DNA from: Klebsormidium nitens
Taxonomy: Eukaryota > Plantae > Klebsormidiophyceae
Length of the DNA: 64,000 nt
Direction of reading: 5' to 3'
Assembly: GCA_000708835.1 (NCBI GenBank)
Contig: DF237083.1
Location: 113,040-177,039 of the forward strand
The notes beneath the pieces are model-generated. The model had not been told where the DNA came from, did not search any database, and saw nothing but the letters and a program-made list of their open reading frames with translations. Both the position numbers and the translations under genes were made by a program. Below are positions 1-64,000 of this stretch, piece by piece. Every line of letters begins with the position of its first letter. Position 1 is the stretch's first letter.

Positions 1-9
1 AGGGCATAC

Positions 10-295
10 CTTTCATCAAAGATGTGTTCCAGGGTAAACATTTCCCACTCCCTCAAGAAGTTCTTGGTCGTCAGGTGTTTTGATGATTTCGGGTCAGGAT
101 CTGGAGCGCCAAGGTATCTGCCATGCGCCGTCCTGAACGACACAAGACCGTTTCTCAGGTGCAAAAGAGTGAATTGCTCCCACTCCTTTGCCTCCTTGTG
201 GTGTTTCACATCGCCATCGGGACTGGAGCTTAGATACCGGTGATGCGCGACGCTCTTGATGCAAACGGGAAGGCCTTGTACCTTGGTAGTGTCAG
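10..295 (-). CDS. Internal exon of a fascin-like (beta-trefoil) repeat protein; gene continues beyond the left edge
   Basis: Minus strand, bounded by ttcctgcag| and |gtatgc. Reads DTTKVQGLPVCIKSVAHHRYLSSSPDGDVKHHKEAKEWEQFTLLHLRNGLVSFRTAHGRYLGAPDP...LREWEMFTLEH, with two H(H/G)RYL...EWE.F repeats typical of fascin-like domains. Upstream exons not resolved. Confidence 0.6.
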
Positions 296-1833
296 CTGCA
301 GGAACAAGAGGTGGATTTTCAAACGTGAGTCCAAGAGTTCATTGCGCCTTATCGATCGATTCAACGGGGAGAGGATCAATGGCCTAAGGGCGACGAAAGA
401 TAAGAGGCAATGTAGATCTACTTTCAGGATTTCCAATGTGCGATGCGACGCTACATCTTGTCAGGCCAGGCAAGAACATTTCAATGTAATGAGCATGAAT
501 TGCCATTATGATCAATAATAATACAAGAAGATGAGGAGTGTGAACGTTTGGTAATGAGGAACAGCATAAAGGACGAGCTCTAAGGATCTCTGAATGTTCT
601 CACCCAAACTACGTACTGGGATGGACCATACGTCATATGAAGATCCAAACGTCAAATCAAAAAGCAGCTTACAGGAATCAAGAGACAGAGCCTACCAAGG
701 CTCTTTCGACTATGTTTACCAAGTGCTGTCTCTCTTCCTTTCTTCGCCAAGTATCACATAATCTCCAATCTCGATTCACAGGGAAACAGGTCATAATAAC
801 GCGAATGATAAGAGATGCGAAAGCTTGTTTTAGATTCGGTCTCAGATGATGAGTCTCCGAGAGGGGGAAATAAAGAGCAGAGGCCAGGACGGGGATAGCA
901 ATATTACTTACTTCGCCACCCTCTGCCAAAGTCCGGAATCGTGACCACCTCATCGCGAACGAGTTGACGGCCCTTTTCGAGAATAGCCGCGACGACAGAC
1001 CCCTGATCAGGAGATGCAGCACCCCCCATGAACATCCTCAGGGATATCTCTCCTGCTCTTTTTAGGATGTCTCCTTGAAGGCAGAAGCGACAAACCTTCT
1101 TCAAAGCGCCGCGGTTCAGCTTTCTTTTGTTCAAGCGGATGCAATCCCAGAAGTTTGCAAAGAAGTGAGAGGATCGAGCACAGAAGAAGAAATCAAAGAA
1201 TGAAGGACGACCAGACCCGAATGTGAGATGCATCTCAGAAGGCCAGAAAGGCGAGCCCCCGAATGGTCTTGTCAAAGAAAATATGGCCACACTCACATGT
1301 AGCTCCAGCGAAAGATTCGAGCGAATGGTCACGTCTAGAAAGGCTCCGCTTAGAAACGACTGTAATTGAATGGTTCGGAGGGAAGCGCTGACGCACCAGA
1401 ACCTAGGCGCCGCGTATAAAGTCAGCAGAAAAGCCGCTACCGTTACTTTCTACTCTTGGTCGAGCATCGAACCCGCAATTCCCGCAATGATTCCTGAATG
1501 TTCTGCTTTCTCCGTCACCATACACGCGGGAGCTAGTAGAATCTGGCGCCGGACCGCCTTACATTAGCCGCAGCGTTTTGTTCGAGCTGATGGTGGTTTG
1601 TCGCAACAGGGTTCACTTTGTTACGTTTTGAAAAAGGTTTGACAGAGAACAATCGTTCTTGCGTTCTTGAAGCCAGTTTGCACTTGAAGAGTGACGTTGC
1701 CGTGTCGTCAATCAGGCACCAAGACTTCTGGAGCATCGTGTGGAAGTCGTCGAGAATCGAAGGCCGGATTCGAATAGGATACACTTCATTCAACGCCTTA
1801 CTTGCACTTGGCAATCCACCAATTTAGCTGCTC

Positions 1834-1990
1834 ATGGTCGTCGACCTCCAGGGCGTCCGCTCATCCGACGGCCTGGATGACCGGCACGGATCCGGTCCGC
1901 TTCAGCACGTGAAGGGCATTGAGCTCTTCTTCCGGTCGCACAAGTGCAACCGGGTGTGTCAGGCGTTGGGTTTGCCCCCTCATCCGGGGG
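1834..1990 (+). pseudogene. C-terminal fragment of an alpha-kinase (eEF2K/MHCK family)
   Basis: MVVDLQGV...KGIELFFRSHKCNRVCQALGL matches the alpha-kinase DxQG motif and the terminal H-C-N-x2-C zinc site. The intervening TDP motif appears only in another frame (acg gat ccg), and no N-lobe exon was found. Confidence 0.6.
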
Positions 1991-3165
1991 CCGCGAGAAC
2001 AGACTCGGGAACAGCCCTAGTGCCCCGTGATAGTTTACTTTCTCGGCGCTGAGATAGTTCTAGCAAGACCGAAGCAGTTTTCCGCTTGTGTATGAAAAGC
2101 GGGATCGGACGAGATTTGCTAAAGGATTCGTTTGGCTCCGTAAGAGCATGGATCAGAACATGGCCTGTGAGGGGGGCGGGTGGTGCTTTAGAAAAGTACT
2201 GCTAACACAATACGAGGTAGAAAAGAATCAGAGGAACTCATAAGTTATACCAGAGAGCCTGGTGTAGGGTTGAAAAAGTGAAGGTACATTTTGATTGCAG
2301 CAGTGTCAGGACACATCCGTTAGCAATTTTGATCATGCATTCCGTTGCTCAGCGGCCATATGCATCTGGCTTATTTTTATCAGATTCGATCCGAATCCAG
2401 TCCGAGCGCGGTCGGTCCAGAATAATCACGAAGCTTCCCCGCTGTATTGCTCGCTAAAAAGCATTCAAATCTGCAAAGAATCACTTATGAAATTGACTTG
2501 ATTGATGTCATTTCACAGATAATTAACTCCCGCGAAAAGCCAACTCTATGTGTGGATCCGACCGGGTCGGACTCACGTCCGACGTCTTCGCAAAAAGTGC
2601 ACCATGATAACAGCTTTAAGTATTTGTTAAATGATGCAGATCGAGAACGCGTCGGTCCACGTACGGCCGCCCCAACGTCATATCAAGAACCGCGATCTGG
2701 CAATTACTGGGTCCACCAGAAGCATATGCATGTCGTGGGCCGGTACGTAAGCTTTGGCGCGCACGCATGTTTCTGTTATACATGGCTAAACGGCGGCGAC
2801 GACATACATGCCAGGCATGGCATTTTCAGAAGGTCACCGCGTCAATACGATCGTGGTGCGCAGCTGCACACATGCATGCATGCATTGAATTCATGGCATA
2901 ACTAACTGCATTTAGCAGATGTGTACGCACGATCATGCGCTTCCACGCATGTCTGACTTCAATCGACAATGTGAGAGTGTACTAATGAATGAGAATCAAA
3001 AAAACTCTGTAAAGCTTCCGTCTTCAAAATCTTGTGTCGGATGAGGACCTCGACACAGACTTGGGATCATCGAGCATTTTCAAAACTGCAAGCGCACTCG
3101 TCGCGACTTCACTCAAGCACTTTGACAAGGGCAGCGGCCGACTAGACAAAAGACTGCTTCCTTGT

Positions 3166-6100
3166 CTACCACCGGTTGTCTGGCGGCTTCACTTTGTAGA
3201 TCCTCACAATCCAGTTCGAGCTGGTGAAGGCCTCCTCTATATACTCCAGATCGAAGTGCTTGTTTCCAATCTCGTACCCTCGGGCTCGATCGTACCTGGC
3301 GCGAAGAATCGTCAGGATGACGTCAGCCCTCGCCACATAAGTTGACAAAAAGGAGGATAGAAAAAGAGAGCACCACTGAGAGGGCGCCACTGAGACAACA
3401 ATCGCTGTAAACAATCTCGCAGACTGGAGAGTGTTGGAAAGACAAAGATCTGCGCAAACGCCTGGTACAGGAGGATAACACAAGCGAGGAACAGTCCGCT
3501 CAAGATGTTAGCACACAGGAGGTCCTGATGCTTCACATCGAACCGCGAAAGGGCACCTAGCCAGACGTGAACATCTTCCGCCCCAGTACAAAAGCGAAGC
3601 ACATATTGTGGTTAGTGGCAGCATGTAAAATGACATAACGAACAACTTGTCTGCTTCGCGACCGAGGTGGGTATCTAGCTGACTCCAAAACACCAGCTGT
3701 CATGATGACCACGGTTTTGCGGCCAGCCGCCAGGCAAAGGCAGACGGCTGGGAAGTGTTCGCTACTACACCTCATAGCAATTGGTATTCGCGTGGGGAAG
3801 GCATGACCTGCTTTTCTTCCTCTGACCAGAAATCTTGATTGGGACAGAGGAGAGTGAAAACAAAGTGGAAGAGCGCTTAGCCAACAAGCCCTAAAACCCT
3901 AAAAATGGCCTACCCGGCTGGTCGATTGTACTCCGTTTGCAGCTCGCCAAAGCGGTAGTAACACATCTTGTACCTGCGTAAACATAACGCGCGTAAGTGA
4001 AAGGACTGACCTCTTTGCTGACATGTTCTCACGAGCCTCCATGCTGACGCCACAAAAAGGAAGGACTTTCACAGCAGGAACGGGAGCACACTGTCAAGGT
4101 GTTTTTGGAACTTGACAGGCCGTGCGAAATGCAAGGAAGGCCTGTTGACCGAGACACGCGACGGACGGATTACACTTCATCACCGCGGCAACCATTGTCA
4201 AAAAGTTGGCAGCTTTGGCAGGAGCTATAAGGACGTAACGGATCACTTCTAGAATTTCGACGGCCCGAATGCTCGGATAGTCTCCATACATGTCAGTCAG
4301 TGGGCGGATAGGCTGGAGAGAAGCTTCGCAGGCTTTCAACAGTCTGTCGCGGCAGAAATTTGTAAACCCAAACGTACAGATTTAACCCGGCCGTGATGCC
4401 CTTCGTTCTCCGTTGGGGGCGCATCCGTACTTTCGATCACGACAAAATTTTGAAAAAGCAATGCCGCAATGGCGTTTCGACAACGCTCGCCGAGGGCAGC
4501 AAGCGCCACAGTACATGCCAAACAAGCAACAACTAGTAGCGGCAGAAACGTACGGTCGGATCCTTACATGAGGCTGTCGAGCATCTTGGGCGCTGCCCCC
4601 TGTCCCACCGTATACTCCCCCCCCTCCGTCAGGTAATCGCTCTCCTGAATCACCGGGTAAACGCCCCCCCCGATTCGAACCATCCACAAAAACTTGTTGA
4701 TGTCATCGCTCGAGTAACCCGTGATCCCCCCGAAAACCACCAGAACGTAGTCCACGTCGAGTGACGTCATGATCTCGTAAGCGTCCGCTTCGGAGCTCGC
4801 CATCGCGCGCCCGACGGTGGCGATGTGGGTGTTGTTCCACGTGTTGTTGTCGACGATGACCGTACGGTTGGCCATCGCGGTTATCTGGTAACCGTAGTCC
4901 CACCAGCTCATGACCTGCGGGTTGAGAAGCGGGTTAGCAAGTATAGTAGAGGTCGCGTCAGCAAGACCCGATTCCACGTTATGGGCAATGATGCAGTTTC
5001 TTCGGGGTAAGAAAGAACCTTGAAAGCGTGAAGCTTCCCGAGAGGGACACCCGCTGCTCAATCCGTCCGTTGTCAAAGGCATTAACGCACTGCTTGGACA
5101 TCGAAAAGCAGTGCCCCTTACAAGGCACCGCGGACAAACAGCACCCCAGCTCCTCATAAAACCACATAACAGAAGCAGATGCCCTCGATCACATGCGCAC
5201 TCCATCGTCAGAGAGGACAGCAGATGAACGTGGTCAACAATCCACAATTTCCAGTAGAAAGCATGGAAAACGTGATCGCCCCTCTGCCATGATTTACTAC
5301 GAAACCACAAAACTACGAAACCACTACGAAGACGACACGCTGCGACCAGCTGAAGCGACTGCTGTCGAGCAAACCATTTTGAGCAGAGCAACACGTGCCA
5401 CTCCGCCCACCTTGGTTCCACGTGGCGTGTTGTAGTGCAGCCACGAGTAGGCTTCCCGAAAGTCGTCGAACATGATGCGTTGGCCGGAGGCGCCCCGTGC
5501 GGCCAACACGATGGAGGGGGAGCTGTACGCCTCGCTCGTGACCCATATGCTATGGGACGCGAACGCGATGAGGAAGTATCCGATGGCGGCGAGCGAAGCG
5601 GTGGCGATCAGGTTCTGGGACGGCAGGCCCTTTGCTTCCGCCTGGATGCGGAGAGAACTAGGATGAGAAAGGTTTTCGGAGGATTTTATAGAAGATGCAA
5701 GGCGTTCTTAGAAGACAACTCGAAAGTGCAAGTTTGGAAGCTGGCAATACGAGGAAGACTCGGCGTCTGGGCAGTCCGTTTGGAAGGACACTTTTGCGAA
5801 CCTCGCGTGTCGACAAGTGAAGAATGTGATTTATTTGTTGTGAATGGCCGAAAGACTCGGCTGCGTCTTGACAAAAACGAAGTCCCCCGTTCCTTCGATC
5901 CAGAGGCGGAGCGATCTTTGCGGACGGGTTTCGAATATAAGGTTGTTCCCCGTACACTCGTTACTCGTTCCCACTTTGAAGAGCACACTCCTACGGCAAA
6001 CCATTCCCCTCCTTTCTATGATTCGCAGCCGCCTTTCTTTTCTACCGGCGTCTCTACACGCGAAAGCACCCCTTCTGGAACCAATACAAAAACCACAAAT

Positions 6101-9100
6101 CCAGAGGTCAAGATTGCAGAAAAGACGTCAATGCTTCCAGCCTCACCTTGGCAGACGCCTTCTTGCTCAGGGGAGCTTTACCCGCGCCGCTCTCCTCCGG
6201 CGTCTTTTTAGAGTTTGTAAGAAAAAGTCTAAAAGAAAAGAGAAATGCACCACAAATCACAAAAGACGGGCAGGAAAACTCCGGCCTCTTTCTAGACGGA
6301 TTCTTCTAGCAAAAGAACCGCAAAATCACAACAAACTGGAAAAAAAGGAAAAAATTCCCCCCTCCTTTTTCACCTTGGCAGACGCCTTCTTGCTCAGCGG
6401 AGCTTTGCCCCCCGCCACTCTCTCCCGGCGTCTCTACATGCGAAAGCCTCCTAAATGAAACCACCCCAAAGATCACAACTCCAGAGATAAAACCTCTAGG
6501 AAGAGCGTCAGAGCTTCGACAATTTTCCTAGATTGTTAATCTCTGGAGTTTTGAATTATCTTTTTTAAACGTCAAAGCTTCCACCCTCACCTTGGCAGAC
6601 GCCTTCCTGCTCAGCGGAGCTTTCCCCGCGCCGCTCTCTTCTGGCGCCTTCTCCCACGCCATGGCCGCATACTTTTTGAGCAGCGACGACACCGCCACCG
6701 CCGCAACGAGGCACACGGCGGGCGTCGCAACCAGGATGAGCCGCACCATGACGCCAGCGAAGTAGAGTGACGTCAGCGAGTACGCGAGGATGAAGATGGC
6801 GGCATCGGAGAGGTCCTTGAAGAGGTAGTACATGCCTGCGGGCGCCCGGAAGACCTTTCGGGGTAAAGTAAACCATCTAGATTGGAGGTTAGAGATTCGA
6901 CCGCATGGCAAGTGGAGTTTTGCGCACGTTGCTGCGACTTCGATACTTCGCAAGGGCTTCGCAATTAGGAATCAAGGAACCCTTAAACCGAGATCAGACT
7001 CTTGAGTGCTCAGAGAAGGGCTCAAGCTAAGCTTATATGAACAGCAGGGAAAGCGAGTTGGATTGCCGAGAACAGAGGCAGACACGCCATAGGCTATGTC
7101 GCCGAGATGCTTGTCCTGGCCAATTAGGGAGGCAGCTTGAAGCATACCTCCAATCCTGCGACAGGTTTGAAGCAGGCACATGCTCGTACTTCCTGGTGCA
7201 AGGCTGGGCTTTAAGGTTTACCAAAGCGTCGCACGATCACTCGAACTGAGGAGACTGGACTCGATCCGAGATGAGGGCAAAAACAAGGGTAGTCGGGAGC
7301 GAAGTTGAGATGGAACAGATGACGAGAGAAGGGGCTTCAACAGGCTGACTCAAGTATAAATCAACTATCGCCTAAGGGTTGCATATGAGAGGGACGAGAA
7401 CTGCGGTTACGTTCATGATGTTGGCGTCACATAATGGCAGCGGGCTCACCGGCGGGGAAGAGCAGCATGAGCAGGTGGTAGTCGAAGAAGAAGGAGGACC
7501 ACGTGGTCGGCTGGTGCTCCGACACGGACGCAATGATTGGGATGTTCGCTTTCGCGTACGTCGGGTCTAGCAGCGAGTAGAAGCGGCCCGTCCAGGGGGA
7601 GATGTAACCCGTGGCTAACCCGACAACGGCAGCTGTGCCAGCCAGGCCTAAACCCAGGGTTAGGGTCAACCGCAGGAGGGCCTGGAACTGCTTAGGGTCA
7701 GGGAACTGGGAGCGGAGCCAGATGGTGAATTGGACGAGCTGCAGAGATAGGGATTTGGGTTAAGGAGAGGGTTTCAACAATCGAGGAACTTACAGCGTTC
7801 AATTTCGGGTGATTGTAATTCGGGGTTGATGCGGTAATATGGGCCGCTTAAGCAGTGCTCAAGCCTGCAGGACGACAACAATTTTGATTTGCGACACCAA
7901 CTGAACAAACGAGGGTTACGAACTTGCCGCTGACTAGGATACTACTGTAAACTTGCACTGTGACTCCTCTTGGTGGAGTATCTAAAATGCGCGGATGTGC
8001 GGAGCCTTCCACTAACTAAGATGCCCAGCGCCAAAGCAATCATAGGACTGCATCTGCAAATTTGTCCATCTGAGCAGCTTGCACTGGCACCTCAAGAGGC
8101 AGCTGTTTACATTGTGGAGCCCAAGCTGCTAAGAGAAAGTATAGATGCTATTTCGAATTTGGTCAGGAAACAAGTCGGATCGACAAAGCAGGATCGGATA
8201 TAACAAAATCAGGAACCAGAAGTTTGCGAGGTTACTCTGCCAGAGCGGAAGCGCCACAGAGATCCGAAAACAGGGGAGTATGAGATGGTCAACAAGTCAG
8301 AACGAATGAAATCCTATACTCGATCTTCAAAAGAATAAAGAAATCGACAAGGACACAAACCTGCAGCAGCAAGAAGACCCCGAGCGCCGCCATGTGCTCC
8401 CCTGACTGCACGTGCTGGAAACCGACAAAGCTGATCTGCATCGCGAGCAGTGTGCCCATGAGGTACCACGTGCAGTACGCGATGTATGTGCGGATGTTGT
8501 ACCTGCAGGAGAAGACGAGCCTGAAGTGAGTCATCCTTTCAATCCAGTGACGAATCTCTCTTCTTTGATGAGGCTCTTTGTTTCATTCTTTTGTTTTCTT
8601 CTTTTCTTGCCATTTCGCCTTAGAGGTGATTCGTAAAGCCTCTGCGACCATACGAAAGGCAGAAGGCCCACAAGCTAGTGCCAAGCGGAAACTTCAAGAT
8701 GCGATGAGGTGTCCCTCTTAAGACTCAATCAGCGTGGGAGAGTATAGTCAGTTTTGACGAAACATCACCACCTTCAACCACCAAAATGCATCTATCCTTT
8801 CACATCTTTCTTGGTGGTTGCTAACTGGTCAAATCTGCAATTGGTGGTACAGGTATACAACGCACCCACTCCAAACTTCCTGGCACAACGACTACATCGA
8901 TCAACCACTGAGTGTACGAACAGTGCGTACATCCTTGCCTCCTCAGAAGTTCAACGCAATCCAGAAGAAAGAACAGAATGCCAGAAACTGACAACTCGTG
9001 ATGCCGATCTTCAACGCGCTTGATATGCATTGACCAAGTTCAGAAAAGCATTCCACTAGAAAAGGATTCACAATCTTCTTGTTACTGTCTTTGCACAATA

Positions 9101-9920
9101 TTCAATCTGCAATTGGTGGTATCACCAACCAGTGCCCCAACTCTCACCTTCCCGACACCAGCAGGATCAGCACGTAGATTGGCAGCAGATTCGTGATGAA
9201 GATGTAGCCCCCCCATGCGGACACCATGTAGAAGTACCCAAACGCCGCCGCTACGGCCCACGCCAGCGACCCCGTCTTCACCGCTTTTACAAACAGGTAG
9301 AATGTCAGCAGAAGCGCAAAGATTGCGACCCCCTCGTTGTCAAACGACCCCGCCACCGAGCGGGAGATGTAACCGGGGCAGACCGCCATGAACGCTGCTG
9401 CTATAAGACCGGTGGACGAGTCCTTGAGCTCCTTCCCGAAGAAATAAGCGACCATTGCGGTGTTGGAAGCGAAGAAGGGCGCCAAGAGAACGCAGACCTC
9501 CCGGATGTTGACGGTGAGCATAAGGCCGTGGAGGAGCCAGTATAACCCGCCGGCAGTAACCATAAGTCCTGGGTATAGCGTCCCCCCCACGATGCGCCCG
9601 AGCGGGTACCAGCTCTCGTGATCAAACCAGTTCCAAAATTCGTAGAAACCCTTCTCGACCAGGACTTGCGTGACGCGGTAGTTGAAGTAGGGGTCAAACT
9701 CATGGATGACGGACTCAAAGCGGAGGACGCTAAATAGGCGCACGCTGAAGGCGAGAAGGTAGATCATTGCTAGCACTCCCAGGCGTAAGAGCAGCTCTTG
9801 CTGCTTTGTGCTTAGCCGAAGTTGCTGGGGGAGAAGAGCGCCCATGTCAAAAGGCAATAGGGGCGAGGTGGTGGCAGAGACTGGCGGAGCATCTTGAACG
9901 GGAGCGCGCTTGGGCGCCAT
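3166..9920 (-). CDS. STT3B: Oligosaccharyltransferase catalytic subunit STT3B, 8 exons
   Basis: Exons 9920-9148, 8502-8361, 7738-7450, 6835-6591, 5641-5411, 4914-4568, 3973-3914, 3295-3166, all GT-AG and in frame. Motifs [43 protein letters not shown], and C-terminus [11 protein letters not shown] as in plant STT3B. Confidence 0.96.
6120..6660 (-). repeat. Three tandem copies (about 220-bp period) of the STT3B exon-4 3' end plus its 5' splice site
   Basis: caccttggcagacgccttc(t/c)tgctcag recurs at 6144, 6371 and 6588. Each copy encodes ...GKAPLS(R/K)KASAK followed by GTGA. Confidence 0.9.
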
Positions 9921-11113
9921 TGCTAGGCAGGCTCTACACAATGCCTATCTTCAAGGAACCTTTCAAAGGGTGATCAAGCTGCAATCGTGGGCAAGTGTGG
10001 ACATCAAACCCCCCTGTGCAATTGGAAACTAGAATATGATATGTAGTGCGCCTAAAGAGCAATGCCCCAATGCACCAATCCCTTACAACTCCTCCCCGGC
10101 AACCTCTCCCAGAACGAGAATTGTGCATCTGCCGGAGGTTCTTCTACCGCATTGCACGGATTGAAGGCGGCCCTCAGCGCTCTGCTGTTGACGTACGTCC
10201 ACTGCTGGTGCCAGAAGCTCTGCACGCCGCGCGCCAGCGGCTGCATTATGCGACCACGGAAACTAGAGGGTCGGACTTCTCAATCGTCCATCCTCAGCAG
10301 ACTCCATCCCTCGGCCAGGTTACCTCTTTTATGCTCAATCGACGGCTGAAACACCCCAGTACTACGACCGTCCGATCAGGACCACACGAGATCGGGCCAC
10401 GGCTGCGGCTGTATCTAGGACAGAGCCGGCAGAGCCACATCATGGCAGTGGTACGCGTACGAAGGTGAAGCCAGCCGACTGGGGAGAACTGAGCTAGAGC
10501 AGATGGCTAATGTAGGCGAAGAGGCCATGAAAGATGGACGTATGTTCTGTTCGACGTCGCGCCGTTAAGCTCTACTTCCACAAGCTCGACCCAAAAGCCT
10601 ATGTACACGTCTAAGGTCAGTTCTGCATTTGCTTTTTGGAGCGAGCCTTAGTGCAAGATTTATGCACGAACATACTTCATCGCGCTGGCCTGCCTATCGA
10701 TTCATTTGCAGTCCATCTGAACCTGTGATCCCTGACGGTACGTACTAGCTATAAGTAGGTGCAGACTTATATAAAGCCCATAGCGACATTGCTGGACGCC
10801 AAAAGGGCGCAGAAAGACCAGGATGCCACTTCATTCATACCAATATTCAAGACCAGAACGGTAGGATCTTTCGCGATCTTCAACCTTCAGGTGACCTTTC
10901 ATGTGCTTTTACAAAATATCTTCACGAAGCGCTAGCATCGAGTTGACGTGAACCTGTGCATAGTCGGGTGCATTCGAGATGTTTTTACAAATGTTCGTGG
11001 GCCATCTTATGATTTATAGCAACGGTCTAAACAATTGTCGTATGTAGGTATATATGATCTCATTAAAATAAGTATCGACGTATCAGCAATCCGTGATCGG
11101 CTGTGTATGCTTG

Positions 11114-14100
11114 TCACGCATCCCTCTTCGGCTCGAAGCTCATGTTCTCAATCAAAACCTGCCCCTGCACCAGCGCTTCCCACGACGTCGAATCCGATCT
11201 TCCGTCCGCAACCGGTGTATGAGGCCCCGGTTGAGCTACAAACAGGTTGTCCACCCCACCGCTCGTTCGTCGAAGCAACGCGGCTTCGGGGTCCTCCTCT
11301 TGAAGCCTTTTGCTTTGCCTTCTCGACGCGCTCCCCGCCCCCATTTGGTGCGCGCTCTCAACCAACGGGTATTGCATGCTGATCGACGGCCGACGGAGCT
11401 GCGCTGTTTGCCCGGTCTGTCCACGTGTCGGCGTCACGTGCCCCGCCTCCGGCATCAAGTGCGCCTTCTCCATGACAGGGTACTGCTGACTCGCCGACGG
11501 CCGTCGATTGCCATGTGTCGCCTCCCCATTCGCCTCGAGCAACGGGTACTTCCCATCCGCCGGCGAGATGTAGCTCACACGCTTCCCGTCCGGGTAGTGA
11601 TCCACCGGCGAAGCTTCGGTGACGACTGACAGGTCGATTCCCGGGCGCTCCATTTCCCCGGGGTCCAGCACGCTGCTGTTCACCCGTTCCAGACCCCCCA
11701 GAAGAGGGGAGTGCATTTTGGGGGAGACTGGAAGCTGGTCCTCTGGATCCGGGCTCAGAAGCGATGTCTTCTCGCTCTTGTGAGCTGCACGGGAAGAAAC
11801 GCTGTTCCGCCGCGCGGGCGGGAACTGCTGCAGCTTGGCGCGGGAGAAGGGGGCGCCGTAGATGCAGTGGAGGCCGACTTGGATGAGGCCGAGAATGACG
11901 CCCGGGACATTCGGTGCCTGCGAGAGATTCTGTGCCGTGAGCGGACTCCGGATAGCCTGGACAAGCGCACAGTTCTCTCACGAGTTTTGTTGGATGAGAA
12001 TGTACGTCGAGCTTTTAGACGAACCAGGAGGAAGATTGCGCTTGTGGCTCATGGAAGAAGTCCGAGAAACAAGCAACATGAAATTGGCACCTCCAAGGCA
12101 AACCCTGGATCCGTAAAACTACGGATCCAAGGGCAGTTTCTTCTTCCGTACGGACAGTTTCTGTACCACTGTACACGCAGTTTCTTCATCAATGATTTCG
12201 CAGTAAGTTGATCCAACGAGATGAGAGTGCGAGATCGGAGTCAATACTACAGAAGATGCTTCGACTTACCCCGATATAGACGTCGTCCTTGAAGATGGCG
12301 AAGGTGCCCCAGGCGCACGAGTTGAGCAGGTTGTTGACGCACAGAGGCAGCGGCAGATACTCGACGCTCTTGGTCCGGATCACCAGTCCCAGAACGGAGA
12401 GAGGTGCGGCGACGGAAATGATTGAGAGTAGGTCGCCGAATGAGCCGACGACTTCGCTCCGCCGGTCATCTGTGAAGACGCCGAAGGCGAGGACCGCGGT
12501 CGCGGCCGCGGCAAGCGCGACGAAGATGAGCTGCTTGCGGGTGGTGGCCTGGAATCGAGAAATAGAGGCTTCAGAGAATCTCCAAAAAGCAGAAATGTAT
12601 GGAGAACGAGATCCGTACTGAAGATAAAGTTGGCGCAAGAAAAGTTGGTGCAGTGGTTGACGAGCAGCCGGGAGGATCGTTGCACAAAGTTTGGGCTGAG
12701 ACATATCCTATCCGAGTTTGACGAGCGTGTTCAGACACTTCAGTTCCTCTCGGAGTCCATATTACTACAGAATTGTAAAAACCTTTGACGACCTCTGGAG
12801 AAAGTTGTGCTAACAGAAAGTTGATATTGCTGCGGGTACGATCCAAGGATGCGAAAGCGAAGCGCGTCCCTGGCGACTGATAGGTGAGACGAAGTTTTGC
12901 GGTAGAAATGAAGGTCGATGGTACAATCTCTGTGAAACTGCGGCATCAGCCTTGAAGAAGCTCTCAGTATTGCTCTTGTTACTCTTTGGATAACCTTCGG
13001 GGAACCGTCTTCAGGTAACAGGAACTTTCAATCAGCAGCTTCGCCTCGGAAAAGCTCGTCGCCTTTGATATGCAGAGAGGTGCCGAGCAGATCCTAGGCT
13101 AAAGGATACGCGACTTCGCGGCTCCTCGAAGTTTAGGAAACGGTTCTGTGAACTTTCTAGACGGTGGAAGTATCTCTCAAGAAGCAACGTATCCGACTTA
13201 ACAGTAACTCACCAGTACTTCGGCGGAGCTGGCGTAGTAAAGAAAGATGGCGCAGTATGTCCCTTGGACGGTGACCGAAAATACATTGATGGTCTGCGAA
13301 AGAACGAAGAAACGGCGAGCCCGAGTCAGAGAAGGTCCGACACAAGTCTTCTGCACTCGAAGCTCAGAGGCTTACCAGAATTGGTGCACTTCATGTGGAC
13401 CAGTTGGAAATCTGAGAATTCAACGGTCATCACCAGAAGTTAGCCGATCTTAAATGACAGACAGTTATGCTCTTAATCTCGGATGCTATCACGAAGGGTC
13501 TTTTGAGGCAGCGGCTGACATGTACGAAATAATCTGAAGCGACTTGCGTGCATCATCAACTTAGCTTGATGAAAATGCTTGTGCCGAAGTTTCTGAAAAG
13601 TGCAGAAGATTCTCAAGTAAGACAGTCGAACACATCTTCGCTAGATGTGCAGTTCGAGCAACTGCGGAACTTCCTTCTTGGAAGTGTACAATACAGGCTT
13701 CTCTACAAAGAGTTTCACTTGGTCACGAAGAGCTCACCACAACTGCCATGCTCCCAGGAGTGACCAAGCCATATATGAGCCACACCAGACTGGAAAGCAG
13801 GGTGGCGATGTATGGGAAGCAGGAAAACTTCTCAGTGCTCCGGTTCTTGACCACTCGAATGAATGTTGGCACAGGGCTCAGGGTGGTGCTGATTCCTGTG
13901 AAGTTTGCTGCAAGGTTCGAAGACAAAAATTCAGCAAGGTGCAAAGTTCAGCTTAACTGACGATCCTTCCTGTGCCAAGTTCCGTTATCATCTTGAAGAA
14001 TGGACCAGTATGTATTAGAATTGAAACTGATGTATCTTTGCTCTGAGTTGACAATTTTGCAAGAGTTGTCGTAGTGGAAAGTGACCTTGGAGGAGTTCTG

Positions 14101-14379
14101 CTTCTAGTCCTCAATTGAAGCCCCAGGCAGCTTGCAAAATAATCTTCCGGGAGTGAGACTGTATATCAAGAAATCTCTCTTTTGAGGATGAACGAGCCAG
14201 ATGCGCGCCACAGGCTGCTTTTAGTCCGATTGAAATTGCTTTGAGGTGCAAGTATGTAGGTTCCTCGCCAATCCGTTTACACCCTCGGCTTAGTCCAGAA
14301 GTCGAACGTCCAGATTGCATCAGTTCTGGGGCTTACCAAGAAGTCCAAGCGCTGCCACAAAGTCCGGTGATACCCCCAT
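11114..14379 (-). CDS. SWEET: SWEET (MtN3/saliva) sugar transporter with long cytosolic C-terminal tail, 5 exons
   Basis: Exons 14379-14337, 13907-13738, 13293-13213, 12548-12270, 11917-11114. Motifs LSPVPTFIRVVKNRSTEKFSCFPY, TINVF, APLSVLGLVIRTKSVEYLPLPL, APNVPGVILGLIQ. Confidence 0.92.
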
Positions 14380-15557
14380 CGTTGCAGTACGGCGTGCGGA
14401 AAACACACAAGTGACCTTTTAATGCAGAGACAAAGTATTGAGCTTGGTGCCCGACCTTTCGATCTCAGAATTGATACCTTGGAGGAGACACTGGCTGCAA
14501 AGTATGCCAGAACGTCAGGGCTGGACTTGGAGGCGAGTGACTAGGGCCCCACGGCTCCTTGTCCTGCGCGTTTTGAGCAATCGCGGGACCAGAATGTATC
14601 GTCTCTCGACCAAGTCTTCTTCTGGAGAATGTATCAGAGCTTTAAAATTACAACCGGCTGATGAAAAGCTGGCAGCTTCCTCATTGGTTTCTCTGCTGAT
14701 GCACGTATGGTCAAACAGAGATCATGACTCCACCATCAGCATTATCGCTCCTCCAATAAGCTCCTCCAATAAGTTTTAGGGTGCAGCAATGCTGCCGTGC
14801 TCAGGAACGGCCACTGCTACTTGGCAGGTTGCGGAGGACTCATTTGTTCTCTAGCAGTGAGAATCAGAGGCTACATTTCTACTCAAAAGCGCAATGTTGC
14901 AGCAGACTTGGATATCTCTTCTTGATCTTATTGATCAGATCTCCACTGAACTTGTTTATCATGTCAGACGGAAACCCAAGCAGAGAGCCCTCGAAACGCG
15001 TTTTGCGGTCGTCTTGGAGCAAGCTTGGATCTGCAATGCCGTCCCCGCACCGGGCACTTCCTGATCAAACTCGAACCTCAAACTCGGGTGCATTCGTGCA
15101 TGCCTCTGGTGGCGGATGCCATTGAACCGTCCGATGCGTGTCCCGAGAAGTAGTTTGGTCAAAGGGCGGTTGTCGATTCTACGCGAAAGCTCTCCAGGGC
15201 CGTCCGATTCTTCCCCCTCCGCGCATCTCCGTATACCTCTAGAGGTACTGTAGCTGACTGATTGGCTCCACAAAGAACAGTACATACCTAGGACTACATC
15301 TTCAAGTTTTGGATGGGTAGCGTACCTCTCGCGTACCCACTCGCCAGGTTAAATACGAGGGAGCGGCTCTACGACGTTTTAGGAGGCTCGAGAAAGGATG
15401 TCGCAGAAAATCTTGAGCGAAATTATTTGCAGCTCTAGCATCATGAAAGCAAGTCGGAGAAAACATTCCTTTCTGTCATGTTCCTTGGGGCCCCTACTTG
15501 CCAGGTGCTCAGAGCTTAGGCCTGCCGCTCGTCGGCTGCCTTTTGCAGCATTGTAAG

Positions 15558-16316
15558 ATGGAGGGTCCTTGGGACCATGCCAAAGAGCAGAAGGCAATCA
15601 TGGAGAAGTATGCATACAGCAAAGAGGTGCAGGTTGTTCTGGGCCGTATGGTCAAGGTAGGCGCTCATTGACTCTCGATCTCAAGATTATCAAGATGAAA
15701 CCAGACACGCTGAGGATAACCCTGAACGTTTTCAACAGGAGCCATTAGAAGCGACTCGCAAGCATTCTAAACGCAGGCGTTGTTTGGTCATGAAAACAAT
15801 GCTGCTAACTCCACTGCCCCAGTTCTCAAAGAGTTCTGAACAACTTTGCTGGTCACATCCTGTATCAGAGACTCAGACATGTGCAACCCTCAGTGTTGAG
15901 TATCTTCAAAGTAAATGACAGTGCGGCCTTAGCGGCTCATTGATACATCTGCTGTTGCACCCTAACTGTTCTAGCAGAAACAGGATTAGGGTTCATTGTT
16001 ACTTACTTGGTCAACCTAAGGGAGTCCAAGTCGGTGCGTGCGCAACGCACTTGCCCCAGACACAGGGGCTGAATGAAGGCCTTTGACCTTCCATACTAGA
16101 CCCCTGAGGAACAGCAGAGCATCCTTTGGCTTTGTTTAGCAGATGACAAGACTTTATGGACCTTACTCTGTGCAGGACTTGCTCCTGACCCAGCCTTCCG
16201 ACCCCGTCCCTTTCATGATTGAGTGGCTGAAAGCAGAGGAAAGCCGGAGGAAGGGTGAGACAGAAACAGTCACTGCAAAGGCACCGGTTGAGGAGCATCC
16301 TGTTGTTGCTGAGTAG
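15558..16316 (+). CDS. Small (79 aa) RIIa/Dpy-30-like docking-domain protein, 2 exons
   Basis: Exons 15558-15656 and 16176-16316 (GT-AG, in frame) give MEGPWDHAKEQKAIMEKYAYSKEVQVVLGRMVK|DLLLTQPSDPVPFMIEWLKAEESRRKG..., with the LL..QP.DP..F.I.WL signature of RIIa/Dpy-30 motifs. Confidence 0.6.
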
Positions 16317-16500
16317 GAGGAAGGATCTGCTATGAATGTCTACCGAATACAAAGGAACTAGAAGCAAGCGACTGGGAGCAATTGACTGAGCATACCAAGT
16401 GACTTCTCGGCGAGAGCAGGGCTTACGGCCGGTCTGGTTTTGAACGTCAGACGCAAGGGACATCAGCATTTCACCAAGAGAGCTGTTTGCACAGTTCTGG

Positions 16501-17055
16501 ATGGGGGGTCTTCTAAAAACTGTGGGCAAGACAGCCCTATGGATCACTGTCCTTGGCTTTGCGGGGGCGATTGTCCTGGTAGGAGTTGACCATCACCACA
16601 CGGGAACAGTGGGAGGATTTGCACGGATTGCGGAGCTCCGAAATGAACCGATTGTGGGAAGTCTGTGGCAGGACCCCAGCTGGAAGGATCTTGGAGCTCA
16701 ATTTGTCGGCATAGCAATAGCATTGATAGTCTGTTCCCTTTGTTTAGTCCCCATTGGCTGGTACTACTTCATGTTGGGCATAGCACCTTTCATCGTCAAA
16801 TCCGGGATTGGGGCTGTTGTGCTGCTTCAGAACAGCGCGTCATGGGTGATACATGCACCCTTTGAGTTCTGCAGTCATCTATTGTACTTGATCTGGGGCT
16901 TTGTAAATCAAGAGGTCATCCAAAGAACGTTGAGGACAACGATAACTGTAGCCAGTACTATTGGTCCTTCTTTGCTTGTGGTAGTGCCCGGAGTAACGAT
17001 ACTGATTTTCCTGTTGTGTCTAGTGATGCCTCGGCGATCACCGCCGCTTAAGTAG
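16501..17055 (+). CDS. Hypothetical multi-pass membrane protein (184 aa, uninterrupted ORF)
   Basis: ATG-initiated ORF with 4-5 hydrophobic segments. No family recognised. Confidence 0.5.
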   Translation: MGGLLKTVGKTALWITVLGFAGAIVLVGVDHHHTGTVGGFARIAELRNEPIVGSLWQDPSWKDLGAQFVGIAIALIVCSLCLVPIGWYYFMLGIAPFIVKSGIGAVVLLQNSASWVIHAPFEFCSHLLYLIWGFVNQEVIQRTLRTTITVASTIGPSLLVVVPGVTILIFLLCLVMPRRSPPLK

Positions 17056-18174
17056 CTTCTAGGAAGTCTTTAAGGCCCTCCTGGATATTCTCGATGTTGC
17101 AAGGCTCTTGTCATTCTCTAGTAAAAAGCATCTTGCTTCACGTGTTTATTACATGTACGTTTTGCGAGGCCAGCTGCACAAGATTCTCTAAGCATTCCTA
17201 CGCATGCGCGATCATGCTAGCCGGCTACGCTAGCTGCCTGCACACAAATGGTGGCGCAGGTTACTTGCCAGCATTGTGCACTTCGTCGCTTTGCCAACTT
17301 AGGTATAAGCGACTACCACGTACCATATCTCGACCATGAGTGCAATTGATCTGCTCCAATATATTTAGTACGCTTGTGCATGACTCACTAGAATTAAGGG
17401 TCACACGATTCACAGTCAATCTATATAACGCGTCACTGTTAGCTGCGGTCGCCCATGCATGGCACATGGGCTGGCCGTGCGCCCACCCGGCTAGCTCATC
17501 GTTGCGCTGGCGCAGCCATCCAGCCCCCGGGCGCACATGAGCTATATATGCGTGCCTCCGCAGATCGTCTCATGATTACAAATGATTAATATTACGCGCA
17601 TGACCGCGGCTACGACTTAATGATGCACGCCTGCCGCCGTACATGTGTGGAGCTTGCTGAACCATGGTACATCTCTGTGCTGCGGTGGTAAGTTTATAAC
17701 ATGTGGTGTTTTCTTATGTGCTGGCATGCACATATTTGAAGTAACCTACGTGGTTGAGCTGCTTGTTCAGATGCGTGCGTATGCAATGCAGCTTGACTTA
17801 CATATGCCCACTCTACATCCCATTCTATATCGATTGCAAAGTGAGGATCTTTCCCTGGCCGACGGAAAGGCCAAACATGCTTTTCCGAAATTTAAGCGAA
17901 TACGCAGCACTAGCTTGTAACAATTGAGCTCGCACTTGTTGTACAATGGTCACTAGCTCACGTGCGGACCTGTTATCTGGTTATGATCTCATGATGGTCA
18001 CAATCACACACAAGCAGGTCCTGAGAAGAGCTGTCTAAGGGCGTCGTGAAAACAAGACACCTGTTTTCAAAATTCTCGGGCCTCAAAGTGCCTAGGTACT
18101 TCTTGCTAAGGCAATGCCTGCTTGCGTGCCGAAGGGCTCGTCTCTCACTGTCATGATCATTATGTAACCCAACT

Positions 18175-21100
18175 TCAGCTGACGGCTTCTACGTCTGGTA
18201 AAGTATTTCGATTACCTTGGGATACTTGCTCAGAGAAGATGGGAGCACCACCTGTTAACGGATTCTGGCTACCTGCTCTATGAACCTCCGCCCCCATCAC
18301 GACAGCCGAGTCGAGGGACTCAGACAGCCTCGCTAATAAGTTGATCAGCGCGATCACCTCGTTTCGTTGGAGAGCAGGCTGCAAGGAACATGGGGGGCTA
18401 TGTCATCCATCTATTTTCACAGATAGACGTACTCACAAAGCAGCCTGAAAGGGTTAAGTTCAAGCATGCTGACCCAAAAAGGCCTCATCTCAAAAGCAAG
18501 GCGCGACTTCTGCCTCTAACCCGCAAACAGGTGGATAGCAACCCCCAAGAAATGGCTTGTGTAACGGGCGTAATGTATACGACGCGGTCAGATGCTGGCA
18601 ACGTAAGCAATGCATAAGCGACGGGGACTCAGGATACACCTGCAGCAAAGCCAAGAGCTTAAGCTGACTTGAGAGATCAAAGCGATGCCGCTTCTTCTGC
18701 AATGTGACGCACCTGCTTGCCCGTACCCTCGGAGAACAGAATTTTCATGGACGTTGCGAGCCCCAGTATTTGGAGCTTGCCCCACAATCGGCACTTCTCA
18801 CACCCGACGCAGTCCATGATCGCGCTGCATAAAGAAAAGGATTCAGATGGAGGGTTAGGCACAAAAAGCAGGGCTTACGAAGTGGTTCGACAGCACAAGA
18901 ATGTTGGAAGCGAGCCGAGATTTGAACGAAGAACTTCATACTTGAAGGACTGTGTACCAAGATAATCCCTGCACCGCAAATTCAGCTCTCAGTCGTATGT
19001 CAAAATTCTTGATGTTTGGTGCACTGTCCGTTCGGTGCCTGTAAAAGTGACCCCAACAACTCGTGCGGGTTTTCAACTCACGTAAACAAAGTGGCCATCT
19101 ACTAAGCGAAAGGGGGTACCCCGATCAATTTCAGAACACATTCTCCTGATGTACGCCAAAGGCTTCAGTCTGCCAGGTCGCATTTGCAATAGCGCATCGC
19201 TTGCAAACATGTCTCCTTCAAAGAGTTCACCGCAACAAGACAACCAGCAATCGAAAATACAGCAACCGCAATTCAAAGGAAGAGAAACCTAACCGGTACA
19301 ACATCTTGCGGGCGCCCGCACGCTTTGAAGGCACCAGACCGATAACCCCGGAATTTCCAGCAAATCTAATGAGCACCAGATCAAAATAACACACCCGCTC
19401 TGTGTCCCCCATGCCGCACGCATAATGTGACGTCACCGGCACCCGGAGCGCTGGCCCCTCACCTGATGTTCCGGAAGTGTGACGTCAGCTGCGCCCGGAG
19501 CGCAGGCCCCTCGTCGCCCTTCCACAGCTGCGCCTCGTCGAACGGCACCGGACACGCCTGCATCAGCCGCTCGTTGTATACCAGCTGCTGGACCAGCGCT
19601 GCCGTCTCCGCGTCCTCTACAGGGAAGCCCGTACTGTATTCGGCGCTTGCTAAGAAGTCGGCAGCCTGAGGGGGGAAAACAGGCAACTCGTTATACTGGA
19701 GAATGAGTAAATCGGCTTTTGAGTACTGGAACGTAGCTGCTGGACTAGTGCCGCCGTCTCCGCGTCCTCTACAGGGAAGCCCGTGCTGTACTCGGCGCTC
19801 GCCAGAAAGTCGGCGGCCTGTAGGACATCCACAAGAAATGCTTTTCTGCAAAGGCTTGCCACTCAAATCGCAGCAGAAAGAGCTAAAATAATGATCGGAC
19901 ACAGCTGCTGGGCCGGCGCCGCCGTCTCCGCGTCCTCGCTGGGGAAGCCGGTATTGTACTCGGCGCTCGCCAAAAAGTCGGGGGCCTGAGGGGAAAAACA
20001 AGAAGAATCTTCTGTACAGGCAACTCGTTATACTTAGTATACGACTTGAGATACTGAGTAGGCTTATAAATACTGGCACACAGCAACTGGACCAGTGCTG
20101 CCGTCTCCGCCTCCTCGACAGGGAAGCCCGTGCTGTGATCGGCGCTCGCTAAAAGGTCCGCAGCCTGGACAAGGGGAGAACAATATCGTTGACGAAACAG
20201 CGGAAGTGGATTCACCGTTCAATATGAGAACGAAGCTGCTGGACAAGAGCGCTGTCTCCGCGTCCTCTGCGGGGAAGCCGGTATTGTAATCGGCGCCCGC
20301 TAAAGCTGCGGCCAGGGAAGAGGGAGATACAACACGAACGTTTTCAGAAGGAACTCGTCATTTTCAGTGGACTGGATCTGTTTCGATGAGTGCAGCATAG
20401 CGGCTGGACCACCGCCGCTGTCTCCGCGCGTTCTGCAAGAAGCACGTGCTGTACTTGGGCGCTCGCTCGCTGAAAAGTCGGCGGCCTGAGGAAGGGGAGA
20501 CAAGAAGTACTCTTGGAGGAACGTGCTGATTTGCATGAATTACGAAGCTAGCAAATAACAAAGCGGTGAAGTGGAGCCGCCGTCTCCGTGTTCTCCGCAG
20601 GGGAAACCGGTGCTGTACTCGGCGCTCGCTGCAACGTCAGCGGCTTGGGACTAAGGAAACGGACAGGTTAGTGCAAACCTCGATGTTTTAGCAAGAGCTG
20701 TATCACTGAATGAGCACATAGTAGTGGAACACAGCGGCTGAAATCGTGCCGCCGACTCCATGTCCTGTAACAAGAGCCCGTGCTACATTCATGCTCGCTC
20801 AAAAGTCGGCGGCCTGGGAGAGGGCGACAGCAGAAAATCGTCCGATATAGCTCGCCAACTCTGGCAAGTCGATTCAATCACCGAGAACCTCTTCTCCAAA
20901 TGGCCACTCAACTCGTTGATCGGAGCAGACAAAGTCGCTCATATTCTGCCAACCAGCAAGATTGATCACGAGACCTAGGCAAAGCAAAGAAGAAAAGAAG
21001 CAGACCCCGCAGAATCGTTCGCCCGCTCACCTTAGTGGCCGCTCTGAGCACGAAGAGAAAGGTGAAGTACAGGTTCTGAAGTCGCTCCGGATACGCGTGT

Positions 21101-24100
21101 ATCCGCTCTCTGTAGATGTCCAGATTGGTGCCCCACTGCGAGGGAAAAGATGAACGTATAAAGGTTTCGACAGCAGAGCAGCCATCTCTTTCCAAAGAAC
21201 TAGTCCTTTCCCTCAGCGGAGATTTGCAGAAGGGACAGCCGCTCGCGGCGGATGGAGATAGCGGCAACTGATAATGGCGAATTGAAAAGCTGCTCTGTAA
21301 AGATAGGCAAGAATATACGGAGGCGCATCAGGGGAGGCATGAACAGATATGGTCCTTATTGCGAGGTCTTTGCAGCCCTTGCTCCGTTTCAAGTCAAAAC
21401 GGAACGACGAGCTTTTTCTTAACGACCTTGTGAGCAGCCTTATGATATGCATATGCTCTTTGCATATCGCTCTGCTGACCGAACCTGGAATTCGTCGATC
21501 TGAACCTCGTAAGGAACCGCGGCGGGCGAAGTTGAGTTAAGTGAGACTTTTCGAAAACGTTTGAACATTACCAATCAATTCCAACCTTCCAGCGAGTCTC
21601 TCGATGATCGAGAGACAAGAGGAGACCGTAATCCAGCTCGAACTCGAGGGAAAGACCTTAAATTGATCGAAGACGGGATCTGATTGCGACCGGACCGACT
21701 TGTCAAGCACTGACAAGCTGAAAAACCCTCCGTCCCTTTGAGATAAGGGGCAATCGTACAAAGGCGACAGTTACTGACCGTTTCAGCCTCCTCGTCAATG
21801 AGGTAGTGCTTGGCGATGTGCACTGCGATGGACGTATGCACGCCGGAGATGAGCCGGTAGAACACGCGCCGCTCGGTACACGTGTCGCTCAGGCCCTCTG
21901 CGCAAGCACCAGACCAAAGCCCCAGTTATGAACAAGAAGGCTAGTGGTAGAGCAAGCTCTCGCCCGACTTGTAAACGATGGCGCCAAGCAGGTGCTCGAC
22001 AATCAACAAACTTCTAAAAATGCTTGCCGTGGTTTCAGAGCCTTCTTATAGATGCAAGAGAGGATTGGAGGATGTTTCGGAAGGGAAAGCCTTGTCTCGA
22101 AGCAAACCAGTGCACAAATTGTCTTGCTGTAAGCTCTATGCAGGTCGAGCCCTTCTTCTGACGTCTTCTTCGGACGATACTCGGGCATGCAAGAGATCCA
22201 AGTTATTGAAAAGCGGACACCCACCTTGAAAGCAGTTTTCGCTATAAATAGCCTCCCAGATCCTGCTCGCCGAAACCCCCTTGTAACCCGTGTACTTCTC
22301 CGGGTTAATCCGCAGATCGACGTACACCATATCCTCTGCAAGAATGAGATTGACGACTTATCAAACATGTCGAAGAGTCCTTGCGAACTTCTGCTAAACT
22401 CGTGAGTGAAGATTCAGTTTACAGTAAGTGCATCTGTAGAATTCTGCAGGACGAATACTTAAGCTCGTAAATCTGGTATGACTGAAACAGTCTGGGGTTG
22501 TGACGGTAGTACTCTGAGGTTTGTGGTCCAGCTGAATAACACAGTTGGCAGAGAAGCAAGCAGTTTTTGACATTCACTTTGTGATTCCTCACGCTTGAAG
22601 TAAGAAGAGACCTGGGGTACACGATATTGTCCGCAAATCGTTCTTCTATTGCTACAGATACTAGCGAAAGAAGGACTCGGAAGCTGGTCTGCCGGGTGGG
22701 ACTGATTTTGCGAATCAAATTATTGTGTCTAGGGAATCCTGGTTTCCTAGACTCACTGGTTTGTCGACACCAGGATAACCATGATAGCGGACAGTCGATT
22801 AAGATGTCCAAGTCAAGAGCAGGTAAGTCAAACGTGAACAGGAAATGTCAAGTGACTGCATCAGACCTTATGTGCTGTACTTCGACCTTTTCGTCTTGAG
22901 ACGAATGTCTGTGCGAGTTTTCTCAAGACCTTCGACTTCACCAAAGATCTGCTCTACCACACACTAGGCGCCAGCGGCTTCACATTAACCACCGGCAAGT
23001 GCTTTCGTAGCAAACGATCTTTGTCAAGATTATAACCAGATGACTAACGCGATAACACCTCTTACTTCAACAAGAAGCCTGCAAGATACGTACCATCCGA
23101 TGACTCGTCATCTGCCGTCCAAGGATTGTCGTTCTCCGTCCATCCTTGAAACCCTTTCGTTTCTAGCGTGCGATCGACCACCCCCTTCGGATCCTCTGTA
23201 CACTGCCCCCCCTCATCTCCCAGGCTACTGTCCCCCCCCTTTTTGAAAGTCAAGGGGACCTCGTCCTCGGTACACTCGCACACACTGCAGTCCCGCAGGT
23301 GACACATGCCGTCGTCTGGCCAGAAGGGGCAGTCACACCACAGCTTGACCTGCACAATTGGGGGTGTGAATGCTCTCGCTTTGACACAGAAGGAGCTTCG
23401 TTTAAAACTCTGATTATTTGAAGTATTTGTTAACCACTTTTTTGATTGTTTAGCAGGAAGTAGTGCCCCCAGACATCAGATTCAAAGATGACCCGGTGAC
23501 AAGTAGGTCCTTTTACTGACGGGTGCAACTACCCCGGACCTCACCTAGATCATTCGTCTCTTCTGTAAGCGTCTGCAAATCTCTTCCCGTAAGTATACGA
23601 CTTTCAAAGTCCATCAATCCTGGATTGTAAAAAATCCAAAAAGAACCGGTGCCTGCTTTGACTGCAAAGTAGAGCACTCTTTCCCTGTTCACTGCATCAT
23701 GATATGTAACCTATTCCTTTGGCGCCATGACAGTGTGCACGGACCTACCTTGAAGTAACTGAAAGAAGGCTTCTTGACCAGGACATGCAGAAGGGGGTGT
23801 AGGACACCCCCGTTGAGTGAGTTGACTGTCTGATAGTCACAGCAACAGTCACTGACTGTCTCGCCAACTGTGGTAGCCTGCAATTGAATAAGATAAGAGG
23901 TTTCAACGTGCATCGTTTGACTCAGATGCACAAGTGCAACTCCGCTACTTTCAAAGCTGCACCACCCAATAAGAACTTCCCCTTCTATCATAAAACTTTC
24001 CTGGCAAAACTCTCGCCTATAATCAAGCACCTCTTCGTCAGAAATACTAGGGAGCAACCGGGTGCATAACAAGCGCCAGCTTAGCCTGTTCCTTTCTCCC

Positions 24101-24420
24101 ATACCCGCCACGTTTTATCAAAGAAGCTCATGAAACTGTGCACATGGTGCAGAAGATGATTGATTCAGGCAGTTTACAACAACGGCCAAGGTTGAGCACC
24201 ATCAATGAGATGATCTCACCTGACAGGCGCAAAACCCAGGCGTGCTTTCTTGGATTGGTTCCTCGAATTGAGGGGAGATGGCTCCCCCAATTAGGGTTTC
24301 CAAACCGGGTAAGTTTGGTTGCACCATAGGAAACACAAGCAGCGCCACTGCTAGGATTGCTAGCGCTGACCAGAAGAGCGAACGGCCATGGCCACTTTTG
24401 GCATCATCCATCTCAGCCAT
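18175..24420 (-). CDS. ERO1: ER oxidoreductin 1, 9 exons
   Basis: Exons 24420-24220, 23877-23749, 23349-23094, 22335-22225, 21897-21779, 21135-21031, 19665-19463, 18824-18713, 18378-18175. Motifs [59 protein letters not shown] (inner CxxCxxC), LQRNEVIAL. Confidence 0.95.
19580..20830 (-). repeat. Eight tandem copies (about 160-bp period) of the ERO1 exon-7 acceptor plus exon 5' half
   Basis: [28 protein letters not shown]-like units start at about 19665 (true exon), 19817, 19985, 20164, 20310, 20485, 20645 and 20813. Most are preceded by a pyrimidine tract and CAG. Confidence 0.92.
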
Positions 24421-24905
24421 TGTAAGAACGCACTTAAACACAGAATGCTGCAGGACTGTACATAGGTCAGTTGCTAGCTTTTCTTTGATTCTTGCCACCA
24501 ACTGGAAGAATCTCGTAGAAGCTGGTCAGGAATGATCTTCAAAAGCATATCCCAACTCCAAGAGGTTCGCTCAGAAAAGAACCAGCTTTTGGAATTACAA
24601 GGGGTTCGCAATTGCGGCAAAACCAAAACGAAAACCAGGACATCTCAGCTCCTCTGTTGCCTCCCTTTTCTCCAGCTGGTTTGGGCCCATTGCAACAAAG
24701 CGGATAGTCCATGGAACTGCATGGGCGGCTGTGGCTTAATTGCACCACCTCGCTGGAAGGTCAACATGTCACAAGCAGCTTCTGATTGGCTGGCTTGTAA
24801 ACCTTACAGAACGTTCTCAGATTGCTTCTCTGCGATTAGGTGAAAGTCTTTTAAGTTGTGCTTCTAGCTGATGTGGCAGACACGGCAGCAAACTTCGGCT
24901 TCGCC

Positions 24906-24949
24906 TAGGGTTTTGTCGTACCTGACGCAATTGCGGCTCTTTAGGGTTT
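24906..24949. promoter_or_regulatory. Two telo-boxes (TAGGGTTT = AAACCCTA) in the ERO1/ZMAT5 divergent promoter
   Basis: tagggttt at 24906-24913 and 24942-24949, between two head-to-head start codons (24420 and 25229). The telo-box is an established plant promoter element. Confidence 0.55.
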
Positions 24950-25228
24950 TGGCCTTGCTTTGCCCCTTCCCTTTTCAGCTTGAACGTACGGGCTTCGTGG
25001 GCCCCAGCAGAGCCTGACAGTAAGTGAGGGCCGAGGCCCAGGGAGATTTAAGCTGGAGGAATTGGAATTTGGCGCAATTTGGCGCCTTTGGGGAGCGAGA
25101 AATACTAGATCCCTACCACTGTTGACAAATCCACCCTCGGCAGCCACCACAATTGTGGTGCACCACTCGTGCACCACCCACCTTTTGAAGGAACACTGCA
25201 ATTTGGAAGTGGATTCAAGCAGACGAGC

Positions 25229-26716
25229 ATGCCCGTTCCGAAATATCATTGTGATTATTGTGATGTGACCTTCAGAGATTCTCGAGAGCAGAGGAAGCGG
25301 CACCAGGTACGAGAGTGCATCCCAAAAGGAAGGCTGCTGATCTTGGCTAAGTCTATCAGAATGCATTTCAAAACATCACGCCGTACTTCCGGATCCCTGT
25401 TGATTTTTTAAATGTTTCCTTGATGTTCGTCTGTAGGTGGATTGCGTGGTCCACGTTCAAGGCGGGCAGGCCTAATTGTGACAATGTGGGATTGCAGGAG
25501 GGATTCAATCATAGACGGAACAAGAAGGCATGGTTTGACAACATTGAAGGTTTGTTGAAACTTGAAAAGCGGACTCAAGCTGTCTTCAGCACGTTGCTTT
25601 TATCTGCTGATGTAAATGCAGGAAAACTATCTACATATTGCAAGCAGCCAAAGTAAGAAGATGAACCCATTCCTGATCTGTGGCTCTTACCCCCAGAACC
25701 AAGCTGACGTACGGTCAAAAAGTTTGATCAGTTTATGACCTTGCTGAGTATGATTCTGAGCTGCCATATGCAACCCAACAGTAAACAACTTTTCACCCAC
25801 AAGCAATCTCATCACATACCTAGACTAATTAAGCCCTTGAGCAGTCTGAAGCTGGGGGTCGTAGTTCAAATTGCAAGCTTCCCATGGTGGTCAAAGAACC
25901 TGGACCATTTTAAACTCAGCAGGTTCACAAATTGTCTGCAGGTGGTGTGGAAACACGAGAAGTTTGCAGGAACTTTGTTAGACAGGTACGCATTTCTGAA
26001 TGAGTGTTATAAGGAAAGTATGCTGTGTTCTTATCCTCCTCTGCCCTTCCTACTCCTCAGCGAACTAGGTTCATGATACATCTGTCAGTCTGGGACTCTG
26101 GGTGTACAAGTCGACCGAAGTTTGCGAGCAAATATGAACAAGAGGCTGGGCAGGTACCTTGGTGCAGACTTGTTTATCAGATGTAGTCCATACTCTTTGG
26201 ATGTGTATCACTCCCCTTTGGTTGTATGAAGCAAAGAAACCGCTTGTTTTGTCTGTTTCCTTAACAATCCGTGGACCTCACAAGCCCATTTCCAATTCTC
26301 GGGCAGGGCTTTTGCACATACGGGGACCGTTGCAAGTATCACCATCCTGCTCAACAACCGCAGGAAGTGCAGCTGGTTCAAGGTAAGACTTCACTGCTCG
26401 CTCTTCGTAAGGTCTGGAACACGGGCTCGTTTGACTTGTTTCGGCAATTCGAGATAAGGGAAGCGCTCTCGATTGTCTATGAACAAGCAAACTGCTTCCC
26501 AGCACCTCTTGAGATGAAGCTGGTTCCGTGCATAGAGCTGGTCCTGACCGTTACTCTGGCCTTTCTGGAACTGACTAAACTGATGCCTTGCTTGCAGCGG
26601 CGCCGATTGATGCCACGAACGTATGGCACGGGTCTCAATCGGATCTCCCACCCTCGCTGCAACCTCCCCCACCAGGTGGGTGGCCAGCTTCAGCGTTCAC
26701 GGCAGACTGGGGGTGA
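25229..26716 (+). CDS. ZMAT5: U11/U12 snRNP 20K-type matrin + CCCH zinc-finger protein, 5 exons
   Basis: Exons 25229-25306, 25498-25549, 25942-25985, 26307-26382, 26598-26716. Motifs KYHCDYCDVTFRD..RKRH..GFNH..NKKAWFD, VCRNFVRQGFCTYGDRCKYHH, and plant-type end LPPSLQPPPPGGWP...DWG*. Confidence 0.88.
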
Positions 26717-28418
26717 TTATCTTTTACAGATTCAGGCGACCAATCGGGAAGCAACGGCACGAACATTTTTGTCGTGTACCACCCTCTTGGAAGTCTCAGA
26801 GCTCAAAGTCGTACATGCACGTGTCCTTGTTGCGGCCGCGCGTCTACCACAGTGGACCTGTGCATACGACTCATTGTGGCGCCAAACAAATTTCTGATGA
26901 TACTCTTGTGCCCCAAGCTCTCCATCATCGGCATAGAAGGCAAGCATCTGTGCAGATTAATCAGCTGCACCATGTCGGATTGCCAAAGTACCGTCCGCCG
27001 GTTCACGTGATTGAAGGATGTCTTCAGGTCAGACTAATGCCGCCATTATTGCACATATGGCGATCATAGGCATGGATAATGCCGGGCTCCGGCGCGCACC
27101 TGCATGTGCGGTTGCATATATATGGCCACTCTACTTGGATCATTTTGATAGGAAAGTGGACGTCAATTAAATAAGACGCTTCAGGTGCAACTAAAAAGAG
27201 GCTATATGGCCGCGCTGCAATATAAGCGACATACGGACCATTGGTTGCCAGGCCATCATGCAGTGCATGACACATGGCCATGCATATGCAGATCTGAGAT
27301 TATTCATGAATACATGGACAACTAACGCAAGCGCGCGGCTCGCCTAGGCCCATGCCAGCATGATGGTGACTGAGTCACCATACACGCGTGCATGCATTGC
27401 CATGATCATTCGATGAACGTGCCATGATCACTGGATGCATATGATCGGAAATTACTCCTATGCTGAGTCTGCCGACACAAGTTCCGATACAAAGCAGCTA
27501 TGCAAAGATGACGTGACATTGAATACGAATGGCAGAGTCGGAAGCATTCCCACCACTTGCGGTCCCCAAGATAGCAAGAATGATTCTGTCTGAAGAACAA
27601 GTCAGACGCTTGTTCCGTCTTCCATGCTTCAATACGAAATAGCTCTCAGATGAAGGGCATGGTGATTATCATATACCATGAGAATCATGAATAATCCACA
27701 TGCCAAGAAGCAGAAATGGACGCTAATATGTTACCTCAAAGCGGCATCCAATTCAATGAAAGGTCCTGCTAACTGACTACGTACACTGTAGTTAGTTTTG
27801 AGTCCTTTCCTTCTGCTATTTGTTTAACTTGCAAACCTAAGCTCTACTTTGGCTAAGTCCCGAGAAACGTGTTCTGTGACTCCCACAAGCTTTGCCCAGC
27901 AGAGCTACCGCAGACAGAGGTTTGCTTAAGATTAGGCATGTGACACGCAGAATGGGTTGCAACAGCAGCTGCAAAGCCTTCGTCTCACTGCAAGGTTAAA
28001 ACCAACGAAACCACTGCACAACCTAGCACGTCATTTCTTCTGAGCCGAGCTGAGGATCTTTTTCATACCTGAAGAGAGGAGCAGAACAAGAATGATGCAT
28101 ATGCAGCTGATTAAGCTCGCACATTTTGATAACCAAGCATGTTGGAACTAGAGTTGCTCGAGCAAAGCAAACAAGTTTGACCTATCCCTAAAGACAGATC
28201 AGATGACCCCGGTCATAGTCCGCACCTACTTCAAGGCTTAGCTGCGTCTGCGTCGCGTTTCACCAACAACATTCTCTCCTTCCGTTCGAGCGAGGTTATT
28301 TTGCGCCAGTCACTCATTATTCTTGTAAATTGCGTGAACACCGCTGCCTACTACTAGCTCTTCTATCTATGCTAACCTTCCTCCAGAAAGGAGGTGCTTC
28401 CGATTATCGCCATCTATC

Positions 28419-31400
28419 TCAAGTCCAGGACTCGTCAACCTTGCTCTTGTTGAGCTGGAAGGCTGGGGTAATCCAGGCTCCACAACTGCACTGTGTTCCT
28501 GAAAGAAGAGCGAGGGAGCCTTATTACGGGCTCAGAATGGTGTCCAATAGGAAAACGCTGGATCTGAGTACACCAGCATAGGTCAAAGTGAGCCGACTTG
28601 CTTCAAGCATTTGACAACATCATTTGCAGCACTAAAAGTTCGACAAATCAGGGGCAAACAAGACGGACCAAACCATGTAGACCAGAACTAAGAAAATTCC
28701 TATCTGTTCGTCCGAAACTGCCCGTTGATCAGATTGACCACCCGCCTACTTAAACGATCCCAACGACATTTTGCTCCACTCCAAGCAGATCAAAGAAATC
28801 AGCAACTGCACCAAACTGCCTTGATGCAAGAGCGGTTCTTGAAGGCAAGGCGTACGTTATGATGGCCGACTCACCTGACCAGTTGAACGACCCCAGCCGC
28901 GACTGGCACTTCGAACAGAGAATCTTGCCCTCCAGTTCCCCCTCATGCACTGCAGCAAAACCGGCTCTTATTGTTAGCGACTCTGTGACTGCCACATGAG
29001 CTTGAAGCATCGACACTAGAGCGCCAATACCAGCCGCTCCTAAACCATGATCCGGAAATCTGACGGCTAGTAGTCACTGGGGAGTCACACAATCTTGCCG
29101 TAAAAGCTCAAATGTCCAGTTGGCTAGTACGCAATTTGCATGAAGGACTACGACTTCATCAACGTACGATTGATGTGTGACTCTGATTCTTACAACTGAT
29201 AAAATCTCGTAAATGGGAGACTTTCCGGCAAGTTTGGATTGTTGACCCTAAGGTGCTACAGCCTTCTATGATCAACGCGCATTTCCCTGACTAGAAAAAC
29301 GGAAGATTGCGTATTCTCCTCAAGCACAGCGATTCTCACCTATCTTGACAATCGTCCCTTAAAATCAAAGGGTCCCACTTTGACTGGAAACTAGATTTGT
29401 GTATCATGGGGTCAGATCGAAGGAGGATAATCCTCCAGAAACTTTACTGGAAGTTTGCATTTTCCAGCTTACCGCTCTTTGAAAGAGGAAAGAAGAAGGA
29501 CCATAGCAATCACTTCATACACAAGACCGTCCAGATTAAGTACCGTCTCTCTAGCTGCTTGAAACACCTTTTTGCGGCGCACTCACCGCTGTTCATCCAC
29601 TGCATTGGTTCTACAAAGTACGAGGAGCACTCATCGTCGATGGCCCCGCTGTCCAAACTCTGCACCACAAGAGAGCGAAACAACACGTCATGAAAACGCT
29701 TTCCCAGGCTCCAAAAGCATGTCAGGAAGAAAACGTCATCAGGCTCAAGAACACGTCACGCAGCTGGTCAGTCCCACCCACCTAACGTGCCAACGAATGA
29801 GATCCTCTAATCCAATGATTTGCTGTACACGTGGTGCGCTCTGAATGGACACGTGGCGCTCGGGCAGCTTGAAAGACAACCGACGGCTGAACTAAGGCGC
29901 AGCAAAAATCTAAGATGGGCCCGTTGCGCTTTCGATCCGACGAAAAGCACACGATTCGCCGGCTTCGCATCTACGTTGAATGGCACAATTGGCCATCGCC
30001 CGCTAGGGCATTTACGTACTTGCACGCTATCAGCGTGCTTCACCAAACCCGTTAATAAAGACTGCTCCGAGCGGCAAAAGAAGATCACAACAGGACGATA
30101 AGCTTCGACGGCCTCACCTTCGATCGTTTCTTCCAGTCGAACGCCGACTGCCCCCCCCCTTTATCGTGCGGCAGCACGTTCTCCACCCCCGCTACAGCTC
30201 GTCGGCACTTTCTAGAAGACGACAGAGCACAGCTCGCATTAGAGTTGATTCATACAGGGTTCCGTCCCCACCGTCAACGCAAGAACGCCAGGAGCTTCGG
30301 ATGCAGGACACAGGAGCTGTAAAGCTTAGATGACAGATAAGAAACCCTACAATCGGATGCCAACATCTGCGACCGCGACCAAACACCTCTGACTCTCGAG
30401 TCTCTGGAAAGTTCATGGGCTCTGGAACAGATGAAAGGACGATCTCGAAACCCCTCCTCACGTGCAGCTCTTGTACCACGTTTGAAATCTACCATATGAA
30501 AATCCATGCGGTCGGCCCATGATTCAAAGACCTGACAGCCAACTTGTTTTCGCATAAAAAGTCCCCCTCTCACCTGCAGCGGTAGCAGACGACCTTCTTG
30601 TCCCCGGGCAATCCCCCCAGCTGGTCCTCCCCCTCTTCCAACAGGTTGTTGGCGCTGCTTCTGCAGTGCAACAGCGACACGTCATCAGCGCTTGTTAATG
30701 GCATTCTCTTCAAACCAGTTTAGGTTCCTTCCTTCGGGCTAGTGTTGGGACAGAGAGAAGCAACTCGTTAATCTAGGTGAATATAGGTGCACCAGTGAAG
30801 CGCCTAGACTGAAGGGACTGTTCGCGAATCGAGGGGAGTGCATCTGTGGTGGTATCCAACTCATTTGTGCCCTGTGATTCGAATTAAGAGTTGGACCGGA
30901 TTCAGCGTTTCCGTTTCATAGGACGATACAGAGTCAGATCGGATCAAACGAACCCGTCCAAAAAGCGCAGCCAAAACGCTCTAGGTTGTTTGCCAGACGG
31001 GGACTCTGTGAAAGGATCACCGCCGGGATAGGGAGGCAAGGCCAGTCTCGGCTGTTGCATGAAAGAGGTTACTCATCACCGTGAAGGTCACTGCAAAGAA
31101 AGGAGGCGAGCTGACGCTATCTCACCTACGCGACCCGATGTTGGGATCATCCGCAAACTTAGGCGAGACGGGCTCGCCCCCGCGCCACGCACGCCCGAGG
31201 CTCGTGAGGCGGAACATCTTGTACGCTGTGTTGCGCTCGTCGATGCGGTTGCCCATGCTCTCAAAGATGGACAGCTGCGCGTGAGACAAATTTCTTTAGA
31301 ACGTCGGTTTGCTTGTTTCTTTGTTCATACGTTTGTTCTCGCCATTGAAAGAGTACTTTGTCCGTCCGTTACAAATTGATTCCCTTGTCCTCGGCTGGTG

Positions 31401-33224
31401 CATACCATCCGCTAACCCTAAGCAAACCAGACATATCTCATATGACCTAGAAAAGCATACTTCATAACCGTACATCAGACATCAGCTGAGCTTCCGATAC
31501 TGTCATCTCACATAATGAAGGTCTATCTGAAGTTTACGTACGATCAACACGCGGCACAATGAAAGCACAGATTGTCAATGAAAGTCTTCCAATTCAGATC
31601 GCGCCCTGAGTGGGACAGACCAAAGTCGTACCTGCTCTAGAAAGCCGTCATTCGGGCAGGCGCTCGGGGAAGCTTGCCGGAGAGAAGCCAATGCGTCCTT
31701 GGCGGAAAGGCCCTCCTTGTACATCAGATACGCCGTCACGACAGACCCACTGCATAACAAGAGCGGCCAGAAACGTAACTGAAGTGCAACGCAAGTATTG
31801 TACCTACAGATTGTTGGGAACAGATCCAAGTACACGACTTAGGAGGCAATCGAACAGATTCACCCTCTCGGAAAGAACTCCATTGCTTGAATTTGACAAA
31901 TCGCTCTTTCGTGAAGGCAAAATGAAAGCCGCAACCGAAACCAAAACCGAAGGCCCAGCAGCGGCAGATGGATCTTCTAAGGACTGACGAGGAGAGCAGC
32001 CCATTCCTATAAAGCTTGCTCAGTATGCTTCGGAAGGCAACATTTAGAAGAGTCGGTGCATCGTTCGAATCTACCAGCTGATCTCCTCCTCAGTTTCGCG
32101 TCAGCCGAGAAGGATAAGAGCCTATCTGCTACAGAACCAATCAGACCGTTTCATTCAATCAAGTAAGATAGCTAACATAGACCTGAGTCCCATGCATCCA
32201 GAGGAACGTGTAGCTGCGAGTATCTAGATGCGAGATCCGAGGCTGAGATTGATGCCCAACCTTACCTTCGAGAGATGCCTGCAACACAGTGAACCAAAAC
32301 CCCCCCTTTGGCGCGGCCCTCCTCAATGAAGTCGATGCACTCCGGCAGGTGGTCGAGCAGGTTTTGATCCTCATCGTCCTTGACGCTCAGCTCCAGTCGT
32401 CTGAAAGGGGGCGCGGCGGGCGAGGATTGCCCGCTGCGGGGGGGTCCAAAGAGCGCAGCGAGGGCGCTTGACGCTGCGAATGGATTTGAATGAGTTGAGT
32501 ATCTGCTGTGGTTCAAGAGATTGTGTTGGTTTGTGCTCTGCTGTGGTTGAGGGAGTGTTGGGCTTCGTGGTCTTAGAGGGGCATGAAGTTGCAGATGAGA
32601 CGTTCGACATGCTCAATTCACCTCAGCAGAGTATCCTGAACGAGTGCTTGGACAACCGGGTTTTGAACGGTGTCCCTTCCGAAGAGGAATGTCTCCTCAG
32701 TTTCGGTGAACGTGCAGAAGAGGATCCGGCTAGGTCTGTAGAGGAGGGCCGGTCTTTGATTGCAACACAGTGCATGGGACATTAGCAGAATACGCCCGGC
32801 AGGACGAGCAACTGGAGTTACTAATTGAGCGTGAGCGAGGAGTCCATGCAACAACTTCGCACAAACGTGCATGGATCCAAGTTTTGGAATCTCAAGTTCG
32901 CTAGCCCAAGAGAAGCATTTCTCTCTCTTGTCTGATTTAAAACCCGAAGAGAAAAAGTTTCCATGACCAGCCAAGCAACTGTTCCCGGCCAAGTGTTTTT
33001 GCCATGCAAAGTATGATCGCGGTTTGACATGTTTACTCAACCGTCAGTATCCAAGCCAAAAGCACCAGGGGGGAAAGCTTCTTCAACCAAGCACCAAGAG
33101 GCTCACCTCGACTAAGAGTAGGTGCCAGGCATAGTATGTGCGTAATGGACACCTTGCGAAGTGTCTCTTCATCTGCCGCATCCGCAGCATTGCCGATGTA
33201 CAGCCCCGGCCGCACCAGCTTCAT
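28419..33224 (-). CDS. DUSP12: Dual-specificity phosphatase DUSP12/YVH1 type with C-terminal zinc-binding domain
   Basis: Exons 33224-33107, 32473-32266, 31749-31632, 31274-31126, 30660-30574, 30211-30118, 29659-29587, 28949-28875, 28498-28419. Motifs GLYIGN, VLVHCVAGISRS, CPNDGFLEQL, YRCRKCRR, CSSYFVEPMQW, CSKCQSRLGSFNWSG, CSCGAWITPAF. Confidence 0.93.
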
Positions 33225-35195
33225 TGCATACGGCGGTGATCCTGAATACCAGAAAGGACAGGTCACGCTGGGTCAGGCGTCGACAACAACTTTGAAACCT
33301 TCAGAGTCCGGTTGCGAGTTCTTTGGAGGCCAGATTCTCACCGTGCAAGATTCCGGAATCAGCAATCAGCAAGGGCGCCAGATTGGAGCTCAGATAGAAG
33401 AAGCCACTGGCGTGGGGGCCAGAATAAGAAAAGGCATGCCCGCTATGAGGAGCGCAAGGGGCCTATGCAAAGAAGAGAAAGCTAGAGAAAGAAGCCCTGA
33501 CGGGTTCTTTTGAGAATGATCGTTCTCTCGTAATATCATTGGGGTACACACACACGCGTTGCTTGGATTCAGTACCCACAGTTTGCATGCTCTCGCCGCG
33601 CTTTCTTTTAACCATCACATGCTGAATCCAGCAACCACCACAAGAGGTCTAGATTGGGCCAGTGATCCAAACTCTCATGAGGGAAGTGAGGGAACACCCC
33701 ACACGTCGAAAGAAAGCACCCTTCCAGAAGAAGCACCACAGCGTAAATTAAGATCCCTGAAAGGAAACCTCAATCAATAGAGCCGATGGTGTGATTGCCA
33801 AGTGAAAGCAAGGCAGCCGACTTCATTTCAAAGCATGACTGCAAGTTGCGCAAATCCTGATAGAGACCCTTCTAAAAGGACACTCCTTGCCCAAGAGTAA
33901 ACGGCTGTGGCTCGACTAAACTCCCAATATTTGTCATAGGGGCAGGACTATTAGTAAGACTGGCCCTATACATGCTTGGGAACAGAGTTGGACACGGAGG
34001 TATGCCTCCATGGCATCCCACTGTATGAAGACCAGCCGGCCAAGCAGCTTCCACTTCAAGAATCGCTATCCTTCCAAGGAAACCATCTTGTTGACACCGG
34101 CAAAGGACTTCCTGTTCAAAGTCTGAGCCAAGACCATTGTCGAGGGACACGAATCAAAGCTGAGAAAGCGGCCCCTGAGTGCCACCACAAGCGATTCCAT
34201 CTGCAATTGGTCATTGGGGACGCCCCTCAGCCCAAAGGAATGCAATGTTGACATAACTCACCTCAGAACCGATCGATTGGTGTGCTTTCAAGCACTACGA
34301 GACGAAACCCTTTGCTTTGTAAGCAACGAGCCTCTGCTGTTAGTGTAAGCACAGCGAAGCTCTATGCTTCTTAGTTCCTTCCAAAGTCCTCAGATGAGGC
34401 ACAGCATACACTTCCTTAGAGGGACACGCAATCGGCTATTCGTGCCTCCTCAGTGCCCTCAATTGCAACCATGACAACGACGGACACCAAGAGGGACCGT
34501 TCTCTGCCCAGAAAAGGAACCGCCTCCTTCCGCCCTTCGTTGCATGCTTCGACTTCAAGTTCAAATTGTGAACTGACGACCAAGCTTGGCCTCGTCCATC
34601 TGGCATCTTGTTCAAGTCGACGCCGTCGCAAGTCGACGTCTGCCCTTTCCGCCCCGAAAAAAGATGGAGTTGCGCGCCCTCAATCGCAAATGTGGCGTTG
34701 CCCAGCTTCTGACCTTCTTTTATTAGCTGGTGTCATAAAGAGGGAGTATATTTTGGGGCAATCATCTTGACACTGCATCTGAGCCCAATGGTCATGTAAG
34801 TACTCATGGGAGCGGATTTGAGCCTCGCAAAAAATGGCAATGCCAAACTCCCCTGGCTCGCCCAGGCTCTCCAGGCTCCTGTTGTCGCAAAGCTGCTGAC
34901 AAACGTGTCTCAGTCTGGAGGTGAATGATAGCAAGGGAAGAGCGCCATGATCTTCTGAACACAGGGCTCATAATTCATGCTTTGGTTGCTCAGCCTTCCA
35001 TACAAGCCTTTTGTACATGAAAATGTGAGGGGAGGAATCCGAGAGGAGCTCTGCGCATGGCAATGCACAAAATTGAGCGCTAAAGTGGTAACAGCATGTT
35101 GCCAAATGCGCTAGCTATTTCAGATTAGCATCTCCCTTACTGCTGATACCATCCGTAAGTTCGATTTGTGGCGAAGGATTATTTTGAATTGAAGC

Positions 35196-38100
35196 ATGGC
35201 GGGGGCGGAGGCGCACACAGGCCCCAGCACACCGGGCCTGCACGTCCGCAGGGAGCCGTTTGAATTTGGCCTGCTGCCCCTCTCGTCCCTGTACCACAAG
35301 TTTGCCGATGGTGTGCCGGCCTTCCTGAAGCTGCGCGCGCGGCTGCAGGAAAAGGCGGGGACCTCAGCTAGAGTGGACGCTTCTGCGATTGCAGAAACGC
35401 TGAGCATCTCCCACACGCATGCACACCTACTGCTCGACACGCTTGCCTGTGTCCTGCCAGAGGATGGCCCAGATGCCGACCCCTTGGCTACGGCTGCGGT
35501 GGGGGAGGTAGACGCAGTGGGGGCGGACGTGGACGTCTTGATTTTGTTCCTATTCGTCCAGCTCTACAGGAGGCTGCCGTTCAGGCCGCACAGGGACCCT
35601 GCATCGGTCGCCGATGTCTGGCCGCAACCGAGCCCTTTTGACAATCTGGCCTCCTCACCTTCATCGCCCTTGCAGGTAAGTCTGCTTCTTATTGCTCCTT
35701 TGCAAAACTTGAAGTGAACCGCGAATGTGCGCCTCTTCACTGAGGGAGCTGGGAAAATGTACTAGAACCGGTGTGTTGCTGGTTCAAAGTCCCAATTCTC
35801 CAATCAATTGTGCTCTTGGCAACTGAGCTTCAGCTTCGATAGAATGGACAGAGGGCGTCGATTGTCACACACAGCCTGTTGAGTTGTGACAAGGTCAGCA
35901 GCTACTTAGGGTTCCAAGTCGATCTTGACCCTCCAAGCTCTCCAAAGTTCCCGTGGCGTTACCAGACGCCAATTGAAAGCTGAGAGAACATTTGTGAGCG
36001 TCTCTCGTCGTCCGTGGAACGATCGACAGATGGTGGATTGGAGCTACGATTTCTTGCATTTACACTGGTGTTCACCAAAGTGGGCCTTTAATTCGGAGTT
36101 CAGAGAGTGTCTGAAACATGCACTTAGTAGAGCATAAGTTGGACGTCTGAGTGCTTGCGTTCTCCGCCGGTGCAGAACAAAGCGGGGCTGCGGCATAAGT
36201 CGTCCTGGGGGGGCGCAGAGGAGGAGCAGCACCAGCTGCAGTTTGTTCAGAAGCACCTGCCGGGGATGCTGGAGACGCTCGCGGTCGACAGCGAGGAGGG
36301 GAAAGTACGTGCCCCTCTAACTCCCCTTATCTTGTTCCATAAGTAAGTCTTCACGGTGGCAAAGCGCTCAACATTTTAAAAGTTGTGATAGGTTAGGATG
36401 AAGCAGCAAACTGAGCTAACACTTAGCCACAGTTTTGGAAGAATGTGCTTCTGGTGAAATCAGGCGCCACAACACGTAATCTGTGGTAGTGTTCTTGTTT
36501 GCTAACCGGCCTGTCATCCAAGCTTCTCCACTTATTGAGGTTGAGAGAGTAGCGTACACGCCTGTTCCTTTGAATGATCACGGGGGCACTTTGCTGAGGT
36601 TTGCGGTTGGGCACAAGGATTCACTGATCAGAAAAGAGGTTAAACCTGGGAAGATGCAGTAGTGCCCATTCTGAGAGTTCTTGAGGTGTCAAGCTTATGC
36701 GGGTTCTTGAGATGTCAAGCTGAAACAATTGACCCGCTCATCGAAGCATCGAAGGAGTCTTGTGATAGAGCTACGCTCTCTGATTACTTCATGTGATCGA
36801 AGAGTGTTAGTAGAGAAGTTGACTGTTCAGTAACCATGTGAATTGCATCTTGTATTATTGCAACTATTTGTGTGTCACTGCAATCGTTGTGAATTGCAGA
36901 GAGCAAGTTCATGCTTCTCCTTGCGCTCTGCTTCCATGCTTAAGAAACACAGGCCAATACTTGAGGTCATTGGAGTGTCGTCCTACCCCTCTGTGATGCA
37001 CCCACTTACATATGCGCGCCCCCTCTCTCTTGATCATCAACTTTTATTTTTCCTTTCCTTTTTGTTTTCCATTTGACCAACGAGACCACCTCTCCTCTCC
37101 AGGCAATTGGCCCCAGCCAGTTTGACAAGCTCGGCCTGTTGCTCCGCTCCGCTGACCTCAGCGCGGCCCCCCTCTGCCACTCCACCCCCTTCTTTGCAAA
37201 CTCCGACCCTGCCATGCCGGCCGCGCCCGTTCCTGCCTCCAAAGTCCTCCAATACCTCAAAGAGAGCATTCACACCGCCTCGCACAAGGAGGAGGCCGCA
37301 GGCACGAATGGGCCCCAGGGGGGCGATGTCGGGATGACGGACGCCCCGAGTAGTCCTAGTTCCAGCAGCGGAAGTAGCTCGTTCTCAAACGGGGGCCTGT
37401 GGCCCAGGGACTGGCAGCCCCAGGGCGTAACGAGCGTGGACGGAGTGACCAAGATGTCGGTGCTTAAGGGGGAGAGCAACATCGAGAATGGGGTCATTCG
37501 GGTGAGCTTAATGTTTGAGTTGTCTTCTGCGGGCCAAAGGCTTTCTAAGAAGGCAGCCAAGCTTTCAGAGATTCAGTTTGTGGGGCAACGATCGATCCAA
37601 AACATACTTTGGTCGAACTTGCACTGTACAGCCCGCAGGGGATGTTTTAGACGTGGAGTTGTCTCCACGGCCTAGGAAAGGACGGGAGAAACGACAAGTT
37701 TTGCTTCAGGCCGGCCAGCGTTCAAGCTGGCAATGTGCCTCTTGGATAAGATGCAGCCTAACTGAACCATTTGCAAACATCCTGGAAGCCTGATCCGAGT
37801 CATGCTGGAAACAGGCCAATATTCAGTGTCCGAATGAATGATAGAGCTCCTACATTTGACGTCGAACAGGTGAATTTGTTGGGGAGCGCAGATTCTTGTT
37901 ATTCAACACTTGAGATTGAGACTCGAAAGAACGAAAGCCGTGAAAAGGAAATGTCGTTCTCTAGGGGCATTTCATACAAAGCTTGTATCGCTAATCTGGG
38001 TGCCTCATCAATTGGTCCTTATCGTTCAGGCAATCGCCTTTTAAGTTTGTCATCAGTCAGAGCCCTTACAAACAAACAGAGATACAGAACGGAGCGTCTC

Positions 38101-41100
38101 ACTCAAATGTGGTCTAGACGAAAGAGTGACCCATCCGCTGCTTCTTGCAGGTATCACACTGTCACGACGCAGTTGTTTATGTCTTAGCCCCGCTGCGGTA
38201 TGCCTCCATCTTTGGGTGCACAGACTGCATCGTGGTCCTCGGAGCTACTGGGAAGGTGAGTCTTCTTCCAATGTTGTCGTGACTTTGGTGGAATCGGCAC
38301 TGCTCCTTACAACCTATAGGTATCCGTCAGAGCACCCGATCCTCTGGCGTTGCAAATGCATTCGATTGCCGCTTTCCAAGTTCACCTCTTCCATTCATTC
38401 TACGCGATGTGGCTCGCTCAAGATCCGTGTCAAAACCCACTTCGATAAATAAAGCGGCTGCTTAGTGCTCTGCACAACGTTGCTCGATTCTGGAAAACTT
38501 GCTGCCATTCAAAGGTGCTGATGCCATAAGCACAAGTTTGCGCACATACAGTGATCCTAAAACCAAATTCAGCGCCTTTTCACACTCATCCATGCGGGCC
38601 TGCAGGCAGTCAAGGTGGAGCACTGTGAACGGGTCCAGCTGCTGGCGCCGTGCGCGCGCATCCGGATCGCCAACTGCCGCGAGTGCGTGTTCTACTTGGG
38701 GACGAACCAGAACCCGCTCGTGCTCGGGGACAACCACAAGATACAGGTGTGGCCTAGAAGAGTGCTTTTGTCTCAAAATTAATCCTGCAATGGATGACAC
38801 TCTGAAGGACAAGAACTTTTCACGAGCCTTGGCTATGCACGCCTTTCGTTTGTTCGTTTCTATCAGCTCCGATCGATCCTGGTTGAAGTTCCCCAACCTC
38901 GCAGCGAGTTCGTCCCTTGCTGCAAGCAGTTGGATGCGTAGTCTGCTTTGTGTTTATGAGCCGGTTTGTGATCAATATATCGAGAAACCGTAAGCGTACA
39001 CCGCAAACCCAGGTAACAACACACTCTACCTGCATGCGGGCGTGCACTTAGCGGAGGCTTTCAGAGTTGCATAAGGGCCCTAAACACCATGGATTTGGGT
39101 GCCCGATTCAATATATTGAACTTTCGACGCAACCACCCGACGTCACTCATTCGCCAGGTGGCGCTTCAAGGATAACCTCACCTGCGCCGCTGAACAAGCA
39201 CTCGCCGAAACAGGAGACCGTGGCCTGTCAACTACATGGTTCAATGAAGAATCAAACGAAGACACTCTCTAGCTTTAACCCTGAGCTCAAATGTATAACC
39301 GGCAATCGTTAACTGCCAGGTGGCGCCGTACAACACGTTCTACCCACGCCTGGACGCGCATCTGGCGGAAGTGGGGGTGGACCCTTCGGTCAACATGTGG
39401 AACGTGCCCATCACGCTCGGCAAGACGGACCCACACGACCCCAACCTGCCGACAGCTGGCGCCGCGGACGGGGAGTCGGAGACGGCGGCGCTGCTGCCGC
39501 CAGAGCGGTTTGTACCGTTTGTGGTGGGTTGTCGCTCTGGTCCTGCTGCGCCTCTGTAACTTGTTCTGCAAATGCTCGTTTGTTCTTGCCTTGTTACATG
39601 CTCTGCCGTCGATGTCCGTTGCAGATGGGGAAATAAGGGACGGCAGTTGCTGCTGTCGGCCGAGCGCTTTGGATCACGGTAATGTGTTGCAGATTAGACT
39701 GGTTTGCTGGCCCGTGTTCACTCCTTTTCAACTCCATTGACTCACTCCATATCCCGATGTCCGTGGTTTGGGGCTCGAAGTTGACCACACCTCTGCTGCG
39801 CCCAGAGCTTGGCCGTCTGTGCTACATCTAACTGCCCGTTTCAATTTCCTTTTCTCTGCCGTTGTCCATGGCTTGTTTCAAATTAAGATTTGTTCCGCAG
39901 CGGTTTGTTTGTCCACCGCAACGTTCTGTTCGTTCACCGAACGTTTCGCCATTCTGTTGCACCATGGACGTCCCTCTCAAGCAAACCGCCGGCTCTGTCG
40001 GCGTTCCCTCAGGTTCCGTTCCGGACTCCCGCGACGCCCTCGTCCCCCACGGAACAGCAGCAGCAGGCGACACGGGCCAACCCGTTTGTGCTGCCAAAGG
40101 CGTATCTCCAGGCGCTCCAGCAAAAGGTGAAGAAATTTGTCAGAGCATTACTTGTTCTTTTGGTGTGGGCCGTTTTATTGAGGCCTTGGAATAGACGGTG
40201 CTGAGAACTTAAAGCAAAGAGCCATCCTAAATGATGAGTGTCTGGACTATCACGTCGTTCAAATTCAGCAGCTAATGCGAGACCCTAGCCGAGCTTTGAG
40301 ATCCACCTCGTTAGAAAAGGTATTGCAAGGTTCAGTTTTCGCACCCTCAAACACGAGACTTCAAGAGTTTGTGTGCTTTTGTGGTTCGGGACAGCAAGCA
40401 CTTCGCAACCCGACGTGTATGATTGCGTCTCGGGTTTTTTGTGGGCTGGAGCTCAGTAGCAATCAACTCTTTTGACACAAGCTCAGACTGTCTTCTGGGT
40501 TCCGGCAAAGAAGATTTCAGTGTTTTGCTCCCTTCTTGCCTGTTACTTCTGGGGGGAACAAACGATGGGAGGAACACAACGAACTGTAAAGCTTGCACTT
40601 GAAGCAGTACCTATCAAGACTTCACACAGTCAACATAAACTTGGGTGTCAATGCGGGCCCGACAGATTTCATTTGCAAATTTTGACACTATTTCCGGTCT
40701 GCAGACGAAGACGGTGGAGACGCTGCGTCAGACGCTGAAGACGGCGGTTCTGGAGGAGAACAAAAAGAAGGAGCTGACAAACGTCATCCAAGCACATTTC
40801 AAGGAATGGTTGCTTGGTAAGTCACGCTTTTTCAAGGAGTGGCAAACTGCCACAAATCGTTTCTTGATTGCAACAGGCCAGATGATGTCTGTGGGTTGAA
40901 TGATTGTACACGTGATCTGCTTGGGTGACCTTTTCATGTAAGGCACCAAAGGATTTTTGGATCAATCCTTGGATTTCCGCTCAGCCTATGCCTTCTGCCT
41001 GAAGGAGATTCTTGGCAAGGAGGCGTCCCCTGTGGCAGTCTTACTCCTGATTGATCACCCGGTGTGCTGAGCTTTCTTCAAGGTTGGCTGAGTTCTCATT

Positions 41101-41325
41101 CTTGGTTATTTCAGCTCCCTGGACTTTGGACTTCATCCGACCATGTTGGGAACACCTTGGTATTGTTCAAGATTCGTTCAAGAGCTTTGCAAGCCGTTGG
41201 AATGGTGGTTTTTGTTGTCATGCACATGCGCTCGAGGATTATGCTGATGCAATTCGTTTTGCTGTGCAGCTTCGGGGAACATTAGGCAAGTGTATGATCT
41301 GGCCCGCTTAGATAGGGACCCCTAG
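35196..41325 (+). CDS. TBCCD1: TBCC domain-containing protein 1, 9 exons
   Basis: Exons 35196-35675, 36176-36304, 37103-37501, 38151-38255, 38606-38746, 39320-39523, 40013-40126, 40705-40816, 41270-41325. Motifs RREPFEFGLLP, CHDAVVYVLAPLRYASIFGCTDCIVVLGA, VAPYNTFY, NPFVLPKAY, QAHFKEWL.ASGNIRQVYDL. Confidence 0.92.
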
Positions 41326-42245
41326 GCGGTTCGCCCTCCTCAATCCTTCAGCGAAAGCACAGTCTGTGAGTGTGAGCTTGGGTGGGAAGCCCTGCCTAAT
41401 CTGCTGAAAGGCGTTTGTGCCTTATCTTTTGCTTTCGCGCAATGGTTGAATGGCGTGCCGCTCAGTATCTTGCACATGATCCGTTATGGCCGAGGTTGCA
41501 AATTGCAATCATCTTTCTGAGCTTCTGGATGCAAGATTGGTGTGCAAACGCTGCAATTGGCAGAGAGTGGTAGTAGCACAGTCCGTTTGTTCGTTTGGGT
41601 GCGGCTAATATGAAACATTAGTCGATCTGCCAGTATCAGGCGTTACCGCACACATATATCATTTGACCTTTTCGTCATCTACGAAGAACTGTTAGGTATT
41701 TCCAAAAAGTTTTGCAGGGCCTGAAAATAAATCTGATTAGTAACGAAGTTATGGGTGGTCGGAAAGTTGAATCCTTGCAGAAAAGCTTAAGTACATGTAT
41801 GTATGTTGGCGTGCCATACTGTACCTATTATATGTACGGAGGTGTGGAAACCTAATGCCAAAAGAGAATGGCCACCTTTCTCGGAGCGTCTGTCGGGGTT
41901 GTTCTTGAAATCAAATCGGTTGACGATCAGGCCTTTTGATCCGGTGTCACTGAGGATCGTCAGACATGCGTGCGGTCTGACGAGGAGGTCTTGGTTCTTG
42001 ACACTGGGCAAATGTCTGACCGTGGGTTAAGCGAACTTGAATGCTTTGGGAGTACGTCATTTCAGTTGTTTATTTTGTGCCGTTGTCGACGGGAGTCGAC
42101 GGTGGCGTTTGACTCCGTTGGAAAATCCATGATGAATGACTAAATGGATTTAGAGTGCGTTCGGGGCCACAATAGGCCTAGTGGACTGTTCTCTAGTCTA
42201 CTCTGCCTGATATTGCAACTTTCTATTTTGCATACTTACATTTAT

Positions 42246-42826
42246 NNNNNNNNNNNNNNNNNNNNNNNNNNNNNNNNNNNNNNNNNNNNNNNNNNNNNNN
42301 NNNNNNNNNNNNNNNNNNNNNNNNNNNNNNNNNNNNNNNNNNNNNNNNNNNNNNNNNNNNNNNNNNNNNNNNNNNNNNNNNNNNNNNNNNNNNNNNNNNN
42401 NNNNNNNNNNNNNNNNNNNNNNNNNNNNNNNNNNNNNNNNNNNNNNNNNNNNNNNNNNNNNNNNNNNNNNNNNNNNNNNNNNNNNNNNNNNNNNNNNNNN
42501 NNNNNNNNNNNNNNNNNNNNNNNNNNNNNNNNNNNNNNNNNNNNNNNNNNNNNNNNNNNNNNNNNNNNNNNNNNNNNNNNNNNNNNNNNNNNNNNNNNNN
42601 NNNNNNNNNNNNNNNNNNNNNNNNNNNNNNNNNNNNNNNNNNNNNNNNNNNNNNNNNNNNNNNNNNNNNNNNNNNNNNNNNNNNNNNNNNNNNNNNNNNN
42701 NNNNNNNNNNNNNNNNNNNNNNNNNNNNNNNNNNNNNNNNNNNNNNNNNNNNNNNNNNNNNNNNNNNNNNNNNNNNNNNNNNNNNNNNNNNNNNNNNNNN
42801 NNNNNNNNNNNNNNNNNNNNNNNNNN
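42246..42826. other. Assembly gap (581 N) at the host/virus junction
   Basis: Run of N directly visible. Confidence 1.
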
Positions 42827-42944
42827 GTGTGTGCAACTAGAAAGGACCGCAAAAAAACTTTTGAATATCACTGAGGCCGCACCGAGGCCGCACAGGACTC
42901 GCGCGCGCTCGCGTAGAATCTGGACAAGTGCCTAACCGAGCCCC

Positions 42945-43182
42945 GTGTAGGGTTGTAGGGTGTAGGGTATGTTTTACTTCCTTTATATTCATTTTTACTC
43001 TCTCCCCTTATGAGATAAAGAATAACCCTACATACCCTACATACTCTACATTCAGTATATAGTGAAAAAAGAAAAAGGTTTTAAAATGAGACTGAAGTCA
43101 GTGGCATATGAGATCAAAATTAATAATGTAGGGTTCGAGTAAATCACCGGCAAAACCCTACACGATCCGGCCAAACCCTCGG
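42945..43182. repeat. Cis-element A: TGTAGGG/CCCTACA iteron array around the core TTCAGTATATAGTGAA (43051-43066)
   Basis: About eight TGTAGGG-type motifs in both orientations, AT-rich spacers, and near-palindrome GACTGAAGTCAGT. Confidence 0.85.
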
Positions 43183-43620
43183 AATCCGCACAAGGGTCAC
43201 ACAAAATCCACACAGGGTTTGCTCCTATTTCTAACCTTCTCTGAATCTACGCGGACTCGCGGCTCAAAGGCAGGAAGTTCCATGCAACGTATAAACGGCG
43301 GCTTCTCTGACGGGCATTGGAAAGGATAGAAACGAGGTCTGTCAAAGTATGGCGGGAGGCCTGCCGGACCTGGTTTCCCCTAATCAGCCACCTAATTCTC
43401 TAAATCCTACGCCTGCAGCAGTTGGCCGGCAATTTGATTATTCCAGAAAGCTCGGCGCTCGGCGTGGTAAGTTATACATGGCCACTGAATTGGTCTTCTT
43501 CTGACGATCATTATAGGAGGATTTTATGTTGGTGTTGATGGCAACATGGTGTACCTTCTCAAGGAGTACACCAACCAGCCCTACTTGACTGTGATTGTCG
43601 GAGCTCCTATTCTTCTGCAG

Positions 43621-44418
43621 ACCTGGGAGGTACAAATGTGACAGACACCACTATTGGAGATGAGTTTGTTCGAGCAGTTCATCTTGCACTCAATCGCAGC
43701 CTTCACATGTCAGGAGGTATGTTCCAAGTTTTCATGATTGTTTCATATCTAAAATTGGTTATGAAGTACTCTATGCTGGTAACTTGTAACACTAAGATAA
43801 TCTGTTCTCGAATGGACCTATCATGATCCAGACTAACGTCGCTGACATTCTCAACATAGCCTTTTGTCCTGTGCAGGATTCCGAACTGTTCCAGATCAGG
43901 CAGTGGCAAATGCTGTCAATCAGGCTCTAGCGCACCCTGTTACTGGACTATCAGCACTTGTCAACCAGGCCCTTGCTGATCCTGTTACTGGTCTGGGAGC
44001 TGTTGTCAACCAAGCCTTGGCACATCCTGTTACTGGTCTAGCGGCTGTTGTCAATCAGGCCATGACTCCCATCTCTCGAAACATAGAATGCCAGCAAGCC
44101 AAGAGTCATAATCATCAGTCCATCGGACGCCGCAACGGATCCCTCCTGACTTTGTCTGATCCAGCCGGCAACATGCCCGCACCTGGACAATTCCCAAGAA
44201 GTGTTGAGGAGCTTAGTCATTTCAGCGATGGGGCAGTGGCAGTGAGGGCAGGAAACCACACGCGGATGTCTTACCTTCTGAATTTCTACGATGTCATTGA
44301 TGAGGTGACAGGTGCGGCTTTCCCTTCACCTCCGGGCGCTCTGCCGGCTGGTCCTGCAGGAGACACAGAATTGGAGCGGATGCAACGGGCTTTGGAAAGA
44401 TTTTTAAGTGAGATATAG
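43621..44418 (+). CDS. Spliced gene inside the viral element: 15-aa repeats plus Mug135-like C-terminal domain (tentative); 5' end unresolved
   Basis: Exons 43621-43716 and 43877-44418, with GTATGT donor, GACTAAC branch point and TGCAG acceptor, in frame. (VNQALA[H/D]PVTGL.A.)x3, then QAKSHN...G..P...FPRSVEEL...LLNFYD...RALERFL, resembling the fungal Mug135-like C-terminal pattern. Confidence 0.6.
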
Positions 44419-44638
44419 GTGAGGCTACCTTCAAACACAAATGAGTTTCTGCTTTTTGCAAGAGCTGATTTATCAAGCGAGTCAGCACTAGATCAGTTGT
44501 TGATACTTAAAGATCTGACCCCAAAGGCAAAGGAAAGAGGTTGGAGAAGAAGACCGCCAGGAGAGCTGACAAGAAGAATTAAGGTGACTTTCTGTTAGCA
44601 CTTAAAAGATTGTGCACTTTTATGTTAAAAAGAGCAAA

Positions 44639-45214
44639 ATGGTTTGTTACGAAGATGCCAAGATTTATGTGATCAGGAACACTCTGAATGACCTGCTTTA
44701 CATTGGAAGCACCACCATAGCTTTGTGCAAAAGGATGACCAGACACCGTTGCGACAGCAGAAAACAAAGATGCAATTCTTCAAAGTTCTACAAAGCTTTG
44801 GCAGAGTTGGGTTCTGAGCATTTCTTCATTGAACTTCTGGAAAAGTATCCGTGTGAGAGCATTGAAGAATTGAAGCGGTATGAGGGACAAATGATTAGAA
44901 AGTTCGATACAGTTAAGAACGGTTTCAATTCAGAGATTGCTGGACGTACGTCTCAAGAGTATAAGCAGGAAGAAAAAGAACTGATAAAGGCAAAATATGA
45001 TGAATCTGGACGTGCCAAAAAAGCTGAGTATTACCAGAATCATAAGGCTGAGAACCATGCAAGACAAAGGTCATGGAGACTAGCACATAAAGACGATGAA
45101 GCATTTCGTGAAGCGTGTCCGCTGTGTCTAAAAGAAATGAGGAGAGATTGCATAAAGCGACACATTAAAACTGTCCACAAAGAAGCCTCTACAGCTCCAC
45201 AATTTCTTGGCTGA
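44639..45214 (+). CDS. GIY-YIG endonuclease with C-terminal C2H2-like finger (191 aa)
   Basis: KIYVIRN...LYIGST...RMTRH, IELLEKYPC, E.Q.I...DTVKNGFN, as in NCLDV/PLV GIY-YIG proteins. CPLC...HIKTVH at the end. Confidence 0.88.
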   Translation: MVCYEDAKIYVIRNTLNDLLYIGSTTIALCKRMTRHRCDSRKQRCNSSKFYKALAELGSEHFFIELLEKYPCESIEELKRYEGQMIRKFDTVKNGFNSEIAGRTSQEYKQEEKELIKAKYDESGRAKKAEYYQNHKAENHARQRSWRLAHKDDEAFREACPLCLKEMRRDCIKRHIKTVHKEASTAPQFLG

Positions 45215-45229
45215 GTTCTGCTATCCTTT

Positions 45230-46439
45230 TTATGCATTTATCAATCTGCTCACGCAAGTCTTTGATTTGTTGCAGCTTGGCGGTCTTCTCGGCTTCCTTC
45301 GCGCTGCCTGCTCAGGTGTCGTAGCGATGTTATAAAAGCCTTGGATGTCGGCAGAATTTCCCATCTGGTAGGCAAGCTCCTCACGAGCCTTGATAGAAGG
45401 ATTAGTAGCTAGGAAAGCAGTGATTTTTAAATGCCTAAGACTATTGACCCCTAGGGAAGTTTTCATAGCCCGTTTGAAGGTATCCGTGACACACTTAGAG
45501 AACGTACCATTAGTGTAGGGATCCTTGTTTGTGTTTTCGAACAGATACTTTCGCTTGTGTTCTGCTAGATTTGTTTTAATCACATCGAATAGCACTCCAG
45601 TCAGCTTCGCCTCATACCTGTCGTATGTTTTTGCTGTTTTGTAATTGCCGATCACCATGTCCACGAATTTGTTTCGAGTATTTAGAAACATTTTGTTCGG
45701 CTCCTCGCTGCCGTTGAATTCTGTCTGGCTCTTAAACACCTCCATCTTGCCGTAATCTTTCAATCTCCTCGGTGGAATCAGTGTGTACATAGAGACCAGC
45801 AGATGATCTTTGCTCGCAAAGTCATCCTTTCGAAGTCGTTTCTCGCACTCTAGCACGTCTTTCCATTGCACAGGCTTGCCGTTCAGCATGATAGAAGCGA
45901 CCTTCGGTGCATTTTCTTTTGCTATATCTTGAGCTGCACCGGCAGCTTCCATCATGGCGTCGTAAAACTTTTGCTGGACAGTGTCAGCCACCTGCAGATT
46001 TGTATGTTTTATGAGCGAGACAAACGCTACCAAGTATCCTGTGCGCGAATTCATGTTTGGATACCGGTCGATGATGTACTTTATCACTTTGTCTGGCTGA
46101 TTGACTAGCTTCTGTATGTATGTTTTTCTCGTTGAGACAACCAGCAATAAAATTGGTCTTCCTGACGTAGTCTGTCTGCGTCTCTGAAGCCAGGTTCTGA
46201 TTGTTCTCAATCTGTCGTGTAGTCTCTTCGATTGTCACACTCTTTTCCTTTCCTTTTCCTTTGGCTGCCCGTCTGGCCGGCTTTGGTTTAGGTGGAGGTG
46301 GAGGTGGAGGTGGAGGTGGAGGGGCTGTTGCTTTGCTTCTGGTCGCTCTACCTACCGCCGCCGCAGCACCTGATGACCTTGGTTCGTCATCAATACTGAT
46401 CACTTTACCTGCGTTTTTGCTGGCTCGTGTTCTTGGCAT
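45230..46439 (-). pseudogene. Tyrosine recombinase/integrase, frameshifted by a 4-bp duplication
   Basis: Catalytic pattern PPRRLKDY (R), GNYKTAKTY (K), NSLRH, QMGNS, GFY (Y). ORFs 45984-46439 and 45230-46210 join into a 401-aa protein if one ATAC of AAC-ATAC-ATAC-AG (about 46114-46121) is removed. Confidence 0.88.
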
Positions 46440-46515
46440 ATTTTGCTTCTTTACTAGAAGGATAATATATAAAACTGGGGTCAGATGTCCGCATTATTTT
46501 CTTGTCAGAATTAAA

Positions 46516-46761
46516 ATGGATTACGATATACCAACAGATCCTGTAGAATTGAAAAGACTGCATGCATATTGCCAACGGCTATACTACCACAGCCTCCCAC
46601 CAGAAAAGAAACAAGTTCTGAATGAGAAACAGCGCATCAGATCTAGAGTGAAGTATCAAACCGACCCAGTACACGCTGAGAAAGTAAAAGAATATCAAAA
46701 GGCACGCTATCACCGTAAGAAAGCCGAGGCGAGTGCTTCGAACACGAATGAAGAAATTTAA
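46516..46761 (+). CDS. Small basic protein, paralogue 1 (Y..DP motif)
   Basis: MDYDIPTDPVELKRLHAY...VKYQTDPVHAEKVKEYQKARY. AT-rich upstream region; similar to the two downstream ORFs. Confidence 0.7.
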   Translation: MDYDIPTDPVELKRLHAYCQRLYYHSLPPEKKQVLNEKQRIRSRVKYQTDPVHAEKVKEYQKARYHRKKAEASASNTNEEI

Positions 46762-46816
46762 TTTTGGTAGAAAACAAAACTACTTAAAGGAATACTTCCT
46801 CTTCATATTAGTAAGA

Positions 46817-47168
46817 ATGGACGCGAAGCTGGATATCGAGGCACTGACTGAGAGCATCAAGGCATTTGTTTTGGCACAAGTCGCTGAACAGGCTGCTAAA
46901 AAGTCACCCCAACCTGTTTGGAGACACACTGCAAAACTTATACAAGGAGGATGCAGCGTATGCAGACAAAATTCGTACAGCTGCTCGCGAGCGTTTTCAC
47001 ACGCTGAGCAAAGAGGAACGTGACCAGATCAATCAACGAAGCAACGAACGCTACAAAAATGACCCCGACTACCGTGAAAAGAAAAAGCAGAGGGCGAAAG
47101 AGCGGTCGGCTAGACTGAGGGATGAGCGTCGGGCAGCGAGGGCGGCCGCCGCAGCTCTCAGAACTTAA
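46817..47168 (+). pseudogene. Small basic protein, paralogue 2, with a +1 frameshift at about 46940
   Basis: MDAKLDIEAL...HTAKL in one frame and YKEDAAY...YKNDPDYREKKKQRAKER in the +1 frame. Removing one base from CTT-A-TAC gives TAKLYKED, which aligns with SAKRYHED of paralogue 3. Confidence 0.7.
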
Positions 47169-47235
47169 TTTTTTTGAATTTGCACAAAAAAAGCACTTAA
47201 GAACAATTCAATATATCTGCTTAGTATAAGCAAAC

Positions 47236-47562
47236 ATGGAGGCAATCGCCGACCAACTGCACAGTCTAAAGATCGACCCGGCAAAGTGCGAGGTGAAAAT
47301 TGTTGTCAACAGGGTATACAGCACCAGTGCCAAGCGTTATCACGAAGACCCAAAGTACCGTGAGTCCGTGAAATCAGCGTCACGTGCCCGTACACAGAAG
47401 CTGACGCCCGAACAGAAGGAAGCGAACAAAAAGAGGGTTTTGGACAAGTATCACAGTGATCCTATCTACCGGGCAAAAGCCTTACAGCGTGCACAGGAGC
47501 GACGTGCTCGGAAGAAGGAAGAAAATGCCCGGTTGAAAGCTGAAAAGAAGGGCGAACCCTAA
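47236..47562 (+). CDS. Small basic protein, paralogue 3 (108 aa)
   Basis: YHEDPKYRESVK...KYHSDPIYRAKALQRAQERR. Conserved promoter motif upstream. Confidence 0.75.
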   Translation: MEAIADQLHSLKIDPAKCEVKIVVNRVYSTSAKRYHEDPKYRESVKSASRARTQKLTPEQKEANKKRVLDKYHSDPIYRAKALQRAQERRARKKEENARLKAEKKGEP

Positions 47563-47649
47563 ATATCAAATATTATTATTTTTGTCTTTTAATTTGCACA
47601 AATGAAAAACTACTTAAGGATAATATCTTACAGAATAGTAAAAAGCAAA

Positions 47650-50142
47650 ATGGCACCCCGACAGAACCTTACAGCCTTCCTCTCAAAGCGTAAAGTGGAG
47701 AAATGTTCAGCATTTACTCACACTGGATTAGGTAAGGACTTCCTTGGTTCGTATTACGTCAATGAAGAGGATGTTGACACGTTGCATGACCTGTATATCA
47801 AGTCCTTAGAGGCCGGTGATCGCCTGCACCTGACAGAAAAGCACCGGGAGGGTAAATCTCCGATCTACATCGACTTTGACTTCAAACAGCTGTCTGGAGA
47901 CCGGTTGTATACCCCCGAGCACGTTCGAGAAGTATACCTGGCGATCGCCCAGGGGGCATCACACTACGTCCAGTTCACCCCCGAGGACTTGACCTGTTAC
48001 GTGCTCGAGAAACCGTCCCCCCGACCGGACAAGAACCACCCGTATAAGGATGGTTTCCACCTCATCTTTCCTGACATCGTGACGTCACCAACCGTCCAGC
48101 ACCTGATCCGCAAGAACATCCTAGATTCTAACAGCCTTGCCGAAATTTTCGGAGACTGTGGATTCAAGAACAATTACTCGGACATGTACGACGAAGCGGT
48201 TATCGAGAAAAACAACCTGATGATGTACGGAAGTCAGAAGGTTGACGAGCCTGCAGCCTGGACAGTAAGCTACTTGCTGACTGGGCAGGACGGTGACGAA
48301 GAAGAGTGTGAACTTGAGCCTGCTGAACTGGTCTTGGAACTGTGTGTCCGAAACAAGTTCACGTGCAACCCTACGATCGCGACAGCTACAGCTGAGATTG
48401 AAGCATATGCCGCCGAGCGAGCCAAGAAGGCAGAGAAGCCAGCGCAAGCCAGCTTGTCCAGGTTTGCGGGCAACAATGCCATCACCTTCGACAGGCTTAA
48501 GGCTCTCATTGCTGGTCTCGCGGAGGAGCGGGCGGCCGGTAGAGACAGCTGGTCAAAATGCATGTGGGCAATCATGAATGTCTCCAAGGACAATGGCTTC
48601 AGCGAATTCCAGAAGATGAAGCTGGGTCATCAATTCAGTGAGCTCAGCCACAGCCACTATGACGAGGATGGCGTGGATAAGTTCCTAGCTGACGGGGTCA
48701 AGGAGCACACAAACCCTATTAACCTGGCTACATTGATCCTGTATTTAAAGCAAGACAACCCGGACGTATATGACACTCTGTTCGGCGGCGTGAAGTCTTA
48801 TGATGAGACTAAAATGGAATTTGAGCGTAATCATTTCAAGGTAATGCAGCCACTGTGCTTTGTTGAGGTCGAAGCCGACGATCAAAGCCTATATTACCGT
48901 GGAAAAAGGGAGTTTTTGGAGGCTTATGAGAATCTATATTGCACGGTGAAGAAGGTGGATAAAAACGGAATAGAATATACCGAAAAAGAGGCATTTGTTA
49001 AGTTGTGGTTTGCCGACACTCAGATCCGGACGTACAAAAAGTTGGTCTTCTGTCCGCCGCCTACCCCCGTGCCAGCAGATTGCTTCAACACTTACAACGG
49101 CATGCAAGCGGAAAAGGCGGAGGCTGACGTCAGCTGCGGAAGCATCGAGCCCTTCTTGCGACACGCGGCGGTGCTGTGTAACAATGTTCCCCAGCATACG
49201 GAATACTTCCTCAAATACTTGGCTCATATTGTTCAGTTCCCTGGAAAGCTGTCAAACGTAGCTATAGTTCTCAAGTCTATTGTGGAGGGTGTCGGGAAAA
49301 ATACCTTTCTGGATTTCTTCATGAAGCTAGTGCTGGGGGAGGAGCTATCCTATGAGTCAGCGAATCCTGTCAGAGATCTGTTTTCCCGATTCTCACAGCG
49401 GAGGAAGGAGAGACTAATGATTGTCATTAATGAGACCAGTGGGAAGGACACGCACGCATTCAGTGAGCAAATCAAGGACATGATCACGTCGACTACCTAC
49501 AATCATGAGGAGAAAGGCATCCGACCAATCAAAATGAACAATTACGCCCGGTTGATCTTCACAACCAACAATGACGTCCCCGTAAAAATCGGACAGCACG
49601 ATCGACGGTTCGTGGTCTTTGAGGCTAGCAACGAGCTGGTCGGAAATGCGGAATATTTCAGGAATTTTGCGCAATATGCCGCTGACCCGAACAATGCCTT
49701 GGCGGTTTACGAATATTTAAAATCGCTCGACCTGTCGACTATTCATTTAGAAAACGATCGCCCGAAGACCGAGGAGTACCTTGAGATTCAGAAGAACACC
49801 ATCAAGCCCGAATACCGATTCTTGGGTAGCATGATCGAGATTTATCGGAAAAACCACAACAGCGACGTGGTAGCATTTAAGGGTCTGGATATATTTATAG
49901 AGTTTTCCAAGTGGATGACCCAGGCTATACCGTTGCAAATCACCTCCACACAGTTTGGACGGACACTCAACACGCTGATGAAGCTAACCGACTCGGTTCA
50001 AAAGCGGCGGTTAGGAACCGGGGTGGTTTATGAGATCAATCTACTCAATCTACAGCATTGGATGGTGGAGAAGAAGTATATCGACGACGGAACTGGTCTG
50101 GACGACGTTGAGAGGTCTGTACCGGTATTCAGACCCGAATAA
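47650..50142 (+). CDS. AEP primase - PriCT-2 - SF3 (D5-like) helicase fusion, 830 aa
   Basis: HLTEK...PIYIDFD, KDGFHLIFPDI, MMYGSQK (NCLDV-type AEP); WSKCMWAI (PriCT-2); EGVGKNT Walker A, VINE Walker B, IFTTNN, DRRF (SF3). Confidence 0.93.
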   Translation: MAPRQNLTAFLSKRKVEKCSAFTHTGLGKDFLGSYYVNEEDVDTLHDLYIKSLEAGDRLHLTEKHREGKSPIYIDFDFKQLSGDRLYTPEHVREVYLAIAQGASHYVQFTPEDLTCYVLEKPSPRPDKNHPYKDGFHLIFPDIVTSPTVQHLIRKNILDSNSLAEIFGDCGFKNNYSDMYDEAVIEKNNLMMYGSQKVDEPAAWTVSYLLTGQDGDEEECELEPAELVLELCVRNKFTCNPTIATATAEIEAYAAERAKKAEKPAQASLSRFAGNNAITFDRLKALIAGLAEERAAGRDSWSKCMWAIMNVSKDNGFSEFQKMKLGHQFSELSHSHYDEDGVDKFLADGVKEHTNPINLATLILYLKQDNPDVYDTLFGGVKSYDETKMEFERNHFKVMQPLCFVEVEADDQSLYYRGKREFLEAYENLYCTVKKVDKNGIEYTEKEAFVKLWFADTQIRTYKKLVFCPPPTPVPADCFNTYNGMQAEKAEADVSCGSIEPFLRHAAVLCNNVPQHTEYFLKYLAHIVQFPGKLSNVAIVLKSIVEGVGKNTFLDFFMKLVLGEELSYESANPVRDLFSRFSQRRKERLMIVINETSGKDTHAFSEQIKDMITSTTYNHEEKGIRPIKMNNYARLIFTTNNDVPVKIGQHDRRFVVFEASNELVGNAEYFRNFAQYAADPNNALAVYEYLKSLDLSTIHLENDRPKTEEYLEIQKNTIKPEYRFLGSMIEIYRKNHNSDVVAFKGLDIFIEFSKWMTQAIPLQITSTQFGRTLNTLMKLTDSVQKRRLGTGVVYEINLLNLQHWMVEKKYIDDGTGLDDVERSVPVFRPE

Positions 50143-50210
50143 TCAACTCATTTTTTTATTAACGCTAACTGTCGTTTAGCGGGACTCAAGAGAAACGCCC
50201 AACTAAACGA

Positions 50211-50590
50211 GTGTAGGGTTTGGGAGATTAGTGTAGGGTTTGAGAGGAGAATCGCGAAACCCTACACTATTGTCCTTTTTCCGTTTTTACACTGGTTTCA
50301 GTCTCTCCTTTCCCTTTCCTTTTATATTTCAGTATATAGTGAATGTAGGGTATGTAGGGTATGTAGGGTTATTATGGAACTCAACACGGGGGAAAATAAG
50401 AAAGTCATATAGGGGAAGGCGGGGTCAGCAAGTCTACATACCCTACACCCCGTATAGACTGAATAAATAATGATATTTGGTAATGAAGACTGAATTCAGT
50501 CTTTTAATATTTCTAAACGTTTAAAATGTAGGGTTTCCAGACTTTGCTTGCAAACCCTACACAAATTTCCGTAACCCTACAAACCCTACA
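50211..50590. repeat. Cis-element B: TGTAGGG iteron array, core TTCAGTATATAGTGAA (50328-50343) and 18-bp palindrome AAGACTGAATTCAGTCTT (50486-50503); putative origin/recombination site
   Basis: More than ten TGTAGGG/CCCTACA motifs in inverted pairs around AT-rich tracts, immediately downstream of the primase-helicase stop. Confidence 0.85.
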
Positions 50591-50650
50591 TCGACTTATA
50601 ATCTCTACGTTCAAACAAATGAAAAATTCTCTCTGATAGAGTTAAGAAAT

Positions 50651-51016
50651 ATGTGGTATTATCGTGTGCTTATTGAAGCAATAGACCCTTTAGATGGCGA
50701 CTTGACTTACATTAGCGACTACGTAAAGGCAGGCGTTTTGAATAAATTCGAAGCATTTGTAAGAAGGTATTACCCTGAACACAAATGGCTTGAGAAAAAT
50801 AAGGTGGAAATCACGGAGGAAAACCCTTTCCAGCCGCACGATGAGAGATGTACGGTTGTGACACGCTACGGACTTAGTAAACTACCCGCGACGGACGCCC
50901 GATTACCAACAAGCTGCCCCATCGCGACACCCCTGTCAAACCCTCTGTTGAACTTAGCGGCCGCGTGTTCACCCGCCGCACCAAAGTTCGCGCCGATAGC
51001 CGACGACAGCCTATGA
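50651..51016 (+). CDS. Hypothetical viral protein (121 aa); 3' part overlaps an antisense gene
   Basis: ATG after an AT-rich leader; N-terminal 75 aa look like a normal globular protein. Confidence 0.45.
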   Translation: MWYYRVLIEAIDPLDGDLTYISDYVKAGVLNKFEAFVRRYYPEHKWLEKNKVEITEENPFQPHDERCTVVTRYGLSKLPATDARLPTSCPIATPLSNPLLNLAAACSPAAPKFAPIADDSL

Positions 51017-51144
51017 ATGAGCGGTGCAGACCCGTGCAGAGTCTTCGCCACGTTGCTCGAAACATCGCCAATACGTCGGATGATTTTGCCTGCTGAGTGA
51101 ATACCTTTGAGGACAGAAGAGCCGATGCGTGAAAAAAGTCCCAT
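50866..51144 (-). CDS. Small virion protein with N-terminal amphipathic helix (candidate membrane-lytic protein)
   Basis: MGLFSRIGSSVLKGIHSAGKIIRRIG; preceded by TTTATAAAAC-ATG, the same leader as the MCP gene. Confidence 0.65.
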   Translation of the reverse strand: MGLFSRIGSSVLKGIHSAGKIIRRIGDVSSNVAKTLHGSAPLIHRLSSAIGANFGAAGEHAAAKFNRGFDRGVAMGQLVGNRASVAGSLLSP

Positions 51145-51147
51145 GTT

Positions 51148-52023
51148 TTATAAACTATCCAGAGAATTTAATCCAGTGACTGATTTGATTAGGGAAAGTT
51201 TTGTGTAATCCAAGATTTCACTCAGAATACCCACAGTTCGGTTTTGCCCATCTTGCACATTCTTTTTGTATATCCTCACTAGAAAGGTGATGGTGTAAGG
51301 GTTCAAATAGGTCAGGTCGTTGCCGTATATGTCCTTTATCAGAATTTGCAGCCTGCTTATATTGCGCTCATTTAAGAACATTTCAAACTGGTTGCCAGGG
51401 TTCTGCCAGTGTAGGACAGTAAAAGGAGCTGTGTCAAAAGGGATGACTGCCAGCACATCAGACGGCTTGCACTTCAGGTCTTGGTCTGAGCTGAAGTTAT
51501 CCACGTTCCAGCAGGCAGTTGTGGAGACTCCGGAAGCATGCAAGACCAGCTGATTGACCCCTCCCTTCAAGTCCAGCTGGTTGGTGCTAGTTATGGTTGT
51601 CCCAGACGGTGTGTCTGTACTGTTGAAGCCAAAGGTTTGATAGCTATTGTGTACGAAGGCAAGAGCATGAGGGGTTGAGAACTTGAAGACAGCTCGGTTG
51701 GTATGGTTGTCATAAGTGCAGGTCACACTAGGGTACAGGCGGCTCACAGTAAGGCAAAGATCTCTGTAGCTGTAGTTTCCTGGTGGCACTGTGATGGTGG
51801 TGCTTGCATTCAGGGCATCTGTAAAGGTGAGCTGGTTGTTTAGGCTGTTAACCACGTAATACTGAATTTGCATCGTGAAATCTACCACTGTCAGGCTCAT
51901 CTGATGCTCTGGCATGGCTGTCATTACATCGGTATCAAATTCAAACACAGAATCATAGGAGTTGGTTTGTGCTGACCTTAAAAACAAATATTGACTGTTG
52001 ATGAGCACATTCAGGTCACTCAT
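51148..52023 (-). CDS. Minor capsid protein (penton, single jelly-roll with insertion), 291 aa
   Basis: Beta-rich; YYVVNSLNNQLTF...TITVPPGNYS and LQILIKDIYGNDL...FTLLV-like patterns typical of PLV/virophage minor capsid proteins. Confidence 0.8.
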   Translation of the reverse strand: MSDLNVLINSQYLFLRSAQTNSYDSVFEFDTDVMTAMPEHQMSLTVVDFTMQIQYYVVNSLNNQLTFTDALNASTTITVPPGNYSYRDLCLTVSRLYPSVTCTYDNHTNRAVFKFSTPHALAFVHNSYQTFGFNSTDTPSGTTITSTNQLDLKGGVNQLVLHASGVSTTACWNVDNFSSDQDLKCKPSDVLAVIPFDTAPFTVLHWQNPGNQFEMFLNERNISRLQILIKDIYGNDLTYLNPYTITFLVRIYKKNVQDGQNRTVGILSEILDYTKLSLIKSVTGLNSLDSL

Positions 52024-52042
52024 TTAGTCTAAAGGGAGATTT

Positions 52043-52567
52043 TCATTCGGTCTGGATGATCCCAAGGGTGAGCTGCCAAGGTGGTACCGTGGTGTTTGCA
52101 CCAACCAAGATGTCACTGTCATCCGTGGTATACATGCTCTTAAAAGAGATTGTTAAGGTTCTCTGAACAAAAAGGCTTAGGTCTTGCAACGAAACGCCAT
52201 AGTGTGGATTGCCATTTTCATAATAAGCTCCACCAGCTGTAAGGATGGTTTTTGTTGCAGTTCCTGTTGAACTATCAAAAGACAGAGGCTGTGCTAATTC
52301 TTCGAGATTGATATTGTAAGGATACGTCGGAGAAACTGTCCCCACAAAGAAGAAGTTTGAAACAAACAAGCGACAATTACCCTTGATTGTATCAAATGGA
52401 ACTGAGACATTGCGGAAAGTAAACCCAGTGTGTCCGTCCGAAGTAGCGTCTTTAGATCTAAGCACAAGCTTATACATCCGGTCATAAGGCTTGCTCTGGC
52501 TTACATTCTTGAAACGGATAAGGAGACGGCTGGTGAGGTGCAGATCGTCCTGCAGCAAAGTTGACAT
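52043..52567 (-). CDS. Second penton-like single jelly-roll protein (174 aa)
   Basis: YKLVLRSKDA...FTF.N...CRLFVSNFF...LTISF...WQLTLGI strand pattern; adjacent to the minor capsid gene. Confidence 0.55.
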   Translation of the reverse strand: MSTLLQDDLHLTSRLLIRFKNVSQSKPYDRMYKLVLRSKDATSDGHTGFTFRNVSVPFDTIKGNCRLFVSNFFFVGTVSPTYPYNINLEELAQPLSFDSSTGTATKTILTAGGAYYENGNPHYGVSLQDLSLFVQRTLTISFKSMYTTDDSDILVGANTTVPPWQLTLGIIQTE

Positions 52568-52590
52568 CCATTTTAAGTTAGTATCACATT

Positions 52591-53013
52591 TTAATCTTCT
52601 GCTTCGCTATCTGGATGCACAACCACAAAACCGCCCCCTTCGAGCTCTGTTAAACAGCCAGGATTTTTGTGTGCTTCTCCTCCTTCCAATACTTCAAGTG
52701 CTTGTACTGTCGTTCTTAAAGCTTTTTCTTCATCTGCAGCCCTTTGCTTATCCGAGATGTGCTCCACCTCGATTGCCCCTGGGATCTTGAACCTGTCAGG
52801 GTCTTGCTCTGCCTCGGTAAGCTTTCCCTTCCCTTTCTTCGCTTGCTTTCGTGTAAACTTTTCACCCTTCTTCTTATTCTCCTTCAGCCATTCGCCATCA
52901 CTGGCATCGATTGCGTACGTGTCTGCAAGCTCCTCTACCACAAACTTTGGGATTTTAGGATAGTCCCTGCACATAGCACTGATCCACTCTTCTTTCACCT
53001 TGTCTGCGACCAT
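52591..53013 (-). CDS. Hypothetical viral protein (140 aa)
   Basis: MVADKVKEEWISAMCRDYPKIPKF...; ATG in TATAAAATG context, head-to-head with the ATPase gene. Confidence 0.65.
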   Translation of the reverse strand: MVADKVKEEWISAMCRDYPKIPKFVVEELADTYAIDASDGEWLKENKKKGEKFTRKQAKKGKGKLTEAEQDPDRFKIPGAIEVEHISDKQRAADEEKALRTTVQALEVLEGGEAHKNPGCLTELEGGGFVVVHPDSEAED

Positions 53014-53037
53014 TTTATATGTGCTAATATAATAAAA

Positions 53038-53937
53038 ATGAAGACGGAACGACTTCCTATCTCTAAGGTGGACATCAAGAACAACAAGCTGCCATATGGA
53101 GACCGCAAAGTGCCTGAGTATATGCCTGCTCTTCACCCGCTAGTGGCTTTGGTTGGCTCGCGTGGACAAGGTAAGACCACCAGAATCTGCGAGTGGCTTC
53201 TTATGTATGACGCAGCCAAATCGTATGATAAGGTCTTTGTGATCTCGCCTACGTTTACGAGAGACCCCAAGACGGCTTGCCTGACGGAAGAGCCTCGAAA
53301 TTTCACAGTCGAAGTTATTCCAGGATACACGGAGGATGGCTTCAAAGACATCATGGCATATATGGTGCACGAGGTCGATGAATACAAGAAGTACTTAAAG
53401 GAATTGGAGGCTTGGAAACGTTTCCTTAAGTGCAAAAACATAGATTCGCTTAGCAACGACGATATCGCGCTGCTTTATGGTCTTGACTTTGAGGCACCTA
53501 AGACGATCTATAAGTGGGGCTTTCCATCGTTCTGTGTGGTCGTAGATGATTGTGTGGCAGACAAGAAGATGTTCAGCCCGACCATGCGTGGGGCTTTTGT
53601 GAACTTTATCCTTCTTCATCGCCATCACTCTTGTAGTGTGATTATGGCGAGTCAAGTGCTAACCAATGGTATACCTAGAGGTGTTCGAGGGAACGTCAGC
53701 TGTTGGATCCTGTTCGATACGAAATCAGACAAACTCAAGGAATCGATCGCGGAAGAGCTGGCATCTAAGGCAACCCCCCAAGAGGTCTTGGAAGCCTGGA
53801 CGCAAGCGTGTCAGAAGCCTCACGACTTTCTGTTTGTGGATTACGATTCAAAGGATCGAAACCGCATGTTTAGGCAATGTTGGGATAATCAGATCTTGTT
53901 GGAAACAATCAAGCCTACTCCGGAAACACCGACTTAA
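53038..53937 (+). CDS. A32-like (FtsK/HerA) genome-packaging ATPase, 299 aa
   Basis: Walker A GSRGQGKT, Walker B CVVVDD, LHRHH arginine-finger region, ASQ, HDFLFVD. Confidence 0.93.
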   Translation: MKTERLPISKVDIKNNKLPYGDRKVPEYMPALHPLVALVGSRGQGKTTRICEWLLMYDAAKSYDKVFVISPTFTRDPKTACLTEEPRNFTVEVIPGYTEDGFKDIMAYMVHEVDEYKKYLKELEAWKRFLKCKNIDSLSNDDIALLYGLDFEAPKTIYKWGFPSFCVVVDDCVADKKMFSPTMRGAFVNFILLHRHHSCSVIMASQVLTNGIPRGVRGNVSCWILFDTKSDKLKESIAEELASKATPQEVLEAWTQACQKPHDFLFVDYDSKDRNRMFRQCWDNQILLETIKPTPETPT

Positions 53938-54541
53938 TAGCAAGGTCGCGCATAGCTTTTGACACTTTCGAGTTGATTTCATCACGAGCAGCCACATGCA
54001 TCATGTCTCGTTGGGTTGGTCTCGCAGCCGTTAGCTTTGCAACCTCCTTCGCCACCTCCTTTTTTACAGTCTTTATAAACCTTCTTTTTTGCTTGCGCTG
54101 GTAGTGGTCGTCATCGCTCTCGGAGGAGGCGGACGAATCTGAATCAGACTCGTAGATCACCTTCTTCACCTTCTTGACTGGCTTCTTCGCCTTCTTGACC
54201 TTGACCACCTCGACCTCCGCCTCAGATTCTTCTTGCGGCTCTGGCTCAGGTGCTTTGGGCTCAGGTTCAGGTTTGAAAGTCTTTTCTAGTGCTTGCACCT
54301 TCTTAACTCGTTCTTCAAAAGTTTTTTGCTTTAGTGCTTTTTCTTTCTCCGTAAGTTCCTTCATTGCTTGCTTTTTAAGTGCTGCTTTCTCCCGCATAAG
54401 AGCCATCTGCTTCAACTTCTCGGGGCTGCATGGCTTTTTCGGCTTACCATTTGCCCCTAGAGCAGGCGCGGCGGGAGCTTCCACCGTCTCCTCGACTGCT
54501 TCCGCAACCTCTTCGATCGGCTCTATAGACGTGTCACTCAT
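53915..54541 (-). CDS. Lys/Glu-rich hypothetical viral protein (208 aa)
   Basis: Intact ORF with TAAATG start; charged low-complexity sequence with an acidic SDSDSSASSESDDD patch; overlaps the ATPase 3' end by 23 bp. Confidence 0.7.
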   Translation of the reverse strand: MSDTSIEPIEEVAEAVEETVEAPAAPALGANGKPKKPCSPEKLKQMALMREKAALKKQAMKELTEKEKALKQKTFEERVKKVQALEKTFKPEPEPKAPEPEPQEESEAEVEVVKVKKAKKPVKKVKKVIYESDSDSSASSESDDDHYQRKQKRRFIKTVKKEVAKEVAKLTAARPTQRDMMHVAARDEINSKVSKAMRDLAIKSVFPE

Positions 54542-54552
54542 TTACAGAGTAC

Positions 54553-55056
54553 TTAGAAAAAAAATTCACTGTAATATCTGTTTTCTCTGACAGATTTTGC
54601 AGGTACGAGCTTCTGAAGGGATAATATATAGGTAAGTGTGCCCTTTAAATCCAGTGTATTCCACCGCTTTTCAACGGGTGGCACATTCACGATCAGCTTC
54701 TCCCCACGCTGGGATGCAGTCGTGCCCGTAAGGCAAGTAAATCCGCTCACATTCGTCTGCGTAAGATCGGGTAGGCTGAGGTCAGGCAGCTCCTTATAAC
54801 CAATCTTGTTTGCAGGAGCTATGTTCTTCCTCTGGTCAATCATGGTAAGCGAATTCCCGTAAAGGTCAGCCTTACATGGGAGGTTCCACGCTAATTTATC
54901 GTCCGGCTGTGCTAGCTCGTCGTAGTCTGCTTCAACGGGCATGCGAACAACTTTAGGTAGCGAACGGTTGTCCTTTGGGGCTGTGTAAGGCTGCTCATTA
55001 GGCTTCAGCTTCTCGGGGAACATGTTAGCTAAAGGTGTCTTAAACGCGACTGCCAT
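54553..55056 (-). CDS. Hypothetical viral protein (167 aa)
   Basis: Intact ORF packed between the MCP gene and the Lys-rich gene on the same strand. Confidence 0.65.
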   Translation of the reverse strand: MAVAFKTPLANMFPEKLKPNEQPYTAPKDNRSLPKVVRMPVEADYDELAQPDDKLAWNLPCKADLYGNSLTMIDQRKNIAPANKIGYKELPDLSLPDLTQTNVSGFTCLTGTTASQRGEKLIVNVPPVEKRWNTLDLKGTLTYILSLQKLVPAKSVRENRYYSEFFF

Positions 55057-55094
55057 TCTTTATACAATAGAACAAATAATAAAAATCAATCTGC

Positions 55095-56306
55095 TTACCA
55101 AACCACACTTACTTGGCGGTTCGGACCTACCTCCATTAGCGCTGTACACTCAACAAACACCGTGGGCAGGTAGCCAGAACCTGTACCTGTCGTCTGCCAA
55201 GTGATGGTCGAGGCAGAACCACGGGTGTCCAGACCAGAGCTTAGCCTGGACGAACCTTCATCGTTGTCGACGTTGAACTTGAAGTAGTGGAAGAATCCGC
55301 TTCCCTTAAACTTCGTAATTGAATCGAGTGATCCATCCATGGCACCCACCATATCAGCAGACAGACCCATGTTGTGCAAGTTCTCCATCCAGATTTGCTC
55401 TGAAGTCAGTGGTAAAGATGGGAATCTTACTCCATTTACAGCAAACACCGAGTCCACCACATCCGTGGCACACCTTGTAAAGTACGCGCTTGAGCGCAAA
55501 TTGGCGTCTAGTGCGTTGGTCAAGTAAGTTGTCGAGTTCTGGAAGGTAGCCCAGACCCCATCAACGCTCTGAGAGCTTACCGTCATCCTCAGATTCTGAG
55601 CAACTGAACCAGCATTCCCCTGGAAAGTCAAGTAGTACTTGAATGGGATTTTCACACCACCGTTGCTCAGCCTCTGTTGAACGATCTGAGAGTAAGAGCC
55701 GTCGTCAATGCTTATCACCTGGCAAAGAGCCTGAAGCTTGTCAAGACTCCATGTTCTGGTCGTAGAGTCTGCATGAGCCAAAAGAACGTTTGTTCCAGCA
55801 AGCTTGATCTGGAGGCGCACGTGTCCAAGAATTGAGGTGTCCAGGTAGCGGGGCTGAGCGCTAGACAAGAAACCAAGGAAATGAGAGATGGCAACCTTAC
55901 CACTGTAGCCATCGGTATTAGCAGCAGCCGGAAGAGCTGTAACATCACGAGCCACTTGCATCGCTTTCCTTTGAGTAGTTTTGTCAGCACCATAGTAGTC
56001 GATCAAAGCGGTTGAAAGATAGTTGGTCATCTGAGAACCGGGTCCTACTTGAATTCCGTTAACAAGTACGGTAACCTGATCGATCAAAGACTCGACATTT
56101 CTGGGAGCGTTCGTACCAGCCCCAGTGGCCAGATCGCCATACAACGTAAAAGCATCCAGGTTCACGATGCTGTTCTCGGGGAGGGTGATGGAGATCGTAT
56201 CCCCGGCATTAGCCTTGACGGGCGTCTGAGGGTACAGGAGGAAAGTATTCCTAGAAACGTTGTCGAGCTTCTCCAGATAGTACTTAAGGACGGATGGGTA
56301 CGACAT
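55095..56306 (-). CDS. Major capsid protein (double jelly-roll, PLV type), 403 aa
   Basis: LKYYLEKLDNVSRNTFLLYPQT...AGDTISITLPENSIVNLDAF...PRNVESLIDQVTVLVNG and C-terminal SGLDTRG...FVECTALMEVG..RQVSV; this pattern is characteristic of PLV (Tetraselmis-virus-like) MCPs as recalled, not searched. Confidence 0.9.
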   Translation of the reverse strand: MSYPSVLKYYLEKLDNVSRNTFLLYPQTPVKANAGDTISITLPENSIVNLDAFTLYGDLATGAGTNAPRNVESLIDQVTVLVNGIQVGPGSQMTNYLSTALIDYYGADKTTQRKAMQVARDVTALPAAANTDGYSGKVAISHFLGFLSSAQPRYLDTSILGHVRLQIKLAGTNVLLAHADSTTRTWSLDKLQALCQVISIDDGSYSQIVQQRLSNGGVKIPFKYYLTFQGNAGSVAQNLRMTVSSQSVDGVWATFQNSTTYLTNALDANLRSSAYFTRCATDVVDSVFAVNGVRFPSLPLTSEQIWMENLHNMGLSADMVGAMDGSLDSITKFKGSGFFHYFKFNVDNDEGSSRLSSGLDTRGSASTITWQTTGTGSGYLPTVFVECTALMEVGPNRQVSVVW

Positions 56307-56351
56307 GTTTTATAAATTGAGTTCAGATATTAATTTCGCCGTTGACTTTGT

Positions 56352-56996
56352 TCATCTTTTCATGCGTATACCTGATTTTTTCAGAGAGAAATTTGTGCCA
56401 AACATTTCATTCAACTTGTTGTATAGATTTCGATCGACGTTCACAAACCCTCGCTTAGTAGTATCGGTTACTATATTCATCCTCGCTGCCATCAGCAGAA
56501 TCTCTTGCTTTTCAATAGAAGAAATTTTGCTTTGAGCATTCAAAGATTTCCATCTACTTTGAAAAACTTCCATTTGCGCTCTTGTTAGCACACCTTGCGT
56601 CTCTTGCCTCTGTTCCTTTTCCTCCTCAGTATCATATACTGCTGTTTCCTTCCCTTTAGCACTTGGTCTCGGTCTCGGTCTCGGTGCTGACTTCGCTCTC
56701 TCTTTCCTTGCTGGCTTTGGCTTTACTTCCTCTTTCTCTTCAGGTCTTTCCTCCACCGCCTTCTTTTCTTCAGTTGTATCCTTTCCATACTTCTGAGCTA
56801 GCTTATACAACTTTTTTATGTTTGTTTCTAGGCTGTCGCTTTTGATGAAGTCCGCCCAAGGACTCTCGATGGTTTCGAACGGCTGAATGAACGGCGTCTG
56901 TCTTGTGTAAGCGAAGCGACCCACCACGCCACCCCCCAGCTTAAAGAAGGGATTCTGCTCTTGACATTCCTCGCAACACTCTTCGTAGGATTTCAT
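56352..56996 (-). CDS. Hypothetical viral protein (214 aa)
   Basis: Intact ORF with a charged central region and an RPRPRP micro-repeat. Confidence 0.65.
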   Translation of the reverse strand: MKSYEECCEECQEQNPFFKLGGGVVGRFAYTRQTPFIQPFETIESPWADFIKSDSLETNIKKLYKLAQKYGKDTTEEKKAVEERPEEKEEVKPKPARKERAKSAPRPRPRPSAKGKETAVYDTEEEKEQRQETQGVLTRAQMEVFQSRWKSLNAQSKISSIEKQEILLMAARMNIVTDTTKRGFVNVDRNLYNKLNEMFGTNFSLKKSGIRMKR

Positions 56997-57014
56997 GAAG
57001 GTAAGTTGAGATAT

Positions 57015-60000
57015 TTAAAGGATTCCCGTGTAAATGAAACAGCCATAGAGTTGCGGTGAACCTGTAATGCTATTCATATTAATTACCAGTTGATTGAATG
57101 AGTTAATCGAATAATTATTTACTGACATTCCATTATTGAAGAAGTCCCTTTGACTAAAAGTTGCGACCTGACCTACTTGGCGACTGATATAGATGGAAAC
57201 CATGCAAGACCATGGGTATGTGATATTTCTAGTCTTCACGAAGAAATCAAGTCTTCCCATTGACGTGACTAAAGTACTACCCCATATTGGTGATAAATCT
57301 ATCGTACCAGCAAGACCACTGAATGCCGTATATCCACTTGAAACAATGACGGGTCCTTGCCCTGCATTAGACCAAGCCGGGACGTTGAGGGCATCCGTTC
57401 CAATAGAATATGTACTGGCGGCAAAACTTGCGGTAAGCGTACCGTTGACCGCTGTTCGAACTGACCCTCCAGACGATGCATTCACTGTTGTCAGTGTTCC
57501 TGACGAACTTTGTGTAAGAGCATAACCAGTGGTATTGTGGTTATTAAAATGCGAGAAAGTAGCATCACCCGGGAAAACGTTTGATGATATTTGCGCAGTC
57601 TGAATAATCGCTCCGTTTCTAAACTTTGAACTACCATCATTGTATAGCACGAGATTTGACTGGGTCTGAGCAGAGTTCAGGAATACAATCTGTCCTAATT
57701 GTGTGCCTATCACGCCGCTACCGTTTAATTGCAAATAACCTTGAACATTAAGTTGATTTGTGACGTTGACCATTCCTCCGACGTTCAACTTGTTTCCAAG
57801 ATTTGAACAATTACCGTTGGTATCAACGGAAAGCAGATTAGACCATGTTGTATAGTTCGAATTGAAGGGTTTACATACGTTGAAAGCAGCCGCAGAATAA
57901 CTACCACTGATGACGGCTCTCACTTGACCACCAGCCCACTGACCAAATCCGTACAGATCACTTCCACCATAATTTGCAACAGTCATCCATCCAGGGTCAG
58001 AAGCAGGAAACTGTAAACCGCCAGTAGCACATGTTGCAACTCCGTTCACGCAATTACTGGCGTTGACGGCGGCGTTCGATACAGTAGTGAAGGCGGTACT
58101 TGTGTTGCTCAAGACGGCTGGGACAGAGATCAACGAGGAGTACGGCAACGAACCTGACAGAGTCGTCGCTTGAAGCGTAGTACAATTGATAGTACCGCCG
58201 ACGTCGAGCGGATACCCAGGAGAAGCATTCGATATACCCACAAAACCGTTTCCTGCAACTATGGTAAGTGGCCGGAGGCTATTCCAAGAGCCATTGGATG
58301 TTCCACTTAGAAGCATGTAATATTGACTACCGTCGTACCTCTATATGAAACTGTTGTTAGTTGAACCATACCAGTAGCGTGACTGTCCGTAAGAATCGTA
58401 TCCAAAGAGTGAGTTGGATGCCGCTACTGAATAACCGACATTAACATTACATGTCTGAACCATTCCACGAACATAGAGACTCCCCGTATCAGCCGTAAGA
58501 CTCATGAGGCAGCTCTCGTTATTGTTCTCCCAAATATACCCCTGCTGAGTACCGCTACCCGTCCGCATTCGGATATGGTGAGCAGTTCGTCCGTCAAGAC
58601 TGATGCATGCCGTATTACTTGCTGCACTTTTACCAGCACCAGACTGGCACATATACATCGACCAGTTCCCATCATTTGCATCCCAAAATCTAAGACCTTT
58701 TTGATAACCCGTATCGCTTTGAGTGTTGATGCTAGTTATACCATACGAAGTAAGAGTGCCGCTACTAGACATATTTCTAGCAGCATTAAGAACTCCCGCA
58801 ATGTTAACATTTCCAGAATTTGATAAAGTTGTACTTGCTATTGTTCCAGAATTAGAGAGAGTCGCCGATGAGATGAAACCACCCACCTGCAGGTTGCCCG
58901 CATTAGTCAGATTACCGACAAAAGACGTGTCGCCCGTCCTGCAGTTAAACCAATGCCTATCATTACAGTCAGTCAAGCACTTAAACTCAAACCTGACCAA
59001 GATGCTAACCCTCCTTGATTACTACCACCGTTAGACGTACCAGGGAGACTGCCGTCGACGCCTTCACAATAAACATGTACCCCAAGATTCGGGTCTGATG
59101 GAACGCCTACCACCAAATTTGATGTAAATATTCTCATGTTGTTTGAAGGAGTTTGAAGCGAATAGACTGACAGCGACGTATTAGACACACCTACGTAAGA
59201 CGGGGCTCCCGTTATATTGCTCCAGCCAAGACTCGAACTGTTGAAGAGGAGAGCTGGTACGCTAGTGAGTAGACTATATGCCACGTTGTTGGAAAGCAGA
59301 GCAGGAAGCCCCGATAGGTTCGAGTAGCCGAGCAAACTTGAGTTCGACAACAAGCTCGGGACGCTAGTGAGTAGACTATATGCCACGTTGTTGGAAAGCA
59401 GAGCAGGAAGCCCCGATAAATTCGAGTAGCCGAGCAAACTTGTGTTTGACAACAAGCTCGGTACGCTCGTGAGATAACCCCACCCTAGCGAACCCGCCAG
59501 AAGATTCGCAACGAGAGTCCCACCAACCTGAAAATTGCCAGAGTTAGAATGAGTCGCCGAAGTCAGCGTAGTCGCAACGTTTGCCGTTCCATTTACATCG
59601 AGAGTCGCCGAGGGTGCAGTGGTACAGACCCCGAACCGTCCGTTGCCCATACAGTTAAATGATGCTGAACCAAGAGGTTGTCCCCACATTCCTATTGCTC
59701 CGTAATTACTAGGACTTGCGTTCAAATAATATGAGAATGCATGCCAAGATGTATTGTAATTCGAAACGGTGTTGACGCCAACATTTAGCAAATGATAAGA
59801 ATTGGAATTCGGCGAAGGAGTGTAGAGTGATGACGAGATTCCGCTGGTTGTGGTCATATTACTGGTTAAAGCGAGACCTCCTGAAATTGTGGTAGCACCA
59901 GCGGCGAGCGTCCCAGTGATGGTCGCGTTATTAGAAACTAGAAGGTTAGAGCCGACACTTAGGTTGGAGCGAACATTTACATGGTTATTCGACGTCTGAA

Positions 60001-61621
60001 GACCATTGAGCTGGAACAAACCGTTGCTCGTGGTGGTTAAACTATACGTGTCCAGGATCATATTACTATTCTGATTCGAATCCCTGTAGATCATCCGTGA
60101 GTCTTGTATGTGAGTCGAAAACAGACCGATATCCATGTACGAATTTGCCGCCCCCAACTTCATGTAGCCTGACGCAGCATTGATCAGACACGAAACACCT
60201 GCATCCGCAGACTGGAGGACTGAGCTGATAGCACCAGCCCCGTTGAAGGCTTGAAACGCACCAAAGGCGAGTCCCGCTGCTCCAAGCACCGTTCCACCGA
60301 CAGCGATGGCGTTTGTAGTGGAATCGAATGATGGGGCTCCGCTTATCTGAGACCATGGAAACGACCCGCTCTTGGTCTGTAGCGACGGACTCGTATTCGA
60401 ACAGTAAATCACAGCATTGCACGAATATGTTGCCGTGTTCGATGCGAAGGTAGAGCGAATACTATTCGAATTTATGAGAGCATAAGAGGTATTCGATATA
60501 GTCTGAAAATTGTTCGAGCAGAATACACCAAGATTACTTGAATAAGCGCTAGTGTTGGAAGCGAAGAGTGATTGATTACTAAGGTAAATATTGTTTGAAT
60601 ACACAGTCGTGGACAAGTTTGAATAAACATAATTAGACATACCTGATACGGTCGTATTCTGAAGATTACTCCATGAAGCGAATGAATTAGAAATGGTTGC
60701 AATATTTGACGTATTTGACCAGGTTTGGTTCGATTGAGTGTTAAGATACAAATAGGTCGGGTTGCTATAGGCGAAATAGGTGGTAGCATAATTTGAAAAA
60801 CTTGTAAAATTACACGAAGTCGCAACGTTCGATAAGTTATTAGACGTCCAAGTACTCTGGTTGCATAGGGTCGCTAACTTTGTGTAAGAATCATTGCTAA
60901 AACCTAAAGTAAAATTAGACAATGAATTTACCTGATTGGATGACCAAGATGCTACGTTGCTTACGGTGTTTATGGTGTTGGAGAGACCCACAACCTGATT
61001 CGAAATCCCCTGAACCTGGTTCGAGAGCGAAGACAGTTGTCCTGAAGTCAGATTACCCGTCAAGGTTAGATTCGATGCTGCAACCGACTGGGCGGTTACT
61101 GCTCCAGCAATAGACACATCTTGGAGAAATTCAGCGGCGTTTGAGACGGTGAAGGCTGGGTCGACCTGAACGGATGAAATGATGTTGCTTCCGTTGCTGC
61201 TCGTAGCTGAGAACTGGAAAGATCCCCCACTCGGGTTAACCTCCGCTGTCAGAGGGTATGAAAACTGTAGATTGTCGTTAACGTACAGTTTGAGCGTGTT
61301 CAGGGTTTGCCTCAGGGCGATCAGGTTGTTGCTGGCGGGTACAAGTGGGTAGGTATTGCTCGACAGGAGAGTGTTCGAACCTGAGTAGAGAGAGATATTG
61401 GAAGCAAACTGGTTCAGCTTGATGGAATACTGTACGTTAGAACTATCACCCCAGCTTATCAAATTGGTGTTGACCTGCCCAGTCTGGTTCAGGTAGTACC
61501 TCGCCAAAAACGAATTTGCTGGTGCTATTGAGACGCTGGCGACTCCAGTCTGACTTGCACCGCTGGTTAAATAGATTTGGTTATTACTCAGCTGGGCGGC
61601 GTTCGAGAGCGTCAATGACAT
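57015..61621 (-). pseudogene. Long Ser/Asn/Thr-rich fibre/spike-like gene split into three ORFs by a 1-bp deletion (about 58992) and an in-frame TAG (58341-58343)
   Basis: ORF 58973-61621 ends ASWSGL while the -1 frame continues FEFKCLTD..RHWFNCRTG. ORF 58341-59000 ends NSFI*RYDGSQYYMLLSG, in frame with ORF 57015-58316. Repaired length is 4608 nt = 1536 codons. Confidence 0.75.
59240..59475 (-). repeat. 102-bp (34-aa) tandem repeat in the fibre-like gene
   Basis: TSVPSLLSN(T/S)SLLGYSNLSGLPALLSNNVAYSLL x2 plus a partial third copy; acgctagtgagtagactatatgccacg at 59259 and 59361. Confidence 0.9.
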
Positions 61622-61660
61622 TTACATTATTGACACAGAAAAAAATGATCTTTTTAAGAT

Positions 61661-62473
61661 ATGCATCTCCTCAAGTGGGTCGGAGGAAAGACGAAGATAA
61701 TTGACCAGGTCATCGAGTCTTTTCCAAAGAGTATGAACAATTACCACGAACCTTTCCTGGGGGGAGGAAGTGTTTTGTTAGCACTTCTCAAGAGTGATAT
61801 CGAAGTCAAGGGAACGATCGTAGCGAGCGACGCTAATCCTCACCTGATCAACTTCTTCAAAGCGGTCAGAGACGACCCAGGACACCTTTCTTACGAGCTT
61901 TGTCAGCTAAAAGATGACCCGAAGCACGAAACCCCTGAAGCTTACTACTATCTGCTAAGAGATCGGTTCAACATTGCCCCCACTCCCGCTCTATTTCTTT
62001 TCCTTAATCGGACTTGCTTTAGAGGACTATATCGCGAGAGTAAGCGAGGGTTCAATTCCCCGTACGGATGGTACAAAAAACCTTTGTTTCCGACTCTTGA
62101 AGACATTTTAGCTGTCTCGCGACTGATCCAGGGGGTCGAGTTCATATGTCAGGGCTTCGAAGACAGCCTGGTGCGTGTACAAAAAGGAGACTTTGTATAT
62201 CTTGACCCACCTTACTATCCGCTGAGCGAGACGGCTTCATTCGTGGACTATGTGGCGGGGGGTTTTGTCAATCACGAATTACTTTTCTCGACCTTGAAGG
62301 CTCTCCCTTACTCCTTCGTGTTGAGTAATTCTGACGCTGATGTGGTCTTGAAGTCTTTCCCAGAGGATCAATACGAGGTTTTGAAGATCCCTTGCAGTCG
62401 TTCACTGAAACCAGGTGCTAAGGGTTTGCGGGTCAATGAGGTGCTGATCAGTACGAGAGCGGACTTCGTGTGA
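61661..62473 (+). CDS. dam: Dam-like (D12 class) N6-adenine DNA methyltransferase, 270 aa
   Basis: LKWVGGKT, YHEPFLGGGSV (motif I), NRTCFRGLYR, FVYLDPPY (motif IV), LSNSD. Confidence 0.9.
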   Translation: MHLLKWVGGKTKIIDQVIESFPKSMNNYHEPFLGGGSVLLALLKSDIEVKGTIVASDANPHLINFFKAVRDDPGHLSYELCQLKDDPKHETPEAYYYLLRDRFNIAPTPALFLFLNRTCFRGLYRESKRGFNSPYGWYKKPLFPTLEDILAVSRLIQGVEFICQGFEDSLVRVQKGDFVYLDPPYYPLSETASFVDYVAGGFVNHELLFSTLKALPYSFVLSNSDADVVLKSFPEDQYEVLKIPCSRSLKPGAKGLRVNEVLISTRADFV

Positions 62474-64000
62474 AAGATCCTTTCCAACCCGCCGAAGAAG
62501 GAATTGACTGCATATTCACAGTCCCAGAGACTAGGTCGTTGAAATTCATGGAATCATTGGGATAAAACGTCCCCGACGAGTCTAGAATAGGACGGGCGTT
62601 GTCCCCGTACAATCCAGGAGTCATACTGGAATTGGCTTGGAAACCAGTTCCGATCTGCATCACGGAACTTCGCACGACCCCGCCACAGACCACGTCTTTT
62701 CCTGTGGACAGATTGCTGTTAACGAAGACGTTCGAATTGGTTGCGATCAGTGCGGGGGTGTTCAGGTTGCTTTTTATGCTCAGCGTGTTCACGTTAGTCA
62801 TGTTGAGATTCGAGTCGATAGTCAGGTTGCTCGTGATCTGATTGCTTCCGTTCGAGTAGCTCATTGTTAGGCTGAGACCACCATAATCTTGAATCAAGGT
62901 CGAGTAATTTGACCCGTTCAGGTTCTTAAGAATGATGTTGCTCGAATTTAATTGAAGACCAGTTATGCTGTTGTTCAAAAAGGGATTTAAGTTGCTTGTA
63001 CACTGAAGAAAGACCAGGTTGCTTTCGCTCACCGTAAAGTTGCTCGCACTGATGCGAACGTAGTTCGACTGCCCCGTACTCAGGTTCAGATTGCAAGATG
63101 ATTGAACATTTAAGTCTTGAGCTGCGTTCGATCCGTTGCTCAATGTCGTCCAGTTAGATAAAGAAAGTGCTGATATGAATTTTGTGGAAACATTACTATT
63201 CGCGGTGATGCTATTCGTGATAATCTGGCTGTTGATGTACAAGGGAGAGTTGCACGAGGTCGAGATTCCAGACCCCGCTAGGTTTATCATGCCAAGCTGG
63301 ACATTAGATGAGGAAAGCTGATTCGAGCCCATAGAGAGAGTGCTCAGGTAAGCAGCAGACCGTCCAACATCTAGAACCAGATTGGAGGTCGCTGTCGTTG
63401 CGTAGACATTGGTGTTGTTTTTTGAAAAGTTTTGATGGGGGACACTAAAGATCTTCGAGTTGGTCTCATCAAAATAGAGGTTTGACTGAATACCTATGTC
63501 ATACCCGTTGGTCGAGAAGGGTCTGTTGGTTAGCTTGCTCCAATCAACATATATATTCGAAGACCCGTTATCATTCGAGCCCAAGGCGTCTGAAATCGGA
63601 TCCTTGATGTTGTCGGAAAGCTTCGGTGTGTTTCCCAGCAAAGACTGCAGCTGTTGGTACATGTCATAACCTAATTGTCCCAGATCGTATGCGCCCTGCG
63701 CAAGGGCTAGAATATCGAGCCCGTTGCTCTCGGAAATGTTCTTCAAAGATGCCCAGTCGATCTTGCTGTTTGAGTCGATCACGGCGTTATTTGATCTGTC
63801 TAAAAGTTGCGAGAGGATGTAAACATTTGAACCAAAGATTGTCGTTGCATCTAGGTAGTTCGTAAGCACGGAAGAAGCCGCCAGGTTGCTGGTGCAGGTA
63901 AGGGTGTTCGTTTCTACGTGGACTGCTTCAATCACACCCGATGCTAAAGAATCAAGAATAAGATTACTGTGTGACGTTTGGGCTATGGTTAAGTCTAACC
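62448..64000 (-). CDS. Second Ser/Asn-rich fibre/spike-like protein; 5' end beyond the window
   Basis: Frame stays open to the window edge (LDLTIAQTSHSNLILDSLASGVIEA...); beta-rich SN repeats similar in composition to the first fibre gene. Confidence 0.7.
   Translation of the reverse strand, partial: LDLTIAQTSHSNLILDSLASGVIEAVHVETNTLTCTSNLAASSVLTNYLDATTIFGSNVYILSQLLDRSNNAVIDSNSKIDWASLKNISESNGLDILALAQGAYDLGQLGYDMYQQLQSLLGNTPKLSDNIKDPISDALGSNDNGSSNIYVDWSKLTNRPFSTNGYDIGIQSNLYFDETNSKIFSVPHQNFSKNNTNVYATTATSNLVLDVGRSAAYLSTLSMGSNQLSSSNVQLGMINLAGSGISTSCNSPLYINSQIITNSITANSNVSTKFISALSLSNWTTLSNGSNAAQDLNVQSSCNLNLSTGQSNYVRISASNFTVSESNLVFLQCTSNLNPFLNNSITGLQLNSSNIILKNLNGSNYSTLIQDYGGLSLTMSYSNGSNQITSNLTIDSNLNMTNVNTLSIKSNLNTPALIATNSNVFVNSNLSTGKDVVCGGVVRSSVMQIGTGFQANSSMTPGLYGDNARPILDSSGTFYPNDSMNFNDLVSGTVNMQSIPSSAGWKGSFTRSPLSY

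Follow-up and report, generated by a model that had tools for sequence, protein, structure and literature searches.

The gene block at the end of the window raises three questions: what it is, whether it belongs to the genome of its host, and how it replicates. The window is the whole stretch of 64,000 nucleotides analysed here, taken from scaffold DF237083.1 of the streptophyte alga Klebsormidium nitens (GCA_000708835.1; window position = record position - 113039), and positions 42827-64000 are filled by a compact, virus-like set of genes. An earlier note, made from the sequence alone, had read the block as a near-complete endogenous Polinton-like virus (PLV) and had guessed a streptophyte algal host, correctly. 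The contig is very probably a PLV copy carried in the K. nitens assembly, from a lineage of which K. nitens and related eukaryotic metagenome contigs hold several divergent copies.

Virion genes

The following genes were assigned to the particle or lie among those assigned to it.

51148-52023, minus strand: probable penton (minor capsid) protein, 291 aa (Foldseek matches)
52043-52567, minus strand: ORF of 174 aa, the second penton-like gene of the earlier note (49-62% conserved in sisters)
53038-53937, plus strand: candidate A32/FtsK-HerA-type packaging ATPase, 299 aa (Walker motifs, phrog_2666, Pox_A32 match of a homologue)
55095-56306, minus strand: major capsid protein, 403 aa, modelled as a double jelly-roll (fold model and structure matches)
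57015-59000, minus strand: fibre-like gene with one frame change (composition, position, variability)
58973-61621, minus strand: fibre-like gene, 882 aa, with a 102-nt tandem duplication at 59256-59459
62448-64000, minus strand: fibre-like gene, 5' part, entering the N gap at the end of the window (composition, position)

The identification had been made to turn beforehand on whether the capsid protein would model as a double jelly-roll, and it clearly did (AlphaFold2, 97-sequence alignment, pLDDT 93.1, pTM 0.90). Foldseek aligned the model with PBCV-1 Vp54 (E 3.7e-17, TM 0.62-0.65), and the top match in the viral library reached E 2.8e-35 and TM 0.85. The family comprises 765 representatives at E<=1e-3, with lengths mostly of 383-455 aa. 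By its model, the 403-aa protein is a double jelly-roll major capsid protein.

The 291-aa protein is probably a penton: its top six Foldseek matches were all mavirus penton (6g41/6g42, E 3e-5 to 2e-4), from a low-confidence model (pLDDT 51.7, TM about 0.27), and its dN/dS is 0.05-0.06. The ATPase has a Walker A motif (GSRGQGKT) and a Walker B motif (VVVDD), and it is 93-98% identical in amino acids to its sisters (dN/dS 0.015-0.03). Searches for a direct Pfam or PDB match to it returned none. The matches that point to an A32-type packaging ATPase are weak (phrog_2666, 5e-6) or transitive (a metagenomic homologue in alignment A6, tblastn E 5e-14 to 1e-19, which matches Pfam Pox_A32 at 2.4e-6). 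The fibre-like genes were labelled from their Ser/Asn/Thr-rich composition, position and variability, and their products may serve in attachment. The first of them (57015-59000) reads in two frames, compared to a single ORF in the sister loci L002 and L003.

Of the whole virion module proposed earlier, the capsid protein holds and, less firmly, so do the ATPase and the 291-aa penton. Family or structural evidence for the 174-aa ORF as a second penton was sought and none was obtained, and the proposed lytic peptide could not be identified. The fibre calls come from composition and position.

Replication and integration genes

45192-46439, minus strand: putative tyrosine recombinase gene with two frame changes (profile matches, catalytic-type columns)
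47602-50142, plus strand: primase-helicase (AEP_C962R 4e-47, DUF5906 4e-17)

The N-terminal half of the primase-helicase is an AEP primase and the C-terminal half a DUF5906 (D5/VapE-like SF3-type) helicase; translation probably begins at its second ATG (47650). Neither a pPolB polymerase nor an rve integrase domain was found in any ORF scanned, the right end of the element being outside the sequence. Replication by an AEP-SF3 helicase and not by pPolB, as had been proposed, agrees with these matches, and the capsid fold, the primase-helicase without pPolB and the presence of a tyrosine recombinase likewise agree with the PLV type.

The recombinase was identified from profile matches to a PDB integrase (3nkh, E 0.0023) and to a XerC-like protein (0.047), and from Pfam Phage_integrase matches in 6 of its 17 relatives. 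Its alignment (A3) has invariant R and K columns together with LRH, G(N/H)S and Y motifs; the pattern R..K..LRH..G(N/H)S..Y is conserved, as are columns R, K, R and Y of catalytic type. These data support a tyrosine recombinase, less strongly than the capsid model supports its protein. The gene is broken: it lies in three pieces and two frames, compared to six full-length relatives (390-420 aa), which amounts to two frame changes. Integration by a tyrosine recombinase thus stands as to the type of gene, but not as to its integrity, and the earlier statement that the core genes are intact fails for the recombinase and for one fibre gene.

The gene set suggests a life cycle in which the double jelly-roll protein and the penton would form an icosahedral capsid, the A32-like ATPase would package the DNA, Ser/Asn-rich fibre-like proteins may attach to the host, the AEP-primase/SF3-type helicase would replicate the genome and the tyrosine recombinase would integrate it.

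Sister copies and position in the genome

Other K. nitens copies lie on scaffolds DF237485.1 and DF237950.1, with four KFL_ gene models, and further sister copies were found within metagenome contigs of 136 kb, 79 kb and 23 kb. The flanks of the metagenomic copies include a PHD finger, a retrotransposon-type aspartyl protease and an aquaporin fragment, and in sisters L006 and L008 the host-virus junction is present in contiguous sequence. Core genes show strong purifying selection between copies (dN/dS 0.015-0.09 at dS 0.7-2), indicating that the copies diverged as working viruses. Certain sister copies are visibly degraded. With two frame changes in the recombinase and one in a fibre gene, the window copy has the appearance of a provirus in decay and not of a competent virus; alternatively, these frame changes could be assembly errors.

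Genes for STT3, SWEET, ERO1 and a CCCH zinc-finger protein lie in the window at 1-42 kb, and the earlier note had described the element as endogenous next to such plant-type genes. However, 42827-64000 is exactly one contig with N runs on either side (42246-42826 and 64001-65078), so that its linkage to host DNA comes from scaffolding alone, and no host-virus junction of the window copy is present in contiguous sequence (N at 42246-42826 and from 64001). Nor can it be called near-complete: the last fibre gene enters the N gap, and the right end is past the end of the scaffold, with homology between relatives continuing beyond. The left terminus, judged from L006 and L008, would be at or left of about 42.9 kb, and the element is at least about 24.7 kb long with the N gap counted in.

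Alternatively, the contig could be one that is not integrated here, being instead an episomal or free PLV, or DNA of another organism in the culture, joined to a host contig by scaffolding. The block spans one contig from N run to N run, the scaffold stops about 3.6 kb beyond it, and both other K. nitens copies are also at scaffold starts. Moreover, L006 and L008 share with the window copy, orientation included, a 14-mer that lies about 90 nt outside the left-terminal repeat cluster (see below), an indication that the element may already include the contig's first bases. However, repeats usually break short-read assemblies and true insertions are therefore expected at scaffold ends; K. nitens carries several divergent copies, certain of them frame-broken; sister copies pass without a gap into eukaryotic DNA in metagenome contigs; and a broken recombinase and fibre gene would be unusual in a replicating virus. 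We consider a non-integrated contig quite improbable, and we infer that the window copy is integrated in the K. nitens genome.

It is hardly credible that the block derives from part of an endogenous giant virus (an insertion of the phycodnavirus-like kind reported in K. flaccidum): among solved structures, those nearest to the capsid protein are capsid proteins of giant viruses such as PBCV-1, giant-virus-like genes and inserts have been reported in the host genome (PMC5294986), and AEP_C962R and A32-like domains also occur in giant viruses, but the capsid protein and its family are small, its best viral match is far closer (TM 0.85) than any giant-virus capsid protein (about 0.65), the probable penton resembles that of mavirus, the unit of about 25 kb has a defined terminus beside eukaryotic genes in sisters and elsewhere makes up entire metagenome contigs of 23-26 kb, and the ORF scans found no other giant-virus hallmark genes.

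Relation to known elements

A PLV in K. nitens resembles the endogenous PLVs of green algae and protists (PgVV- and TsV-type; PMC10120064) in a unit size probably of the 15-30 kb class, in its multiple copies per genome and in its combination of double jelly-roll capsid protein, probable penton, packaging ATPase, primase-helicase in place of pPolB and tyrosine recombinase. The extension of the host range toward the land-plant lineage, put forward as the significance of this locus, has been published before. In Bellas et al. 2023 (PMC10120064), Klebsormidium_nitens BANV01 appears with 7 detected capsid genes, and the capsid genes of the PgVV group are assigned to 'Chlorophyta, Streptophyta'. 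According to a 2026 preprint, 168 Streptophyta assemblies contain dsDNA viral regions. The survey of Bellas et al. does not describe the window element, which differs from endogenous PLVs in a chimera-like helicase and a broken recombinase. A named PgVV protein was absent from the results of every search, and a possible membership of the PgVV group would draw on that survey's inclusion of Streptophyta in the group.

Virophages (mavirus, Sputnik; Maveriviricetes) share a similar capsid gene set, and the 291-aa protein is closest to the mavirus penton. By analogy the window element may depend on a giant virus, the host carrying giant-virus inserts. By contrast, no cysteine protease, rve integrase or pPolB was found in the window ORF scans, and the match of the Sputnik capsid protein (E 1e-11) was far below the giant-virus matches and the PLV-type viral-library entry (E 3e-35). 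Polintons/Mavericks have a module of double jelly-roll capsid protein, penton and A32-like ATPase that the window element probably shares, and integrate into eukaryotic genomes, but their defining pPolB and retroviral-type integrase were not found in the available window sequence.

Palindromic 9-mer clusters and the helicase

Two clusters of short palindromic repeats, one 3' of the helicase gene and one at the left terminus, are a new observation made here.

42945-43185, no strand: left-terminal 9-mer cluster, cluster 2 (repeat arrays, six matches against zero expected)
50212-50585, no strand: internal 9-mer cluster, cluster 1, candidate replication origin (three palindromic sub-units)

Cluster 1 starts about 70 nt 3' of the helicase stop codon, and its central sub-unit carries three GTAGGGTAT 9-mers (50345-50371) opposite an ACCCTAC arm at 50440. 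In cluster 2, GTAGGGT-containing 9-mers (42947-42970) are opposite ACCCTACAT 9-mers (43024-43053); about 55 nt of spacer separate the two arrays, and extra single copies occur at 43128 and 43155. Cluster 2 is an inverted copy of the 50215-50460 block (about 80% identity over about 240 nt), and its equivalent in L006 and L008 sits where the homology between elements ends.

The sisters have a cluster of identical architecture at a position equivalent to that of cluster 1, with other 9-mers: GGGAAGGGT in both L002 and L003 (helicases 83% identical), GGAAGGGCA in L006 and L008, and GGGGAGGGC in L005. The window 9-mer is GTAGGGTAT. The N-terminal half of the window primase-helicase is 40% identical to that of sister elements, whereas the C-terminal half fails to align with theirs. 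The window recombinase, on the other hand, is 90% identical to that of L006 (P0168), whose 9-mer differs. The 9-mer sequence varies with the helicase C-terminal half and not with the recombinase.

Exact copies of the window's 21-mer are present in 95 metagenome stretches, and 30 of the 95 encode a homologue of helicase residues about 400-830, a figure that has no independent denominator because these loci were picked by the motif itself. In about 20 of those 30 the 21-mer lies 3' of the helicase gene, at a distance of 100-970 nt. The C-terminal half of the window helicase is 25-34% identical to helicases of metagenomic elements bearing the 21-mer. Clusters of the GTAGGGTAT type and this helicase half match a widespread aquatic PLV group, while the capsid module and recombinase match sisters that use other 9-mers. 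The window copy appears to have exchanged the helicase C-terminal half and both 9-mer clusters for those of another PLV lineage, retaining a sister-type capsid module and recombinase.

From their position, architecture and covariation with the helicase, we infer that the clusters are putative replication origins. Origins of SF3-helicase replicons (polyomavirus large-T sites, papillomavirus E1 sites) are built from short binding sites that are repeated, in inverted arrays, on either side of an AT-rich spacer near the helicase gene, a layout that suits head-to-head loading of two helicase rings. The window clusters would be analogous, being short inverted repeat arrays around an AT-rich spacer near the helicase gene. 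They differ in that the repeats are 9-mers with spacers of 37-70 nt, that each genome has two clusters, of which one is terminal, and that the helicase is fused to an AEP primase, the clusters being its putative binding sites. The helicase might start replication at both clusters, 3' of its own gene and at the left terminus.

We give about equal weight to acceptance and rejection of the full proposal: that palindromic clusters are the origins of primase-helicase PLVs, that the helicase recognises their sequence through its C-terminal half, and that PLV lineages exchange helicase specificity jointly with both origins (replicon swap) while the capsid and integration modules stay. If true, the window element would be a natural example of such a swap; no account of what is proposed here was found in the searchable literature.

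The clusters might instead be recombinase sites (att or telomere-resolution), a miniature transposon, or transcription terminators between convergent genes. One cluster is terminal, on the recombinase side; the motif adjoins the recombinase gene in several metagenome loci (L018, L069); and the clusters are palindromic and placed between convergent genes. The transposon form of this explanation was the first that we adopted, as a MITE-like insertion, but the cluster spacers and flanks differ between lineages, unlike those of transposon copies. Against recombinase sites, recombinases that are 90% identical pair with entirely different 9-mers, the helicase C-terminal half changing with the 9-mer, and the spacers, at 37-70 nt, exceed the length of recombinase core sites. 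Furthermore, L006 and L008 carry their two clusters as direct repeats and the window carries its pair inverted, a freedom of orientation that is hard to square with site-specific recombination sites and harmless for symmetric origins. A function other than that of an origin is, in our judgement, rather unlikely.

Cargo and small ORFs

43340-44418, plus strand: cargo ORF with three 45-nt tandem repeats at 43904-44061
44612-45214, plus strand: GIY-YIG homing-type endonuclease (PF01541 1e-7; TIGR01453 group I intron endonuclease 1e-14)
46513-46761, plus strand: small conserved ORF, 82 aa (homologues in L002, L003, L005, L006 and L008, 40-77% identity)
46866-47168, plus strand: small conserved ORF, 100 aa (in all sister loci, with 76-84% identity across about 60% of the ORF)
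47236-47562, plus strand: ORF of 108 aa, window copy only (comparison with sister loci)
50866-51144, minus strand: conserved ORF, 92 aa (85-92% identity in all sisters; dN/dS 0.03-0.08)
52591-53016, minus strand: ORF of about 140 aa (ORF calls, sister comparison)
53915-54541, minus strand: Lys/Glu-rich ORF, 208 aa (ORF calls, sister comparison)
54553-55056, minus strand: ORF of 167 aa, relatives 136 aa (sister comparison)
56352-56996, minus strand: ORF of 214 aa (ORF calls, sister comparison)
61661-62473, plus strand: Dam-family N6-adenine DNA methyltransferase (PF02086 4e-46, TIGR00571 9e-59)

The window copy differs from its sister elements in its Dam methylase and GIY-YIG cargo. Among the sister loci, the Dam methylase is confined to the window copy. 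The GIY-YIG gene is absent at the equivalent position in the sisters, and homologues of 32-34% identity occur elsewhere in L003, L004 and L005; its start is likely an ATG a few codons inside the ORF. The cargo ORF at 43340-44418 had no Pfam match and no relative in the metagenome scan or in any fetched locus, and it may be spliced, with GT..AG-like boundaries seen by eye. An ORF at 50651-51016 (plus strand), which overlaps the 92-aa ORF on the opposite strand, is probably spurious. A promoter-like motif (AATTTGCACAAA..ACTTAAG) is present upstream of the 108-aa ORF.

Genomic setting of the element

The element at 42827-64000 is a real Polinton-like virus (PLV) copy, partly broken, of a type already counted in Klebsormidium nitens. 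By BLAST, the window corresponds to record positions 113,040-177,039 of DF237083.1 (assembly GCA_000708835.1; scaffold length 180,630 bp). Ordinary eukaryotic genes (STT3, a SWEET transporter, ERO1 and a CCCH zinc-finger gene) occupy 1-42 kb of this K. nitens scaffold, so the streptophyte host supposed in the earlier note was correct; close relatives of the capsid-like protein are also annotated K. nitens proteins. The sole N run inside the window lies at 42246-42826 and the next (64001-65078 in window terms, with the scaffold end at 67,591) begins one base after the window end; the segment 42827-64000 is thus exactly one assembly contig. N gaps flank this contig, and the window copy has no host-virus junction in contiguous sequence.

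The same note had seen in the element an extension of the host range towards land plants. This was not borne out, since capsid genes of endogenous PLVs had been published before for Klebsormidium and other streptophyte algae: Bellas et al. 2023 (PMC10120064) detected 7 capsid genes in Klebsormidium_nitens BANV01 and up to 216 in Mesostigma viride (their Table S1), and their text names Chlorophyta and Streptophyta as carriers of PgVV-group capsid genes. Phycodnavirus-like genes were described in K. flaccidum (Gallot-Lavallée and Blanc 2017, PMC5294986), and a 2026 preprint found viral dsDNA regions in 168 assemblies of Streptophyta.

Structural and replication genes

Principal genes of the window copy
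47602-50142, plus strand: primase-helicase (AEP_C962R primase and DUF5906 domains)
53038-53937, plus strand: ATPase (Walker A and B motifs; PHROG 'terminase' match)
55095-56306, minus strand: capsid protein (double jelly-roll fold by structure prediction and comparison)
61661-62473, strand opposite to the two flanking fibre-like genes: Dam-family adenine methyltransferase

The capsid protein belongs to a family of 765 representatives (E<=1e-3), mostly 383-455 aa long. Sequence and profile searches of Pfam and PDB gave zero matches, an exact look-up retrieved no identical entry, and scanning viral contigs with the single protein produced no confirmed relative; only structure comparison gave matches. 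The model (pLDDT 93.1, pTM 0.90, 97-sequence alignment) matched the double jelly-roll capsid proteins of PBCV-1, an iridovirus, faustovirus and Sputnik, which is the fold that the earlier note had expected; the top match in the viral structure library was an unnamed entry (E 2.8e-35, TM 0.85). The ATPase had no convincing match in PDB (single sequence and two profiles), NCBIfam or phage records, and a metagenomic homologue of it matches Pox_A32. A 291-aa protein is the probable penton: its model, from a shallow alignment, was poor, and its six best Foldseek matches were all the mavirus penton. Of two further assignments made earlier, the second 'penton-like' gene (a 174-aa ORF) received no support as a penton, and no gene matching the 'candidate lytic peptide' was identified.

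Four Ser/Asn-rich ORFs had no family match and are putative fibre genes, judging from their composition, position and high variability among copies (30-86% identity vs. 93-98% for the ATPase). One of them, the 882-aa fibre-like gene, carries a 102-nt tandem duplication (95% identical) at 59256-59459. The accessory genes include two clear assignments, the Dam methylase and a GIY-YIG endonuclease. The Dam gene is missing in every sister locus covering that region, indicating a lineage-specific acquisition. Searches of the gene content found no protease, no pPolB and no rve integrase.

Sister copies and condition of the window copy

Related copies were found in two further K. nitens scaffolds, L004 (DF237485.1) and L005 (DF237950.1), and in the JGI metagenome samples 3300060284 and 3300060285 (L002, L003, L006, L007 and L008). 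L002 is a 26.4-kb contig whose capsid protein is 93% identical to that of the window; L003, L006 and L008 measure 78.8, 136 and 22.9 kb. The order from recombinase to fibre genes is conserved among copies. Compared with L002 or L008, the window copy gave dN/dS values of 0.07 (capsid protein), 0.015-0.03 (ATPase) and 0.05-0.06 (penton candidate), at a dS of 0.7-2, which argues against decay from a single insertion and for divergence of the copies as working viruses. In L006 and L008 the element continues gap-free into DNA encoding a PHD finger, a retrotransposon-type aspartyl protease and an aquaporin fragment, indicating that the lineage integrates into eukaryotic genomes. Genes split over two or three frames are numerous in the integrated copies L003 and L006; L002, L004, L005 and L008 are for the most part colinear, with each gene in one frame. 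The lineage thus has both fresh and decayed insertions.

The earlier claim of intact core genes does not hold for the window copy, and that of a 'near-complete' element found no support. The recombinase gene (45192-46439) is in three pieces over two frames when compared to six full-length relatives (two frame changes), and the fibre gene at 57015-59000 occupies two frames vs. a single ORF in L002 and L003 (one frame change). These three changes could be assembly errors. The last fibre gene extends into the N gap, and the remaining genes are uninterrupted and colinear with their relatives. Homology among relatives runs >850 nt beyond the DUF5754 ORF at 66.43-66.72 kb (window terms) and beyond the scaffold end, so that the right terminus is missing from the window copy. 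CpG depletion, as a mark of long residence, gave no clear signal.

Palindromic 9-mer clusters track the helicase

Two blocks of palindromic 9-mer repeats were present in the window copy:

42945-43185: left-terminal cluster, rich in GTAGGGT/ACCCTAC
50212-50585: internal cluster, downstream of the helicase gene, rich in GTAGGGT/ACCCTAC

They are ~80% identical over 240 nt in inverted orientation, and share a 19-mer (6 matches vs. 0 expected). Rfam gave no match. The sister copies harbour palindromic 9-mer arrays of the same architecture and at the same position, made of different 9-mers.

Type of 9-mer, array positions and helicase similarity in the window and sister copies
L002: GGGAAGGGT; array at 15860-16230; helicase used as the reference
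L003: GGGAAGGGT; array at 15300-15660; helicase 83% identical to L002
L008: GGAAGGGCA; clusters at 5270-5620 and 13107-13205; helicase 80% identical to L002
L006: GGAAGGGCA; clusters at 5590-5900 and 13619-13719; helicase 71% identical to L002
L005: GGGGAGGGC; array at 5520-5870; helicase 69% identical to L002
Window: GTAGGGTAT; helicase N-half 40% identical to L002, C-half unalignable

Across these six copies the 9-mer type tracks helicase similarity. The recombinase behaves differently: that of the window is 90% identical to the L006 recombinase, although their 9-mers differ. Sister helicases carry AEP_C962R, PriCT_2, D5_N and a weak DUF5906 domain, while the window helicase combines AEP_C962R, as in the sisters, with a strong DUF5906, as in a wider group of motif-bearing loci.

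This group was retrieved by an exact scan with the 21-mer AACCCTACATACCCTACATAC (three tandem 9-mers; window 43024-43044 and 50350-50370), which is present in 95 metagenome stretches (L009-L103) from many unrelated samples. Its flanks are unrelated between lineages, the common part being the three tandem 9-mers. In 64 of the 73 distinct instances the motif is preceded, at 70-100 nt, by an inverted array, so the unit is palindromic, with arrays on either side of an AT-rich spacer. A homologue of window helicase residues ~400-830 (25-34% identity, E down to 1e-59) is encoded by 30 of the 95 stretches, and in ~20 of these 30 loci the motif lies 100-970 nt downstream of it, as in the window. Some 21-mer loci also encode recombinase, capsid or ATPase homologues. 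The clusters had initially been read as a host MITE because sister loci were found without the GTAGGGT motif; this was dropped, as PLV contigs share the motif but not its flanks, and different 9-mers occupy the same site in the sisters.

Past the recombinase and cargo genes, a second cluster of the respective 9-mer type is present in L006 and L008; there it is a direct repeat of the first, whereas the window has its two clusters in inverted orientation. Homology between these two sisters stops ~40 nt past the second cluster, which thus marks their left terminus. By analogy, the left terminus of the window copy would lie at or to the left of ~42.9 kb. A 14-mer at 42852-42865 is found at the corresponding place, and in the same orientation, in L006 and L008; conceivably, even the first bases of the window contig may belong to the element.

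From the architecture and position of the clusters, their covariation with the helicase and the recombinase mismatch, we infer binding and initiation at these sites: the clusters are putative helicase recognition sites, most likely replication origins. On the same grounds, the window copy would have acquired a foreign helicase C-half along with both 9-mer clusters, an apparent replicon swap. The literature search found no report of the 9-mer motif and none tying iterons to PLVs. For the specialist, the locus offers the full gene map of one streptophyte PLV lineage, whose several divergent copies are under strong purifying selection. The part worth following is the helicase-linked palindromes, a candidate cis-element recurring across many metagenomes, and the apparent swap; if the palindromes are origins, they provide a sequence handle to sort PLV replicons and trace module exchange.

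Recombinase, cargo and minor features

Recombinase relatives are 390-420 aa long with an R..K..LRH..G(N/H)S..Y pattern, and show weak profile matches to solved integrases; 6 of 17 members match Pfam Phage_integrase. No tRNA that could serve as recombinase target was present within the window, and no empty insertion site was found in the metagenome scan. The left arm (42.9-45.2 kb) has no counterpart in the sisters, which have different genes there. Its cargo ORF (43340-44418) appears spliced by eye, and searches with its largest ORF (exons unjoined) found nothing. A host gene at the junction was considered for this ORF and dropped, as the terminal 9-mer cluster lies outside it. The ORF contains three 45-nt tandem repeats (43904-44061).

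The motif AATTTGCACAAA(N4-12)ACTTAAG occurs exactly twice (0 expected), at 47177-47201 and 47591-47618, ~30 nt before the ATG of orf108 and the second ATG of the primase-helicase. It may be a candidate promoter of the replication genes, and its position suggests a helicase start at 47650. Orf92 (51142-51154) and the capsid gene (56304-56316), both on the minus strand, begin translation within the same 13-mer, TTTATAAAACATG. Starts of the TAAATG or AAAATG type, behind AT-rich leaders of very short length, occur in several other structural genes. Pfam DUF5754 (4.5e-10) is matched by a 96-aa ORF (L001 278-568, equivalent to window 66,429-66,719) that is conserved near the right side of the element in every copy. 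Public K. nitens gene models at 53915-56996 and 47236-50142 merge separate viral ORFs via invented introns: KFL_001340310 (417 aa) covers orf214, part of the capsid gene and ORFs downstream, and an 844-aa model fuses orf108 with the helicase.

Follow-up and report, generated by a model that had tools for sequence, protein, structure and literature searches.

Two sites, A and B, that lie 7.3 kb apart in 64,000 nucleotides of Klebsormidium nitens DNA (hereafter the window) are very probably inverted copies of one origin-like iteron cluster, as judged from sequence comparison. Next to the iterons at both sites lies a 16-bp dyad, which we hypothesize to be the likely site at which an encoded tyrosine recombinase inverts, rather than excises, the 7.3-kb segment; we give this second part slightly less than an even chance.

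The element that carries both sites is an integrated (endogenous) Polinton-like virus (PLV) with site A at its left end (Table 1). Among the assembled contigs, a 173-nt contig stops at 42968 while multi-copy contigs begin at 42946, and the DNA left of 42939..42945 is single-copy in a sample where the element is multi-copy. PLVs typically have terminal inverted repeats and a length of 15-40 kb; the right end of this element lies beyond window position 64000, and the gene inventory covers the 21 kb inside the window. This part encodes a primase-SF3 helicase and a tyrosine recombinase with neither pPolB nor an rve integrase, and a capsid protein that is of the double-jelly-roll type on a low-confidence structure model. 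The named homologs of this capsid protein are Klebsormidium nitens proteins; it had no Sputnik-type match in a Pfam search of the window, and the candidate minor capsid ORFs had no family match in Pfam or PHROG. The P-loop ATPase, which we presume to be A32-like, had no match below E 0.08 in a PDB sequence search. The small basic ORFs are possible DNA-binding proteins and the primase-helicase is the likely, predicted initiator binding the iterons. The original prediction had placed a replication and recombination module between the sites and capsid genes beyond them. Pfam and fold matches place the GIY-YIG nuclease, the tyrosine recombinase and the AEP-D5 primase-helicase between the sites, and the double-jelly-roll capsid gene was found outside.

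Table 1. Features of the element and of sites A, B and C (positions in the window)
Feature	Position	Strand	Evidence or remark
Assembly gap, 581 N	42246..42826		Separates host-like DNA from left flank of element
Left boundary of multi-copy element, inferred	42939..42945		Contig breakpoints and depths
Unit X of site A	42946..43050		Three TGTAGGG iterons opposing three CCCTACA-type iterons; 74 % A+T interior
Core A, 16-bp dyad	43051..43066	+	Symmetric TATATA centre; adjoins iterons; candidate recombinase site
Arm Y of site A	43067..43179	+	A-tract, second small dyad, inverted iteron pair
GIY-YIG endonuclease, 191 aa	44639..45214	+	Pfam PF01541 E 1e-07
Tyrosine recombinase gene	45192..46439	-	Reading frame changes twice compared with full-length homologs; motifs R, K, RH and Y present
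Three small basic ORFs, partly frameshifted	46516..47562	+	One weak PHROG regulator match E 7.4e-06
AEP primase fused to D5-like SF3 helicase, 846 aa	47602..50142	+	Pfam PF23162 E 3.7e-47, PF19263 E 3.9e-17
Arm Y of site B, inverted; left outer cluster of three-part origin	50212..50327	-	Begins 70 bp past primase stop
Core B, same as core A on +	50328..50343	+	Two bases off a true inverted copy
Unit X of site B, middle of putative origin	50344..50447	-	Sequence comparison
Site C, degenerate third core	50448..50463	+	Y-side half-site alone intact
Third Y-type arm; right outer cluster of origin	50464..50590	+	Sequence comparison
P-loop ATPase, presumed packaging ATPase	53038..53937	+	Walker A; weak PHROG terminase match E 2.3e-06
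Double-jelly-roll major capsid protein, 403 aa	55095..56306	-	Structure model (pLDDT 57, low-confidence) matches PBCV-1 MCP E 2.1e-11
Dam-like adenine methyltransferase	61661..62473	+	Pfam PF02086 E 4.3e-46

The window has exactly two copies of TTCAGTATATAGTGAA, at 43051 and 50328; they are 7277 bp apart on the + strand, and the reverse complement of this sequence is absent from the window. The exact matches confirm the earlier observation that the core has the same orientation at both sites within inverted arms. Site A aligns to the reverse complement of site B with 70 % identity over 209 nt (E 6.5e-21), and the Y arms of A and B are 64 % alike. The flank identity of 33/34 reported previously is reproduced if the count starts at the 8-bp spacer (TTCA followed by 30 nt, 29 of these 30 identical) and drops to 30/34 if it starts at the 16-mer. 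Likewise, the right side of A matches the left side of B motif by motif, but only 75 of 118 aligned columns are identical. The cores do read the same on the + strand; the claim that the spacer is flipped relative to its arms nevertheless comes down to two bases of 16. The core differs from its own reverse complement at only those 2 positions (14/16 self-complementary) with the centre TATATA symmetric, so that whether it is called directly repeated or flipped depends on two G/C bases. The dyad half-sites extend only 4-5 bp beyond the centre.

Site C (50448-50463) and the arm at 50464-50590 had been overlooked. With them, region B (50212-50590) becomes a pseudo-palindrome of 380 bp (70 % over 150 nt). 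The region forms a complete three-part TGTAGGG cluster behind the primase-helicase gene, with 11 iterons arranged as an outer pair, inward-facing iterons around a slightly AT-richer centre, and another outer pair; site A is an inverted two-thirds copy of it. The junction of unit X, core and arm Y is found three times at this locus, and iteron letters (three heptamers) account for 21 of the 30 conserved arm bases. A loose site pattern has 3 matches in the window compared to 0.18 expected, a number reached in none of 100 shuffles. The interior A+T content is 74 % at A and 55 % at B, where the bias is slight (element mean 54 %). From its sequence, unit X of site A is likely the origin centre. The core itself was not found outside the window: there were no matches to core plus iteron flank in viral contigs, none to the core at one mismatch in 161 loci, and none in the 2 records searched.

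Unrelated elements, among them virophages, phages and PLV-like contigs, have the same heptamer in the same layout next to their genes for D5-type primase-helicases. Scanning with the Y-arm pattern yielded 51 loci in 37 non-redundant groups, 12 of which have a D5-like gene within 600 bp. This proximity is found in 11 of 19 groups with at least three iterons compared to 1 of 18 groups with a pair only, while a permuted control pattern, itself small, gave 5 loci in 2 groups and no D5-like gene nearby. The X-doublet pattern found 67 contigs. In 43 of them the retrieved DNA includes a D5-like gene, and the cluster lies at most 500 bp from that gene in 42 of the 43 (24 groups at 60 % identity). A limitation is that D5-like genes were counted with a profile derived from the window's own protein together with 8 of the hit loci. 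The three-part layout is seen again in L003, L008, L010, L015, L022, L039, L042, L049 and L051. A second sample and another organism also have B-type regions, which are located between the end of the primase and the ORF that follows. Counting against the proposal, the four iteron matches found in each of G001 and G002 fall almost entirely into a single cluster, and in prokaryote genomes only 1 of 26 pattern matches lies beside a D5 gene, with 15 of the 26 being a repeat family in one genome. The position of this heptamer and layout beside D5-type genes, matching SaPI origins, suggests that the arms are likely origin iterons, and the clusters found elsewhere support the original prediction in calling these repeats iterons.

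SaPI origins, which are served by the initiator-helicases Rep and PriRep, are described as 6-12 iterons just 3' of rep, opposed across an AT-rich centre (PMC9371898). Region B is alike in having short opposed iterons, 11 in number, right after the primase-helicase gene, starting 70 bp after its stop, with a slight AT bias. By analogy, the C-terminal domain of the helicase would very probably bind the iterons and melt the centre. In contrast to SaPI/PICI origins, the heptamer here is common to eukaryotic viruses and phages, its binding is a prediction, and the locus has additional outer clusters, a dyad next to the iterons and, at a distance of 7.3 kb, a second copy in inverted orientation. We found no shared TGTAGGG origin sequence in the literature, where text matches to the heptamer were confined to wheat, Yersinia and maize papers, and the literature searched on D5-like iterons, virophage origins, internal inverted repeats and Klebsormidium PLVs did not describe such an origin or this element.

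Several virophages have two or three copies of the cluster, often inverted and enclosing different gene sets. The inverted copies are 93 % identical over 184 bp in G005, where they surround D5, methylases and recombinase with the capsid genes outside, 85 % over 251 bp in G006 (circular, 100 % complete) and 90 % over 172 bp in G007. In L040, 120 identical inverted bases surround the primase and a small ORF; this arm had no match in viral contigs. Extra copies in direct orientation are found in L092, where they enclose recombinase and D5, and in G008 and G009. Repeat-bracketed replication modules recur, in support of the original prediction. Several clusters are present in 7 of 13 contigs with D5 and recombinase compared to 1 of 30 with D5 alone, a difference confounded by kinship and obtained with a profile that sees this recombinase family only. 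Dyads of 7 pairs are reached in 12 of 142 flanks compared to about 3.5 in shuffles, with half of the 12 coming from this window and G006. G006 is the one complete relative with dyads beside both inverted copies; these dyads adjoin the iterons and are oriented with the arms, and their asymmetric centres are not flipped. Searches of viral contigs with the primase and capsid proteins, and an alignment search of metagenome and viral contigs with the recombinase, found no related locus.

A homolog of the recombinase (P0022) has fold matches to Cre, XerA and lambda Int. We propose that, in a circular episome, the recombinase would cross over in the TATATA of two oppositely oriented sites. Both products would retain the X-core-Y junction and hence the origin would survive; comparing the sequences of the products, inversion preserves the iteron layout and excision splits it. 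The two-base flip of the core would then be half-site variation. Since the recombinase of this copy is broken, it would be needed in trans. In another copy from the same sample, an A-type X is joined to a B-like Y with the fork after TATATA (one contig, 31 letters, weak). The inversion joint of this locus is absent from the assembled contigs (runs X1-X4 at both sites; X4, X6 and X7 over B), and none of 38 related contigs compared is an inversion isomer, assemblies keeping one form. A joint in X4 from 43061 to 50240 was rejected as an inversion product as it continues into A-downstream-like DNA and not into the primase end, and it did not recur when X4 was compared again over B; a both-orientation pair among the related contigs was too distant for isomers (68-73 % identity, short pieces). 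Inversion leaves the same + reading of both cores without explanation. Spacer inversion by template switching is reported only for arms >9 bp (PMC8604942) and was rejected for the 4-5 bp arms here.

Could the two sites instead be attL and attR, left by a Y-core-Y circle with recombinase and primase that integrated into an X-core-X palindrome? Such a history, which would make the module excisable and the virus bipartite, explains the same + reading of the 8-bp spacer at both sites without mutation. Also in its favour, core A is unchanged in other copies of the same sample, L092 has recombinase and D5 between direct copies, L040 is a bare primase module between repeats, and mobility has been proposed for repeat-bracketed replication modules (PMC11296320; 10.64898/2026.10.13.758929). 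Against it, the cores are direct repeats of a sequence with 14 of 16 bases symmetric, and polarity is carried by only two bases; X-core-Y is a native origin junction; the asymmetric dyad centres of G006 are not flipped; and inverted copies enclose different gene sets in different genomes. Excision would split the intact three-part unit at B: the circle would lose the central AT-rich unit X and the remainder would keep X without the primase. Neither the circle nor the empty-site joint was found in assembled contigs from X1-X4 (both sites) or X4, X6 and X7 (over B, where X5 had no contig). This is a weak negative because the 8 best-matching runs are all contigs, which drop rare forms and palindromes. 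Runs X5-X8 account for small shares. We consider attL/attR sites improbable and the claim of a modular, bipartite virus unlikely. Telomere resolvases cut a symmetric 6-bp centre, and the core could be a target of this type, with a staggered cut in the hexamer giving hairpin ends and the two orientations representing flip and flop. The self-complementary TATATA and the presence of TelA among the fold matches (E 7.5e-04) are in line with this alternative of the original prediction. However, TelA is found only at rank 49, behind Cre, XerA and lambda Int, the recombinase has ordinary tyrosine-recombinase motifs, neither of its two gene pieces in the window has a telomere-resolvase Pfam match, the palindrome in the arms extends just 4-5 bp past the centre, and G006 maps as a circle. 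Fold ranking and Pfam place the recombinase outside the protelomerase class, which makes hairpin resolution highly improbable.

A possible, if doubtful, explanation is that the origin was duplicated or moved as a cassette to give A and B, with the dyad a site for an accessory protein or a part of the origin and the recombinase acting on the outer ends only, for integration. G008 has a 140-bp X cassette that is cleanly missing from its relative G010, and these two also differ in the side of the D5 gene on which the full cluster is located; direct-orientation copies and presence/absence between close relatives fit passive duplication. Copies occur in both orientations, most without a dyad, TTCAGT-type hexamers recur elsewhere in the Y arms, as a repeated protein site would, and the 38 contigs gave no isomers. 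On the other hand, the concentration of extra copies in recombinase-bearing genomes, with the confounding given above, and the dyads that adjoin the iterons of both copies in the window and in G006 argue against this reading.

Recombination systems with comparable parts are known. FRT has an asymmetric 8-bp spacer and loxP has half-sites of 13 bp. The recombinase fold and a dyad with a 6-8-bp centre recall Cre/loxP and lambda attL/attR, but the half-sites here have only 4-5 bp of dyad and polarity is again a matter of the two bases. The proposed inversion evokes the yeast 2-micron Flp/FRT system, a eukaryotic replicon with a tyrosine recombinase and two inverted repeats, in which inversion yields isomers and can start double rolling-circle replication (PMC3147054). 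Inversion beside the origin could drive amplification of this kind in the PLV. The 2-micron plasmid is described with one pair of 599-bp repeats (PMC3147054), whereas here the two origin-like copies have diverged and isomers were not observed.

Gezel-14T and entomopoxvirus PLVs are described with an end module of GIY-YIG nuclease, tyrosine recombinase and primase-helicase beside the end repeat and a second repeat copy 3' of it, the repeats being proposed as origin and recombinase substrate (PMC11296320). The same three genes lie beside a repeat here with a second copy beyond the module, but the Gezel-14T repeat is described as direct and >300 bp while our copies are inverted and about 70 % alike. 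Neither an iteron sequence nor an origin layout or a core site is named in the text considered. In Polisuviricotina, repeats other than TIRs also bracket replication genes, parting them from capsid genes, and mobility has been proposed; that study concerns genomes with two replicases and its main text does not contain the word iteron (10.64898/2026.10.13.758929). Its Figure 6 may show such repeats. An internal inverted origin is not named in the text of PMC9356565, PMC8547959, PMC5636890, PMC10301787 and PMC7805220, whose figures or supplements may show repeats, nor in the text of 10.1101/2022.07.28.501842 and 10.1101/2025.10.09.676808.

We tentatively suggest a broader scheme, less probable than inversion at this locus, in which a single TGTAGGG origin serves the D5-type primase-helicases of phages, virophages and PLVs alike. 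Recombinase-bearing eukaryotic members would have two inverted copies with cores, and OLV11-type recombinases would invert the genome for its amplification and for the exchange of modules at origins, as a viral counterpart of the 2-micron plasmid; the cores of this algal lineage could release the replication module as well. In the literature texts considered, PLV and virophage origins and tyrosine recombinase substrates are so far hypotheses without a named sequence. This locus gives a concrete candidate origin, defined by heptamer, three-part layout and position by the primase-helicase and common to PLV-like elements, virophages and phages, together with a concrete 16-bp candidate recombinase site. 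Repeated origins within genomes offer a mechanism for the reported replication-module mosaicism of PLVs and virophages.

The window has two copies of the 16-mer TTCAGTATATAGTGAA, in the same orientation and 7277 bp apart, which form the cores of sites A and B (see table). Calling X and Y the arms to the left and right of core A, the order X-core-Y at A becomes reverse-Y, core, reverse-X at B. The two sites match at 70 % over 209 nt overall, and the geometry of the original prediction, a directly repeated core within inverted arms, is thus real. Identity between A and B amounts to 29 of the 30 X-arm bases adjoining the core, 32 of 60 aligned columns in the middle part of X and 75 of 118 aligned columns in Y. 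Since 14 of the 16 core positions are unchanged by reverse complementation, the direction of the core is set by two G/C bases beside a symmetric TATATA. The third site C and its Y arm turn region B into a 380-bp pseudo-palindrome (Y, X, Y). The A + T content is 74 % at A (a clear bias) and 55 % at B (a slight bias). The core sequence of A and B found no match outside the window in the viral contigs, pattern loci and records searched.

Features of the window, in window coordinates
Feature	Position	Remark
Core site A	43051	+ strand
Core site B	50328	+ strand
Core site C	50448	degenerate third core, then third Y arm
Probable start of multi-copy DNA	~42939-42946	contig breakpoints, same sample (four runs)
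11-bp near-inverted motif	42896-42920; 43244-43254	flanks site A, outside X and Y
Decayed coding region	43500-44420	within the module
45-bp tandem repeats	43904-44061	3-4 repeats, in the decayed region
GIY-YIG nuclease		encoded in the 21-kb stretch
AEP-D5 primase-helicase		encoded in the 21-kb stretch
Dam methylase		encoded in the 21-kb stretch
Fibre-like long ORFs	57015-64000	rich in Ser/Asn/Thr; no family match above cut-off
102-bp tandem duplication	59256-59459	in one fibre-like ORF
Diverged repeat array	19562-20824	host side; unit ~150-180 bp, at least 7 units
Three-copy repeat	6041-6650	host side; surrounding exons resemble, we presume from a WWDYG motif, oligosaccharyltransferase STT3
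Hairpin, 37-bp arms	6473-6554	in the three-copy repeat, inside a gene

An assembly gap of 581 N is followed on its right by a gene-dense 21-kb stretch that extends past the window end and is an endogenous Polinton-like virus (PLV) in a Klebsormidium-like alga. Its tyrosine recombinase gene is broken by two frame changes; among its homologs, P0025 and P0029 are full length by alignment, and P0022 has fold matches to Cre, XerA and lambda Int. A low-confidence model of the capsid protein matches the PBCV-1 double jelly roll, and the homologs of this protein that carry names are Klebsormidium nitens proteins. The position at which multi-copy DNA begins suggests that the element has its left end there, with site A located at that end. 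Core A is unchanged in the other copies of the same sample, which may be the source of the window (contigs from four runs), one copy diverging directly after TATATA. B-type regions are present in many copies in a second sample and in another organism, with the same gene context. In copies from one run (X7) covering 50120-50680, every listed change is either C>T (13) or G>A (7). Deamination in copies that are methylated and silenced would give this pattern and is the presumed cause.

Searching with the Y-arm pattern of the TGTAGGG heptamer (iteron) returned 7 viral and 44 metagenome loci, or 37 non-redundant groups, in 12 of which a D5-like primase-helicase gene lies no more than 600 bp from the pattern. 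Such a gene is near in 11 of 19 groups with at least three iterons compared to 1 of 18 with a bare pair, and in none of the 2 groups (5 loci) matched by a permuted control pattern. The D5 profile used for counting was seeded with 8 of the matched loci; Pfam confirms the helicase in every D5-adjacent group except L051. The X-arm pattern matched at least 67 viral contigs; among those listed, the DNA fetched includes a D5-like gene for 43, which fall into 24 groups at 60 % identity, and in 42 of them the distance from cluster to gene is at most 500 bp. The same three-part arrangement as at B is present in L003, L008, L010, L015, L022, L039, L042, L049 and L051, on phage-like and PLV-like contigs with GC contents of 27-67 %. 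Plant telomeres repeat TTTAGGG, one base away from the iteron as it stands at 42946-43050 and 50344-50447, and the occurrence of TGTAGGG in phages counts against a telomere link. In prokaryote genomes the pattern is less specific, with a D5 gene adjacent in 1 of 26 matches.

The 15 TGTAGGG-rich loci of one Prevotellamassilia timonensis genome (L140-L146, L149-L151, L154, L155, L159-L161), which have no D5 gene nearby, are a dispersed repeat family. In other loci (L002:8132-11096; also L005, L007, L024 and L030), two ORFs matching DNA polymerase B lie on either side of an inverted heptamer pair, placing the pair within a split PolB gene.

In SaPI origins, 6-12 iterons follow rep immediately, facing each other from the two sides of an AT-rich centre, and the C-terminal domain of the helicase binds them (PMC9371898). 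We infer that B is very probably the replication origin and that A is a partial copy of it in inverted orientation.

Of the 13 contigs that carry D5 together with this recombinase family, 7 have several clusters, compared to 1 of the 30 that have D5 alone, a difference confounded by kinship; the four multi-cluster contigs checked are virophages by capsid Pfam matches. Inverted copies in G005 (93 % over 184 bp) surround D5, methylases and the recombinase, with capsid genes outside as in the window. Those of G007 enclose capsid genes and D5, the recombinase lying outside, and in G006 (circular, 100 % complete) the copies lie around the recombinase, D5 being immediately beyond them, so the gene set between copies is not fixed. 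In G006 two dyads adjoin the iterons in both copies, their asymmetric centres oriented with the arms; taken together, few iteron flanks carry a dyad (12 of 142, against about 3.5 by shuffling). Direct copies exist too: in L092, X units in direct orientation bracket the recombinase and D5. G001 and G002 each have what is essentially a single cluster. Close relatives differ in which origin cassettes they have, and such cassettes seem to come and go: a 140-bp X cassette of virophage G008 (L095:7998-8121) is missing from the corresponding position of the related G010 (L122, ~25866), and these two genomes have the full cluster on opposite flanks of the D5 gene. A 3-kb contig (L040:1-2994) on which 120 identical inverted iteron-cluster bases flank nothing but a 749-aa primase-helicase and one 110-aa ORF is a minimal replication module; L019:1-3244 is the same DNA, continuing through unit X into other genes.

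A symmetric hexamer should allow tyrosine recombinases either alignment. If A and B were used for excision, the circle would have two Y arms but lack X, and the remainder would have two X units but lack the primase; inversion would retain X beside Y at both junctions. We therefore tentatively favour inversion between two origin-linked candidate recombinase sites, by analogy with Flp/FRT, where isomers arise from inversion and double rolling-circle replication can be started by it (PMC3147054). Nearly as likely, if improbable by itself, is that origin cassettes were duplicated passively and that the recombinase acts at the outer ends only, a reading consistent with the lack of inversion isomers among the 38 contigs compared.

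The original prediction took A and B for an attL/attR-like pair of an excisable module in a modular or bipartite virus. This would account for the identical spacer without any mutation, but the contig joints listed include no circle or empty-site joint, and we consider it a poor prospect. Its alternative, hairpin resolution, is very improbable, TelA reaching only rank 49 among the recombinase fold matches. Template-switch inversion was also considered for the same-reading cores and rejected: the relevant passages of PMC8604942 report it only for arms longer than those here.

Barth and colleagues proposed PLV inverted repeats as origin and recombinase substrate, and a repeat-bracketed module of GIY-YIG, recombinase and primase-helicase is described in Gezel-14T (PMC11296320). 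A 2026 preprint likewise has replication modules bracketed by repeats (10.64898/2026.10.13.758929), so the modular idea is already in print. The text of the literature searched, figures and supplements aside, yielded no description of the heptamer and three-part layout, of a heptamer origin shared by phages, virophages and PLVs, or of inverted internal origin copies. The value of the finding lies in a testable origin and a candidate recombinase site, not in the claim of a bipartite virus.
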